Of a stretch of DNA of 64,000 nucleotides, positions 1 to 64,000 are shown piece by piece (the first letter of the stretch is position 1; every line of letters starts with the position of its first letter). Source of the DNA: Ramazzottius varieornatus (taxonomy: Eukaryota > Animalia > Tardigrada); assembly GCA_001949185.1 (NCBI GenBank), contig BDGG01000005.1, positions 3,139,972 through 3,203,971 on the forward strand. Direction: 5' to 3'. The notes below the pieces were generated by a model. The model was given only the letters and a program-made list of their open reading frames with translations, had not been told where the DNA came from and did no database searches. The translations under genes were made by a program, and so were the position numbers.

Positions 1-323
1 TTCTAATGGTGCCAAGGTGGCGAACATACACAACACTTTTCGAACAGTTTTGCGAGAGCGTCGCACGTCTTTCCGGCTTCTGGTGGCGCTTCCGGTGACG
101 CTTCCGGTGAATGAATCACAGATCGGTTGATAACGCCCTTCTTGGAATTTGGCTCTTAATCCATCCAGGGTGTACTGTACGTATATTGTATGCAGCAAAT
201 TCGCCGCAGGTCAAAGCGGCGGAATGTGAACACGTCCGTTGTTCTCTTCCGGCATGCAGGTCTGCGCATTTTGACTACCTGGTATAAACATATCCATCGC
301 TCCGCATCGACTTGCGCGCAAAA

Positions 324-2775
324 ATGCTTCCACTTGTAATCAGCGCTTTTGTTGTAGCCTTGGTATTGATATTGTGCTTGCTGCAGCGAAATTTTGTCCC
401 ACTAACTATCGACGGATGGTTTTGCAAAGTTCCTCCCGGTCCTGTTTGTTGGCCATTGATCGGGGCCAGAGGAGTTGACCCCATATACAGCTGGATTACG
501 TTTACGGAGTGGGCCAAACGCTATGGCGGAATATTCGGCCTGTTCCTCGGGTCGGAATACACAGTCGTTTTGTCGGATATCAACCTAATTCGATCGGCTT
601 TGAGCAAACCGAGTTTCGAAGGTCGACCATTAGGTACCATTTCCAGAAGCCTGTTCCGCGGAAAAGGTAAGTCGAGAGCTGGGCAAAATGAGCATGCAGC
701 CTTTATCCTGAGCGACGCATCATTCCAGCCAATAACAGGGCAAACGTGCGCCAATTGAGACAACAACTTTCTACACTGGTTTCTACGGAGCATAAAGTAG
801 CCTTGTCCCTAAAGTTGCTCCGAATAATCGTCTTACCTTCGCCTCACAGGGCTCGGATTCGCTGATGGGAAACTTTACCGGGAACAACGAAAATTCGCAG
901 TGAACACTTTGCATCATTTAGCTGTTAACTCGTGCCAGTCCGACAATCCGGACGACACCACCGGGCTGCACGAGATTTACGCCGCTTTGGTCGACGACTT
1001 TGCCAGCACTAATGGAGAGCCCTTGGATCCCATGCATTTTTTGCAGAAAGCCTCCGTGTTGGTTTCCTGTGATCTGGCTCACAAGGGCGTAGTCAAGCCG
1101 GATGATCCCATCGTGGAGGACATTATCACCCTGTACAAGCCGCTGTTTTCCATCAATGTTAGCACAGGTCTTTTGAACATCCATCCCTGGTTGAAGCATT
1201 TTCCGCCTTATCGGCAAAGTTATCAACTCATGCAAAAGGCAGTCGATCATGGCCGCGGTATCGCCGGAAAGTTGGTCGAACAGGGTAGAACACTCAGGGA
1301 AAAGCGAGCTCAAGTGAACCAAGAGAAGACCTTGTTCGATTACGCTTCAGCATTCGACAGAAAGATGTTGTCTGTTTCGGAGGAAAAATCCTTTACCGGT
1401 AAGGTCGGTCTGCGGTAGTTTGAAGACATGATCCAAACCTACTTGCGTTTGACTCCCTTTTGGTTCAGAAGAGCAGCTTATCGCAGCGGCAGCGGAACTT
1501 GTCATGGGTAAATATATGTGTTTTAATACTCGTGCCAGGAATGGTTTTCGAAGGTCCATGTCATGAACTTGCTTGTGGTTCTCGTGTGAACTTGTTGTGC
1601 TTTACTTCTTAGCTGGAGAAGAGGACATACATGCAATGATGTACTGGCTGGTCTTGTTCATGTGCATGTATCCCGATATTCAAGAACGTGCACAAAACGT
1701 ACTGGATGAACTTGTCGGACCGACTCGGCAGCCATCATTGCGGGACAATGGAAACCTGGACTACATCGAGGCGATCGTCATGGAAAGCTTACGCTTCTCC
1801 AACTTCGTTCCTTTTCCACTTCCAAGGAGAACCACCGAGGATGTGCAGTTTAGTGGCTTCCGAATACCGAAAGGTAGATTGACCCTCTGCTGTTCTAACT
1901 TAATTACTCAGAAGAATGCTTCGTGAATACTTCATGAACTTCGCGAAAAACTTCGTGGCACGCCTGAAGTTGAACCCCGGTCCGGAAGTTATTTCTCATC
2001 AATTCCTAAGAGATGTTTCGCGCATACGATGACGTGATCAGCGAAGTTCATGAAGCATTATAGTATCATATCGTCTGACTTCAGACACGGTGGTCATCAC
2101 AAATGCCTATGCGGTACATTTCGACGAAGAACTGTGGGGTGACCCGAATGTATTCCGACCAGAGCGCTTCGTGGATAACATGGAAAAGTTCAGGGCCAGC
2201 CGTAATGCCATAGCTTTTGGAGCAGGTACAAGTTCTGTTTTTTTTCATGGAGATTTTTGTGGCCGTACGCGGAGCCTTCACAGCGACCAGCACCACGAAA
2301 GTTGAAGTACATGATTACCAGCAACACGGTACCAGCCAATAAAATTCCTGTATACACTGAGAGGACGGTAGTATTCTGCAAACATGAAAACGATCGTGCT
2401 GAAAGTGTTAAAAACGCACTGTATTCGGTAGGTCGGCGAGTCTGTGCCGGGGAGACGTTCGCCAAAGTTCAGATGACTCTGCTACTGTCCACCATCCTAC
2501 ACAACTTCACATTAAATTTTGCGGAAGGAACCAACCCACCAAATATTCGACAAGATATCGTTGCTGGTTTGGGTAAGGCCAAAGCCCATACTATAAATTT
2601 CGCACCTCTTACGAGCACGCAAGAAACAAGGACGCAGAGCAGATGCACGGAATATTTTTTGCAGTCATGGTACCCAAGCCGTACCAGATTTGCGCAACCC
2701 GGCGTGGACGTTCGACAGCAAATCTCTGAAGCAAAATTCAAAGGACTGCACAAGGAACAGCTCAAGATAATGTGA
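324..2775 (+). CDS. Cytochrome P450, clan 2 (CYP2/CYP18-like), 6 exons (~324-666, 850-1398, 1469-1508, 1613-1873, 2085-2225, 2432-2775)
   Basis: N-terminal membrane anchor followed by PPGP hinge; C-helix YREQRKF; K-helix ESLR; FRPERF; heme motif FGAG|RRVCAG joined across a GT-AG intron. Splice phases are consistent. Confidence 0.93.
1926..2059. repeat. Short palindromic (MITE-like) element in CYP intron 4
   Basis: AATACTTCATGAACTTCGC ... GCGAAGTTCATGAAGCATT inverted repeats. Confidence 0.55.
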
Positions 2776-2898
2776 ACAAGATACAGAGAGATTGGGAGAG
2801 AAAATTTACATGGATAGATTTTGACGAACTGTCGAAACAAAATGTACTTTGGAATGAAAAACGGCTCCTCGTGGTTATCCTCATCCTTGACGTTCCTA

Positions 2899-3378
2899 TT
2901 ACCTTCCGGGTGGCACTGGGGGGACAGTCGTAGTCGTAGTGGGGGTGGTTGTGGTTGGTGTAGTGGTGGATAGTGTGGTCGGATAGCTACAGGCGGCGTT
3001 CGGATAGGTATAATACAGTCCGTTACAGAGATAATAGGTTCCTGGAGTCGGAGCTGCGGTGACAGTACCCGTTCCGTATGAGCACGCGGGATTTGGATAG
3101 GTGTAGTACAACCCGTTGCACAGGTAATAGGTTCCGGCACCTGCAGGACTCCGAGTAGTCGTTCCTGTACCGTACGAACAGGTTGGGTTTGGGTACGTAT
3201 AGTAGATTCCGTTGCATAGATAGTAGGTTTGCGCTTGAACCTGCGCAAAGTAAGCCATACCGAACGCTGTGGAAAAAAAGCAACAGACTTAATTCATACG
3301 GAAGGCCATTCAAACGCGTGGAAGAGTTTCAGCTGCCGACTTACTAAGAAGAAGCAGTCCGCTAAATCCACTGACCAT
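2899..3378 (-). CDS. Small secreted protein with three TYYLCNGxYYTYPNxxCSY repeats and a Thr/Pro-rich tail (exons 3378-3345, 3266-2899)
   Basis: Spliced N-terminus MVSGFSGLLLLTFGMAYFAQVQA|QT looks like a signal peptide; canonical phase-1 GTAAGT...CCACAG intron; repeats differ mostly at synonymous sites; upstream TATA box. Confidence 0.85.
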
Positions 3379-3490
3379 CTTGGAATAGAAGTGTTGACGT
3401 CGCGAAAACGGGAAAAAGGTGTCAGAAGTATTGGGAAGTAACAAACAAAGACAGAAGTGAATACTGGATGACTACTCGAACTTCACACGG

Positions 3491-3497
3491 TTTTATA
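3491..3497 (-). promoter_or_regulatory. TATA box of the secreted repeat gene
   Basis: TATAAAA on the minus strand ~115 nt upstream of the ATG. Confidence 0.5.
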
Positions 3498-4114
3498 TGT
3501 AAAACCAGAGAAAATGATCGACACCAAATTATTCTGGGCGTACGCCATAATTTTGGAGTGTTACTCCAGTTCTCGAGATTTTGCGTACGGATCCCTCGAA
3601 CTCATCTTTTTTCTTGGCATTGAAATTTTGGACAACGTTGGACAATGACATGTGAAGTTCAAGTGCAAATGACCGTTGCGTGCATTATGTGACGCGTTCA
3701 CGGCGAAAAGATGCTCAACGAATCTGGCGACTTCAGCAAAAGTTGCGAAAACGTACTCGAAGGTTTTACGCAACTATCTCAAAAAGCGAACCAGCGAGGT
3801 GACAACCATTGGTGTATATTCGACACTTGAAGCTGCTTGTTTCGAAACAATTCCTGAGAAAACCTGGAAACCTTTACAAGTCAGCCTCACCCCATCGAAT
3901 CCCGCGCTGTTTACCCGTCACAGACTACTAAGGAAACAACCTGGTCGAAATTTTTCCGGCGGATAGTGGACGGAATGGGACCAAACATAGATCAGATAAG
4001 ATGCTCGCCAAATGTAGCCGGAACTCGTGATAGTTTCATGGTGTTGGGTTCGCTGACGTAACTAGCTCCACCCACTCCGCAACGACGTCAGCCAAGACGC
4101 CCAGGCAGCCTTTT

Positions 4115-4122
4115 CCACGTCA
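4115..4122 (-). promoter_or_regulatory. Candidate UPRE (TGACGTGG) in the cyclophilin B promoter
   Basis: CCACGTCA on + strand ~110 nt upstream of the ATG, just before TAAATAAA; further ACGT cores at ~4055 and ~4084. Confidence 0.4.
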
Positions 4123-4226
4123 TTCGCGATCTTAAATAAATGTCCAGTCGTTTCCGGACTCCTTCCCTTTGTCGTTCGGGGTGCGATCTCCCTCAGCTTT
4201 CACGCTCCTGTTTGAGACTCGTGGAG

Positions 4227-5327
4227 ATGGCATTTCTGTCTTGCTTGAGCATCGTCTTGCTCGTAGCTGCTTCGGCACTGGCAGCGGATCCGTCGCAAGG
4301 GCCAAAAGTCACTGACAAGGTAGGCTAATCATTCGATCAAACGACTGACGTTGCTGTATGAGAACACGTCAAATTGTTTTCTTTTCGTGTATCTCCACAG
4401 GTTTATTTTGATATCGAGATCGGAGGCGAGAAAGTCGGCAGGATAGTTATCGGACTCTTTGGAAAGACCGTTCCCAAAACAGTGGAAAATTTTAAGGAGC
4501 TGGCCAGACGGCACGAGACAGAACCGAGCAAGGATGGATCCCTCGTTGGCTACAAAGGCAGCAAATTCCATCGCGTTATCAAGAATTTCATGATTCAAGG
4601 TACGCGCTTGACGTTTCTCAATTGGTGTCGACCTTGGTCATCATCCATGCTGCTGCTTTAGGTGGAGACTTTACGAAGGGCGATGGAACCGGCGGAAGAA
4701 GTATCTACGGAGAAAAGTTCGCAGATGAAAACTTCAAGGTGAGGCGTACGATTGATTGTTGATAGCTCGTTCTTGCTCGTGATATGCAGGTGCGTGATGT
4801 TTCGCATGCGCGAGCTTACGTGCGGAACCTCTTTATTGTGATGCACGATGAGACTTCCCTTGCAACAGCTCTCCCTTCCGTAGGCGTACAGCGGAAGTGA
4901 AGTTGATTCTGTACACGGGACGCTGGTGTCTCACTGAACCTCACGTTTTGACTTAGGACTTCCTTCTCTTTGTTCATAGTTGAAGCATTACGGTGCTGGA
5001 TGGTTATCCATGGCCAACGCTGGAAAGGATACCAACGGTAGCCAGTTCTTCTTGACCACTGTGCAGACTTCGTGGCTCGATGGCCGACACGTCGTTTTTG
5101 GCAAAGTCTTGGAAGGCATGGTAAGCCGTGAGATCTCTCTTCTCGAGCTTGTGCCTTTAGCTTTGGCGAGTCTGCACTGAAAAGGTATTTTTCAGGACGT
5201 TGTGAAGAAGATTGAAGAGACCAAGACTGATCGCTCTGACAAACCCGAAAAAGACGTCGTTATTGTTGACTCCGGAGTTATTCCTGTTCCTGAACCTTTC
5301 AGCGTTGGAAAAGATAACGCAGTCTAG
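4227..5327 (+). CDS. PPIB: Peptidyl-prolyl cis-trans isomerase B (ER cyclophilin), 5 exons
   Basis: Signal peptide; [87 protein letters not shown]; C-terminus [13 protein letters not shown]. Confidence 0.96.
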
Positions 5328-5758
5328 AAAAATTGATTTCTTTCCATCTTTGAACGCAACAATTTGCAACAAATCAAAAGTCAACAAACCTTCAGCTTTC
5401 ATCGCCATTTTTTGTGCCTTGCATTTTTTGACTGTCTATTCCTTTTCCTTTCTTTTCGGTGTCTTCAGTTGTACCACCATGATAAACATAAGCCGCTACT
5501 CCTTCCGAAACATCCAGATTTTACGGAACAAACATCGAGAATAAAGATAACATAGTAGATTAAACAAACTGCGACCGCTACAAAATGGTCCACCTTCTCG
5601 AAGCTCGGACAGTATTTAGTACTCCACATTCTACAATAGGAAACATCAGCAGAACACGTAAAAGTCGGTCACGGACTTCACAACCAACAATCAAGTAGAG
5701 CTCGTCAATCAACAGCTGATCCGAGCTGCAAAACAGATAATCAAGCCAACTTGGTCAA

Positions 5759-8271
5759 TCAATCATCCAAATCCTGCAGTCCTTGCCGTTGCGCTCCCTG
5801 GTTTCTTTGGTATCCTCCTCTGGGTCTGTATCCTGCTTCCGCGTTGGCATTGTACCCATCAGAGCCTCCTCTACCTCCATACGATGATCCAAAAGATCCA
5901 CCGCCATCATATCTACCTCGGTTAGCGTTGAAGCCACCACCATACCGTCCACCATAGCTTCCTCCAGCGCCAGCTTGTGCTCGTCGATCAGTCTGTCCTT
6001 CTTCATCGCCTTCCATCATGTCTGACCGACCTCCGGATGAGCTGCCATCTTGACCGAAGGGCCGCCGGTAGGAAGTCTGCCTCCTGTTGTCTTGATTCTG
6101 GTAGTTATCGTCGGCGTAGCGAGGTTGACGGAGTCCACCGTAGCCTCCGCGTTGGAATCCGCTCTGTTGGAAGCCACCCTGCTGCTGTTGGCCTCCCATG
6201 TCGTCGCTGCTGCCTTGCCCGTAGCCAGCTTGGCCAAAACGACTCTGGCCGAAACGCCCTCCCTGTTGGTCGTCACGGCGCTGAGCTTCGATGGGACGCT
6301 CGAGGAACTCTTCAAGCGTGTTAGCGTCGATGGCGCTCATTTCTTCCAGGCTCTTCTTGGTCTTGTCAAACTCAGCCTGGATTTCCTTGTCGCCTTTTTT
6401 TTGTACCGCCGTCTCGATGTCTTGCAGCTGAAACAAGGAAAGAATTTCATCAGACAGGATCACCCGAGCGCCTCCAAGTAAGCTAGATAAGCCAATCAAA
6501 TAGAAATAGAAGACTTCGTTCATAGAGTTAGCTTTAAGAGTCCCTCAATTTTTATTGCACATCGTTCTTTTCCCATCGGAAAAGGTTTGAGACAGACAAA
6601 CAGAAACAGGCATGTAAAACGCTATGATCAATTCAGTTTGATTCATTCAACTCCAAAGGACCATACGAAAGACTTTCTCAGTTTTCTTACCACATCTCGG
6701 AAGAAGCTGGACTGAAGCGCCGAGCGCGGTCTTCCTGAGAAAGCGTTCTCCTGCTCCAAGACACTCTTCAATAGTGGCAGGACGTCTTCGACGCGGTCCA
6801 ACCTGGTCAAGGCCAAAGCTTTTAGGTTTCTGATCGTCACGTACTGGGGATTCTGCGCGACGGACAGAAGCTCCAAAGCTTGTGCAGGATCCTTCTACAA
6901 AACAATATCTGGATCAAATTTGCAACTCTTTCTAAAAGGGAAGCTTGGCAAACAAACTCGACACGATCGTTCTCCCAAGTGGCGCATACTGCACGCCAAA
7001 AGCACTGGAAACGTGCGCCACTTGGGTAGACGATCTCGTCGCGTTTTTCAGAGTAGCGCATGTTCCCATTGATTCCGGCTAGGAGCGTGCGCCACTTGAG
7101 AAACGATCTTGCCGAACGTGTTTTATTAGATCCCAAATATTCCTCTCATATTATTGTTAACGGATGCAAAAGTCCTAAAGTGCGTCAGAAATGTTTACTT
7201 ACAATTTTCAAAGCTAGGTGGGCAGCAAACGCCACAGCTTTGCGGACAACAGGGATATTGCTGTCGGTGCCTGCCTTGATGTACTTCGTCACGCGTTCGA
7301 AGGCTTCCTTCGTTCCCAGCTGATGGCAAGCAGCCGTGGCCAACACCATAGCTTCCCGAGCAACCTTCTCGGCGAAAGCAGGCCGGTTCTTCATGCTCTC
7401 GTACACCCTGCAGACGTCCTCGTAACGTTTGTTGACGTACAGTAGATCCAGCAGAACGTTGTAGGACGACATCTGATCGAACATTCCAATCAACTCCTAT
7501 AATCAACAACAAAAGCGAACGAGATCCTCACTTCCGAAACATAGTAAGAAGACTCGTAAAGGCTTACCGGGTCTTGGATAGCTTTCAGAGCAGCATCGGG
7601 CTTGTTCAGATGATAATACATGCGCATGATCACCGGACCGAAAACAAAGGATCCGAAACGCAGCTGCTCGTTTTGCTTCACAAACCTAAAACAAAATCGA
7701 ATATTAATACTCCACCGTTCTTCGCGAAGAAAACGTTCACTGATCCTGTTGTTCCCTAAAAATATTCCTGAGAAAGAGTTTTACGGGATTATTTACTTTT
7801 TCATCATCCGTTCAATCATACTGAGATCGTTGTCATCGTCGGCTAAGTACAGCATGTTCTTTAAATCCTCCGTGAAGATTAATGACTTGGAATCGGCACT
7901 CAAATACTGCTCCATTCGCTTCTTGAATCTGTCTACAAGACAAATCAGCAAGATAGAGAGAGGTGCAAAATTGATGTTCTGATTGAATACTCCTACCTTT
8001 GACAGTTCCAAGTTGCGTCGCCGTGCGTTCCCGAGTATGCTCATATCCCGACAGCCCGATGGCTTCTTTGGTGTACAGGAGCTTACACGAAGATCCTAAA
8101 GGTTCGACGAGAATTTATAGAGCAGGATAACGAGTTGGCGAGGGGGAGCATAAGCTTACCGGCAAACGTCCTGCTGGCTTGAAGGCCGATGCTTTGAGGG
8201 CCAGTTGACAAGATCTGGGCAACCTGCTTGGACAAGCAGAGGGCTCGGGAGAAGTTCATGTTTCCAGCCAT
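5759..8271 (-). CDS. PTCD2: Pentatricopeptide repeat protein 2 (mitochondrial) with a long low-complexity C-terminal extension, 7 exons
   Basis: Presequence-like N-terminus; LIFTEDLKNMLYLA, LRFGSFVFGPVIMRMYY, GMFDQMSSYNVLLDLLY motifs typical of PTCD2; last exon ~6428-5759. Confidence 0.88.
6965..7108. repeat. Mini hairpin repeat (AAGTGGCGCA...TGCGCCACTT), about 1.5 tandem copies in a PTCD2 intron
   Basis: GATCGTTCTCCCAAGTGGCGCA ... GTGCGCCACTTGGGTAGACGATC; related copies at ~23018-23078 and ~24531-24600 in SLC38A9 introns. Confidence 0.65.
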
Positions 8272-8671
8272 ACTCCAGCTGCTCCTTGTAAGGGATGAAG
8301 AAAGGAGAGGGATGAGTCTGAACGACTGAAGAAACACAATCAAAGCACGATTTTCCTTTCGGAAATGGCTCATCAGCAGCTCCTGGCTGGCGCAATCAGT
8401 CTAACCGTTTATGAGATGGGCATAAGCAAAACCGAGCCTCTGGTTGACGCAGCTGCAACCTGAATTGGTGATGTCGTAGGATGGTTTTTTATAACCTCAA
8501 AATCAGCGTAATCTTGATGCTTTAATTGAATGTTTTCCTTGATTGTCTGTGTCAACCTGATCCGGTCCCGCTGGCTGCCGGCGATCATCTTTCTGAATTG
8601 CTCTTGGTACTAATCTCTGACCATCTCGTTTTTTTCTGGTTATATCTAGAAATGCTGTCCCACAGTGGAAA

Positions 8672-9874
8672 ACCTTCCAGTTCACGATGCAGAAGGTTAG
8701 AGGGCTCAGGGTGCCTTTTACGACGACCGAGTTACTTTCAAGGACTCGATTCGCTTTCCGCAATCTTCACCATCCCAGTCATCTCGGGGCTGGAAACCGG
8801 TACCCATAACCAGCTGCCAGCCTATCTAATCTTCTGATGGAACTATCCGTAATTCCAGATGGGATATCGAAGTGATCATCCGGAAGAACGCATCAAGCCG
8901 AACCTCGCTTCACGGGGAAATTGGCATGTACGCGAATTGCTCAACTCAAGATGGCAGTCCTTTTGGTTTACCGCACGCTAAAGTTCAGATTAGGTAGGTG
9001 TTTTGTTGTAAGTTTTAATGCAGTATCGTACAGTACACAAGCAGATAGTTTCGGGAGTGAATTCTATTTGGTGGTCCTCGTTTCATAGTATTCTGGATTC
9101 CACCACCGACAAAGTCGACTCGCGGTTCCCGTTATTCAAAGATACCATGAAAAGCCAAAATTATATGGAATAACTTCTGTCACGGTGGTTCTGGTTCGAC
9201 ATGCGAGCCCGCTATCAAACATGCCGACGTTTGGGAACCCAATGCCACGAAAGCCTCCAAGAAGGATAGGCTGGTGATTTGTGTTGATGTTGAGATGCTT
9301 GAGCGAAACCGCTTTGAACCTGTTCCCGACTGGCCTCGACAAAGACTGCAAAAGCTTTCCACTTCGGAAGTTGGGGAGGTTTCGTCCTGGTTGCTGCTAA
9401 CCGAGCGTCGCGTTCACATCATGAAAGCGTCTTCGCCAGTGTTCGAACAAATGTTCCAGTCAAAGATGGAGGAATACCGAACTGATGGCTGCGTTATGTT
9501 CGATATCTCAAGCGCTACTCTGGACAAACTGATCACCTTCATGTACAACTGTTCAACGGAGAACATGTCTGAGATTGCTGGGGACATTCTTCCGCCGGCG
9601 GACAAGTACGAAATGCTGGATCAGTAGCAGGCGCAAGGAAGCTTTGAATGATACTGTCAGTTGGGAGAACGCAGCGGATATGTTGGTTCTGGCTGATTTG
9701 TCTTCTTCCGCTGGACTGAAGCAGTCCGTGCTGGATTATGTCCCTTCCAAAGCTCGACAGAGTGATGCGACGGTGCAGGTTAACACCATGATGGACAAAG
9801 CCCTCAAGAGTGGACGTCCCGAACTCATCAAGGAGCTGTGTGGTGCAGTGTTCAAATCCGGTCGAAGATGGTAG
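8672..9874 (+). pseudogene. MATH-BTB (SPOP/TDPOZ-like) pseudogene
   Basis: BTB motifs HIMKASSPVFEQMFQSKMEE, LDKLITFMY, ADKYEM, then in-frame TAG (9625-9627) and a frameshift into ENAADMLVLADLSSSAGLKQSVLDY; fragmented MATH-like sequence upstream. Confidence 0.75.
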
Positions 9875-10881
9875 AAAGATGATGATCGATGCCGGCCAGA
9901 ATGATCGTCTGAACACGGCCGTTTTTTGACGTGCTATTGTTTTCGCGGTTTCGCAGTTAAAATTACTTCGAATGGCTTCGCGGATAGCTTCGTGTGGATA
10001 GAAGTGCAGGTTTGGTTTCATGTTAGGGTTCTTTCAATTACAGTACGTAACTGCAATAGATTACAAAGAAACTTCCCATGCAATAAATTGTCCTGAATAC
10101 CCATGGCCGCTGGCCCGCTGCTGGTTTTACGTACACCGTCCAGCACCTGTGAGTCATTGGTCAAGCTGTGGATGTTGAAGAAATTTAATCAGGGACCTCT
10201 CTTCGGCGCGCTTTTTCCCGTATCAAGAGTGGTTAGGACACCCGAACATATGAACTCAGACACAACAAGACCCACACGGGCGATCCGGTTTGATGTGGCT
10301 GTATCCGGAAGAGCAAACTCAGTGGCTGAAGAGAATATTAAACAAGTCGAAGAGAACAGTAATGCAAGAGGTCGAAGAGAACAGTAATGCAATTTGCGGT
10401 CACTTTTTTTTCACAAAGTGACGAACGTGGCGAACATGCCGCAACTAATCGTACGGGAAACCGGAATACGCAGCGGTGTCACCCATGACGGCCGCGGAAA
10501 TGGATACTCTGGACTGGTCATTTTTTTCCGTCTGCTACTGTTTATTGACGCAGTCAAAAGCAAACCGCTGGTATTCCAGCTTGAATGTCCTCCACATCCA
10601 ATGCGTTTAACTCAATTGCCGATCAAACATGACAGCGCCATGATCAGATTTCTGTACAGCTGCAAGGTTTAAGTTGTGATTAATGGGCAGGGAATAGTCC
10701 ACACGCCAACCAAAAGCCCGACGAACTATACCAACTGTAGATACCATGCGGATTTCTCTATAAGCCACTTTGTTCGCGATTGTACCTTAAAGCAATATCT
10801 CACTAACTGGACTAAGCTATCCTCGCAGTAATCTACTTTCTGCTGGAAGAGTAACTTGGAGACCACGCAGTTCAGTTCGAA

Positions 10882-11479
10882 ATGAATCATCTGTCGTACA
10901 GTCTTGAACCCTTCGAGACATTACGCATTCATTCTTTCTTGTTGCTTTTTGTACTATCTCTTTGTGAGAGCGATCGTTCTGACATATCGCACCGTGGTGT
11001 AATACTCACAACTGAAGAATTCAGACGAAAATTTTTGTGTTGATGTTGCTGTGCGCTAACTGGAACTCAAGAGATGACCAGGTTTCTGATTTTATCTGGG
11101 TTGTGTTTCCTTTTACCTTTTTCGCAAGCAGGTGACCTTATCGCCCCCAACCGATGCCGTCCAGACGACACCTCCGCCTACGGCGGCACCTCAGTCTTCA
11201 GACGCATGGTTCCCTTTGCCTAACGTTAACCGGACGATCCCACCGAATATATCTCCAACTGCCAATAATGTCAGCCAGAGCCAGAACGTTGTTTCCAACA
11301 CCAGCCAAAGTGTCGTGATGAATCTGGGCGGCGGAGGACCTACGGCGTTAGCACCTGTAAAAAAACCAAACATTGGGACAGCGCCGGACCCGAAGCTTAC
11401 AGATGGTTCATCGCTTCTGGGCACCTCCCCTTTGCCGTTGTGTGTCCCCGTCTTCGTAGCCGCTTTATTATCCAGATGA
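10882..11479 (+). CDS. Putative small secreted/GPI-anchored Pro/Thr/Asn-rich (mucin-like) protein, 2 exons
   Basis: Exon 11129-11479 follows a polypyrimidine acceptor and ends in GPI-signal-like DGSSLLGTSPLPLCVPVFVAALLSR; candidate first exon from ATG 10882 has hydrophobic SFLLLFVLSLC. First-exon donor is uncertain. Confidence 0.45.
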
Positions 11480-12989
11480 CTCGGGGCACATGTGATCGTG
11501 ATGGGCACTGATAGCTGCTGTCTACTTTCCGATCTGCGTTCCGATCTCGTACCTAATCATTCTCAAATTGAGAAGCTACCCGGAAGAGTAAACACAGTAC
11601 ATACCTTATCGGGGATTCTTTGATTGAAACATTTGCGAAGTTTTGAAGCTTTTTCCTCAGTACGGCTTCTGCATATTTTTGAAAGGGAGGTGCATAGTCA
11701 GAGAGACTTAATTACCGCTATCAGGAGGCTCGGTCACGGGGGGCTAGTATAAGTTCGCGTCTCTAACTGGAGATCGTTGCTTGTGTTGAGACTGGCTCTC
11801 AGTATCCCTGTGTTTTTCGAGTGGTAGTCTTAAATCGGTCAGCTCATGGTTCTGACTTTATTACCACCCCAGAGCGCCCCAAATTGAGCCTTCGATGCAG
11901 GCACACCTGGACTAAGGCCGGGAATTCCCGGAATATTCCCACCCACACGAGTCCAGAATTGCAGTACCGGGAAAATCCCGCCCGAAAACCAGGACCGGGA
12001 ACGTCTGCCTGAGAAGACCGGGAACGCTAATTGGGGTGAAAATTACAATTAATACCAGTAATAAATATAAAGATATAAGGCCGACATGAGTCGATCCACC
12101 GACTTCCAGTTCTTAACAATGTCTTTCTGGTACAGCGCTAGCGTTTTCTGGTGTGGCTAGCATTTTTCCGTTTTCGTACTGACTCATGTTGGGTCGCGTG
12201 GCACTCTGGTCTCTCGGTCTATAAGAGCGTACGTCTTCCTTGATTGTTGATTCCAACCACACAGTCCGAGCGTGCTCGACACACCGTACGACATGACAGA
12301 TACCACGCCGCAAACACATTACGTCAGTTACCACGCTCTCACTACGCTTTACGCTTCAGGTTGTATACGTTTATACGCTTCCTCTAATGCTTTCACTGCT
12401 CTGAACACGCACGATGGGTAATTAAAAGACAGTAAAGTTATGGGACAGGCGGAAAGGATGGTAAAATGGAACTTCAACCGTAGAAAAGTGTTGAAAAGTA
12501 CATTAGTGTGAATCGGTCGTGTACGTACATGCTTCCGTACCACCGCAGCGAAAGGCCTGTCCTAAAATTTTTACTGTCCCATAATCAACCATCGTGCGTG
12601 TATTGACGTCATTTTGACGTCTTAGCACCGAGGCACAAAGGCTTGCTGACTTATTTAGTTGTTTGGTCACAGGCAGCAGAAATATGGCGCTAAGGAACTA
12701 CAACATCCGGTACACATACCTGATGCGTTCCATATCGCCGACGTATACCAGTTCGTACACTTCGTCCTATGGTTTCTTCTTGGAAAAACTGTCCTGGTTC
12801 CGCTATAGCATGTGTCAGTGTTAGCGTAACAAGCTGGTCCTCGATAACGAACACAGGGTGCCAATCATGTAACTTAGCCGCGTGTTCGAGTTTTTTGAAT
12901 AGTGATCCCATGGATCTTCAGAGTGCTCCGTCGAAAGAGAGGTACACAAAGAAAGTGTACGGGTACTTTCGGGCGAATTCCGACAATTG

Positions 12990-13700
12990 CGTTTCCGTTG
13001 TGGAACCCTGCTGCCAGCCTTCGCTTCGCCTTCGAAATTAACGAGAATTCAGTGGCACCAAATTGCACAGTTTACTCCTTAAAATTTAATGAGAAATTGT
13101 ATTCCCAAATTCGCAAGGGACTTTCGAATGCTAGTCCGCAATCAAGATGCTGACACCTGAAGCCCACATTCGGGACCGGCTGGGACAGGGGATACCGCAC
13201 AACTTCCAAGGCAAAACAACTGACCAGAAACATCCGAACGGGAGTGATAGCAACGATAAGTTGGGTGGGAGTTGGAAAAACACAATCATCCCGGAATTTC
13301 ACTACACGCTACACGAAAAAGTATATCTATGCGGCCTCTGAACTCATGCCCACCGACTCAGACCAGCAACAATAAAACGAATTTATGCGCAAGACGCTGA
13401 ATGAGCAGTTTTACGCAGAAATATGAAGGGATGACTGCCTTTTTCGCAGCAAACTTCCATCGCATACCGGAAGAGAGTGGGCTGAGATGGACCAGCACGA
13501 TTCAAACACCACTTATTCCCTCACGCCCGGCACTTCCAAGTACCGTTGGACGCTACCCTAGAAGTCTAAGCTCTGTTTCACCAATGATAGACCTCAAAAC
13601 TTTCCAGACGGTATACCTCCTGCAGAACGACTTGTTTAAGTGTTCAAACAGCTCGAAAGGCTATCGAATGGCTGTTCCACAAAGCTGAGATTACGTCTCA
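12990..13700 (+). pseudogene. Degraded NB-ARC/STAND-like NTPase relic
   Basis: IATISWVGVGKTQSSRNFTTRYTKKY resembles the Walker A region of NB-ARC proteins; LIPSR (RNBS-B-like) and GYRMAV (GLPL-like) follow in order across frameshifts and stops. Confidence 0.3.
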
Positions 13701-14916
13701 ATCATCCCGCTACCGGGGAAGATGAGCTGATAAGATCTCTGCTCGTGATGTACGTTTCTGAACGGAGTCGCACTTATGGATCAGGTCCGAATGCAGGAGT
13801 GCGGCTGTTCCATTCAATCAAGATGCATTGCTTAATCAGACGATCAATGATCGGAACAACAGCCAAGGCGGTGACATAGTCGCTATCCTTGCATGTTCCA
13901 ATCCTCATCAAAACCAGATGCGTAACTTGCGGCACGCATCATTTGTCTTTCGGATCGTGTGTGTGATCAGTCAAGTGATTCTCTCTGTTTCGTCGTCATT
14001 TTTCCATGTCGCCGAGAGTAAGTATTGAATGTGTTTTGAAGCAAAATCTGGAAAATTCCGGCATCCTTTCTTTGTTTGAAATTCGAGTTTTGATACTAGA
14101 AGTGCTCCTTCTTTTGTTTCAGAAGTCGCCAGATTCTGAAATAATCCACGCTTATCCTTTCATAAAATTTTGTCTAGCTGAATGTAACTATGGAAGGATC
14201 CTGTGGAATTTTCAGCCTGAATTTTAATGTGGTTCTCGCATACGGTAATTTGAAAAGACTGATTCATTAAATGATTCAAATAATTAATAGATTTCGGAAT
14301 TACAGAATTACATTCTCAGGCCAAGTCAGGCCCACAGCCCACCCCTGGATGCAGGTTGACCCACACGGCTTGATGTCATAAAACCACTTCCGAGGGAAGT
14401 ACCTTGGACGCATTCCGATATGGAGATGGGGCCAGTTCCCCACTCACAGGTCTTACGCAGGAATTCTGATTTGGACGAGCTTGGAATCGGCCTAAAATCG
14501 ATATTTATCTGATTCGGGCAGGTTTTTGACCAAAAGAGCCCATGATTTGGCATGAACTAAGCTTTTTCATTTGATCCAAGGCAAACCTGTTATCGTGTAA
14601 TCGAATTTTTTTTCTGGAGAAACAGCGATCCGGCTAGGGTGGAAAGCCATCACATAGTTCCGGTCACCGCTCCCTAAATCTAGAACGCTCTTCTATCGAT
14701 ACGTGTTTTCACAGTGTGAAAGCCCGAAGAGATTTTGAAAATCTGAGATCACTAATACACTAGAGCACGTACTCTAACAGAGGCGCAAGTTTATTTCCTC
14801 ATGTTGGTCCGTTGCGTTGAGCACACCGGGCTGAAGGCTGCCGGCCTGTATGGGATCGCTGATGTGTTCGGTAACTCTCAACACGTCTGAAGGCAGAAGG
14901 CATCTAGATTATATGT

Positions 14917-16695
14917 TCAGAGAAACCCACAGGCCAGAGTTACGCTTTCAGTCTCACCTGTGGTATGACGGAACTCCACCAGGATTATAATGTACGAAAC
15001 GGTCAAACCTATAACCTGCAGGTGTCCATCGCGTTGAGTACGTCCGTCCCGACAAATACATCGCTGTAATGACCTATGGACTGACCGTTGCGATAAACTC
15101 TTTGGTTATTACTGCGAACGTCCAGGCGGTAATGCCAATACTTTCCGATGTCAATTCACTCAAAAACAGGCTCAGCTGCGAGAAGGCAAAAAGGGTACTT
15201 CTGACTCGTCCATCTCCACGCATACATCTCGGAATGAAAGTACTTACGCTGACCAGGTTCGTTTGGCTAATTTTAAGGTAGTTATGAACATTCAATGTAT
15301 GTAACTTTCGTTTCGGAGCAGCCGCCTACCAAACGCAAGACACATCAACGCTGAAAAGGAACTGTATGGCAAATTTGTTGGACGAGAAAATGAAAGGGCG
15401 TACATATTCGTGGACCCATGTGGCGGCAATGGTAATGACAAGGACCTGGATAAGCGCCCCGAGTAACGCAGTAACGCCCATGGCCTTCTTGAATTCGGTT
15501 TGCTCTGTGTAAGAGACCAACCCGTAGGCGATGAAAACAATTAGGGGGACGTTGGCGAACACGCTGCAGAAGGCATTCTCCTCAAAAGTTCCGTCTGCTG
15601 CTTCGACGATTTCTCGGCACTCTAAACGGCGACGCCGCATTTGTTCCAATACGGACACTTCTTCATCTTCTTCCTACGAAAGAAAACAAACTCACTACAC
15701 TGGGAAATTCTTCCTGTTAATTTACGTTGGGAATTTCGAAGTCGACGTTACTCTCACAAAATATGAACTGCGGCCGAAGACTCGCCCGGTTGCTACACCT
15801 TGCTGGTCAGATCTTATCTTTACAACATCCCACAGCCTGTGTCCAAATGGAAAGCAATCGTCCGATACAGGGAACCCAGTTGCGCCGCAAGGACCAGGCA
15901 GTGCGTTATGAAAAGCACCGACGTAAAACAGACAGTGCCGAAGACACAGAAGGTCAGTATGGTGAACTTTACTGTCCACCAGAAGTGGTTGATTTCGGCC
16001 GTACCCACTAGCACCGGCTTCAGGAACTCTTCGATTCCCGAACCGGGCCGCGCACCGTTCATTGCAACAGGAACTATCACCGTCGGAACGGCCACAATCA
16101 AAACTACCGGACGAAAGAATTCAAATTGAAACCACACGACCAGATAATATAAGGCGGGCATTTTCTCACTTGCGAAAATCATGTAAATGGTTCTGGACCA
16201 TTTCATCCTTTCCCAGTTGCGTTGGTTCTTCGGGTCCCTCGGAATGCGAGCCCAGTACGCCCACTTCCGCCATGTCCTATCTTACCTGTTTGGCGACTCG
16301 CAGAGGAGAAACTGTAACCCAGCTAGAACGATGGCCGTTCCCAACCAGACCATCAAGATAATATACACAGTCGCCGTGAAGGAACGAAGATCGATCATCG
16401 GATGCGCCACAATCAGGTTGGCTAACATGTACCCAATATCGCAGAGGGACAATATCAAGGTGAGCCATCGCCAGAAAGCCTTGTACCGGCGGCGCTCTGG
16501 AGTATCCTCGAAGCAAGCATTTTTCGATGGATGGAACAAACAGAGATTGCCCATCAAACGCAGCACTGGCCGGAATAAGCTCCCGCATCTCTCGATATTC
16601 AGCTTCGATGAGTGAATTCGCTTGGTAGAGGTGTCTAGCGGGTCGGGCACTAAGATGGTGGTCGTCTCGAAGCTCTCGAGGAAGGTCGGCGTCAT
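14917..16695 (-). CDS. Gustatory-receptor-like (GRL/7TM ion channel) gene; reading frame appears disrupted near 15820-15870
   Basis: Multiple TM segments; RRRRLECREIVEAADGTF; IGITAWTFAVITKEFIAT|VIGLTVSYIIILVEF matches the TY-x5-QF-like TM7 motif; three C-terminal phase-0 introns characteristic of GR/GRL genes. Confidence 0.8.
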
Positions 16696-17093
16696 GACGT
16701 CGCGGGATCTGTCCACCTTCCGCCATTCTTCGGTATCAGCTGAGATACTTTGAGGGATATTTAAGTTGAAAATCGAGGGCGTGGCCGAATGTTTAATATT
16801 ATCGTTGTCTCGGCACGCTGTTGGTGATTTACAGCTAAAGTATGACTCATTGTCTGCTTGCCTTGAAAGGCATGCCTGAGAAACCGGTTCCGCCGTTATT
16901 GTGCTACGCAAACCTAATTACGGGGTTTCCGGCTGTATCAGGCAGCGTGTAACTTGTCTTTATCACCGGCTGAAATATTTTGAATTTCAGACGCCGTATG
17001 AATCTTTCTGAATGATTATCGACGTTGCGTATTGGTAAAATAATTTTTCTGAGGAAGCTGTGCCGAAGGCTGTGCCGCCTTCTCGCTTCGGTC

Positions 17094-17298
17094 CAGCGGC
17101 GGCGTTATGGTACCAACTATCTGTTATTTTTTGCATTTTGACCTTGGGTCCCGGGGTACTGGGGGAAATTTAATGGAACAACGTGCACAACGCAGCCCGC
17201 ACTTCCAGCGTGTTTCTATACCTTTGCCCACGGTATCTCCGGGCCGCCCCCGGAAATGCAAAAAATATCAGATAGTTAGCGACAAAACGCCGCCGCTG
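17094..17298. mobile_element. MITE-like palindromic element
   Basis: CAGCGGCGGCGTT..AACTATCTGTTATTTTTTGCATTT vs AAATGCAAAAAATATCAGATAGTT..AACGCCGCCGCTG. Confidence 0.6.
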
Positions 17299-18149
17299 CT
17301 TCGGTCACCCCAAAGTGGGCGGTGTTTCTGGGCGTAGTTCTCCTGCATGACGTACTTAAAGAACTGCTTGTAATCAAGCAATCAGACGCCCAGATTCATG
17401 CCAGATTTTCTACTGCCTAACAGGCTAACCACTTGTATGTTCGTCACTTTAGGCAACATAATGTTCAGCGCTTTTTCCTTGATTGATTATGACCAAACCG
17501 CTCGGACTGCGATCCCTTCCTCCTTCTCTCCGACCAACGCGTAGTCAAGGAGATGAGGAACGTTCATCAATGGCGGCAGCCGTAAAGCTGAACCGCACGG
17601 CTTCGCGCTCAGAAGGGATCGCTACGTCTCGTCATCGAGGTTTGGTGCATTCGCACAGTTCCAGACTGTAACGCAGTTAACAACCTAATGCACTGATCCT
17701 GTGAAGTAGGTCGCTTAATTACCACTTGATTCAACGCAACTATTTCTACCGACACCACGATACTAAATAATAAAGCTTTTTCCCAAAAGTCGTCACGTTT
17801 CACACGCATATCCGCTCATTCAACTTCTACTACTTAACGCGAGGATGTTGAAAACATAATCTTCCATATAATGATGCAACGAAACAGAGCAAACCATAGA
17901 TCTTTGATTATCAGGACGAGTTGGAAAGACAGGTGTTTGTTGAGTGCACGCTCGTGGTTCGAGGTGGACGAGCCAGAGCACTATGTTGATTGATTCATGG
18001 CCACAGTACTGGCAACTCTGCAATGAGCGCAAGTGCGCAACCGGAAACAGGTTGACAGGTTCTGTTCTCCCTCGAGAGAACGTCTTCCTTGCCTTTATCG
18101 ATTGCTCGGCAAGTTGATGTTACCGCTTTCCTAAGTTGACCCTTCTCGT

Positions 18150-19317
18150 ATGTTTCAGCGAGGTTATAGGTTCGTCTCCCGGTGCGCACCTGCCTTGAAA
18201 GCGTACGGACCCATCTTCCTCGCCCATCACGGAATCAGCCACCAGCTGACAACGTCTCCTGCAACAATGGCCGCTTCACGTTCCTACCACTGCCAGGAAT
18301 TCGGCACGCTTTACAAAGACGACTACCGAATGTTCTTCATGCAAGACCAGAAGCCGATTTCTCCCTTCCATGACATCCCTCTCTTCGTGGACAAGGACGG
18401 TAAAGCGGTGGAGGCCAACGCCAACACTGGCATATTCAACATGGTTGTTGAAATTCCTCGATGGACCAACGCCAAGATGGAAATTAGCCGCGATGAACCT
18501 CTGAATCCCATCAAGCAAGACAGCAAGAAGAACAAGCCACGCTTTGTCCATAACGTTTTCCCGCACAAGGGCTACATCTGGAACTACGGCGCTTTTCCCC
18601 AGACGTGGGAAGATCCCGAGCATGTCTCTCCGGAAACGGGCTGTAAAGGCGACCGCGATCCCTTGGATGTCTGTGAAATTGGTTTTCGGGTAGCGAAGAG
18701 AGGTGAAGTCCTGCAGGTGAAACCTCTAGGTATCATAGCGTTGTGCGATGAGGGCGAAACGGACTGGAAAGTCATCGTAATAGACGTCCACGATCCTCTG
18801 GCTGATGAACTCAACGGTGAATCCTAGCTTTGATCAAGTGGCGCACGCCGTAGTTGTAACTTTTAACGGTGGTCCTTCTGGGAAGCGTAGACTCAGTCAT
18901 TTTAGATTAGCTGATTCTTTATCTTTTGCAGATATCGAGGACGTGGAAAAATACATGCCAGGTTTGATCCAAACCTCCGTGGACTGGTTTCGCTACTATA
19001 AAATTCCGGACGGAAAGCCACCCAACACGATCGCTTTTGACGGTCAAGCAAAGGGTCGAGAAGTGGCCACGAAGGTACTGTACGAGACCCACGACTACTG
19101 GAGGAAGCTCGTGATGGAAAAGAGCAGCCGCGGACCGGAATGGTCCTGCTTGAACACACGCTGCAAAGGGAGTCCTTTCATGGTGTCACCGGATGAGGTG
19201 GAGAAAGTGATGGACAAGCAGGGAAAACAGCAACCTGCTGCGCCGTGGGATCCAGCGCTGGATACCTGGCATTTTATTGATAGAGAAGCTGCAGAAAATT
19301 CGGTGGCACGTAAATGA
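18150..19317 (+). CDS. PPA1: Family I inorganic pyrophosphatase (PPA1/PPA2-like), exons ~18150-18817 and 18931-19317
   Basis: [74 protein letters not shown]. Confidence 0.96.
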
Positions 19318-19940
19318 CGTCGGTTTTTGGCACATGGCCTCACATCCGAATTCACTGTGGGACTGTGGGTTGAAGGCGTTATCTAGAATTGCTCGGCAGA
19401 AATCCTTTCACGAATTTTGAACACTAACGTATTTTTAGTTATGTTGTGCAGTTTTATAGATATTGCACCCTTTTTCGGGAGACCATGTGTAGGTTTTGTT
19501 GCACGTTTTATTTTTTACCGGATGAACGCAAGATGATTTTGAGTCAGTAAAACACGGCCGTTGTAAGGATCGAACTGTGGATCATCATATTTCTCATATA
19601 TGGTTGCAGGGAACGAAAGGAACGGGATGGCATCAACCAGCAAACTGTAAAGGTTTACTCGGCAGGCCATCTAGTGAACCGCTCCTTGAGGCTGTAGTTG
19701 AACGCTTGATTGATCATACAGTGTTTCGACTTGATTGGCCGTGTGCATTGGACAAACAAAAAGTTCGGATTTCCATTTTCCTTTCTTCGCGGGTCTGATC
19801 TGGGGCAAGTGCTTGGCATTCCTATCCGCATCGATCTCGAACATCGTGAGGAAATCTTCAAGGCGCCTAGAAGGAGAGTAAGGAATAACGGTAAGCTCTA
19901 GAGAAGCGGTGCCATTCGAGTGAAGTTATGAACGTGTTAA

Positions 19941-22484
<2,544 letters not shown>

Positions 22485-22606
22485 ATAAAACAGAAAGTAC
22501 AAAAAGTCAGAAACTAAAACACGAAAACTGTCACGCAAAGCATTCACGAGTATCTTTTATTCCATTTCTCTACTTTTTCTGTTTTAGTTGAGTATTTTTG
22601 TGGTTT

Positions 22607-24984
22607 CTAATGGGTGGGTATGACGAATTGAGCAATGAAATTGGCAAGGCCGAGACCGATTAGAAAGACGTAAATTATGGTGCGAAGAAGCGATTTCTCT
22701 CCCGCTCTGGAACGAACAGCAAGGTCCAGGAGAAGTGGGAGGGTGAAAACATAGACCAAACCGCAGATGGAACCCAAAACTCTACAAAGGAGACACTAAG
22801 CCAAATTAGACTTGGTTTCGACGTATGAAAAGTGTTTGACGTAACTCACCTGAGAATATCTCCAATTCTCGGATAGAGTGAAGCAAATAGAAGACAAACG
22901 CCAACGAGAACAGCGTTGAGAATGATGATGAAGTGATAACTGCAAACAACACAAGAACTGTTGTCAAAAATTGAAAATTAATCAACCGGAGCTCGGAAAA
23001 CAAACACGGTAATACTGTTTTTCCAAGTGGCGCACGCTTTATACCAATAACAATGACGGTGTGCACCACTGGGGAAAACAGTCTTCTGGACTCTGTTTCC
23101 CAAACTGTCAATATCTGAACCAAACTGATTTAACCTCAAGTCGAGCCTCCCGAAAGCCGCGTAGAACAGCTGTACGCGGAAAAGGTACGCCAGTAGAGGA
23201 AAAACGGTGAACATCTGGAAGAAGAGAAGCGCTCGGGCTGCAAGCGCAAGGACTTCCTTGTTGGAAAAGTTCTTCAGGAAGTTCTGCAACAGAAAGTCAC
23301 GCACATCTCACTATTGACGCTATCGAGCCATGACTCCACATTTGGAAAAAACGAGTGACACTAACATCAGCAATGGTCTTTTTGTCGTCTGGGAATGCAG
23401 CGTAGAATCCACCTCCCACGATCATGTAGGACACAGCCACCATCAAGAACGCAATGGCTGTATCACGAGTTTTCTTTTGGGGTTGTTGGTGATGAGCTGT
23501 CATGCTTAGAATGCAGTTGTGAATGAAGAAACCCATGGAAAGTGTACCAGTCAAGGCTGGAAAATGTCCACGGGCCACTGCAACGAGGGAAGGAAGATCA
23601 GAAAATAAAGCCACATTCGAGCACAGCCCTGACCCGACAAAAACCAGCCCGCGGGGCGTGCCCGTACAACAGACGGCGCATGGCGTCATCGAGCCGTAAC
23701 GTCATGCGTCGTTTCGGCCCTTACCCCAATCAACAGTCAAAGGAAACTCACGTGTAAAGTTTGGGGTGGCGGAAGTCGCATGAAAGCCCCACGTCCAGAT
23801 TTTCGTCGTGACAAACGTAATCATAAAGATGACGGCAACGATGCCAAACGATGACAGCTTCGTAAAGAACGTCGGACGCTGAAGGCAAATCACCGGGAGG
23901 AGGAGGAACACCAGGTAGAACGGCACCGTCAAACGATCGTTCCAATACTGGTAAAAGTATCCCGTGGTCGGTAGGTTGAACGGACCGTCTGTTATATTGG
24001 CTGGACCGGGATACGAAACTTCTACAAACACCCCTACGTGCTATCAGAAAGCACACATGAAATTTCAACAGGAGTATTCACCATAGAAGAAGCAACCAAT
24101 CTGGTACAGCATGGTCGACATCAAAATCCAGTAGACAACCATGGCGCCGATCAGGTTGAGGAGCGACACTGCCAGACTGATCCAAGCGATTCGTGGACCC
24201 AAAAGACGAGAGCAGATGTCCTGGAACTCAACGACGGGAACTTTGAGCGTTAGCTCCAAGTAGTCTGCGGCTTTGTAGATGAGTGTCGTGGGGAAGCAAG
24301 TGAGACAAGCCATGAGGAAAATCAGGAAAAGTCCGAGAACCAAACCAGCCTAGAAAACGGGAGGAAATGTTTATTCTTGAAGGTTTCTCATTTCGCTTCC
24401 TACAGACCTCTTGTATGGCCCAGGGCATGACGAGAAGACTGGATCCCATCATCGTGGTCCATAAAGACAGCCTGAAAACAAAGCAAAAAATGTTGGATAC
24501 CATCTCGGAGCTCACCAAACGAACTCGACATGATCGCTTTTCGAAGTGGCGCACGCTTCCAGCAGATAAAACTGAAAACATGCGCCACTTGAGAAATGAA
24601 TCTTTCATGACAGACAGAAAGATAGAACATACACCGTCACGAAGCTTCCTTGCGTGTTCACATCTGAGTGAGCTCTCGGCAGTTCATGTGGCGATAAATC
24701 CAGGAGGTTGTCGTCTTCGACAAGAGCGGTCAAGTCCACGCGAGTGTCGGTAGGAAATATGGACGTGCCTGTCTGTGTCTCGTAAGCACTTTGCTGGACG
24801 GTATTCCATCTCGCTCCGCTCGCGGGTCCGGTTGCGTTCTCATCAGACCCACCATGCCTGTAAAAAGGTGGTTAAGAAATAGATGATTTGACTAGTTACG
24901 GGATGGACGCTACCTTGGATTTGTCGGATGTTGTTGTCGAAGCAGAGCCGATGCTTCCGTCACATCGTCTTCGTTATCGCTCAT
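22607..24984 (-). CDS. SLC38A9: Lysosomal amino-acid transporter/sensor SLC38A9 orthologue, multi-exon
   Basis: LWTTMMGSSLLVMPWAIQEAG, FPALTGTLSMGFFIHNCIL, NFLKNF, ARALLFFQMFTVFPLLAYLFRVQL, terminal LANFIAQF. Confidence 0.9.
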
Positions 24985-25978
24985 CTTGAAAACGCGTCAG
25001 CTGGTCAGCAAAACTCAAACTCTCTTCGGTGAGTCTCCATGGGAGTTCTAGCAGGAAGAAGTTGCATCAATAATTAATATCTGCACCGAGAAGTGAAGGG
25101 GAGTAAATTTCATAAAATCAAAAAGTTATTAATCAGAATTCAAAATAATTCTTGTCATGTTACGTTACGAGCTATCACATAGTTGTGCAGTATGACATGG
25201 CGGGTTACTTACTTGTCATCACATCACGTCGACTGTGGCGGCACCTGCGAGAACCCGAGCGGGTCACCCTACTCAGAAAGTTTTTCCTCAGGTATGACGA
25301 AATTCAGGTACACTTTGTCGGTACCTGCCTCCCTTGTGGTCTCTTTTGAGAGAAACTGGCCGTTTTTCTAACTTTAACAGACTAAACACCTCGGGTCTGG
25401 CTGACAGAACACGCTCGTTACATCTCGGCCTAAAGTGTCCTCATAAACACGCTTCGAACACGTATGACGAAATTCAGGTACACTTTCGTCATCTCTGCGG
25501 GTGTTTCAAAACTCTTTTCATAAAACTTTCTGACTAGGGATCACGCTGAGTTTCCGACATTTGTTTTCCGATTTCTCCGCAGTTTCCTCCTGAGTATTGC
25601 GTATGTCGACAGGCGCTTAGCATGTGGTCGAAAACCGTGCTACCTAGCAGCACTTTGCCAGCTAGCTCGGCAGACGCAAAGTACATAAATCGGACTTCAA
25701 GCATAGTGCGCGCCAAGACCAAACCCCTTGATGTAAATAATTTTCGTTGTGAATCCGTACTACAGTGCCAATCCTTTTTTCACCAACACTATGGAAACTG
25801 CGATTTCCACCTGGCGGGAAAAAGCTACTCATAGCCAATCAGAACTATGTGGCTGTGCACGGTGGCATGGGTGGAAAAAGGGTCAAAGCTTATTCGTACA
25901 TTATTAGGCTTCCACCAGGGAACCAACCATGTGCGAACTGAAGGACCGTACCTCTGAGAACAATTAAAAGCTAGCTAA

Positions 25979-26707
25979 CAAGGGATTTACGCCAGTCTGT
26001 CCACCCTGATCTTCGAACAAATACGACAGAAAGATAGAGGAGAGTTTGCTCGAAACACTGAGACTGAATCGGCGGAATAAAATCCTGGAAGACACCACAG
26101 CAAGCGGAAGTGACGTCCAAATTCAGGGCGGATCATTAGTGTGATAGTAAATCAACCGATTTGATTGCCTACTGGTTGATTTTATATTGATTGATCCCTC
26201 TGCACTCCAGCTTGGTTGATTTTGATATCCATTAACTCTGGAGTAAGAACGGAAGCTGGTGGAGTATCTCACTGCGATGTTTTGTATTATTAACGGCAAT
26301 GATACCTTTGACCAGTGTCTTCAGCTGCTTGCCAGCCTCGCTCGGTTGATCGTCCAGTTGAAGAACTGCTTGTAGTCGTCCTCCAGAAGCTTCAGAACAT
26401 TCAACGGATTGACGGAATCCACAGCGGCCACGTGTGGAGATCACTCAGTAACGGAACGAAGAAGGTAAGAGCAAAGAAGGAACAGGTACCACAGAACGGG
26501 TTGCGCTCAGCTGAGCGGAAAGTGCAAGTGCAGCGGGATCAATCAATATGAAAAAAATGAATTTGACGTCACTTGCACTTCCCGCGGTGTCTTCCAGGAT
26601 TTTATTCCGCCGATTCAGTCTATCTCAGTGCGTGGAGCCATTTCTCCTCTATCTTTCTGTCGTATTTGTTTGAAGACCAGAGTGGACAGACTGGCGTAAA
26701 TCCCTTG
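25979..26707 (-). mobile_element. Internally deleted non-autonomous DNA transposon related to the pogo/DDE_1-like element at 50.6-52.9 kb
   Basis: ~145-bp TIRs (CAAGGGATTTACGCCAGTCTGTCCAC...); interior encodes NPLNVLKLLEDDYK / LDDQPSEAGKQLKTLVKGIIAV, similar to NLLNVIKLLEWDYK / IDDFPSEADRQFKDIVEGNLAV. Confidence 0.8.
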
Positions 26708-26717
26708 TAAGAATGTA

Positions 26718-26878
26718 CTGTAGTGCTACCAAATTATCGCGCACTCGACCACGCGAACAGTAAAGGATGCCCGGGTAAGAGTCATCGTGGCTGCACTGAT
26801 AACATCTGATCGTGCTGGGCAGCGATGACTCATCACGTGGTCAAGTGCGCGATCATTTGGTAGCACAACACACTACAG
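26718..26878. mobile_element. TA-flanked MITE (CTGTAGTG termini), copy 1
   Basis: TA|CTGTAGTGCTACCAAATTATCGCGCACT ... CACTACAG|TA; second copy in opposite orientation at 57939-58092. Confidence 0.8.
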
Positions 26879-27920
26879 TATCTAACAGGCGCGCTTTAGC
26901 TATCCAAATTGGAATTGACCTAGCCGAAGTTCGGCTGAAGTATGCGTACGAGGTATAGGATATAATTCGAGCATAGCGATTTTCGCGAAAAATTCGGGCG
27001 ATGCAAAAGTTTCAAGCTTTATTATCATAGTTCAACTGATCTCTCATCGTGCGTTTCTTGATACGAGTTTATAGGCTTTTTACTTTGGGCAGAGGCGTCT
27101 CTCCAGGATCACTCACGACAAATTTTTTTTTCGCCGTTCGGTGAAATCAATTCGATTTCCCACATTCCTAGGAGACTTAGAGGTTGAGGTAAATAGATGG
27201 AGGCAGATTGTAGTACAGTCCACTCATTTGAGATCTGTCACCTAATTTTTCGAATTCAAAACTGAAAAATTCGCGTGAACATAAGAGGAACTGCCATGGC
27301 GAGTTTTGATTGCTTGTTCACTGACGGACAAACGCAGTGGAACAGATGCAACCTGTTACGTTTACTTTGCATTTGTTTGTTCGAAGTCGGAATGTTTCTT
27401 GTTCTCATCTCATCTTCCCAGTCATCTAACGGAGGGATAGGGAGAAAGTGTAGGACGGACTGAGCCTTCGTTCTACACACGAGATTCGATGGAGTGAATC
27501 TTACGGAGAACAGCTAAACAACGAGACCCGCTTCCGGTGAAGCACCGCAACCGACATATAAAACAGGGATAACTTTGGCAATCTTGTTGAGTAAAAAGTC
27601 TTGCGGTTTTGCATTCTGCCAAATGGATCATGAAAGGTCGGTCGGAAGTTGACGGGTTGACGATTAGAAGCTGCTTTCGTTAATCTGGCGCGCTTCATAC
27701 GGTGCAGAATAATTGGTTGATTTTCCTCGATTTGATTGTTGGTTGAGTGTTAAAGTCGCTCTCTTCTGCTTTGGGCAAGCTGTATGATACAAGTTTGGCT
27801 GTAGTAAACAGAAATCGGAAAATGAGGTAACAGATCTCAACCGAGGGGACTGTATACAGAAAATAAGCTACTCTAACTTATTCAGGATAGTACGGAATCT
27901 GCGGTTTCTCTGTTATACAG

Positions 27921-28526
27921 TACGAGGAGCAAAACCCAACTTTTCTAACTCGCCAAACTGGTTACTACTTTTCTAACTAACGAATTTCTCAAAAAGCATC
28001 AAGTCCTGAAATTCCAAATTAATTCACAAGTAGCTCCCACAACCTCGCTTCATTCTGCTGCAGACAGAAGTTGGGAACATTGGAGGATCGTGAAGAGAGA
28101 AATTCCAGAGTGGAAGCCATTCGAAGATGGCATCCGATATTAGAAAGCACTCTTTCTGCAGAGGGCAGAACAAGCCAAGCCAGATAAAGCACATATCTGT
28201 CGAACCGAGCAGAATGACACATTTCCGAAAGTGTGCTCAGGGTTAAGAATAACGCAACACAGCCGTTTTCATCCAAAATCGGAACGGCTACAACTTTGCT
28301 AACTTCCGAGCGAAAACGCATTGCTTTGACAGATTTGTCTGAATCTCTCGGTGGACTTGCCGATCACTGAATCAAGGCCTAAACTGAACTGTGAATGCTA
28401 ACTGGCTAAAACTTTGCTAACTTCTGCTCAGCCGCCAACTGGTTGTAGTCTAGATTCACAGCGCTACCTTCAGAATTTGGCTTAGCAAAGTAAGCTCGTT
28501 AGAAAAGTTGGGCCTCTCTCCTCGTA
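27921..28526. mobile_element. Non-autonomous mariner-like element
   Basis: TACGAGGAG..CCCAACTTTTCTAAC and GTTAGAAAAGTTGGG..CTCCTCGTA inverted termini with TA at both ends. Confidence 0.7.
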
Positions 28527-28898
28527 CGGTTATACGTTATGGTACAGTACTTCCGCCGTTCACCCCCGTAGCCGTGGATGTCAATGTCGCCTCTTAAATG
28601 TTGTGTCAGTGTTTTGGTCGAAGCTGGGGATAGCCTCGCCGTACACGATCGAATGTCTTCAGTCACCACTCGCAATCAAAGAGCTTGATGTCATCGCAGC
28701 ATACTGGAGCGGTCAATGAACTTTCTTTTCAAAGTCCTACAGTTCATTCCGGGATTAGTGCGTTCGGTCGGATTGAGCTCCGTAGCTCAGATTATAGCAG
28801 AGACTCTCTTCTGTCGTGTCGCCGAGACGGTGTAACTGCGGGGACGTCGGGACAGGCGTGCCTGTTGCCGAGTAGGGTACTGTAAACACAAAATACAG

Positions 28899-30000
28899 CT
28901 AGGCAGCATTTGAAACCGGATGGATGGGGATGAAAGCACCGTATTTAATTGCTTGCCTATCAGTCACGCACAAAAGGATTCGCGGTAAACGAAAGCGACA
29001 TTCAAGACTAGCTCACCCACGTGTTCCCGGCCGGTCATGTTCCTTCTTTGTGCATGAATTTGGAAACACGAAATCGTGCACTGGACCGCACCGGCGAGGT
29101 GTAGTAAAACAACTGCTCACCAAGAACTTCATCGCGATATGGTTTTTGCACAGTAAAAATGCGACTGGTGCTGTCGTGCGGTACTGCGTGGTCTCCTTAC
29201 AGGAAAACTCGTCAGTCTAGAAGAAGGTTTCTGTTCCTGAAAGCCAGTAAATCTCACAGCAGTCATACAAAAAGAGTGGTGGAGTACTCACATGACACGA
29301 TCGAGACGTCTCACTCTGCAGTCTTTCTAGGCAACGTTATAAAGTCTGGTGTGTAGTCTGTCATGAGCTCAAGTTAAGGGTTCATTCCTTCTGATTAAGA
29401 TTCCGATTGTAAAGAAGTATAACACCGATATAATAGTAAAGCAAAAAACAGGACAACCGCGTTGAGCGGGACGAGCGCGTTAAGCGGTGAACAAAATGCG
29501 AGGAGCTCGCAGAATGAAGAACGAATCGAGAGAGGACTTGGTCATCGATGGCAATGGTCAAGAAAAGCTAACGCGAGCGTTCACATCGAGTGCGTACGAG
29601 GGAAACATGAGAAGGAAACTCAGGGAAGGAGAGGGAAGGAGAGGGAAGTCGCTCCACAGTTAACCGCAAATAAGCTTCGCTTATTTTTTAATACCTCCTG
29701 GTCGAACATAATGAGCACGTTATAACATTGTGCTATTTTTACATGAAGTTCGAGGACACTCTGGTTTCTTGTGGCAGGAGGGGGGGGGGAAGCGGAAAAT
29801 CAGCAGTTTCATCTTTGAGCTGTTGGAAAAAATACTTGCTACTGTTGCATGAAATCGACCTCTGTAGATTTTGTTCAGTAATTTCACGGTGGTGATAAAA
29901 CTGGCTGCAGCATCTATGAACTGATAAGCGACATGGGATAAGAATAATATTGGTAATTTCTGGCACAGCACTGTCAGCACACAAAAGAATCTGGGTATCA
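28899..30000 (-). pseudogene. Pseudogene copy (A) of the ANF_receptor-domain receptor family
   Basis: Exon 1 relic HVAYQFID..LNKIYRGRF; exon 2 with conserved Trp changed to TGA (29313-29311); most of exon 3 deleted and fused to exon 4 (AFLLCKNHIAMKFL); exon 5 IHAQRRNMT with mutated acceptor. Confidence 0.75.
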
Positions 30001-30978
30001 GCGACAATTCAAAGATGGTTGATCTTAACGGAGTTCCCAGTGCCGGACCGTAGAATGCTCTAGAGTGTCAACAGTCCGACAATTGATCGAATTGCCTTCG
30101 TGTTTACGGTAAAGCGAAAGGTCCGGAAGCTCAGAAGTTGCGAATTTCGAATTTCAAGGTTGGTCGGAAACGTTGATGTGACTTCACCCCACTGGTAAGT
30201 GGTCTAGCTTACAGAAAGCACGTTACGGTTACGACGGAAAATCTCCAGACGGCTGCGGGATTATTATACACAGTACTGCCACAAGTACCAGCTTTCTTTG
30301 CTGTCTGGACCGTATTTCGGTGGGTATACCAAGCCGTTAAAGCATCTCCATATCTGACTAGATTAACACACCGGAAGGATTTCCTTTCTTTCTGTTGCCT
30401 GGGATTATTAGAACGCCGGAATTCCGCCATATTTCCGTCCATGATTCATATGAGCGATTTTCTGCCTTAAGCGAAGCGGGATCCGCCCTGATCCCCAGTC
30501 GATGGTCACATGAGGGGCACTGCATACAAGCGCCAGCTGTTTGTCACATGGCTGGCACGACAGCAAGTCTTTGATGACTGCTACACCGAAATAAAGGGGT
30601 GGATAACCGAACAGAAAAATACTGTAAAAATTCGCTGCATCCGCGCAGTACGTACACGTAACGATGCGCTCCCGTAGGGCGCTGAGCAGGCAGTAAAGCC
30701 AGCCAAGGGGATGCACTTCGCGCGTATGATGACGTGATGTGCGGATGCAGCGAATTGTTACAATAACCGAACAGAAAAAAACCAATCTTTTGTATGGCAT
30801 TTCGTTTACATGGCCTAGTATGAGAGCAATATCGTGCCGTTCTCCCAGAATCCCGGCATTTCCCATCGGTTGACGAGCCGTAGGCTTCTGAGGAAAAACG
30901 TCAACCGTTACGATATTCCTTCTTTCACAAAGCTACCGACAAACGAACTGAGTCAAAACGGAGTGTCTTGAATGTCAA

Positions 30979-33900
30979 TTAGACGATCTTCAAGTAGGGA
31001 GAAGCTTGTCCCCTGCTAGAGATAGACTTCCGTTTGTGGAGTGTCAGGAAATCAGTGCTGTCTAGCAACCACCAGCGTGGCCCATCTGCATGCGATCTCC
31101 GCTTAAGCGACCATGTTGCAAGGGTGCTGGCGCTCAAGATCACGCCAATGGCCACGGCTGCGGGAAGTGCCGCCGACAGCAAGTCATCTGTGAATAATGC
31201 CACACATACCCTACACCCCGGTACTCGCCCCACATGACATTAAGAGATCAAGTTGCTACCCCGGTTCACTTTCCGACTGTAGTAACGGCTCGCTCCGCCT
31301 CTTTTATGAACTGTAACTGCATTTTGCTTTCCGGAACTTCCCTTATTTTCGGAAGACAGCGTAAAATTTGGGATCAGCTGTTCCGCTTATGATTAACATT
31401 GCAGCTCATTTTAGCAACAGTCGGACTTTCATCCGGCGGTGGCAACTCAATCTGCGTATTCCTGCGTGAAATACTGGTAGCTCACTGGATCGACACTTGT
31501 CGTTCTCGAAACCGCAGACTGGCTCTGCTAGTGCAGGCTTTCCGTTGTTCCATACAAATCGTCTTCCGAAGGGAAACGTGACGTTACTCGTTCTGTGGAC
31601 GTACCGCAAGATACTCTAATAAGAGAGTAAGGTTTGATCCCCGGGTCGGTCCTACTCAGCTCTACTGCGTTATACTACTGTAATGCTTCTTGAATTTCGC
31701 GCATCTAGGTCACATCACGCTTGCACTGTATGAGTCACCATACCCGTAAAAGTGGCGCATTGTGACGTGAGTGCGTGAGATTCAAGAAGCATTACATTGA
31801 AATACCTCAAATTTCCCCGTGGTGAAGTTGTACTGCTTGACCAGCATGTCAGCCTGCCTTTGTCCGGTCGGCGAAAAGTGGATGTTGCCGGTGGGTAGAA
31901 TGAATGTGCGGTTGAAGAACTTCTGAGCTATGCTGACACCATCCCGTAAGGCCTCAATCGACGCAGAATGATTGCTCGGCGTTACCGTCTCGTTGATAAC
32001 CTATCGATTAAACGATCGCTAAGTTGCTGGCAATTGGCTTGAGTCGCAGGAAGATTTGTTGAAGGTTTTCCCAAGACGTTGGGACTGCGTTTGGCAATGA
32101 GTATTTTGATGCAAATTGATTCCCGAACACTTACCTTTGCAATTAGGGTTACCGTCAGGTATGCCGACACCGCTATGGCAGCCAACTACATAACAACATT
32201 CTCAAGTGCGTGCTGTCCGTAAATCCACCATTTAACCATCCAGCTTAGTTTCATAGCACTTCAATCAATCAACCGGCGGCAATGAGTGCTTTGAACAAGG
32301 AAATAAAGGTCCTTCTCGGCTGGTCGTGTCCGTCACGTGACCAGCTCACGACAAAGCCTAAACGGCCAGGATGTAGCGCAAACTTCACTCCATCAGAGCC
32401 CGAAAAAGAGATCTTGTGCAAAAATTTCGTACACAAAGTTTCCATACGGGTTTCACAACCCAGTTTGCACAATCTTTCACGGGTGTGATACTCTGAATTT
32501 GAATATCCTGCTTCGTACTCGCTCGATCTCTGCAAAATAAGTATCCTGAGATAGTACACAGCTTGTCCGAAAGGACAAGCATCTTTTTCTGGTATGACGT
32601 TCCCGATTGAGCAAGAAAATAAAGTTCAGTTTAACCTATACGAAAATATGGGCTGTGGAGCCCACATGGAAGCCTCTTGTATAAAATTTTTACGCAAAAT
32701 CTCTTTTTCGAGCTCTTGTTTGAGTGATGTTTTCGTTGTATCCTAGCCATTTAGGCTTTGAAGTAAACCGATCACGTGACGGGACACGACCAACCGAAAA
32801 GGACCTTTATTTCCTTGTTCAAAGCACTCATTGCCGCCGGTTGATTGATTGAAGTGCTGACTCGGCGGTCACATGGTCAACTAGCATGAAGGATCTTCTA
32901 ACTGATGGTGTTTAGATCGATGAAATTGGACAACGGGATCAAAAGATACAGGTAGGTATTGCGACGCCATAGGGTGCCCATGACCGTGATGGTACACGTA
33001 CGTGGCGATGCAACGGGTAGGGGGTTGTGCAGGCAGTGAAACCGGACCGGGGCTGTATTTTACGTGTCCGATGCCATGATGCGCGGACGCAGCGAATACA
33101 GTCCACATCTCCCTCGAGATGTGTACACGCGGCTGGCCTAATTGTTGGCATGGACAAAATTTCTGGCCACTGATTTCCGAATCAGCGGCTCCGCCAGCTG
33201 TATTCGCTCGCGGCTGAAACAGAACTGGTTTCACCACAGATTACCGCTTTACCTTCACGAACAAACAAACGTTTGCAGAGATCTTCTCAATCATCGTAGG
33301 TCTGGTTTCCTTGTATATTCTTGGTTATTTTGCTAGGAAAATGCAGCTCTGATGGTAAATCAGCGTTTTAAAATTTGACTTTTCTCGCCAGAAAGGCCTT
33401 CACTTGAGCAATCCACCACCTTATGGAGGCAACCGCGCGAACTGCCTTTTTCAGGCTATCCTCCGTATACTTTCGCTGTCTCTTGCTCCTAAGACCTTCC
33501 GGCATATTCCAGGCTAACCTCCCTCAAGACGGGAAAAGAAGTACGAAATAAGAAACGAAATCTGAAATGACACTGTATTCCACATATTTCACTGAGAAAT
33601 TTTACTTGCTGACGTCACAGGGCTAGTTTCTGCTACGACAAAACAATCTCTGCGTCAAACTGCCGCCAGCCCGTCCGACCAGAGATTTCGTCCAGGCCAA
33701 TAATTAGGCCAGCCGCGTGTACAAAATTTTTCGGTTCCTGGTAAAATTTCACCGCGCAGCATATCTGGCTAGAGGTCAAAACTACGTACTGCAAAACTAC
33801 GTACAGCACTACGTAACACATGCACTACAAAATTCTTCAACTGATGCAATGAAGTAATCAGGTCGCAGTTTTCTGGCCGTGGTGGGGTTGGCTAGCAGTA

Positions 33901-36643
33901 TCGCTAACTTTGAATGATTTACGTGGTTTGAAATCGGAAAAGTTTGTATGCATTTCGAGCGAGTGGACTGTATTTACAGTACCTTGCCGTAACACTTACC
34001 GCTGTGGTCCCGGAAACGTGGCTGGTCTTCGAATCGTCGATTTTATTTCGGATGTTTTGTACGGTTGTGAGTGGCAGCTTCCCCGCAAGATCCTCATTGT
34101 CATAAGTGATGTAAAGTACGACACCGAGCGTTTGATGGGAAAACTGAAAGGACTCATAATTTCAGTCTGGCTGCGAAACTGAGTTTCGAAAGGGTAGAGA
34201 GCTCCATTAGTGCCTATCCGGTACGGGGCCAGAAGGTTCAGTCAATCAAATGCCATACCAGCATCAGCTTCTACCGAGCACAGCAGCAAGGCCAAGCTGC
34301 TGACTTAGTTCCGCAGATTTGTGATTGGTTCGCAAGCGTAAGGTATGTGTGCAAGTCTTCTACTATTTCTTGTAGCGTGACGAATCCCCGTTTTATAACA
34401 GGGCACGACAAGCACTGACATACTTCTCTTGCACACGATCAGTTACGAGCATTGGTGAGTGAGCCGGCGCTTTCTGCATTGCTTCAGTGAAGGATTGCAT
34501 TCTTGTTCGATCTTTCGATATTACCGTACTGTGCACCGGGGGAACTTGTACTCAATAAGCACTGATTAGTGATTACCTCATTGCTGCTTTCCAACCATGA
34601 CAAATCAGGAAAGCTGGGCAGCATTGTGTACGGTTGGGCAAACAGGTAGACCTGAAGGAGACAAAGGTTAGGTCACAGTGCATTATTAAGCGGGGCTTAT
34701 GGACTTTGGTTATGTCGAGCCTCCGATTAATGTTCACTAAGGGCTTACAAATACCAAGCTGGCTTGGTGGTTATAATTACACCAGCTACTTTGGTGGATA
34801 CGCGCAGAAAAATTTTTGACCAGTTAGGAAAGCGCTGTAACGGCTCGATTTGAAAGCCCCGTACTGCAGTTAAGTACTATTGGAGGATTGTGAGATCTTT
34901 GACGTCGGAGGAATCAATATACACTTACGAGTAGGACGAGTAGCAAGAAACTTCATTATGGAAGTGACATTTTAAATTTTGGAGGGGAGCACAGCGCACT
35001 TGGGATGTTGGTTAAGTCTGGTGTAATCATGAGTCGTGCCGGAGCGACTCGTAATTAGACTGAAAGTGTAACGTCTGGCGGAATGAATAGGCCAATCGTA
35101 AGGGTGTAGGTGGAGCCAATTACACCAGCGTTGTAATTCCACCAGCGGTTTAATCTGTCTTTGTAAGCCCTTACTGATTAATGGATCTCTAGGCGGAAAA
35201 CTTCATACGGGCGCAATCTGACAAAACATGGGAGTGCAGTCCGCTCGTTCGAAATCGGAACCCGATCTACCAATGTCAGTTGTGGTCCAGCTATACGTTC
35301 ATCACACAACATGCCAAGTCAAAGTCTATATTCATATCAAACATACCGTCTCCATGGGATGGCAAGAATTACCATTGACTTTACATGATTATCCTGCTCT
35401 CAGAATGAAAAAATAACAGCTGATTCCGAACGACCGGACTGCGTCAGCAGAATCAAAAGCGATCAAAATCACAATTAGCAGCCGTATTATGCGAACTTCC
35501 TCAGTGGCAGATACTCACGTATTCGTTTTTTGTCATGTTTTTCGCCTGAGCAATAATCTGAAGACGCGTAGAAAATATGAAAGTTAATGCACGATATGTT
35601 AAGCAATATGAAGAACTGGAACCATCTACCAAGAAGTTCCTCGCAATTTCACTCCGGCAAAGTAGGAAAATGACTGAAATGTTTACAAAACGACTGAAAT
35701 ATGTACTGATACTCACATTCTTGGATTTTCCCTTTGGGCAGATCTTAGCTTCTTATTGTACCTCGAGCCGCTTTGCGAACAGAGTTTAGGTGGCTGCTGT
35801 AGTCCACCGAATCCATCCCACTGTCGAAGTTTATAAAGCGGACTTTGAAGATTGGAGCTGCCAGCTGCTGCTTGAAATTTTCACAGTTCGCTCGAAAATA
35901 CCCAACATCGCGCTTGTCGTCGCATAAGAGGAAGACTGTGGTCCATTTATAATACAACAGGAACTTCTTCAGAAAGGCCGCGAAAACGGCATTGTGCGTC
36001 GGTGCCGCGCTAATGGCGGTAGGGTATTTAGTGCTTTCGGTCGAAAAAGTTCCCAGTCTGAAGCCAGCAAATTCAAACTAGGGCCTCCGGGCTTTTGTGA
36101 AAGGTGAATGGCTGGTAGGAATATCGTAACAAACACGCATTGCTTACATTGAGAACACCGGAACGTTCCACTCCGCTGTTATTCGGGCGAGCATGAGAAA
36201 ATCCGGTGCGCAGTCTAGAAAAATTCGCTAAGTTTCAGATGTCGAACTGGTCTGCACTGTAAAGAACAGCACGAACACAGAAACCTACATGGAGAAAGAA
36301 ATACAGATGTTCCCGGGCAGCGTGGTCTCCGGTAGTAAAAAGACGCGGCGATGTCGGCGGTTTCGTCCGCAAGTTGCTCACAGAAGAATTTACTCTTTGT
36401 GGTAAAAGGTACAGCAATGAGACTAAATCTCCCGTCATACAGGAAATTCATCTCCTCAACAGCAACATCAACACTCGATATGACGTCCACAAACTGATAA
36501 GCGACATGAATCAGAACCGTAACTTCGGGAGTTTTACAGACGCCAGTTTTGTTTTGGTTACTCTCAACTCGATTTCCTCCTTCCAGAGCCTCTAAGATGT
36601 TGAAGGTCAACATTAATCCAAAGATCAGCAATACGGAATTCAT
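30979..36643 (-). CDS. Cyclase-less natriuretic-peptide-receptor/rGC-like single-pass receptor, copy B (11 exons)
   Basis: Signal peptide; FCEQLAD, CAPDFLMLARITAEWNVP, WTTVFLLCDD, NMTKNEY|VYL, FNRTFILPTG, EPVCGFENDKC; TM; short tail RWWLL then stop. All 11 exons found with consistent phases. Confidence 0.85.
31679..31796. repeat. Intronic palindromic element
   Basis: TGTAATGCTTCTTGAAT ... ATTCAAGAAGCATTACA. Confidence 0.6.
32255..32858. mobile_element. Foldback/MITE element with ~200-bp inverted arms in intron 7 of copy B
   Basis: AGCACTTCAATCAATCAACCGGCGGCAATGAGTGCTTTGAACAAGGAAATAAAGGTCC is perfectly inverted at the right end. Confidence 0.85.
34741..35170. mobile_element. PIF/Harbinger-like MITE in intron 5 of copy B
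   Basis: TAA|GGGCTTACAAA ... TTTGTAAGCCC|TTA. Confidence 0.6.
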
Positions 36644-39600
36644 TCTACAGAGGTTTAAGCAAATGTGCGGACTTTCAGATGATTGAGACGAACATCACTG
36701 CTGCTGCACTTAGATTTCATGAAGAGGGTTTTCAGGCCACCAGTCAACTGATCATGGGCTCCTCTTCAATGCAGCGTCCGTCTCGGTGACGACTCGCTGA
36801 AATAGAAAACGATATGTTTTCAATCGGTTTCTGAGATTAATTTGTTACTGCAAGCCTTCTCCCACGAGTCTTGCGTTGATTACAAGCGCGTGCCGTTCAA
36901 CAGTCGGATGAATTTCCGTGATTTGAGTATAATCAGCTCACTATATTGCCCGCAATTTCCCACTGATTTCGTCGACGCTTCCTACCAGCGCACAGTGGAT
37001 CATATAATAGTAGCCTGGACCAGATGCGTTGCGTGACTATTCTGCATAGCAGGAAAATTCGACGGATGTTCATCGTGTCATCAGCAGATCACGATGAGGG
37101 TAATATCCCAAGTTCGGGAATTCTACCCTTCCTATCAACGATCGCAGTGGTTTACTTTCTGGTGACATACGAACCGGGATGTAAAAGAAAGACAGCACGA
37201 TGAGTGAGTCTTTAGAGCTTTTCCGAGAGCTCAACATTTGTCCCAAGTTGTACCAGTACTGACAAAGCTCCAGATCTCATGATATCTTACAAATGCATCT
37301 TCCTTTCAATCTCGCTTTCTGGAAATTCCTGGTCCAAAGGGGCTAGCGGATACGCCCTTCATGCAGCGAACGCACTTGTCTATAAAGTGTGGGAACAGCT
37401 TGCTACTTTCGTTTTGAACCTACACACGGACCGTACTGTGATAATTCCCGTTCCACCAGAAAAGTGTTTTATCCTGGTTCACCGAGACCTACGGTCAAGA
37501 CTATATAAAGGTCAGCGAGGCGAAAATAAGAAGGTTCGCAATTATCAGGTGCGGTAGTATGCCTTGCCACTCTTGAAAATCCGGTTCGAAGATCCATAAA
37601 TCTGCTATCCCTCGTCTTTCCGTCCTGAAATCTTCTTATCAATCCATATACTTTCCTCTACGTACTAGTGATTGACTCGTTTTGGTTGCGTGGATTCGTG
37701 GGGAAGCAGAATTAATTGGGTCGTGCAGCAGTGAGTTTCCGAGTGATTTAGGAGTTTGCAAATTCTTGGCTCACCAAAGCCTCACACGCGGCCGAACAAA
37801 GCAGCCTCCTATCCAGGGATATGACTGATAGCAGAAACTTTGCAGAAAGTTAAATGGAAAGGTTTCGTTCTCAAGACTGTTCGAAAGTTGTCCCCACGGA
37901 AGGCGGATATCGAAAGTGAACAATACATCCCTGAGGGCGTGCACGAAATTCGTTCCTCCTAGTTTGTTGCACAACTCTTTCAGGACAGCGATGTGTCTTC
38001 CCGAATTCTTGCGGTGCATTTACAGGTTCAGGAATGACAGAAAGCTGGCGAAACGAGTGCCCTACTTACTTGACGCAGCTCAGAATAAACGCGGAGTTCC
38101 GACTTTTGTTAATCTCCTGATGGCGAATACGCACAAGCCGATCTCAGACTGTGTCGTCACTGCTGGTAAAAAGTGGACTCCGTCGAGTGTTTTCAAGCAA
38201 GAATCGGTTTTCTGTGACAAAGCAGAAGCACCACAGAAGACATCGGACCATAAACGGCACCAAACGAGACCCATGGCTACGTTATGGTGGCCAGCTCACA
38301 CTCGCTACCACTTTCAGTTTCTTTCACCCAGCAAGGCGATAGCGGTAGACCAGGTCTCTCTGAAATCGGGATGACTGATGAAAAAGTCTGTTGTGCAACA
38401 AAGAGAATTTCTCAGCTGGCCGAAGTCCCTACTTTTGCAAGACGGCTTCAGATTTCTTTCTCCGCAAAATCCTCTGCACAACCGTAGGAAGTAAAAATAG
38501 AAACTCCCTGTGAGAACTGTAGTAGCAGGTACCTGATGCTAAAAAACTATAGAGTTCACGAGATTAGGGCGTCTGCAGCAACCCTACTCAGAAAAATACA
38601 CTTCTCATCGTGTAGTCAACGAGTGACCTGTCGTCATGAAGAGGCTCAGGGCTACCCGAGGACCGTCGAATTTTACTGGTCCAAATTACACTTTGTTGGT
38701 TCCTCGGGCATACTTCGGTTGCTTTTCGTGACGCTACCTACAAGCAGCGGAGTGTAACCGTGCTCTTCGTAGCGTGTGATGTGGGTGTAACCACATACTG
38801 TAGGGAGCAAGTCTTGAGCGTGTCCCGAGTTACTTCTCATGGTACTCCTGGGTTACTTTATCGGACGTTCTTCGACGCATAATTAACTCCTTTCTAGAGT
38901 GCTCGGACTACTGTATTTACGGGTTCAGCATGAGAAACTACAGAGAAAGTTCTTTGAGGTAAAGCACTCTGAACCAAAAGAAGCCACAATAAAGAAATGC
39001 GAAGCATCAATGCGGCAAAACAGAGATACCCAAGTCAGAAGGTTTCCAGAAGGGTTGTTTGAGCATATACAGAGACACAACAAATAGAAACCAGATGGGT
39101 TAACCCAAACAGTGACAAAAGTGTGGAATTGATAGCCCTTCTTTGTACGTCTATTACATGTTGAACGCCGGCGAAAGAGTTAACGCGGCCATCTGCAAAC
39201 CACAAGAAAATCTCAGTCGTAGAGAGGATTGCCGCTGATATCCGTCTGGTGAAATTAGGCGTGTAATTCTCTGCCGACATCCATCCAGGAAAGGTATAAA
39301 GATACGAAAGAGCGAAGTGCAAGAAGAATGTGCAGCCAAAAATTCTAAAGAACAAAAAGCAGCAAGCGATTGCATCAGCGATCGCATGGCTCAGGAAGGC
39401 CTACGTGCGGTAGGTCTGAGGCTTCACCGTTGAGCAACGGCGTAGGCGCTCTGTCAGGCCGACTACGCGGGCTCCCATGATTCGTATGGGTCTTTTTTAC
39501 TGCCCTCATTTCCTCTGTTCGACAAAGAAAACTACCTTGCTCTGGCTGACAAGACTCGGTCAAAACTACCTCCCGTAATGATATCTGTTCGGCTCCCGCA

Positions 39601-39938
39601 AAAGAGGCTTAGAAAGAGGAAAAATCTGCTTTTCCTTCTTCTCATCCCCTTCATATTGTGTCTTGAGCGAGTCGTCACACCTGAGGAAAAACTCTTATGA
39701 CTTGGGCAAGTAACAAAAATTCTTTCGGAAGTGGGTGTAAAATATGGCATCCAAACGTATATTTTTTCTATCTCCCCATCCTGCTACTGTGGCGGTATGA
39801 ACTTGCTACGAAAAAATGTCCCATGTACCTTGCTAGAACAGTTAAACAAGTGAAACAAAAGGTTGCAGATCTGAAGTTTGCAGAAAGTTTGGAATTCTTT
39901 ACTTCGAAAGGTTTCAGGTCATATTTCCGCAACTAGTA

Positions 39939-41218
39939 CAGCCCGCCCAAGCCAACTTGCCTACCACTGTAAACAAAACTTCCTGTAACTGTTCTCTTGC
40001 TAGCTCAGTGGCTTGTGACATCCGTTTTTAACTCAGTATCTTTTGGAATACCGTTTGTAAAGTTTGTTCTCAAAATGGGATCGGAAACTAGTTCTGGAAT
40101 GAAAGCGATGGTAGCACTGTGATGGTGGCACTACATAGCCAACGCCTGTCGTGCAAGCAAATTTCTGAGCAACTTCGGAGCCTCAGGACTTTTATCCATT
40201 ACATAAAGATTGGTAAGTTGATTAGAAAAGAAGGAGCGAACGGAGTTTGATGGGCCAAACCTGCAGAACAGTTCCCTCCCCACAACTAACCTTCGGTACT
40301 TACGAAGGACGCTATCAAGAAAGTGAAAATAGCCAACCTTGAAAAGCGTTCGGATTCTCAAGGAAAGCTTTCCTGTAAGCTGCGATATTCCAGTGGTGAT
40401 GTGAGCAACATCATCAAACTGGATCAGGGTCTGGACGCACGCAAGAATTAGAAATTGCACCACTTGAACAGCAGAAGTACGAGCAAGGACTGTTTAGCGA
40501 GAGCTGTTTATCTCGTGTCTGCGGGTTAACAGGGTCAAGAGAACCTTCACCATGGATGAAACTTGTATAGCTCTTGATGACTGCAACACGGAAGGAGCCT
40601 TTTTCTATACCGACGGATTTCTAGAGGTTCCAGATGACCGGCGCAAAACGTCGGTGAAGCTGTGGCCCAGAATGATTGAGGTCGCCATCGGGATCTGCTG
40701 GAATGGAATGCCAAAGCCCTATGCTGTTGAGGGCAATGCAAAAATCACAGCACGATACTTCATCGACGATGTCCTGTCACCGATCATGAAGAAAAACATT
40801 CCCCGACTCCAGCCCGAAATCCAAAGGATATTACGGTGTGTTACGACAGCGCAAAATTCCAGGCTTCGATTCTGACCCAGAATTGGATAGAGGAGATCCA
40901 TCCGAATTACATTTCACAGCAACATCAGATGGCCAACAGCCCCGACTTTGCTCCGTTAGATTATGCCATCAACGGAATTAGGAAAAAAAATTTAGGTGAA
41001 CGCCAGGTTATCAGCATAGGGGATCTAATCAAGGTCCTTCAAGAAGTGTGCGCGAATTTCGACCTCGGAATCATCCGTCGATCACTTTTGTCCTGGGAAA
41101 GTCGTGTTTAGAAGATTAGAAGGCGATTCATATAGAATTAGACTGGGGATTTCGATTTCGTTCTGGAATGTATAAGAATTATTGGAAGAGATGGTAGCAA
41201 GTTGGCTTGGGCGATAGA
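39939..41218 (+). mobile_element. Degenerate Tc1/mariner superfamily transposon, maT (DD37D) type
   Basis: TIRs GCCCAAGCCAACTTGC(C)TACCA / TGGTAGCAAGTTGGCTTGGGC; frameshifted transposase with TMDE, YDSA and NSPDFAPLDY; 37 residues between second and third Asp. Confidence 0.85.
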
Positions 41219-41448
41219 TAGAGGTGCATAACAGTTGCATGGATCTTTCAGTCGAGTGCTGTCTCGCCTTTCCTACTGTTTAAGGGACACTCACTAGAAG
41301 TAACTGGTAATGCGAAGAAGAGGGCTGAAAATGCTGCGCCATTTGTTGCAGTTTGTGTGGCGTGGGCGTGGGCGTGTACGGTTTTTAAGAGACGGCAGTA
41401 CAGTTGCTCGCATCAGAACAAAATAACTATAGCAAAATTATGATCTCA

Positions 41449-44400
41449 TCAAAGTGATACGCGAGACCGCTGTGCAATTGTTGCACAAGCGACGTTGTCA
41501 ACCCGTTTGTTTCGATGTTTTGATAGAGTGGTTTCCAGGTGCCACCAGAGTTCCATTGACTGCTTTTGTCGTAGTTGCCATTTGACAAAGGCACCGCCGC
41601 TGGTGACCAGCAAGATAAGAACGATGATCACGGGTGCCGTTACGAACATTGGTACTGACTGAACTCCTGGAGCGGAAAAATATAAAGCAATGAAGCGAAA
41701 AACAAAACATCCATTACACCCAGTGCGAACCATGATAATTCACCGTTGTTAATTACGTTACTGTACCTTGACATTTATCGTTATCGAACCCACATAAGGG
41801 TTCGCGCAGCGGTATCTCTCCACCACTCCACATGAATTTCCTGTTGAACGGATACGTCACCGCATTCGTCGAGTACTCGTAACGAACGACACTCTGAAAA
41901 GATGACACTCGTTATCGGTGACCCTATTGCAACATGAAGAATTGTGCGATATGCGTACGGTATGTAGAGCGGTGTAATGAACCCTAACCTCAAACTTTCC
42001 GCTTGTTGTACTCATCTGCTTCATCACAATGTTGAGGTACTTTTGACCGCCCGGACTGATGTACACTTTGCCCATGGGCAGGGAGAAAGTCCGATTCAAG
42101 AATTTCTCCGCTAGTTTTTTACCGTCTTGCAACTGTGGTGTGGATGCAAAGCAGCTGATGGGGTCGATTGTCTCGTTCAGAACCTAACCGAATAAAAGCG
42201 ATTTCGAATGATCCTGATGTGAACTTGGAACCGATGAGCGAACCTCGGCGAGTAAAGTCACCCCCGTGTATGCCGTTAAGGTTGGGGCAGCCAGCTGAAA
42301 CACGGACAGTAACCAAGAGCATTCCAAAATGCGAGTTAGCGGATCAATTGTAGTACGTGATTTTACCCCGGACATGGTTTCCAAACTGGATATCTCGTTA
42401 GCCTCGCTTTGACTGATCCGAGTCCGGATATTTCGAACGGTTTCAGCAGGGAGGTGCTCGGCTTCTCCTTCGTTGTCGTAGGTGAGGTAGAGAACTGAGC
42501 GGGAAGATGTGCTCGATACCTGAAAGGAGGCAGTGTGAAGTGAATTCGTGTGAGTCAAGGAAACTGCATTTCGGTACAAACTGAAATAGGACGAAGCTTT
42601 CCACGTACCTCAGAACTGTTTTCGAGCCATGTAAGGTCGGGGTAGCTGGGAAGCATTAAATAAGGCTGACTAAAGAGGTACACCTATCAGAGAAGAGGGA
42701 GCCGTAGATACACTACATATGTGGAAGCTAACAATGGAACCATAGCAGAAATGTTTGTTCGGGTACACGCGCCTGCCACAACTGTGGGCATGGACAACTC
42801 TGTGGGCAGCGGAGCGAAAGCGGCGCTGGTTTAAGTGCTTTGATTGATTGGTCAACTTCAGCTGGCCCTTGCCGCCTCCGCTCTTTTGCCTACAGTTTTT
42901 TCAATGCTCACAGTTGGGGCATGCGCGTGTCCGAATAATCGTACCGTAGAATCGGACTTACGTATTCGCTGGAGGTCATGTTTTTTGCTTGAGCATGAAT
43001 CTGAAAATAACAGTGCGGACACGTATACGTTCACGTTCTTCGTAGTACAGTATGTCTTTCTCCTTACCAGGATCTTCCGGGCTATTTCGCTTCGACATGC
43101 CAGAAACACAACTGCAAGAAAACAACAGCGTGCTTAGATTGTGACAAATTCGCCTTCCAGAGCAGTATCACATACTTCGAGCAGACTTTTGTACAATGTT
43201 GAGAATGCTGTCGTAGTCTATCACGTGTTTTCCCGCGCTGTCGAAAGCTACCGATCGCTGCTGAAATGCCGGTGTTACTAAAACGCGTTTCAGGCTTTCA
43301 CAGACGGCTCGAAAATATCCAAGGTCCCGTCTGTCGTCGCATACAACGAATATCGTAGTCCAGTTACTGTAGACAAGGAAGTCCTTGACGAAAGCCACGA
43401 AAAGATTGTGGTGCGCTGGAGCGACTGACAATGCGGTCGGATTTTTCCTGTTATCTTTGTCGTCCGGCACGCTTCCCAGTCTAGGAAGCCTCAGGTGTTA
43501 GTTATCATGATGGTAAAAGTGTTGCAGCACAGATGCTCGTTGGTACTTACGTTGATATCACTGGAATATTCCATTCTGATGTTAATTTTGCCACCATCAG
43601 AAATTCCGCAGAGCAAACTGAATAACATACGGGCTTAAGCTACACGAGTGGTACCCGACAGAGAAGCGGAAACACCTAGTAGGGCTGTATTATAAAACGA
43701 GAAAAGGGATTTCGAAAAAGATCAGCCAACTGGGAGGATCGAACTCCCGACATCTTGCTTACTAGGCAAGCGCATCTACCGCTGAGCTAAGTCGGCAATT
43801 ATACTGGAGGAGTTCTGTTTCTCTGTGAGGTTGCGACGTGTGATCGAGGCATGGACGGAGGTGACTGTGTTCGCGCGAACCTTTTCGTGTACAGTATTTA
43901 TCAGCGGTTGGAAATGATAAGTCGTAGTATCAAGCAGGTACGGTGCTCTCGCGCTGCGACGTTCGGAAGCTCAGACACTCACTTAAAAATACTTCGAGTT
44001 CAACAACAGGGCGACCGGCGAGAATTTCATTTCCGAGTGCCGGTTCAGTCTCTCCAGACCTCTTGCGTTGTTGTTCAAGTTCGTAACGCAGACAGCACAG
44101 TAGCTTACTTCATTCTAAACGGATGGCACGAGCCTTCATATTTGATGAGGACCAGCTTCGCTCTCGCTGTGCCGTTTATACCCTGGTCTCGAGTTATTCA
44201 TTCCTTGGCAAAATCCTTGCCTGGATCCATAAGTGCTTTTCATGAAGAACGAAACGTGACTGACATTTCGTATCATAAGGTATGGATGTGTATTACAAAG
44301 GCTGGAGACGTCAAGTGTGCGTAATAATCACTCAATTCTGAACAGGAACAAGAATAGGTACTTACATGGAGAAATGATGACCATGGTCCCCTCAGCACCC

Positions 44401-44714
44401 TGGTTCTCGTAGTAATTCTGAGCAGCAATGTTGACTGTGTCGTCCGCCATCTGTTCACAATAGATGATTTTCTTGTTGGTATATCCTTGATGTTTGAGAT
44501 GGAACTTTCCGCCATACATGGCGTGGGCATCTTGGATCGCAACAGGGATACTGGCGAACACATCGACATACTGGTAGGCCGCGATCGTTACTATCGTTAT
44601 CTGGGGTACGGAGCAGTTGTGGATTCCATCGGACATCTCCATTGCCGTTTGTCCTCTGGATCTCTGACACAGGAAAAACAGAGAAAAGAGCAGCACCGCG
44701 GTTATCCGAGTCAT
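41449..44714 (-). CDS. Cyclase-less natriuretic-peptide-receptor/rGC-like single-pass receptor, copy C (11 exons)
   Basis: Signal peptide MTRITAVLLFSLFFLC; YCEQMAD; EFLMVAKLTSEWNIP; WTTIFVVCDD; EPLCGFDNDKC; TM; tail LWWHL then stop. Confidence 0.87.
42764..42931. mobile_element. Palindromic MITE (TACACGCGCC termini), copy 1, intronic
   Basis: Same family as 58448-58615 (shared GGAGCGAAAGCG and GCTTTGATTGATT..GGTCAAC..CAGCTGGCCC core). Confidence 0.65.
43724..43796 (-). tRNA. tRNA-Thr(AGT) in intron 1 of receptor copy C
   Basis: GCCGACT/AGTTGGC acceptor stem; TAGCTCAGCGG A-box; CTTGC-CTAGTAA-GCAAG anticodon arm; GGGAG-TTCGATC-CTCCC T-arm; downstream T-run terminator; D-stem slightly imperfect. 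Confidence 0.85.
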
Positions 44715-46694
44715 TTTAGTGTGGGAGTAATAGTAAATAAAAATAGCGGGGCACAACATCGGTGGTAACTCATTAAGGATCCTTTCCCACTCGACACATG
44801 ATTACGAAATCCAAGAGATCGATGTAACCATGTAATGTTTCGTCACGTAAGTGAAGTAAGCAAAGATAGTTCACGCATCTTTCTCGTGACGTCGTATTAG
44901 ATGGATGTGAAGCGTCCCAGATCTCTCTAATCGTAAAAAAAAGTAACTTGAACCCTCGAAGAGCATGCCTCGAATGATATTGGTAGAAAATGATCTTTGT
45001 ATACTAGCAGCTGTCAATCAGAGCAGATCAAGCGGCAAATGCAATTGAATATGAAATGCAAGGTTCACCCGCGATTGATCCAACACCACATGCACAACTT
45101 TCATCCAACTCGTTAATTAATATTTGTTCCACTAAATGAATTTGTTCTGCTAACATTTCCTAGTCAAACCCAACTCAGACTTGCTCGGGTGGTTGTGGTG
45201 GCTGAAAACGCACTTCAGTTCACCCTTTTGAAACATACTTTGGTGGCGTTCAGCTCCCTGTATGATGAGGACCTTCGTCCCGTGTACGTTCTCTCGACCG
45301 AAGACTTGCTCTGGAAGAACTGCCAACAGTTTTATGGGCGGAGACAGTGGAGACAGCAGTATTCGGAGCGAAGATATGAGCCGCAGCTTGTTTCCGGCTG
45401 CTTAGCTTGCTTAAGAGGGTGAAACGTTTCGTGCATCACGAGCTGTCACCAGTGCGCGCTACACCTGACTTCCGTTCGTGGTGCATGTCGCGAAGTGTAT
45501 CCACTGTTTAATGGAAAGTTTACAGCTTACGACTCGCGCGCCATGCACCACGAGCATTCATCTCAGTGCTTTGTCAACTTGGTCTCTGCAAATGGCTCCG
45601 CCCACAGTATTCAGGCTGGTCTACTGCCGTTTCGTTCCTGCGGCTGACGAGTTCGGCCGTCCCGTTAATTAATAACCGACTATCCCTGATGTACCGCTCA
45701 GTGGAGCTTTGAGCACCGCATTTGAGAGCTGCTCCATCTTCCCAACAACTTCCTTGCTGCTGTCCAGAGACCTGTCTACTAGTCCAGTATCACCTCTGCA
45801 TGTACCAGCTGCGGACCGAAAGTGGGAAATGCGGACTTCACGTGGAAACGTTACGATCACGCAACGAGTGGATGTTGTTACTTACTAAATCGGCTTCTGC
45901 ATTCTGCAAAGATCGTGGGAGAAACGGCTGAAATTTTGTACTGTATTACCTCAAAATCCACATACGTCACTCGCCACGTTCTAACAAAGATGCGGATGGT
46001 AAGCATGCGATAGGTTGCTTGGCCCAAACAGCCATGACGTTAGTGTAGCCAATTAAGAAAAGTAAATCAACCATTTACAGCTGTGCGGCGAGTTTGGTTC
46101 GGGGAATCAGCTGTTCAGTCAAAGGCTTCTCTCTGTAAATGGATTATAGCACTTCCGGCGGAAGTTCTCGTGGTTAACCCTAGTTCTCAATACACCGCAG
46201 CCTGTCAGTTGTGCAAGGCCTAGTTAGGTGACCGGGAAAAGCTTGAACACATTGACGCCCTTTTATTTTCCGCATGATGAAGCACCGCCAAGTAGAGAAG
46301 AAAACGTCTTGATGCCGTAATACAGAGATGCCGGCTTTGAGTTGTTCAGTTTAGACATGCAGCAACCGTAGAGCGCCTTCTCTGCTGGTAGATTAGTTTG
46401 ATAGTGATGTCGGCGACAATTTTTCTGTTTTACAGTACTTAGGTGAAGCCAACAAATGATACAAACGCTAGATCCCATTGGCCATCTACCGTCCCTAATA
46501 AGTTCAGCAGTCGGCTCTTGTTATATTGTGACGTCTGCAGCAGCAGCACCACCACTAGACAATACAGACTGATTAATGAGTGCAAATAATCATCGAGACA
46601 GAGCATGTTGTTTATAACCAAGCTAAGGCCATGTACCGATGAACGCATACACTATCATGGTTTGGATCGGAGAAAACAAACGTTAGACAAGACA

Positions 46695-49600
46695 TCAAAA
46701 GGTACGACCAAAGCGCATATGCAATGTATTGACCGAGGGTATCAATTTAGAAGTTACCAGTGAACGTCCTTTTTTCGACTCGTAAAGCACGTCTGGCTGT
46801 ACTGCCCACCACATATGTCCAAGTGAGTACACTCTGCGATGGATCCACCATCCCAACCAAACAGCTGTTCCAATAACAGGGACGAGAGCAAGACAAACGA
46901 CCGACCCCAGAACGGAAGCAGGCAATGCTTGAGAGCCTACGGAAAGGAATTTCCGTTGTGCTGTTCAAATGGCTGTTGTGCCGTACGTGTACACATCCAA
47001 CGGCTATGCAGAACCCACCTGCGATGCACTTTCCACCGTCGAACCCACAGATCGGCTCATTTACAGGCATACTTCCACTGTTCCATGAGAAGTTTCTTCC
47101 GAAGGGAAAGCTCACGGTATTCTTTCGATAATTGTACCGAAGAATGTCCTGAAAGAAGCAAATTGCCGGAATTGCTGCAGGGGAAAATGAAAGACCGACT
47201 GATTTTAAGGCGGTCGAGCAGACCTCCAGGTCTCCGGTTTGCCAGTTAACTTGTTGAACAAGCATGTCGACGTGTCTTTGACCCCCAGGAGATACGTAAA
47301 TGCTGCCTGTAGGAAGTGTGAATGTACGACTGAGAAACTTCTCAACTATCCCAACACCATTCCGTAATGCCAGAAGGGAGGAAGTATAATTTGTTGAATC
47401 CACAGTCTCGTTGATGACCTTCAAACAACACAGGCAAACCGAATGCATCCTTGACACAGGGGAAACTTGCCATGTCAATGGCTTACAGTAACCTGAATTC
47501 ACAGCCCTAGGGGAAAAACCGAGTCCAACCTTTCCAAGTAGGGTCACGACAGTATATGCTGCCACCGTTGTTGCTGCTATCTACGGAAATGAAAATTACA
47601 CCCATTTAACCGGTTTTCATGTTTTTTCACATGGCGACAGATATATGCTGACTTTATCCGAAGTGGACAAATTGGCATATCCGGCATTGGCAATTTTTTG
47701 ACGCAGGTTCTTCACGGTCACAAGTGGTAACCGGTCGACGTCTTCGTTGTCGTAGGTTACGCACAAAATTAGACGCAATGTTGCGGGTGTAATCTGACAA
47801 GAATACTCAGCACCAGTAATATAAAGTCCGCCAACACATTCCTACCTCCGAAATGTGACACCTCAGAGAATTCTTCGCGACTCAGCCAGACTCCCGACTG
47901 ACAATCTGAACACACTACTCGATAGTTCATGCGAAATTGATACTACCATGACCACTAGCCTGGTGTTGTGACTGGAATAGAAATAAACGATGGAAAAGTT
48001 GTCACACCTGGGAGGTAGGACTGTATAAATTAACAACAGACTTCACCAATACGGCCCGGACTGGAACGGATGAGTGGCCAGTTGTTGTTGTTGTTTACTT
48101 GTTTTGAGTCTCAATCTATCCAGACGACTGTCTGACAGCGATTGCGACTATGCTACCTGGTAAACTCTCGGCAGACCATCAATACAAAGCCTGAGGAGAA
48201 GAAAGTTTCCACGTACCTCGCTGTCCTGGATTATCCACGACAATTCAGGGTAGCTGGGTAACAACGTGAAAGGCGTACTAACTAGGTAGACCTGTGAAAA
48301 ACCATATTCATCCACTGGCTCAGGTGAGCGGGGGGGGGGGTTACATCTACATTCACATAAGCGTGCTCTGTACCCACATATTCGCTGTTCGTCATATTCT
48401 TCCTCTGAGCATGGATCTGTTAATAAGCACAACAACATATTGTCGGTCCTCTTTTCTTGTGGTATAGCAGCTTTGCAGCCCACTGTATCCTTAGAATTGG
48501 GAAGTACCATGAACTGTCTTGCCACATCGCTTCGGCACATCAGGAACACCACTGGAAAAAAACAACCAAGAAACAGATTTGTATCTACCAACGTTCGAAA
48601 GCTGGCCCAGTATATTTCGACCTGGTGACTCAAGACCCTTCAGGATCAGTACCTCGAGCTGACTTTTGCACAAATTCAAGATAGACATCGTAGCTGACTG
48701 CTTCGGCGCCACTATCAAAGTTGATAGCCGGTATTTGGAACGTCGGCGCTACCAGTAGACGTTTGAAATTTTCACAGTTCGCCCTGAAGAATCCCACATT
48801 TCGCTTGTCATCACACAGCAGAAAAAGTGTGGTCCACTTCTGATACAAGAGGAACTGCTTTAAGAAGTTGCCGAAAACAGTATTGTGGGCTGGGGCAATC
48901 GTTAGTGCTGTCAGATACTTTCGGTCGTCCGTAGCAAAACTACCTATGCTGTAAGGGAGAGTAGTTTGGGTACCGTATCATTCTGGCAATACTTTCGGAA
49001 CAGTTTGGAAACTTACGTGGAGATAACTGGTACGTTCCATTCTGCGGTCAGTCGAGCCATCATTGTAAAATCCGCCGTACAATCTGAAACGGGTGATATG
49101 AGTCTGTTCCGGATATACCGACACGGTCACGGGTCATCGTACGACTATGGTTTTCGTTTGCTTGCCTGTATGCCCTGTACCCATCGTCCGATATTGATAG
49201 TTTGAACACCATCATGGGAAGCACACTTTTTAGTTTCCGGTCACGTGACCATCAAGTCACTGGTACAATCAGTCAGTTGGTGAGCAATTAGTTCCGGACG
49301 AGGAGATACAGGTTCCTTGCTGTCGATCTCTCGTCGCGTGACAGGTTTATGGGGAAGTCCGAACAGCTAAAATTTACTGTCCGAAGCATTACTGTACCGA
49401 CCACCACAAACGAAATCTCTTTGAGAGATTTTGCGCAAAGTTTTTCCTTATGGCTTCTATACGACCTATTTTGCCTCTTTTTTCCGGACGAAATGCTTCC
49501 ACTTACGGTATCTGAGTTTGCGCAAACGAAAACCATGGTCGTACGATGACTCGTAACCGTGAACGTATGCTACAGGTTACTGGAAGCTGTGTTCACTCAC

Positions 49601-49961
49601 ATGGTGACAAAAATATAGGACCACCCGATGGTTCCGTGCGGCGTATATCATAGTAGTATGCAGCAGAAAGGTTTATCGTATCGTCCGCGAGCTCTTCGCA
49701 AAAGAACCTGGTCTGGTTGGAGTATGAAACGGACTTCATTGAGAATCTTCCGGTGTAAAGGGAGTTGACGTCCTCCACCGCCGCTGCTATGCTGGGAATG
49801 ACTTCCGAATACTGGTACGCAGCTGTCGTGACGAGGGTCAGGGTAGGAACTGGGCTTACCGTTGTCGAAGCCTCCATTACAGATGCACTAGAAACCTCGA
49901 GAAGTTTACGGGAAGAAAGGCCGAACAACACAACGACTGCAAACATATCGTAGAGTCGCAT
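46695..49961 (-). CDS. Cyclase-less natriuretic-peptide-receptor/rGC-like single-pass receptor, copy D (11 exons)
   Basis: [59 protein letters not shown], tail MWWAV then stop. Confidence 0.87.
49122..49561. mobile_element. MITE in intron 1 of copy D
   Basis: ~40-bp TIRs CACGGTCACGGGTCATCGTACGACTATGGTTTTCGTTTGC. Confidence 0.75.
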
Positions 49962-50609
49962 GTTTCTAAGTATCAACGATGTTTCTGCTTCGAAAAAGCA
50001 ACTAGAGTACAGGGCGCAAAAAATACTCTATAGGTTTTTCTGATCCGTCTTCGCAACATCGCACATTACAAGCAAACATGACCAATATGTTATTCAGCTG
50101 TACAGTATCATCCTTCTAGTGACCAGAACTGATACCGATGATACGCCACGTAAAGGCAGAGACACAGGCTCAATACATTTGAACTGATCTAAAGCATCAA
50201 TCCCAAGAAAAAGAATCGTGGGTTCAGCGTACACTCCTGCGCGAGAGCGTCTGTGTACGTAAGCGCATGTACGATGAGTCCACCAAATTGCTCATTTTTG
50301 CGCATCACATGTGCAACCAATCAAATCAATCAAACTGACAGTTGATTGACTGATTGAGTAATTTGCGTCTTTTTGAGGATTCATTCCATCATTACACTGA
50401 TTTCATCGTTGATCTTCGTCGTAATGACTACTTGATTGACCTTCATTACAATGTTAATGGGGTCCAACCGGATTGACGATCGGGATGGCCGACTCGGTCC
50501 GGCCCGGACCTACCAAACGGTTCGACCCAACCAAAGACCGGGCAAAATCGGTGTCCGACCGACAGGCTGTCACGTCAGATGGGGGTCCGACATGAGAGTC
50601 TGACTCTCA

Positions 50610-52898
50610 CGAGGGGATTACGCCTGTCCCCACCTCTTTTTGGTCAAACTGTCCTGGCGGAACGAGAGAGGAGAGTCTCTTCTAGGATCTGAGCCAGTGA
50701 GCTAAATCTCGCGTCGATCCTGGAACAAACTACAGGGACTCGGAAGTGACGTCAGAAATTTATGCAATAACGTAGAAACGTGATGTCTTGTAGGTCCACG
50801 TTAGACCTAACAAACAAACCCTGAAACCCATCAGTAAACAAACGTGTTACGGCAAATAGATAGTACAGAAATGATGAGCGCCATAAAAGTGATGGAAGCA
50901 AAGACGGGCCTTGCACCACCCGCAAACCAGACGAACAATGTCTCTGCAGTTCTCGTGAAGACAACTGCCTTTCAGTTTATCAAACATAAACTTGGCTGGA
51001 TTAACATACATGAAACGTTCGTCGGTATATCCCGACTTATGCCAAACTTCAGCTATCAAATTTTCGAACCTGGGCGACTGAAACTGTTGATACAGCAAAG
51101 AGTGCAATCTCAAAATCGCATCGCGATGATGCACTTGAACGGGTAAATCGTGCAAAAAGACAAAGTCGAATATCTTCTTGAAGCAGCCTTTGTACATCCT
51201 AAAGCATAACACATCTAGCGGTTGAATTTGACCGGTAACTTTCGGAGGGATGGTCAGCATTTCGTACTCCAGCTCTTCCGGTTTCAGTTCAATCACAGAA
51301 TCTTGATCGGTGAAGGTCTTCCACGAGTCGGCCAAGAGAATGCACCGCTCTTCCATATGAGGGGAAAGAACTTTTCTGAACACTCTAAGTAGAGCTTCTT
51401 GGTCATCTTCCCGGATGTCGAAGCAGTGACATACAGATTGTCAGCCTTGAACATCGTTCTCGACACGATTGGACCAAACACTCCTTTCTCTTCCTTCAGC
51501 GTTAGGAAAAGAACAGGAAGAAACTTACGCCTGCCCGGGAAGACCGCCATCATCACAGTGTAGCTATGTGTCATGGAATTCTCCGACTGGGTGATCGCTT
51601 CCACGTGTTTTACTCCAGCAGTTTCCAAAGTTTGTCCTGGTCTCATCTCATATTCAAAGCCTGACTGATCCGCATTCCATAGACAGTCTAACCCGTACTC
51701 TGCGATCCTTCATCTGACAAGCGCAACGCAGGCTTCAGCACTTTCCTTGACGTGAGGCGCTTCTTGTATGGATTTCTTGGTTATTTTCCGGTCAACGATC
51801 CCATAATATCTAGAAAATATTAATTTCGTTTTTGAAGGAAATCGAAGCACAGAATACTGTTGGTACCGTTTGAGATTTCCGATCTAGTCTGGGGAAGCAG
51901 TGAAACCGGCCAAGTTCACCGTTTCGTTCGCAGTGAGAGCCCATCGACGTAAGTCCACTTGCTTTTTCCTTTTAGCGAGGAAGAACTGCTTACCGACATC
52001 CAAACGTAGAGCCTTCAACTTGTCCAGCCTGAAACCGCCTTCCACTACCTGCTTTTCCCAGTCGTACAGCTGCCGTATGCTGGTTACTTTACCAAAACTT
52101 CTCTGAACAGTGGCCAACGTGAGACGCTTCTTCTTCACGGCGTTTCTCCAGTATGTAACCGCACGTTTCTTGTACTCCACGTTGACTAACTGATCCACTG
52201 GAAGCTTGGGGTTAGGAAGTCGTGGGATGTATAGCTCATGGGAAGGTTCAGTTCCGCTGGAAACAGGCTCAAGCAGTCTATCAGGTTCCGTAACGTCGAA
52301 GTCAGCTTCACTCCGGCCATTCAGCAGGTTGCACTGGACAACAGATGCTTCGTAATCTTCAAATGACTNNNNNNNNNNNNNNNNNNNNNNNNNNNNNNNN
52401 NNNNNNNNNNNNNNNNNNAGATTACGAATCAATTAGTATCTTTTTTGTTTTTGAGCTCCAGTGCACAGCAAGATTACCTTCAACTATGTCCTTGAACTGC
52501 CTGTCAGCTTCGCTTGGAAAGTCGTCGATACGGTAGTGCAGTTTGTAGTCCCATTCCAGCAGCTTGATAACATTCAGCAAGTTGATGGATTCCATTTCAG
52601 AGAAGCGCAGGAATGAATGAGCAAACGAGAGAAGGTTGAAAAACAACAGAAAACTTGATGAGCAGGAAGCACAGGCTCAATCAACAACCGAATCAACCAT
52701 CGAACAATCGAGTCTTGATTGTTCATTACTCTGCTTATATACCGCCCTACTTTTGACGTCACTCCCGAGTCCCTGTAGTTTGTTCCAGGATCGACGCGGG
52801 ATTTAGCTCACTGGCTCAGATCCTAGAAGAGACTCTCCTCTCTCGTTCCGCCAGGACAGTTTGACCAAAAAGAGGTGGGGACAGGCATAATCTCCTCG
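50610..52898 (-). mobile_element. pogo/DDE_1-like DNA transposon with ~145-bp TIRs and a frameshifted transposase
   Basis: Near-perfect long TIRs; transposase motifs WNADQSGFEYE, LLADSW, IPPKVTGQIQPLDV, C-terminal CGWC..LCFHHF zinc finger; CENP-B-like HTH region. Confidence 0.9.
52369..52418. other. Assembly gap (50 N) inside the transposon
   Basis: Run of N. Confidence 0.99.
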
Positions 52899-54402
52899 TC
52901 AGTCCCGTCATGTAAAAAACACTTTCAGTGATGTCTAATGTTCACCTTCGTAGCTGTTAACGTATCCCGTTTATCCGAGACTTCTGGCCACCTTCCCCAG
53001 AATCACAACACTTTCCGCTACTTTCGCCCGAATCCATCTCGTTCAGCTGGATGGTGGCTTTGTTCTGATGTCAATTTTTCATCTGGAAACAAGAACATTC
53101 GTTCCTGAAGGAATAGAGATTTTCATTTCCACTGCAATATGCGCCGTTGGAATTTCTCGTAAAGAGCTTGTATCCACCGCAGGTTTACACAGCTAAAGAA
53201 GCATCCTGGGCGTTTTGGTTGCGTTTAGAACCTGGACTGATTTGAAGGGAAGGCTTCCTTCGTTCTCTGCTTTCAGTTTGAACAGACAAACAGATGCTTG
53301 AATCTTCAAAACGAAATAACAACGTAATTCTAACCATCATCTTCGCCGAAGTTGACAACAAAATCTTGCTGGGTATCGCTAGTTGGAGTGAGCACTTAGC
53401 CGAAAGTCCAAAAAGTTATTCGAGCTTTGCTTACCGTCAGCTGCGGTTTGCAGAGTCCCGAAGACGCAGCATGCCGAAACAAACTTTGGCAGTATCTGGC
53501 ACGGAAAAACCTGCGTTTCCGTCGACTGGCTGTTCCTGACGTGTTTTCTCCAAGCCTCACAACGTTTACATGGGGTCAGGTATAGACGAGAGTAGGGATC
53601 AGGATAGGGTTGAGAGACGGACGTAGAGGAAAATGGTCGGTGGCTAGAACTAACGGGGGTAGCCTGGTAGCACGGAAATTTAATCGTCTGAAAATTTTCA
53701 AGTCTAGAATTTTGCGCGTGCCTCAGCCACCTACGTACAGGCGCGCTGCCTGCGCTCGACCACGTATGCGCCGGTTGAGAAAAGTCCACTCTGGCTACCG
53801 TGCGCGGTCCCAACCAAAGTACGAGAGAGACTTCCGTCGATACTCAGGTCGGGACTTTTTCTCCTTAGGATTGATAGAAACATAATCCACACTTAGCCGT
53901 TCTGCCGCTGTTGCACGTTGGGAGATTAGCACAAATTGGGCGAAAATCGATGCCACGATTTTCCATTAATTGTCAGTCTTCGATCTATATCTGTTCCACG
54001 GAACTGCATTGAGCATATACAGTAAGTCATCTGGGTAGGCGATTTGGAAAGAATATGTCGCATGAATTGCACAATACTTTCGGAAACTCCCGTGCCTCAC
54101 ATTTCCCGGTGATATTCCATGGTAGATAATCCCTGTTCTTTCACTGTGTTCATCGTGAAAGCGTCATGGGAATTACTCTGCAGGCAAGCGAACAGCGCGT
54201 TGGCGGTGCCGAAGGTTACGCGAGCAGAATTAAGACTGTGAACCACCGTGAAGAATCTTATCTCGGATATTATTTTGCATACAGCTTCAGTACCTGCCCC
54301 GATGTTGAGCAACGTTGCACCTCATAACAGAGATCCACCTCATAATTGTGCATCAGGTGACCGCTCAATAGCGATATGACGTTCTCGATGAAGCAAAACA
54401 TC

Positions 54403-57363
54403 TTACAAAATCGAAGTTGTGCGTCTGTTCTCCGATTCAACAAGCATTCGTGAATGCAGCCACCACCACCACGGATCTCCACTTGCGCGAGCCCTCCGGT
54501 TCAGCCACCAGATAAACCACGTGGATCCTCCGGTGGTCAAAAAAAGTCCCAAACAGGTAGCGGGCGCCACAACTGAAACCGATAGAACTTGGTGACCTAC
54601 GGTGAACACGAAGTTACTGCAATGAAAGTCAACGTAGAAACGTACAATATACAAGTACATACCTGCGATACAATTTTCGCCCTCGTAACCGCAAGGAGGC
54701 TCGCTCAGAGGCACGTGCCCGTTGCTCCAGGAAAAATTTCGTCCAAATGGAAAACTCGCATTGTTAGTCCGGTGTGTATATCGAAGCACATTCTACAACA
54801 GGTACTTTGAGCTACCGTTCCGTTGGGACTGTTTAATCAGTAAAGCGTCAGTTGATCGACGATCCGCTAATGCCATCTTGTGTCCCAACTGACCGGTCGT
54901 TGAAAATACCACCTAGATTTTTCCAGTCATGGATTACAGTTTAGATTTCGAAACCCACCTCGAATTTACCGGTTGTTGAGTCGAGCTGCTTGACAAGCAT
55001 GTCAAGATGTTTCTGTCCCCCAGGAGAAATATAGACGGCGCCCGTGGGAAGGTCGAATGTGCGATTGAGAATCCTTTGAACCATGCCGGCGCCGTCGCGC
55101 AGCAAGGTGTACGAGGAAGAAGAGTTTTCCGGGTTTATAGTTTCGTTTATCACCTACGCGTATGGGAGTTGCTAGGTCGATCGCTCAGATTGAAAACAAG
55201 GGGTCACCCCGGTTCACCTTTCCTAGTAAGTTTATTGCTGTGTAAGCGGATACAGTCGATGCGGCCAACTGAAAAAGGTAACCACACTTGATTCATTTCA
55301 TTGAAACGTCAGGCAGATGTGAAATGTCTTACTTTGTCGGAGGCGGAGAAGTTGGGGTACCCGGATTTCCCGATTTTCTCACGCATTTTCCGTAAAGTTT
55401 GACGCGGTAACTTGTCGCCGTCATTCCCATTGTCAAAGGTGATGTACAAGATCAGTCGGGCAGTTTTGGTAGTCACCTAGGTTAAGACAGCGCAGCGATA
55501 GGCTACTTGATCATTTGATCGGTAGCGCGACTGAGCATACATTAGCTATCAGTTCTCACCTCGCTGTCGCCGGTTATCCATTTCATCTGAGGATAGCTGG
55601 GAAGCATAATGAACGGCATGGCCACGAGATAGACCTGCGGAAAACACCCAGACAGAAATGTCAGTCTTCGACGGGATTTAACCGCCTCGTCATCTGATAG
55701 AAGAATATTGAAGTACTCACGTAGTCGCTGTTAGTCATGCTTTTCTTTTGAGCATGGATCTGTCAGACAAAAACTCAATGAAGTTTATTTTAAAGACTTT
55801 GTAATTGTCACTAAGGTCTTAATTGTCTGTCGAAAAGCGCCTGGTCCTGTGTTGCAAGAATTTGAGTACCATGAACTGCCTCGACAGCGCGCTTCCGCAC
55901 AACAGGAAGACGACTGAAAAGAGGACCAGAGGCAATAAGCGTTGATGCCGTGACCTCAGCTTCTCTCCCACAATTAGCAAGATCGTTGGAATCTTTTGAA
56001 TACCTCGAGCCGACTTTTGAACGAAGTCGAGATAGCCGTCATAATTTACTGGTCCCACTCCACTATCAAAGTTGATGGCAAGCACGCGAAAAACTGGTGG
56101 AGCTAGCTGACGTTTGAAATTGTCGCAATTTGCTCTGAAGAATCCCGCATCTCGCTTGTCGTCGCAAAGCAGGAAGATTGTTGTCCATTCATAATAGAGC
56201 AAAAACCGTTTCATAAAACTGGAGAGCACGGTGTTGTGGACTGGAGCCACCAGTAACGCGGACGGGTACCTTCTCTCGTCGGTCGGAAACCCACCTAGAC
56301 TAGACCAGAATGTAAGAGCAAGCTTATACTCTTTGCACTACAGAAGAGTGAACACACCATCGAGTGCTTACGTTGAAACCGCTGGAACATTCCATTCTGT
56401 GGACAGACGCGCCATCATCAAAAAATCCACCGCGCAAACTGTAAATCGCACGATGAGCCAAACAGTCTAAGAACCATGGGGTGGAACCTGTCCGAAGTGG
56501 TCGTATTTCCAAATTTTCGAACGTTCGTTTGATTAAATCGGTCTGGAGTTTTTCGTTTTGGTTCGACAAAACACTAGTCCCATTGTCTAGGAAAGTTTGG
56601 ACAAGCAAAAGTCTGACATCCGCCGCTATCGCGTTACTTCGCTAGGATTTTCTCCTTAGCCAGTGAGATGTCCAGTTCGTCTCCAAATAATTTGATAATT
56701 TTTGCAGAACTCATTTCGGTCGGTGCGGTATGTCTTCCGCACCGAGCAGTCAGTGTAGTCAGTTTTCAGAAATTTCGAAAAATACTGTAGGTGATCTGTT
56801 GAACCTGGCCGCGCCTCTCAGATCTGGCCAGTTAAAACAGGGGGACAAGTTTAGACCCCATAGTACCATAATGTAAACGGAACACCTGGTGCCCAGAGTA
56901 TTAATGACCACTGCAGAACGCCGGTACTGTGGTATGGGATTCTTATGAGGGCGCTAGTGTACTCACAAGGTGCAACAAAGATAGGTAAACCCTTTGAGAG
57001 CGCTGAGCGTTCAATAGCGTAGTAGTAACTGGCGGCAAGATTTATCGTTTCGTCTGCCAACTGCTCGCAAGAGACTACGCTTTTGTTGGTGAACGAAACA
57101 GTCTTCATCGAAAATCTGCCGGCGTAAAGTGAGTTCACGTCATCGACAGCCGTCTCGATGCCGGGAATTACTTCCGAATACTGGTACGCCGCTATCGTAA
57201 CAATGGTCAAGATAGGAGCTGTACTGTTCGAGTGGGGGTGGACATTAGTCAAGGTCGCCGGAACATTCCTCAGATGTTGTTGAGTGGTGCAAACAATCAG
57301 GCCATAAGAAAATGTCAAGAGAAGCATTCGCGTCATTATGTTGCGGATGAGGGTACGAGTCAT
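54403..57363 (-). CDS. Cyclase-less natriuretic-peptide-receptor/rGC-like single-pass receptor, copy E (11 exons)
   Basis: [72 protein letters not shown], tail PWWWWL then stop. Confidence 0.88.
56472..56867. mobile_element. Degenerate MITE in intron 1 of copy E
   Basis: ACCATGGGGTGGAACCTGTCC vs GGACAAGTTTAGACCCCATAGT imperfect inverted termini. Confidence 0.45.
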
Positions 57364-57938
57364 CTAAAAATTCCGCAGAGTGGAAACGTCCCAAATATTG
57401 TCGAGACTGTGGCTCCCAGGGGCATATCTTCACCCCCTGCAGTTTTCCCAACACTGCCACCGCTGTTACAGATGGATAAGACCATTGATTAAAGCGAAGC
57501 CTCCTGTATATTGTCTCGTATATGGCTTCTATAAGACGGACTAGGCTGCCAGTCGGGTAGGATAAGATCCGAGTAATTTTGAGCTGCGGAACTGGTCCAG
57601 ACATGCTTATCTCAAAGAATAGCCCCGGGAATGAGAGCCGGATGAACGGACGACTCTTACCTGAAGCAATCCCATCCGGTTGACATCTTGACGGATCAGG
57701 TGCTCCTCCGGTCCGATAATCGAAAATTTGAGCCGGATCCATCCGTGGCTGGATTGGGTTACAACAACTCTAGGCTAGTCAATTATTGCCGACGATGTTT
57801 TGGCATGGTGGTCTAACCTGACGTTAGGAGTTCGCGTGTCGATAGCAAGCCATTACTTACAGAATGCCCATTGGCTTATGCTCCAATTCCCCTTCCAAAG
57901 TGTTTACGAATGAGTGATATCAGCAAAAACAATTTGTA

Positions 57939-58092
57939 CTGTAGTGCTGCCAAATTATCGCGCACTCAACCCCGTGATGAGTCATCGTTGCCCAGTACGA
58001 TCAGATGAATTATTGTAGCCTCAATGACTCTCACCCTGGGCATCATTTACTGTTCACGTGGTTGAGTGCGCGATAATTTGATAGCACTACAG
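57939..58092. mobile_element. TA-flanked MITE (CTGTAGTG termini), copy 2
   Basis: Inverted homologue of 26718-26878. Confidence 0.8.
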
Positions 58093-58447
58093 TAATAGCT
58101 TGTTGTGCGGAGGATGCCGGGTTTACCTACCCTGGGGGCCAACAGTGGAGTGCCCACTGTGATATTCGGCCGTCGGAGTACCACACTGGTATAAAAGTTT
58201 AAGCATTATTTGTGGTAGTGGATTGACTAATTGAAGTTAGCTGATCCAGGCTTTGTTTCGTCTCATTTCGGTTTCATAGTTGTGCTCACAAATTTTTCAT
58301 TTAGAGAAACAAACGCAGAAGATTTAGACGAACAGTTGCAGAGATCTGGTTGTGGCCCGTTTGCTGTCCTTTGTGACCACTGGCCACTTCACTGCCGCCC
58401 GCTCGTAGGCATTGCTTCGTCTAGATTGTCGTCCACAATAACTTCAG

Positions 58448-58615
58448 TACACGCGCCTGGCCTAAATGTGGGGATGGACAAAAATGTGGGGAACGGAGCG
58501 AAAGCGACTATGCTTTGATTGATTTAACTGACTGGTCAACCACAGCTGGCCCGTGTCGCTTTCGCTCCGTTCCCCACATTTTTGTCCATCCCCACATTTA
58601 AGCCAGGCACGTGTA
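58448..58615. mobile_element. Palindromic MITE (TACACGCGCC termini), copy 2
   Basis: ~60-bp near-perfect inverted arms; homologous to 42764-42931. Confidence 0.8.
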
Positions 58616-61240
58616 CGCCACAGACCGAATTCAACACGAGCGTCCAGGCAAGTTGCGGGTCGCGCGGAATTCACAGAACGTAATGCGCACATACATGACA
58701 GATTGAACCGGACTTTAGCTTTGTGCCATACGAAGGTCCCACCATTTCTTACGGTTCCAGAGTCTGGGTTCTCTTACGAACTTTTGTGAAACCTAACATG
58801 GGGAAAGTCCGTAAGCGCTCGAAAAATGCTGAATATATCAGACAATTCGTTCATGGACTACAGTCAGGTGCCGTGCTCCTGTAAATCCACAGCCGAAGGG
58901 AAATTTCACTTTTAAACCTGGCAATCCGGGACAAAATCGACGAGAAGTTGGGTCTCCCGTTTTTTCTCAAGCACGCTGTTGGATTCAGAACTGAAGGAAT
59001 GAGCAGCGCTAGATGATTCCTAATTTTAGGCTCGACTTTTGACGACTTTTGGCTATGCCTTAAATAAAAAATCAAGAAGAGTCTGTTGGTGGTTTAGAAT
59101 TCCATAAGCGAAGCGGGGAAAAGAAATGCAAAATTACTGTGGCAGAAACCGACAAGCCATAGGACGACCTTAAAATTTCGAGCTGAAGCGAACCTATCAG
59201 ATCTGGTGTACAATCATAGAAGTTTTCCAGCAATATTCTATATTCGAAATCTGAAAACTATGAGTTCAAAACTCGTTTGCTTCGATTGATCAGTTCAGGA
59301 AAAACACTCACTATCAGAAACTCATCTGAGATAGGATGTTCGAGTAATTCAGCACTGTAGAAATCGACTTGCGACATACTGTACATTTGGAAGTTTCTCA
59401 TTGAGTTAGTGCGATTGTAGTTTGGTTATAATTTTATGGCTGGACGGCGTACGGGGCATTTTCTGTGGTCAATACGCACATGCGCGCGTATCTCAACATC
59501 TTCCGAAAACAACAGGAAGCGCTTCGTGGATGTTCAGGCTATGGATTCAGTGTGATTAGTATTATCCCGGAGGTTCTAATCGTCACTCGTGATGACCTTA
59601 ACCGCGACGAGCATCTGTCTTCTAAGTCACTTTGCATTTAGTAGTAACCTACTAGGTTGTTATGTAGATTACGAAAAACTTGTGTTCAAGAAGGCGATTA
59701 CTAACCTCCCATCGGTGGGTAGATCATGACAACCCGAAAAGCGATCACAAAGACCGAAAAGTTATGAATGAGTCCTTTTTACTCGATTTCGATCAGCCTA
59801 GTCGCTTACTACGTTGACTTTGTGAATGCATCAAGCAAATAACTAGCGTCATATTAGTCCCCGTTATGAACTGCACGCCAAACCTACTAGCCAACATAGG
59901 CTATGTTCCCCACCCAACTTCAGATCCCTCGTCCAGTTCCTAGCTTCGACATCGGAAATGTTTTAAGAAAATTTATTCTTATGACTGCTTGCTTCTAAAA
60001 CCTTTTCTATTGAGGAAATGCTCACCAGCATCGACAGGAAGCAAGAAGTTCGCGAGCGACACGTTTTTGCCCGAAATCTGTGTGGTTTCCTGCATGGCGG
60101 GATCCTCATCCTCCACGCTGCCTGCGCAGTTTGCAAGCCAATTCCTCATAAACGCCGATCAGTCCCTACTCTGCACGACATTCGTAATGTCGCAACGAAA
60201 GCTGGAGGTTACTCGAAAACCACCAAATGTGACGTCGCAGGAACGCAAGAAGCATCGCGGAAGTGCGATACGACAAAGTCAGCAAGTTCGAAATCAGCAG
60301 GTAGACGACTACGCTAATAGAGAAGTTGCACTTTGCGCAGATGGTTTGAACAAACGAGAACTAATCAATTTTGAAAATCGAAGTTTATGAAAGCATTCGC
60401 TAGAAGCTTTGAGAAGTTGTACAACGCGGGCGAGTTCGAGAAAAACGATGGGACAAATGACTGCTACTGGTCATGGTGGTTTGTTCGGCAGTAATTAGCC
60501 CTCCAAGTTAAAAAGGACCGGCTCAAATGCAAATCTGATTGACTCATTGTCCGGAGTGGAGGCCCTGTGTTGCCCGGGCACCGATTACGCTTCCCCGTGC
60601 TTGGGGCCAGCCAGGGCATTACTGACGGCAATTCGCTCATGTTTGAAATCTACGGGTGATTTTCTTCGTGATTCACGAACGAAGCCCCCCTTCGCTCCGA
60701 GAATCGCGAGGCGAATTACAAATCTTGAAATTTTAAACTTTTCTTATTGCAATCGTTTTGTCCAAACCATCTGTGCAAAGTGCAACTTCTCTAATAACGG
60801 AGACTTTATGAATATTCAAAAATCAAGTCGGTTACTTGCAGTTGATCGTAATACCGTCTACCACACCAACTAGCTTTGTCGAGCGTGCATAAATTCCACA
60901 TAGTTATTAATAGTCATAACGACCTAGAAGACTAAATGTACGGTGTCTAATAGTGTTGTCGTTTTCATAGGGATCAGCAACCACTGACGAAAAGATGAAC
61001 AGCTGAGACTGCTCTCCATCGTCAATTTTTTACAGAGTCATTACCTTAATCTAAAAGTGTACAGGCCAGAAGCGTAATGCAATTGCAACTCGTTCAGGTA
61101 TTTTCAGTTTGTTGAGACGAGTACGTGAAGCCTGCAAGGCGCTGATGTGCCTGAAAGCTGTCAGCTACGTGGTCCTCATATGCTTCGATTCTTTTATGAG
61201 ATTGAGCCCCGTTCTTGGTCAGCATTGTCCCAGAAAGACG

Positions 61241-62408
61241 TTACGCACTGGCGGAAATTTTACTGGTATCGCTGGAGTTTGAGCGGGTCGAAGTCAGACT
61301 CGAGCGCTTTCCCGGGCACTCCAGAAACCGGCGGAATTTTTGAGTAACCAAGCAGTACATGAAAAAGTTCAACGAATAGTTGGAGAGTGACAAGGTGTTG
61401 ATCAGTGGAATGAACGAGCAGCAGTAATCTTTTCCAGTCGCCAGAAAAACTGCTTCGCAGACCGCGGTCGGCGTCTGAGTCACCAGATAGAGCGCGCCAC
61501 TGATTAGGAGAACGCTGTGGGGGACCGAACTTGTTGACGCTTCGCTTACATGGCGGACCAACAGCCTTCGGCTGGCTTGAGCGCGGCTCATCTGATAAGC
61601 AAGCATGCAGTTCAGCACGGCGATAAGTACCCCCTTCACCAACATCATTGCGATCTGCAAGAAGTATAATCCTTCCACGTGGTGAAGAGGCATGAGCTAA
61701 AACGCCTTACCTCTCCAGTAGTCTGGGCATCGTGCCACCGCTGAATCAAGGGTTCTACGACGTGGCTGGTGTTGGTCATCACGGGGAACCCATGACGTTT
61801 TGCCAGGTAGACGGCCTGTCGAACTAAGTCACCTGACTGGAAGATGGCAGACAGCAAACCCAAAATGGCCACTGTTATGAGTGCTCGGCGAAACGCGTCC
61901 TTTGTAATCACAATGAATAGTCCAGCCGGCGCCGTACTACGGTAAACCGTGACAAAGCGCTCGATGATGTAAGCCATCAGTACCCAGTCCGACAGCTGGA
62001 TGCAGGTGTGACGCCACCACAAAACTATACCACGGGACTCAACGTACTGGTTCCACACCCAGCTTTCCATCCGATCTTCTGATAGATCGAGGATTTCAAC
62101 GAGGAACGTTCCCATGTAAAACCACCTGCAACAGATTTCTTCAGTCAGGGATCTCTTCAGTGAAAAGCCAAAGAAGCTTACAGGACGCAGAGGTCGCAGA
62201 TTGCCACTGCGACGAGGTAGACCGTCGAGCTGCATTTTTCTCGGTATCTATAGAGAGCATACAGGCATAAAATGTTCCCCACAGTGCATAGCACGAGCAG
62301 AACGGGATAACCAATCCACTGTACTGAACTGACAATTGGTAGATCGAAACAGACTTCGTGATTAGAATCCGCCGTCTCCTTTGCAATCGTTCCGGTGCTG
62401 TTTTCCAT
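61241..62408 (-). CDS. Class A GPCR, FMRFamide/sex-peptide-receptor (Srw)-like, 3 exons
   Basis: TM1 CTVGNIL; TM2 STVYLVAVAICD; TM3 SDWVLMAYIIERF; TM6 YLVTQTP; TM7 SNYSLNFFMYCLVTQKFR. Confidence 0.88.
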
Positions 62409-63089
62409 AGTCACGCTCTAATAGCAAAAAGTTCACTCGAGTATGAATTCGGAACTCCAGCTCAGAAGAAAACTACGTGAATTTAGAATGTCAAAGGATG
62501 CACAAAAATTACTAGACGAGTAATGTTTGCCCGTATTTTGTTCGAAATGAAGAACATCAAGTAAACAGTGCTTTGTTTTGGGAAGATCATCATCTTAGTA
62601 AGAGGAAATGGAGTCTGATTTCGAAACGATTGCAGAACGGTGTAATGAGTGTGCCGAAGGTTGCCGATATTCATCTGCTCACTCGCAACTAATGTGGATG
62701 GTTTCAGCCGCATAAAAACGACATCGGTAGGCGAAGCGAATCTGTGTCAGCCAGCTGTTTCTGAATTGTGCATGGAGAATGTCATACTCATCGCCAAAAG
62801 CGTTCCCTATCACCTGAACCCCGTGATCAATTTTCAACTGTAAGCCGTGCGTGCAACGGATCGGCTTCCTGCGAGAAGCTATCGTTATCAAGACATTTTT
62901 CGTCCACCTGGCGACGTACGCAGTATATGCTCCAGGCCTCGAGCAGGCGATCGAGAAATTTAATCCACAGATTAAGCTGCCACCGTGCTTCACTGAACGA
63001 ACGCGGAAGTGACTTTGCCGGAATGGAGGCACTCGTAATTCGGATGCGACGCGAATCCGAATGCCCACAAATGATCACCCAAAGGAAAC

Positions 63090-63520
63090 TCAGAAGAACT
63101 TGAGATGGCGGGAAGGCGAGGGAGGCCGGATGTATCCGCGGTGAGCAGAGAATTTCCAGCGGACAGCTTGTTGAATGTGGGTCCCGTTGGTGTTGTGGTC
63201 GGCGGCTGCTGTGGCTCCTCCAATACGGAAGCTGTGGGAGGAGTACCGGTGGAAGTGTGGTTCATGTTTGAGGAGGGTCTTGACGGCTTGGTTGAAGAGC
63301 GAACGGGTAAGGAGGATACCGTCGTTGAATTGAAACACGGGGAGCTCAGGTGAATTTAGGTGACGGGAGTTCATAAAGGCACAGACAGGGCACACCGGAT
63401 GGTGAGTTGGAGGAAGAGTCACTGACTGGTCGGAACCGGCGTAACAATGTGAAACAGCCGTAGCTTACGCGAGCAGGAAGGAAGGTGTGGTGTGATGGGA
63501 AAGGCAGTGGAAACCACACG
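63090..63520 (-). mobile_element. DIRS/Ngaro retrotransposon tyrosine-recombinase remnant
   Basis: VCPVCA, LTRSLF, YSSHSFRIGGATAAA, IQQAVRW..SAHRGYIR are YR catalytic-box motifs; upstream part is disrupted. Confidence 0.85.
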
Positions 63521-64000
63521 TTAACCAAGATTAAATTCGATTCAATTCTAATTAGGCTGCCACCATGGGACGGAAGACCGATTGTAGCTAAAATGAGCTG
63601 CAACATCAGTCGTAAGCGCAGCAGCTGATCACAACTTTAAATAATTGGGCAGGAATATGCTACCCAAGGCTAGCTACCGTAATTCCGATTACGCTAATTT
63701 CCGAAACCGAGGGGAGCTCCGGAAAGGAAAATGTAGCTACACGTCCCAAAAGGCGCCGAGCAAGCCATTACCACAGTCGGAAAGTGTCGGCAGAGACAGA
63801 AGTGTCTGAGTGGGCGAGGTTGGCAGGGGGACCCCGGATGGACGTTTTGTAGCTAGTAAATCACCAGGCAAGTTTGATTGCTGCTCTTGAAGCAAGACCT
63901 GCATCTGGGGTTCCTCTTCCAATCTCACTAGGCTTTTCTCGAACAACATAGGATGAGGAGTTTTATCCATTTTATCCGCCTGTAGAGGTCTTTGTTGAGG

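What the first reader, a model, noticed from the sequence alone, without database searches (positions are those of the whole stretch)
28899..57363. Tandem array of cyclase-less Venus-flytrap (ANF_receptor) single-pass receptors
Seen in sequence: four intact paralogues (B-E) and one pseudogene, all on the minus strand with the same 11-exon structure. Each has a signal peptide, an ectodomain with receptor-guanylyl-cyclase hallmarks (PxC...ARLxxEWNVP, WTTxxxxCDD, MTxxEYVY, NRTFxLPTG, juxtamembrane EPxCG[FY]xxxxC), one TM helix and only a ~30-50 aa tail. Established knowledge: receptor guanylyl cyclases continue into kinase-homology and cyclase domains, and vertebrate NPR-C is the known short-tailed form. 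Inference: this is a lineage-specific, diversifying family of NPR-C-like receptors derived by truncation of an rGC. They could act as decoy/clearance receptors, as heterodimeric ligand-specificity subunits for full-length rGCs, or as environmental (osmotic/chemical) sensors. Best candidate for an undescribed system in this window.
Basis: partly seen in the sequence, partly recalled or inferred. Interest (0 to 1): 0.85.

Follow-up and report, generated by a model that had tools for sequence, protein, structure and literature searches.

The report
Cyclase-less natriuretic-receptor-like genes in a tardigrade
Four neighbouring genes of the tardigrade Ramazzottius varieornatus encode cell-surface receptors that look like hormone-sensing guanylyl cyclases cut off just inside the membrane; two are shown spliced in RNA-like contigs, and they belong to a large, undescribed tardigrade family of unknown function.

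Summary
There are four intact minus-strand paralogues: E 57363-54403, D 49961-46695, C 44759-41449, B 36643-30979. Each has 11 exons with identical intron phases and encodes 534-555 aa: a signal peptide, an ectodomain of about 440 aa, one transmembrane helix and a tail of about 40-50 aa. The fifth copy (A, 29974-28796) is only a relic with three exon-like pieces.

A 1796-nt spliced contig confirms all 10 introns of C. It carries the in-frame stop and 80 nt beyond it. The last two introns of D are also confirmed.

The window holds no kinase-homology or cyclase exon. The assembly gap lies in a young multi-copy transposon between E and D, not in a receptor gene.

A profile of the tardigrade family matches solved NPR-A (E 1e-41) and NPR-C (5e-36) ectodomains far better than GABA-B or mGluR. 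The match runs through the membrane into NPR-A's juxtamembrane 'ELWRVRWEDV'. The tail is therefore the stump of a receptor guanylyl cyclase.

The family is much larger than this array. I tested 22 cyclase-less loci in this genome, and Hypsibius also has a same-scaffold set of five. The scan noted the family before on other DNA of this genome (s1-790066).

Synonymous sites are saturated and dN is low, which points to purifying rather than diversifying selection. Function is untested; a non-catalytic ligand sink or partner of full-length cyclases is my best guess.

The parts
54403..57363 (-). Gene E: 11 exons, 535 aa (543 aa with the alternative exon-11 acceptor at 54596). Signal peptide, NPR-type ectodomain, one TM helix, tail of about 40 aa.
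   Evidence: Splice model. Same intron phases as C and D. 55% identical to D. No RNA was laid on it.
46695..49961 (-). Gene D (RvY_10982): 11 exons, 546 aa.
   Evidence: Model. Database protein P0001/GAV00083.1 is 97.7% identical over residues 1-263. P0034 scores 61.6 bits on PF01094. Intron 10 is confirmed by a joint, intron 9 by a loose end, and the contig ends about 65 nt after the stop.
41369..44807 (-). Gene C, full mRNA as seen in contig X1. CDS 44759-41449 (555 aa; 540 aa from the ATG at 44714).
   Evidence: All 10 joints match the model. The contig length of 1796 nt equals the summed exons. A second study (X3) shows five of the joints.
30979..36643 (-). Gene B (RvY_10977): 11 exons, 534 aa. 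Intron 7 is 1814 nt and intron 5 is 867 nt.
   Evidence: Model. P0039 (RvY_10977, 244 aa) is 100% identical to residues 1-239 and scores 43.3 bits on PF01094.
28796..29974 (-). Relic A: exon-1-like (29974-29744), exon-4-like (29180-29118) and exon-5-like (29065-29018) pieces. Exons 2-3 and 7-11 were not found.
   Evidence: tblastn of the four models against the window and frames.
54403..54572 (-). Exon 11 of E: TM helix, basic stop-transfer residues, the W-rich juxtamembrane motif, and the stop.
46695..46936 (-). Exon 11 of D: TM helix, tail and stop.
41449..41666 (-). Exon 11 of C: TM helix, tail and stop. The transcript continues unspliced past the stop.
30979..31187 (-). Exon 11 of B: TM helix, tail and stop.
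50850..52818 (-). Tc5/pogo-like DDE transposon between E and D. It holds the assembly gap 52369-52418 and is not part of the receptor genes.
   Evidence: Pfam DDE_1 and Transp_Tc5_C. About 30 copies at 95-100% identity, with flanks 94 bp apart in intact copies.

Best explanation
Genes B-E are a Ramazzottius-specific tandem expansion within a family of type I membrane receptors shared at least with Hypsibius. The family arose from receptor guanylyl cyclases (rGCs) by loss of everything after the juxtamembrane segment.

Each protein keeps four things: the two-lobed ligand-binding ectodomain of the NPR/rGC type, the membrane-proximal Cys-x6-Cys motif (P-x-C-G-[FY]-x4-C), one TM helix, and a cytoplasmic stump of about 40-50 aa. 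The only conserved feature of that stump is the 'W-W-x-[LIV]...L' motif. In full-length cyclases this motif leads into the kinase-homology domain.

The proteins cannot make cGMP. The most likely mode of action is inferred, not shown. They would bind the same kind of extracellular ligands as the much-expanded tardigrade rGCs. They would then act as non-catalytic partners, either as ligand sinks, as NPR-C does in vertebrates, or as subunits that pair with full-length rGCs and set or damp their response.

I hold the structural and evolutionary part at about 0.9 and the mechanism at about 0.4.
For: Shown:
- Four intact 11-exon genes.
- A full spliced transcript of C with an in-frame stop in exon 11 and 80 nt or more of contiguous 3' sequence, plus the 3' part of D.
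- No PF00211 hit in C5:3139972-3203971; the nearest is 80 kb away on the other strand.
- No kinase or cyclase hit in the window with a spider rGC or with this genome's own rGC. The same queries find those exons in the control locus L019.
- PF01094 above cut-off for the proteins of D and B.
- Family profile against solved structures: NPR-A 1.3e-41 over the whole ectodomain, NPR-C 4.7e-36, next family 1e-12.
- AlphaFold model of family member P0041 (pLDDT 80; 31% identical to E over its full length). Foldseek top hits are NPR-A (TM 0.73-0.75), then NPR-C.
- The profile aligns through the TM into NPR-A 'ELWRVRWEDV'. The W motif is present in 12 of 13 full-length family members (11 by the automatic count, gene B by eye), in the spider rGC and, in degenerate form, in L019.
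- dS is saturated while ectodomain dN is 0.25-0.44, and seven cysteines are conserved.
- Family breadth: of 45 exon-3-type hits in the genome, only one has a same-strand cyclase within 5 kb. Short annotated proteins exist in R. varieornatus, H. exemplaris and P. metropolitanus.

Background: guanylate cyclases are expanded in this genome with their role 'elusive' (PMC5034306). Eclosion hormone and an rGC receptor exist in tardigrades (PMC6660194).
Against: - No ligand, partner or expression pattern is known.
- Contigs cannot fix true 3' ends.
- The tail has no resemblance to the Gi-activating tail of NPR-C.
- The homodimer test gave no verdict.
- Only one full-length tardigrade rGC ectodomain was in the tree, so one truncation event cannot be told from several.
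- dN/dS is unreliable at this divergence.
Confidence: 0.55

Rival explanations
1. The proteins are autonomous receptors. The short tail, through its conserved W-W motif, recruits a cytoplasmic effector and signals without cGMP. This would parallel the G-protein coupling reported for the vertebrate NPR-C tail.
For: The tail motif is conserved in 12 of 13 family members across two tardigrade families. That argues the stump does something beyond anchoring.
Against: The motif is simply the one that rGCs already have before their kinase-homology domain, so it may be kept for pairing or folding. The rest of the tail is the least conserved part of the protein, at 23% identity among B-E. No known signalling motif was found.
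Confidence: 0.2
2. The proteins are chemosensory or environmental sensor subunits expressed in sensory neurons. This would parallel the many rGCs of nematode sensory neurons, with the cyclase supplied by a partner.
For: The family is large, arranged in tandem and expanded within lineages, a pattern typical of sensory receptor families. Another first-stage note reports family members interspersed with gustatory-receptor genes (s1-790066, unchecked).
Against: My scan for 7tm_7 found only 12 hits, none next to the family loci I listed. There are no expression data. Purifying selection on the whole ectodomain does not point to fast-changing ligand pockets.
Confidence: 0.15
3. The genes are decaying, functionless leftovers of cyclase genes.
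For: One copy (A) is indeed a relic. Official gene models are truncated.
Against: Four copies keep full open frames, all splice sites, seven cysteines and the tail motif although synonymous sites are saturated. C and D are spliced and transcribed. Relatives in Hypsibius have the same architecture, and Paramacrobiotus has short-tailed relatives outside the clade.
Confidence: 0.05
4. They are full-length cyclase genes whose 3' exons lie elsewhere, through misassembly or very long introns.
For: There is an assembly gap in the region.
Against: The gap is inside a transposon between two genes. Each gene is followed within 1.9-4.7 kb by the next copy or by unrelated genes. The mRNA of C carries its own stop and 3' sequence. 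No kinase or cyclase exon lies in the 64 kb.
Confidence: 0.03

Closest known systems
Vertebrate NPR-C (NPR3, natriuretic peptide clearance receptor)
   Same: NPR-type ectodomain, one TM helix, a cytoplasmic tail of a few dozen residues, and no kinase-homology or cyclase domain. The solved NPR-C ectodomain matches the family profile at 4.7e-36 and the model at TM 0.70-0.72.
   Different: - The family matches NPR-A better and over more of its length than NPR-C.
- The tail keeps the rGC juxtamembrane W motif. From my memory of its sequence, the NPR-C tail lacks this motif.
- It is a family of dozens of genes rather than one.
- Natriuretic peptides are not known from tardigrades.
- It is most likely an independent truncation.
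Receptor guanylyl cyclases (NPR-A/GC-A; invertebrate rGCs such as the eclosion hormone receptor and nematode GCYs)
   Same: The ectodomain fold, the membrane-proximal Cys-x6-Cys motif (P-x-C-G-F-x4-C), a single TM helix and the juxtamembrane W-x-[IV] motif.
   Different: There is no kinase-homology domain, no coiled-coil linker and no cyclase domain, so no cGMP synthesis is possible.
Database entries for the same family: R. varieornatus RvY_10982 and RvY_10977 ('hypothetical protein'); H. exemplaris BV898_20132, BV898_00640/00641, 'putative gcy-28'; P. metropolitanus 'atrial natriuretic peptide receptor 3-like'
   Same: These are the genes themselves (D and B) or their relatives.
   Different: The R. 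varieornatus models stop after exon 3-4 (244-316 aa) and miss the TM helix and tail. The names are automatic. I found no paper that mentions these loci or the cyclase-less family.

Membership tests
Pfam ANF_receptor (PF01094), type I periplasmic-binding-protein fold | Score above the curated cut-off of 25.4 bits | tested here: met
   P0034 (gene D, partial) scores 61.6 bits and P0039 (gene B, partial) 43.3 bits. Single exons alone stay below the cut-off: exon 3 of E scores 16.9 bits.
Pfam ANF_receptor (PF01094), type I periplasmic-binding-protein fold | Two-lobed alpha/beta fold | tested here: met
   Tested on a family member, not on a window protein. The P0041 model has pLDDT 80.2. Foldseek gives NPR-A at TM 0.73-0.75 and E 6e-26.
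Receptor guanylyl cyclase | NPR/rGC-type ectodomain with the membrane-proximal Cys-x6-Cys motif (C-G-F-x4-C) | tested here: met
   The profile aligns to NPR-A 12-433, including 'PKCGFDNEDPAC'. The motif is present in B-E.
Receptor guanylyl cyclase | Kinase-homology domain after the TM helix | tested here: not met
   The proteins end 40-50 aa after the TM helix. There is no tblastn or tblastx hit in the window, while the control locus L019 is hit.
Receptor guanylyl cyclase | Class III cyclase catalytic domain (PF00211) | tested here: not met
   Of 158 hits in the genome (150 of them listed), none lies in the window. The nearest is C5:3058838-3059603 on the other strand.
NPR-C / NPR3 | Ectodomain, one TM helix and a short tail without enzyme domains | tested here: met
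NPR-C / NPR3 | Orthology with vertebrate NPR3 | tested here: inconclusive
   NPR-A scores better than NPR-C, and the tail aligns with NPR-A. No tree with vertebrate NPRs was built.
NPR-C / NPR3 | Binds natriuretic peptides and clears them; the tail couples to Gi | not testable with these tools
   This needs binding and signalling assays.

The most novel reading that the evidence does not exclude
Tardigrades run a two-part receptor system. Dozens of cyclase-less NPR-like subunits would pair through their ectodomains and retained juxtamembrane motif with the expanded full-length guanylyl cyclases. This would give combinatorial ligand specificity or gain control over cGMP signalling. It would resemble obligate heterodimers among other receptors of this fold, but is undescribed for guanylyl cyclases.
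Probability: 0.2. Interest if true: 0.75.

Novelty: new variant of a known kind. Interest (0 to 1): 0.5.

Why it matters
Short-tailed NPR-type receptors are known as a single vertebrate gene, NPR-C. Here the same solution seems to have arisen separately and then multiplied to at least 22 loci tested, and perhaps about 40, in one small genome. This sits beside an expansion of guanylate cyclases that the genome paper called elusive.

If these proteins modulate cGMP signalling, they are a missing half of that expansion. They could bear on hormone, moulting, osmotic or sensory control in an animal studied for its stress tolerance.

There is a practical result too. The public gene models for these loci are truncated and can now be corrected.

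Tried and rejected
- **Pfam on single exons.** It gave only a sub-threshold ANF_receptor hit.
- **Joined spliced proteins.** They were used only in local scripts. Database proteins of the same genes or family stood in for them.
- **The search for homologous proteins.** It was limited by shared words and query length, and returned 3, 2 and 5 hits.
- **First structure model.** The P0005 model was poor (pLDDT 48.8), so I give its fold search little weight.
- **Complex prediction.** The homodimer test of the P0041 ectodomain gave no verdict. It is evidence neither for nor against dimerisation.
- **YN00 dN/dS.** It failed on saturated data. NG86 gave dS of 1.9 or more, or undefined.
- **Polyadenylation signal.** No canonical hexamer lies within 400 nt of any of the four stops.
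- **Gustatory-receptor co-clustering.** The clustering suggested by another note was not seen with PF08395.
- **tblastx with the kinase and cyclase exons of L019.** It hit only short repeats in the window, at 6925-7140, 22988-23164 and 24429-24603.
Full report
**Source and context.** The window is contig C5:3139972-3203971 of a 55.8-Mb, 200-contig genome. Database proteins that match the window's genes name the organism as Ramazzottius varieornatus. GAV00083.1 (RvY_10982-2) is 97.7% identical to gene D over residues 1-263. RvY_10977 is 100% identical to gene B over residues 1-239.

**The assembly gap.** The gap 52369-52418 lies between genes E and D, inside an element with Pfam DDE_1 and Transp_Tc5_C matches. 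About 30 copies of this element at 95-100% identity are spread over the genome. In intact copies the two flanks of the gap are 94 bp apart. The gap therefore hides about 94 bp of a young transposon. It does not bear on any receptor exon; the nearest are at 54403 and 49961.

**The observation.**
- Translated minus-strand segments of four regions match each other exon by exon, with E-values down to 1e-49.
- I defined splice sites from conserved GT..AG pairs and reading frames and built four 11-exon models of 534-555 aa. Coordinates are in the observation check.
- Exon lengths are nearly identical. The intron phases are the same in all four (1,2,1,0,0,0,0,0,0,1), seven cysteines are shared, and each ectodomain has 6-8 N-glycosylation sequons.
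- Each protein has an N-terminal signal-like hydrophobic stretch, a single C-terminal hydrophobic helix and about 40-50 residues after it.
- For E the exon-11 acceptor is ambiguous (54572 or 54596).
- Copy A is only a relic with exon-1-, exon-4- and exon-5-like pieces.

**Transcripts.** Contigs of four public runs of the same organism were laid on 41200-47200.
- One contig of run X1 is 1796 nt long. That is exactly the sum of my exons of gene C from 44807 to 41369.
- It shows all ten predicted joints, all with CT..AC ends on the + strand, which is GT..AG on the minus strand.
- It carries the stop at 41451-41449 and 80 nt beyond it.
- Run X3, from another study, repeats five of the joints. It continues unspliced from exon 11 to at least 41200.
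- For gene D, intron 10 is seen as a joint and intron 9 as a loose end that reads into exon 9. The contig stops about 65 nt after the stop codon.
- No joint leaves exon 10 or 11 for anything further downstream.
- The runs are only guessed to be RNA, but spliced contigs are themselves evidence of processed transcripts. Contigs cannot fix true ends.
- E and B were not covered, because only one read-laying run of 6 kb was allowed.

**Absence of the enzyme half.**
- A six-frame search of the whole genome with PF00211 gave 158 exon hits, of which 150 are listed and fall into about 78 loci. None is in the window. The nearest is 80 kb away on the other strand.
- A spider receptor guanylyl cyclase (P0038) gave no hit at all in the window at E of 1 or less.
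- The kinase and cyclase exons of this genome's own rGC at locus L019 hit only short repeats in the window.
- The same queries find the kinase-homology and cyclase exons in L019, 3.7 kb downstream of its ectodomain exon. This serves as the positive control.
- The genes next to the array are unrelated. They are an inorganic pyrophosphatase, a GT2 glycosyltransferase, an amino-acid-transporter-like ORF and transposase fragments.

**What the ectodomain is.**
- Single exons are too short for Pfam.
- The database proteins of genes D and B pass the ANF_receptor cut-off, at 61.6 and 43.3 bits against 25.4. So do all full-length relatives.
- A profile of ten tardigrade family members matches the solved NPR-A ectodomain at 1.3e-41 over profile positions 22-443. 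It matches NPR-C at 4.7e-36. GABA-B receptors follow at 1e-12 and mGluRs at 1e-7.
- A model of Hypsibius protein P0041 was built with a 59-row alignment that included the window's exons. P0041 is 31% identical to E from residue 37 to 528. The model reached pLDDT 80.2.
- In a fold search, that model finds NPR-A (TM 0.73-0.75) and then NPR-C (0.70-0.72), ahead of GABA-B.

**The tail.** Against full-length human NPR-A the profile alignment runs on through the transmembrane helix. It reaches residue 494, pairing the family's 'RR...D-R-W-W-x-L...L' with NPR-A 'YRK...ELWRVRWEDV'.
- The same motif follows the membrane in the spider rGC ('HWWKIEWSDLEF'). It appears in degenerate form in the tardigrade rGC of L019.
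- It is present in 12 of 13 full-length family members, including B-E. The automatic count was 11, and gene B was added by eye.
- The rest of the tail is the least conserved part of the proteins, at 23% identity among B-E.
- The tail is therefore the stump of an rGC, cut just where the kinase-homology domain would begin. The inference that the family arose by truncation rests on this.

**Size and age of the family.**
- A profile of exon 3 finds only 32 proteins among 1.84 billion cluster representatives. Those I looked up are all tardigrade.
- In the genome itself the profile finds 45 exon hits. Only one has a same-strand cyclase hit within 5 kb downstream.
- I fetched 19 of these loci. Only L019 has kinase or cyclase exons within about 8 kb.
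- Annotated proteins with a TM helix and 28-55-residue tails exist in R. varieornatus (RvY_16919), H. exemplaris and P. metropolitanus. H. exemplaris has five PF01094-only paralogues on one scaffold, including the adjacent BV898_00640 and BV898_00641. One of the P. metropolitanus proteins is automatically named 'atrial natriuretic peptide receptor 3-like'.
- In a maximum-likelihood tree of 31 rows, B-E form a clade with 100/100 support. Within it (E,D) is starred at 97/88 and (C,B) has 93/88 support. No Hypsibius sequence is nested inside.
- A clade of 25 cyclase-less sequences from Ramazzottius and Hypsibius has 95/92 support. The one true rGC in the tree (L019) lies outside it.
- Caveats: many rows were stitched from tblastn pieces, only one tardigrade rGC was included, and the root is a single long spider branch.
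- The scan had already noted 'cyclase-less natriuretic-receptor-like ectodomain proteins' on another piece of this genome (s1-790066). My census agrees with that note.

**Selection.** Pairwise identities among B-E are 42-55%. Synonymous sites are saturated, with NG86 dS of 1.9 or more, or undefined. Ectodomain dN is 0.25-0.44, giving nominal ratios near 0.12. Proper site tests need closer orthologues.

**How it probably works.**
- Shown: a secreted-pathway, glycosylated, single-pass protein with an NPR-type ligand-binding domain, no catalytic domain, and a retained juxtamembrane motif.
- Inferred from what is established for NPR-A and NPR-C: the ectodomains act as dimers and bind ligand between two subunits.
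- My preferred reading is a non-catalytic partner of the cGMP system. It would be either a ligand sink or a subunit that pairs with full-length rGCs (confidence about 0.4).
- Autonomous signalling through the tail, or a role as sensory receptor subunits, are live rivals. Decay and misassembly are nearly excluded.
- The homodimer prediction gave no verdict.

**Literature.** The genome paper mentions an expansion of guanylate cyclases whose role is 'elusive' (PMC5034306). A developmental transcriptome paper notes that many 'atrial natriuretic peptide receptor' genes peak in late eggs of H. exemplaris (PMC6925440). Eclosion hormone and an rGC receptor are reported in tardigrades (PMC6660194). I found no paper on these locus tags or on cyclase-less forms in tardigrades or other invertebrates. 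The library lacks most subscription journals.

**Verdict.** The finding is real and its core reading is right. But it is one tandem array of a much larger family that is visible in databases under automatic names and truncated models. I rate it a new variant of a known kind (NPR-C-like architecture, apparently of independent origin, expanded, with an rGC juxtamembrane stump). It is of moderate interest until a function is shown.

Noticed in passing
window 50850-52818 (gap 52369-52418): A young Tc5/pogo-like DDE transposon lies here. About 30 copies at 95-100% identity are in the genome, several of them 100% identical (C5:3079331-3080225, C144, C169). The 50-N gap stands for about 94 bp in intact copies.
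   Followed up: yes
window 37916-38374 (+): A weak mariner-type Transposase_1 fragment (E 2.5e-4) lies in the 4.7-kb spacer between genes B and C.
   Followed up: partly
window 42549-43773: Run X4 holds a 1264-nt contig that covers this stretch unspliced (introns 1-5 of gene C). It has three T>C differences and is flanked by T/A runs and letters that look like a Gateway att site. It may be a cloned fragment or a vector chimera in that study.
   Followed up: no
window 45520-46350: Contigs of runs X1 and X15 cover this spacer between genes C and D. It holds no ORF above about 85 aa. It could be an unannotated transcript or DNA carry-over.
   Followed up: no
window 42740-42900, 58431-58584, 33107-33169: A short repeated element is shared by intron 5 of gene C, intron 7 of gene B and a site upstream of gene E.
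   Followed up: no
window 18150-19317 (+), 19956-20444 (+), 23297-23689 (-): The left neighbours of the array are an inorganic pyrophosphatase, a family-2 glycosyltransferase and a weak amino-acid-transporter-like ORF. None is related to cyclases.
   Followed up: partly
G000 C5:3097188, C5:3088512, C5:3222051 (outside the window): Further family members lie 43-51 kb to the left of the window and 18 kb to the right. One of them (3088512) has an internal stop. The one at 3097188 groups with a C14 gene, not with B-E.
   Followed up: partly
P0010 (H. exemplaris BV898_14225, 879 aa): This public model fuses a family member (residues 1-600) to a multi-pass segment with a weak 7tm_1 match. It is probably two neighbouring genes merged.
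   Followed up: no
same genome, another piece (note s1-792745): Another first-stage note claims an rGC whose ectodomain has a PstS-like fold. I did not look at it here.
   Followed up: no
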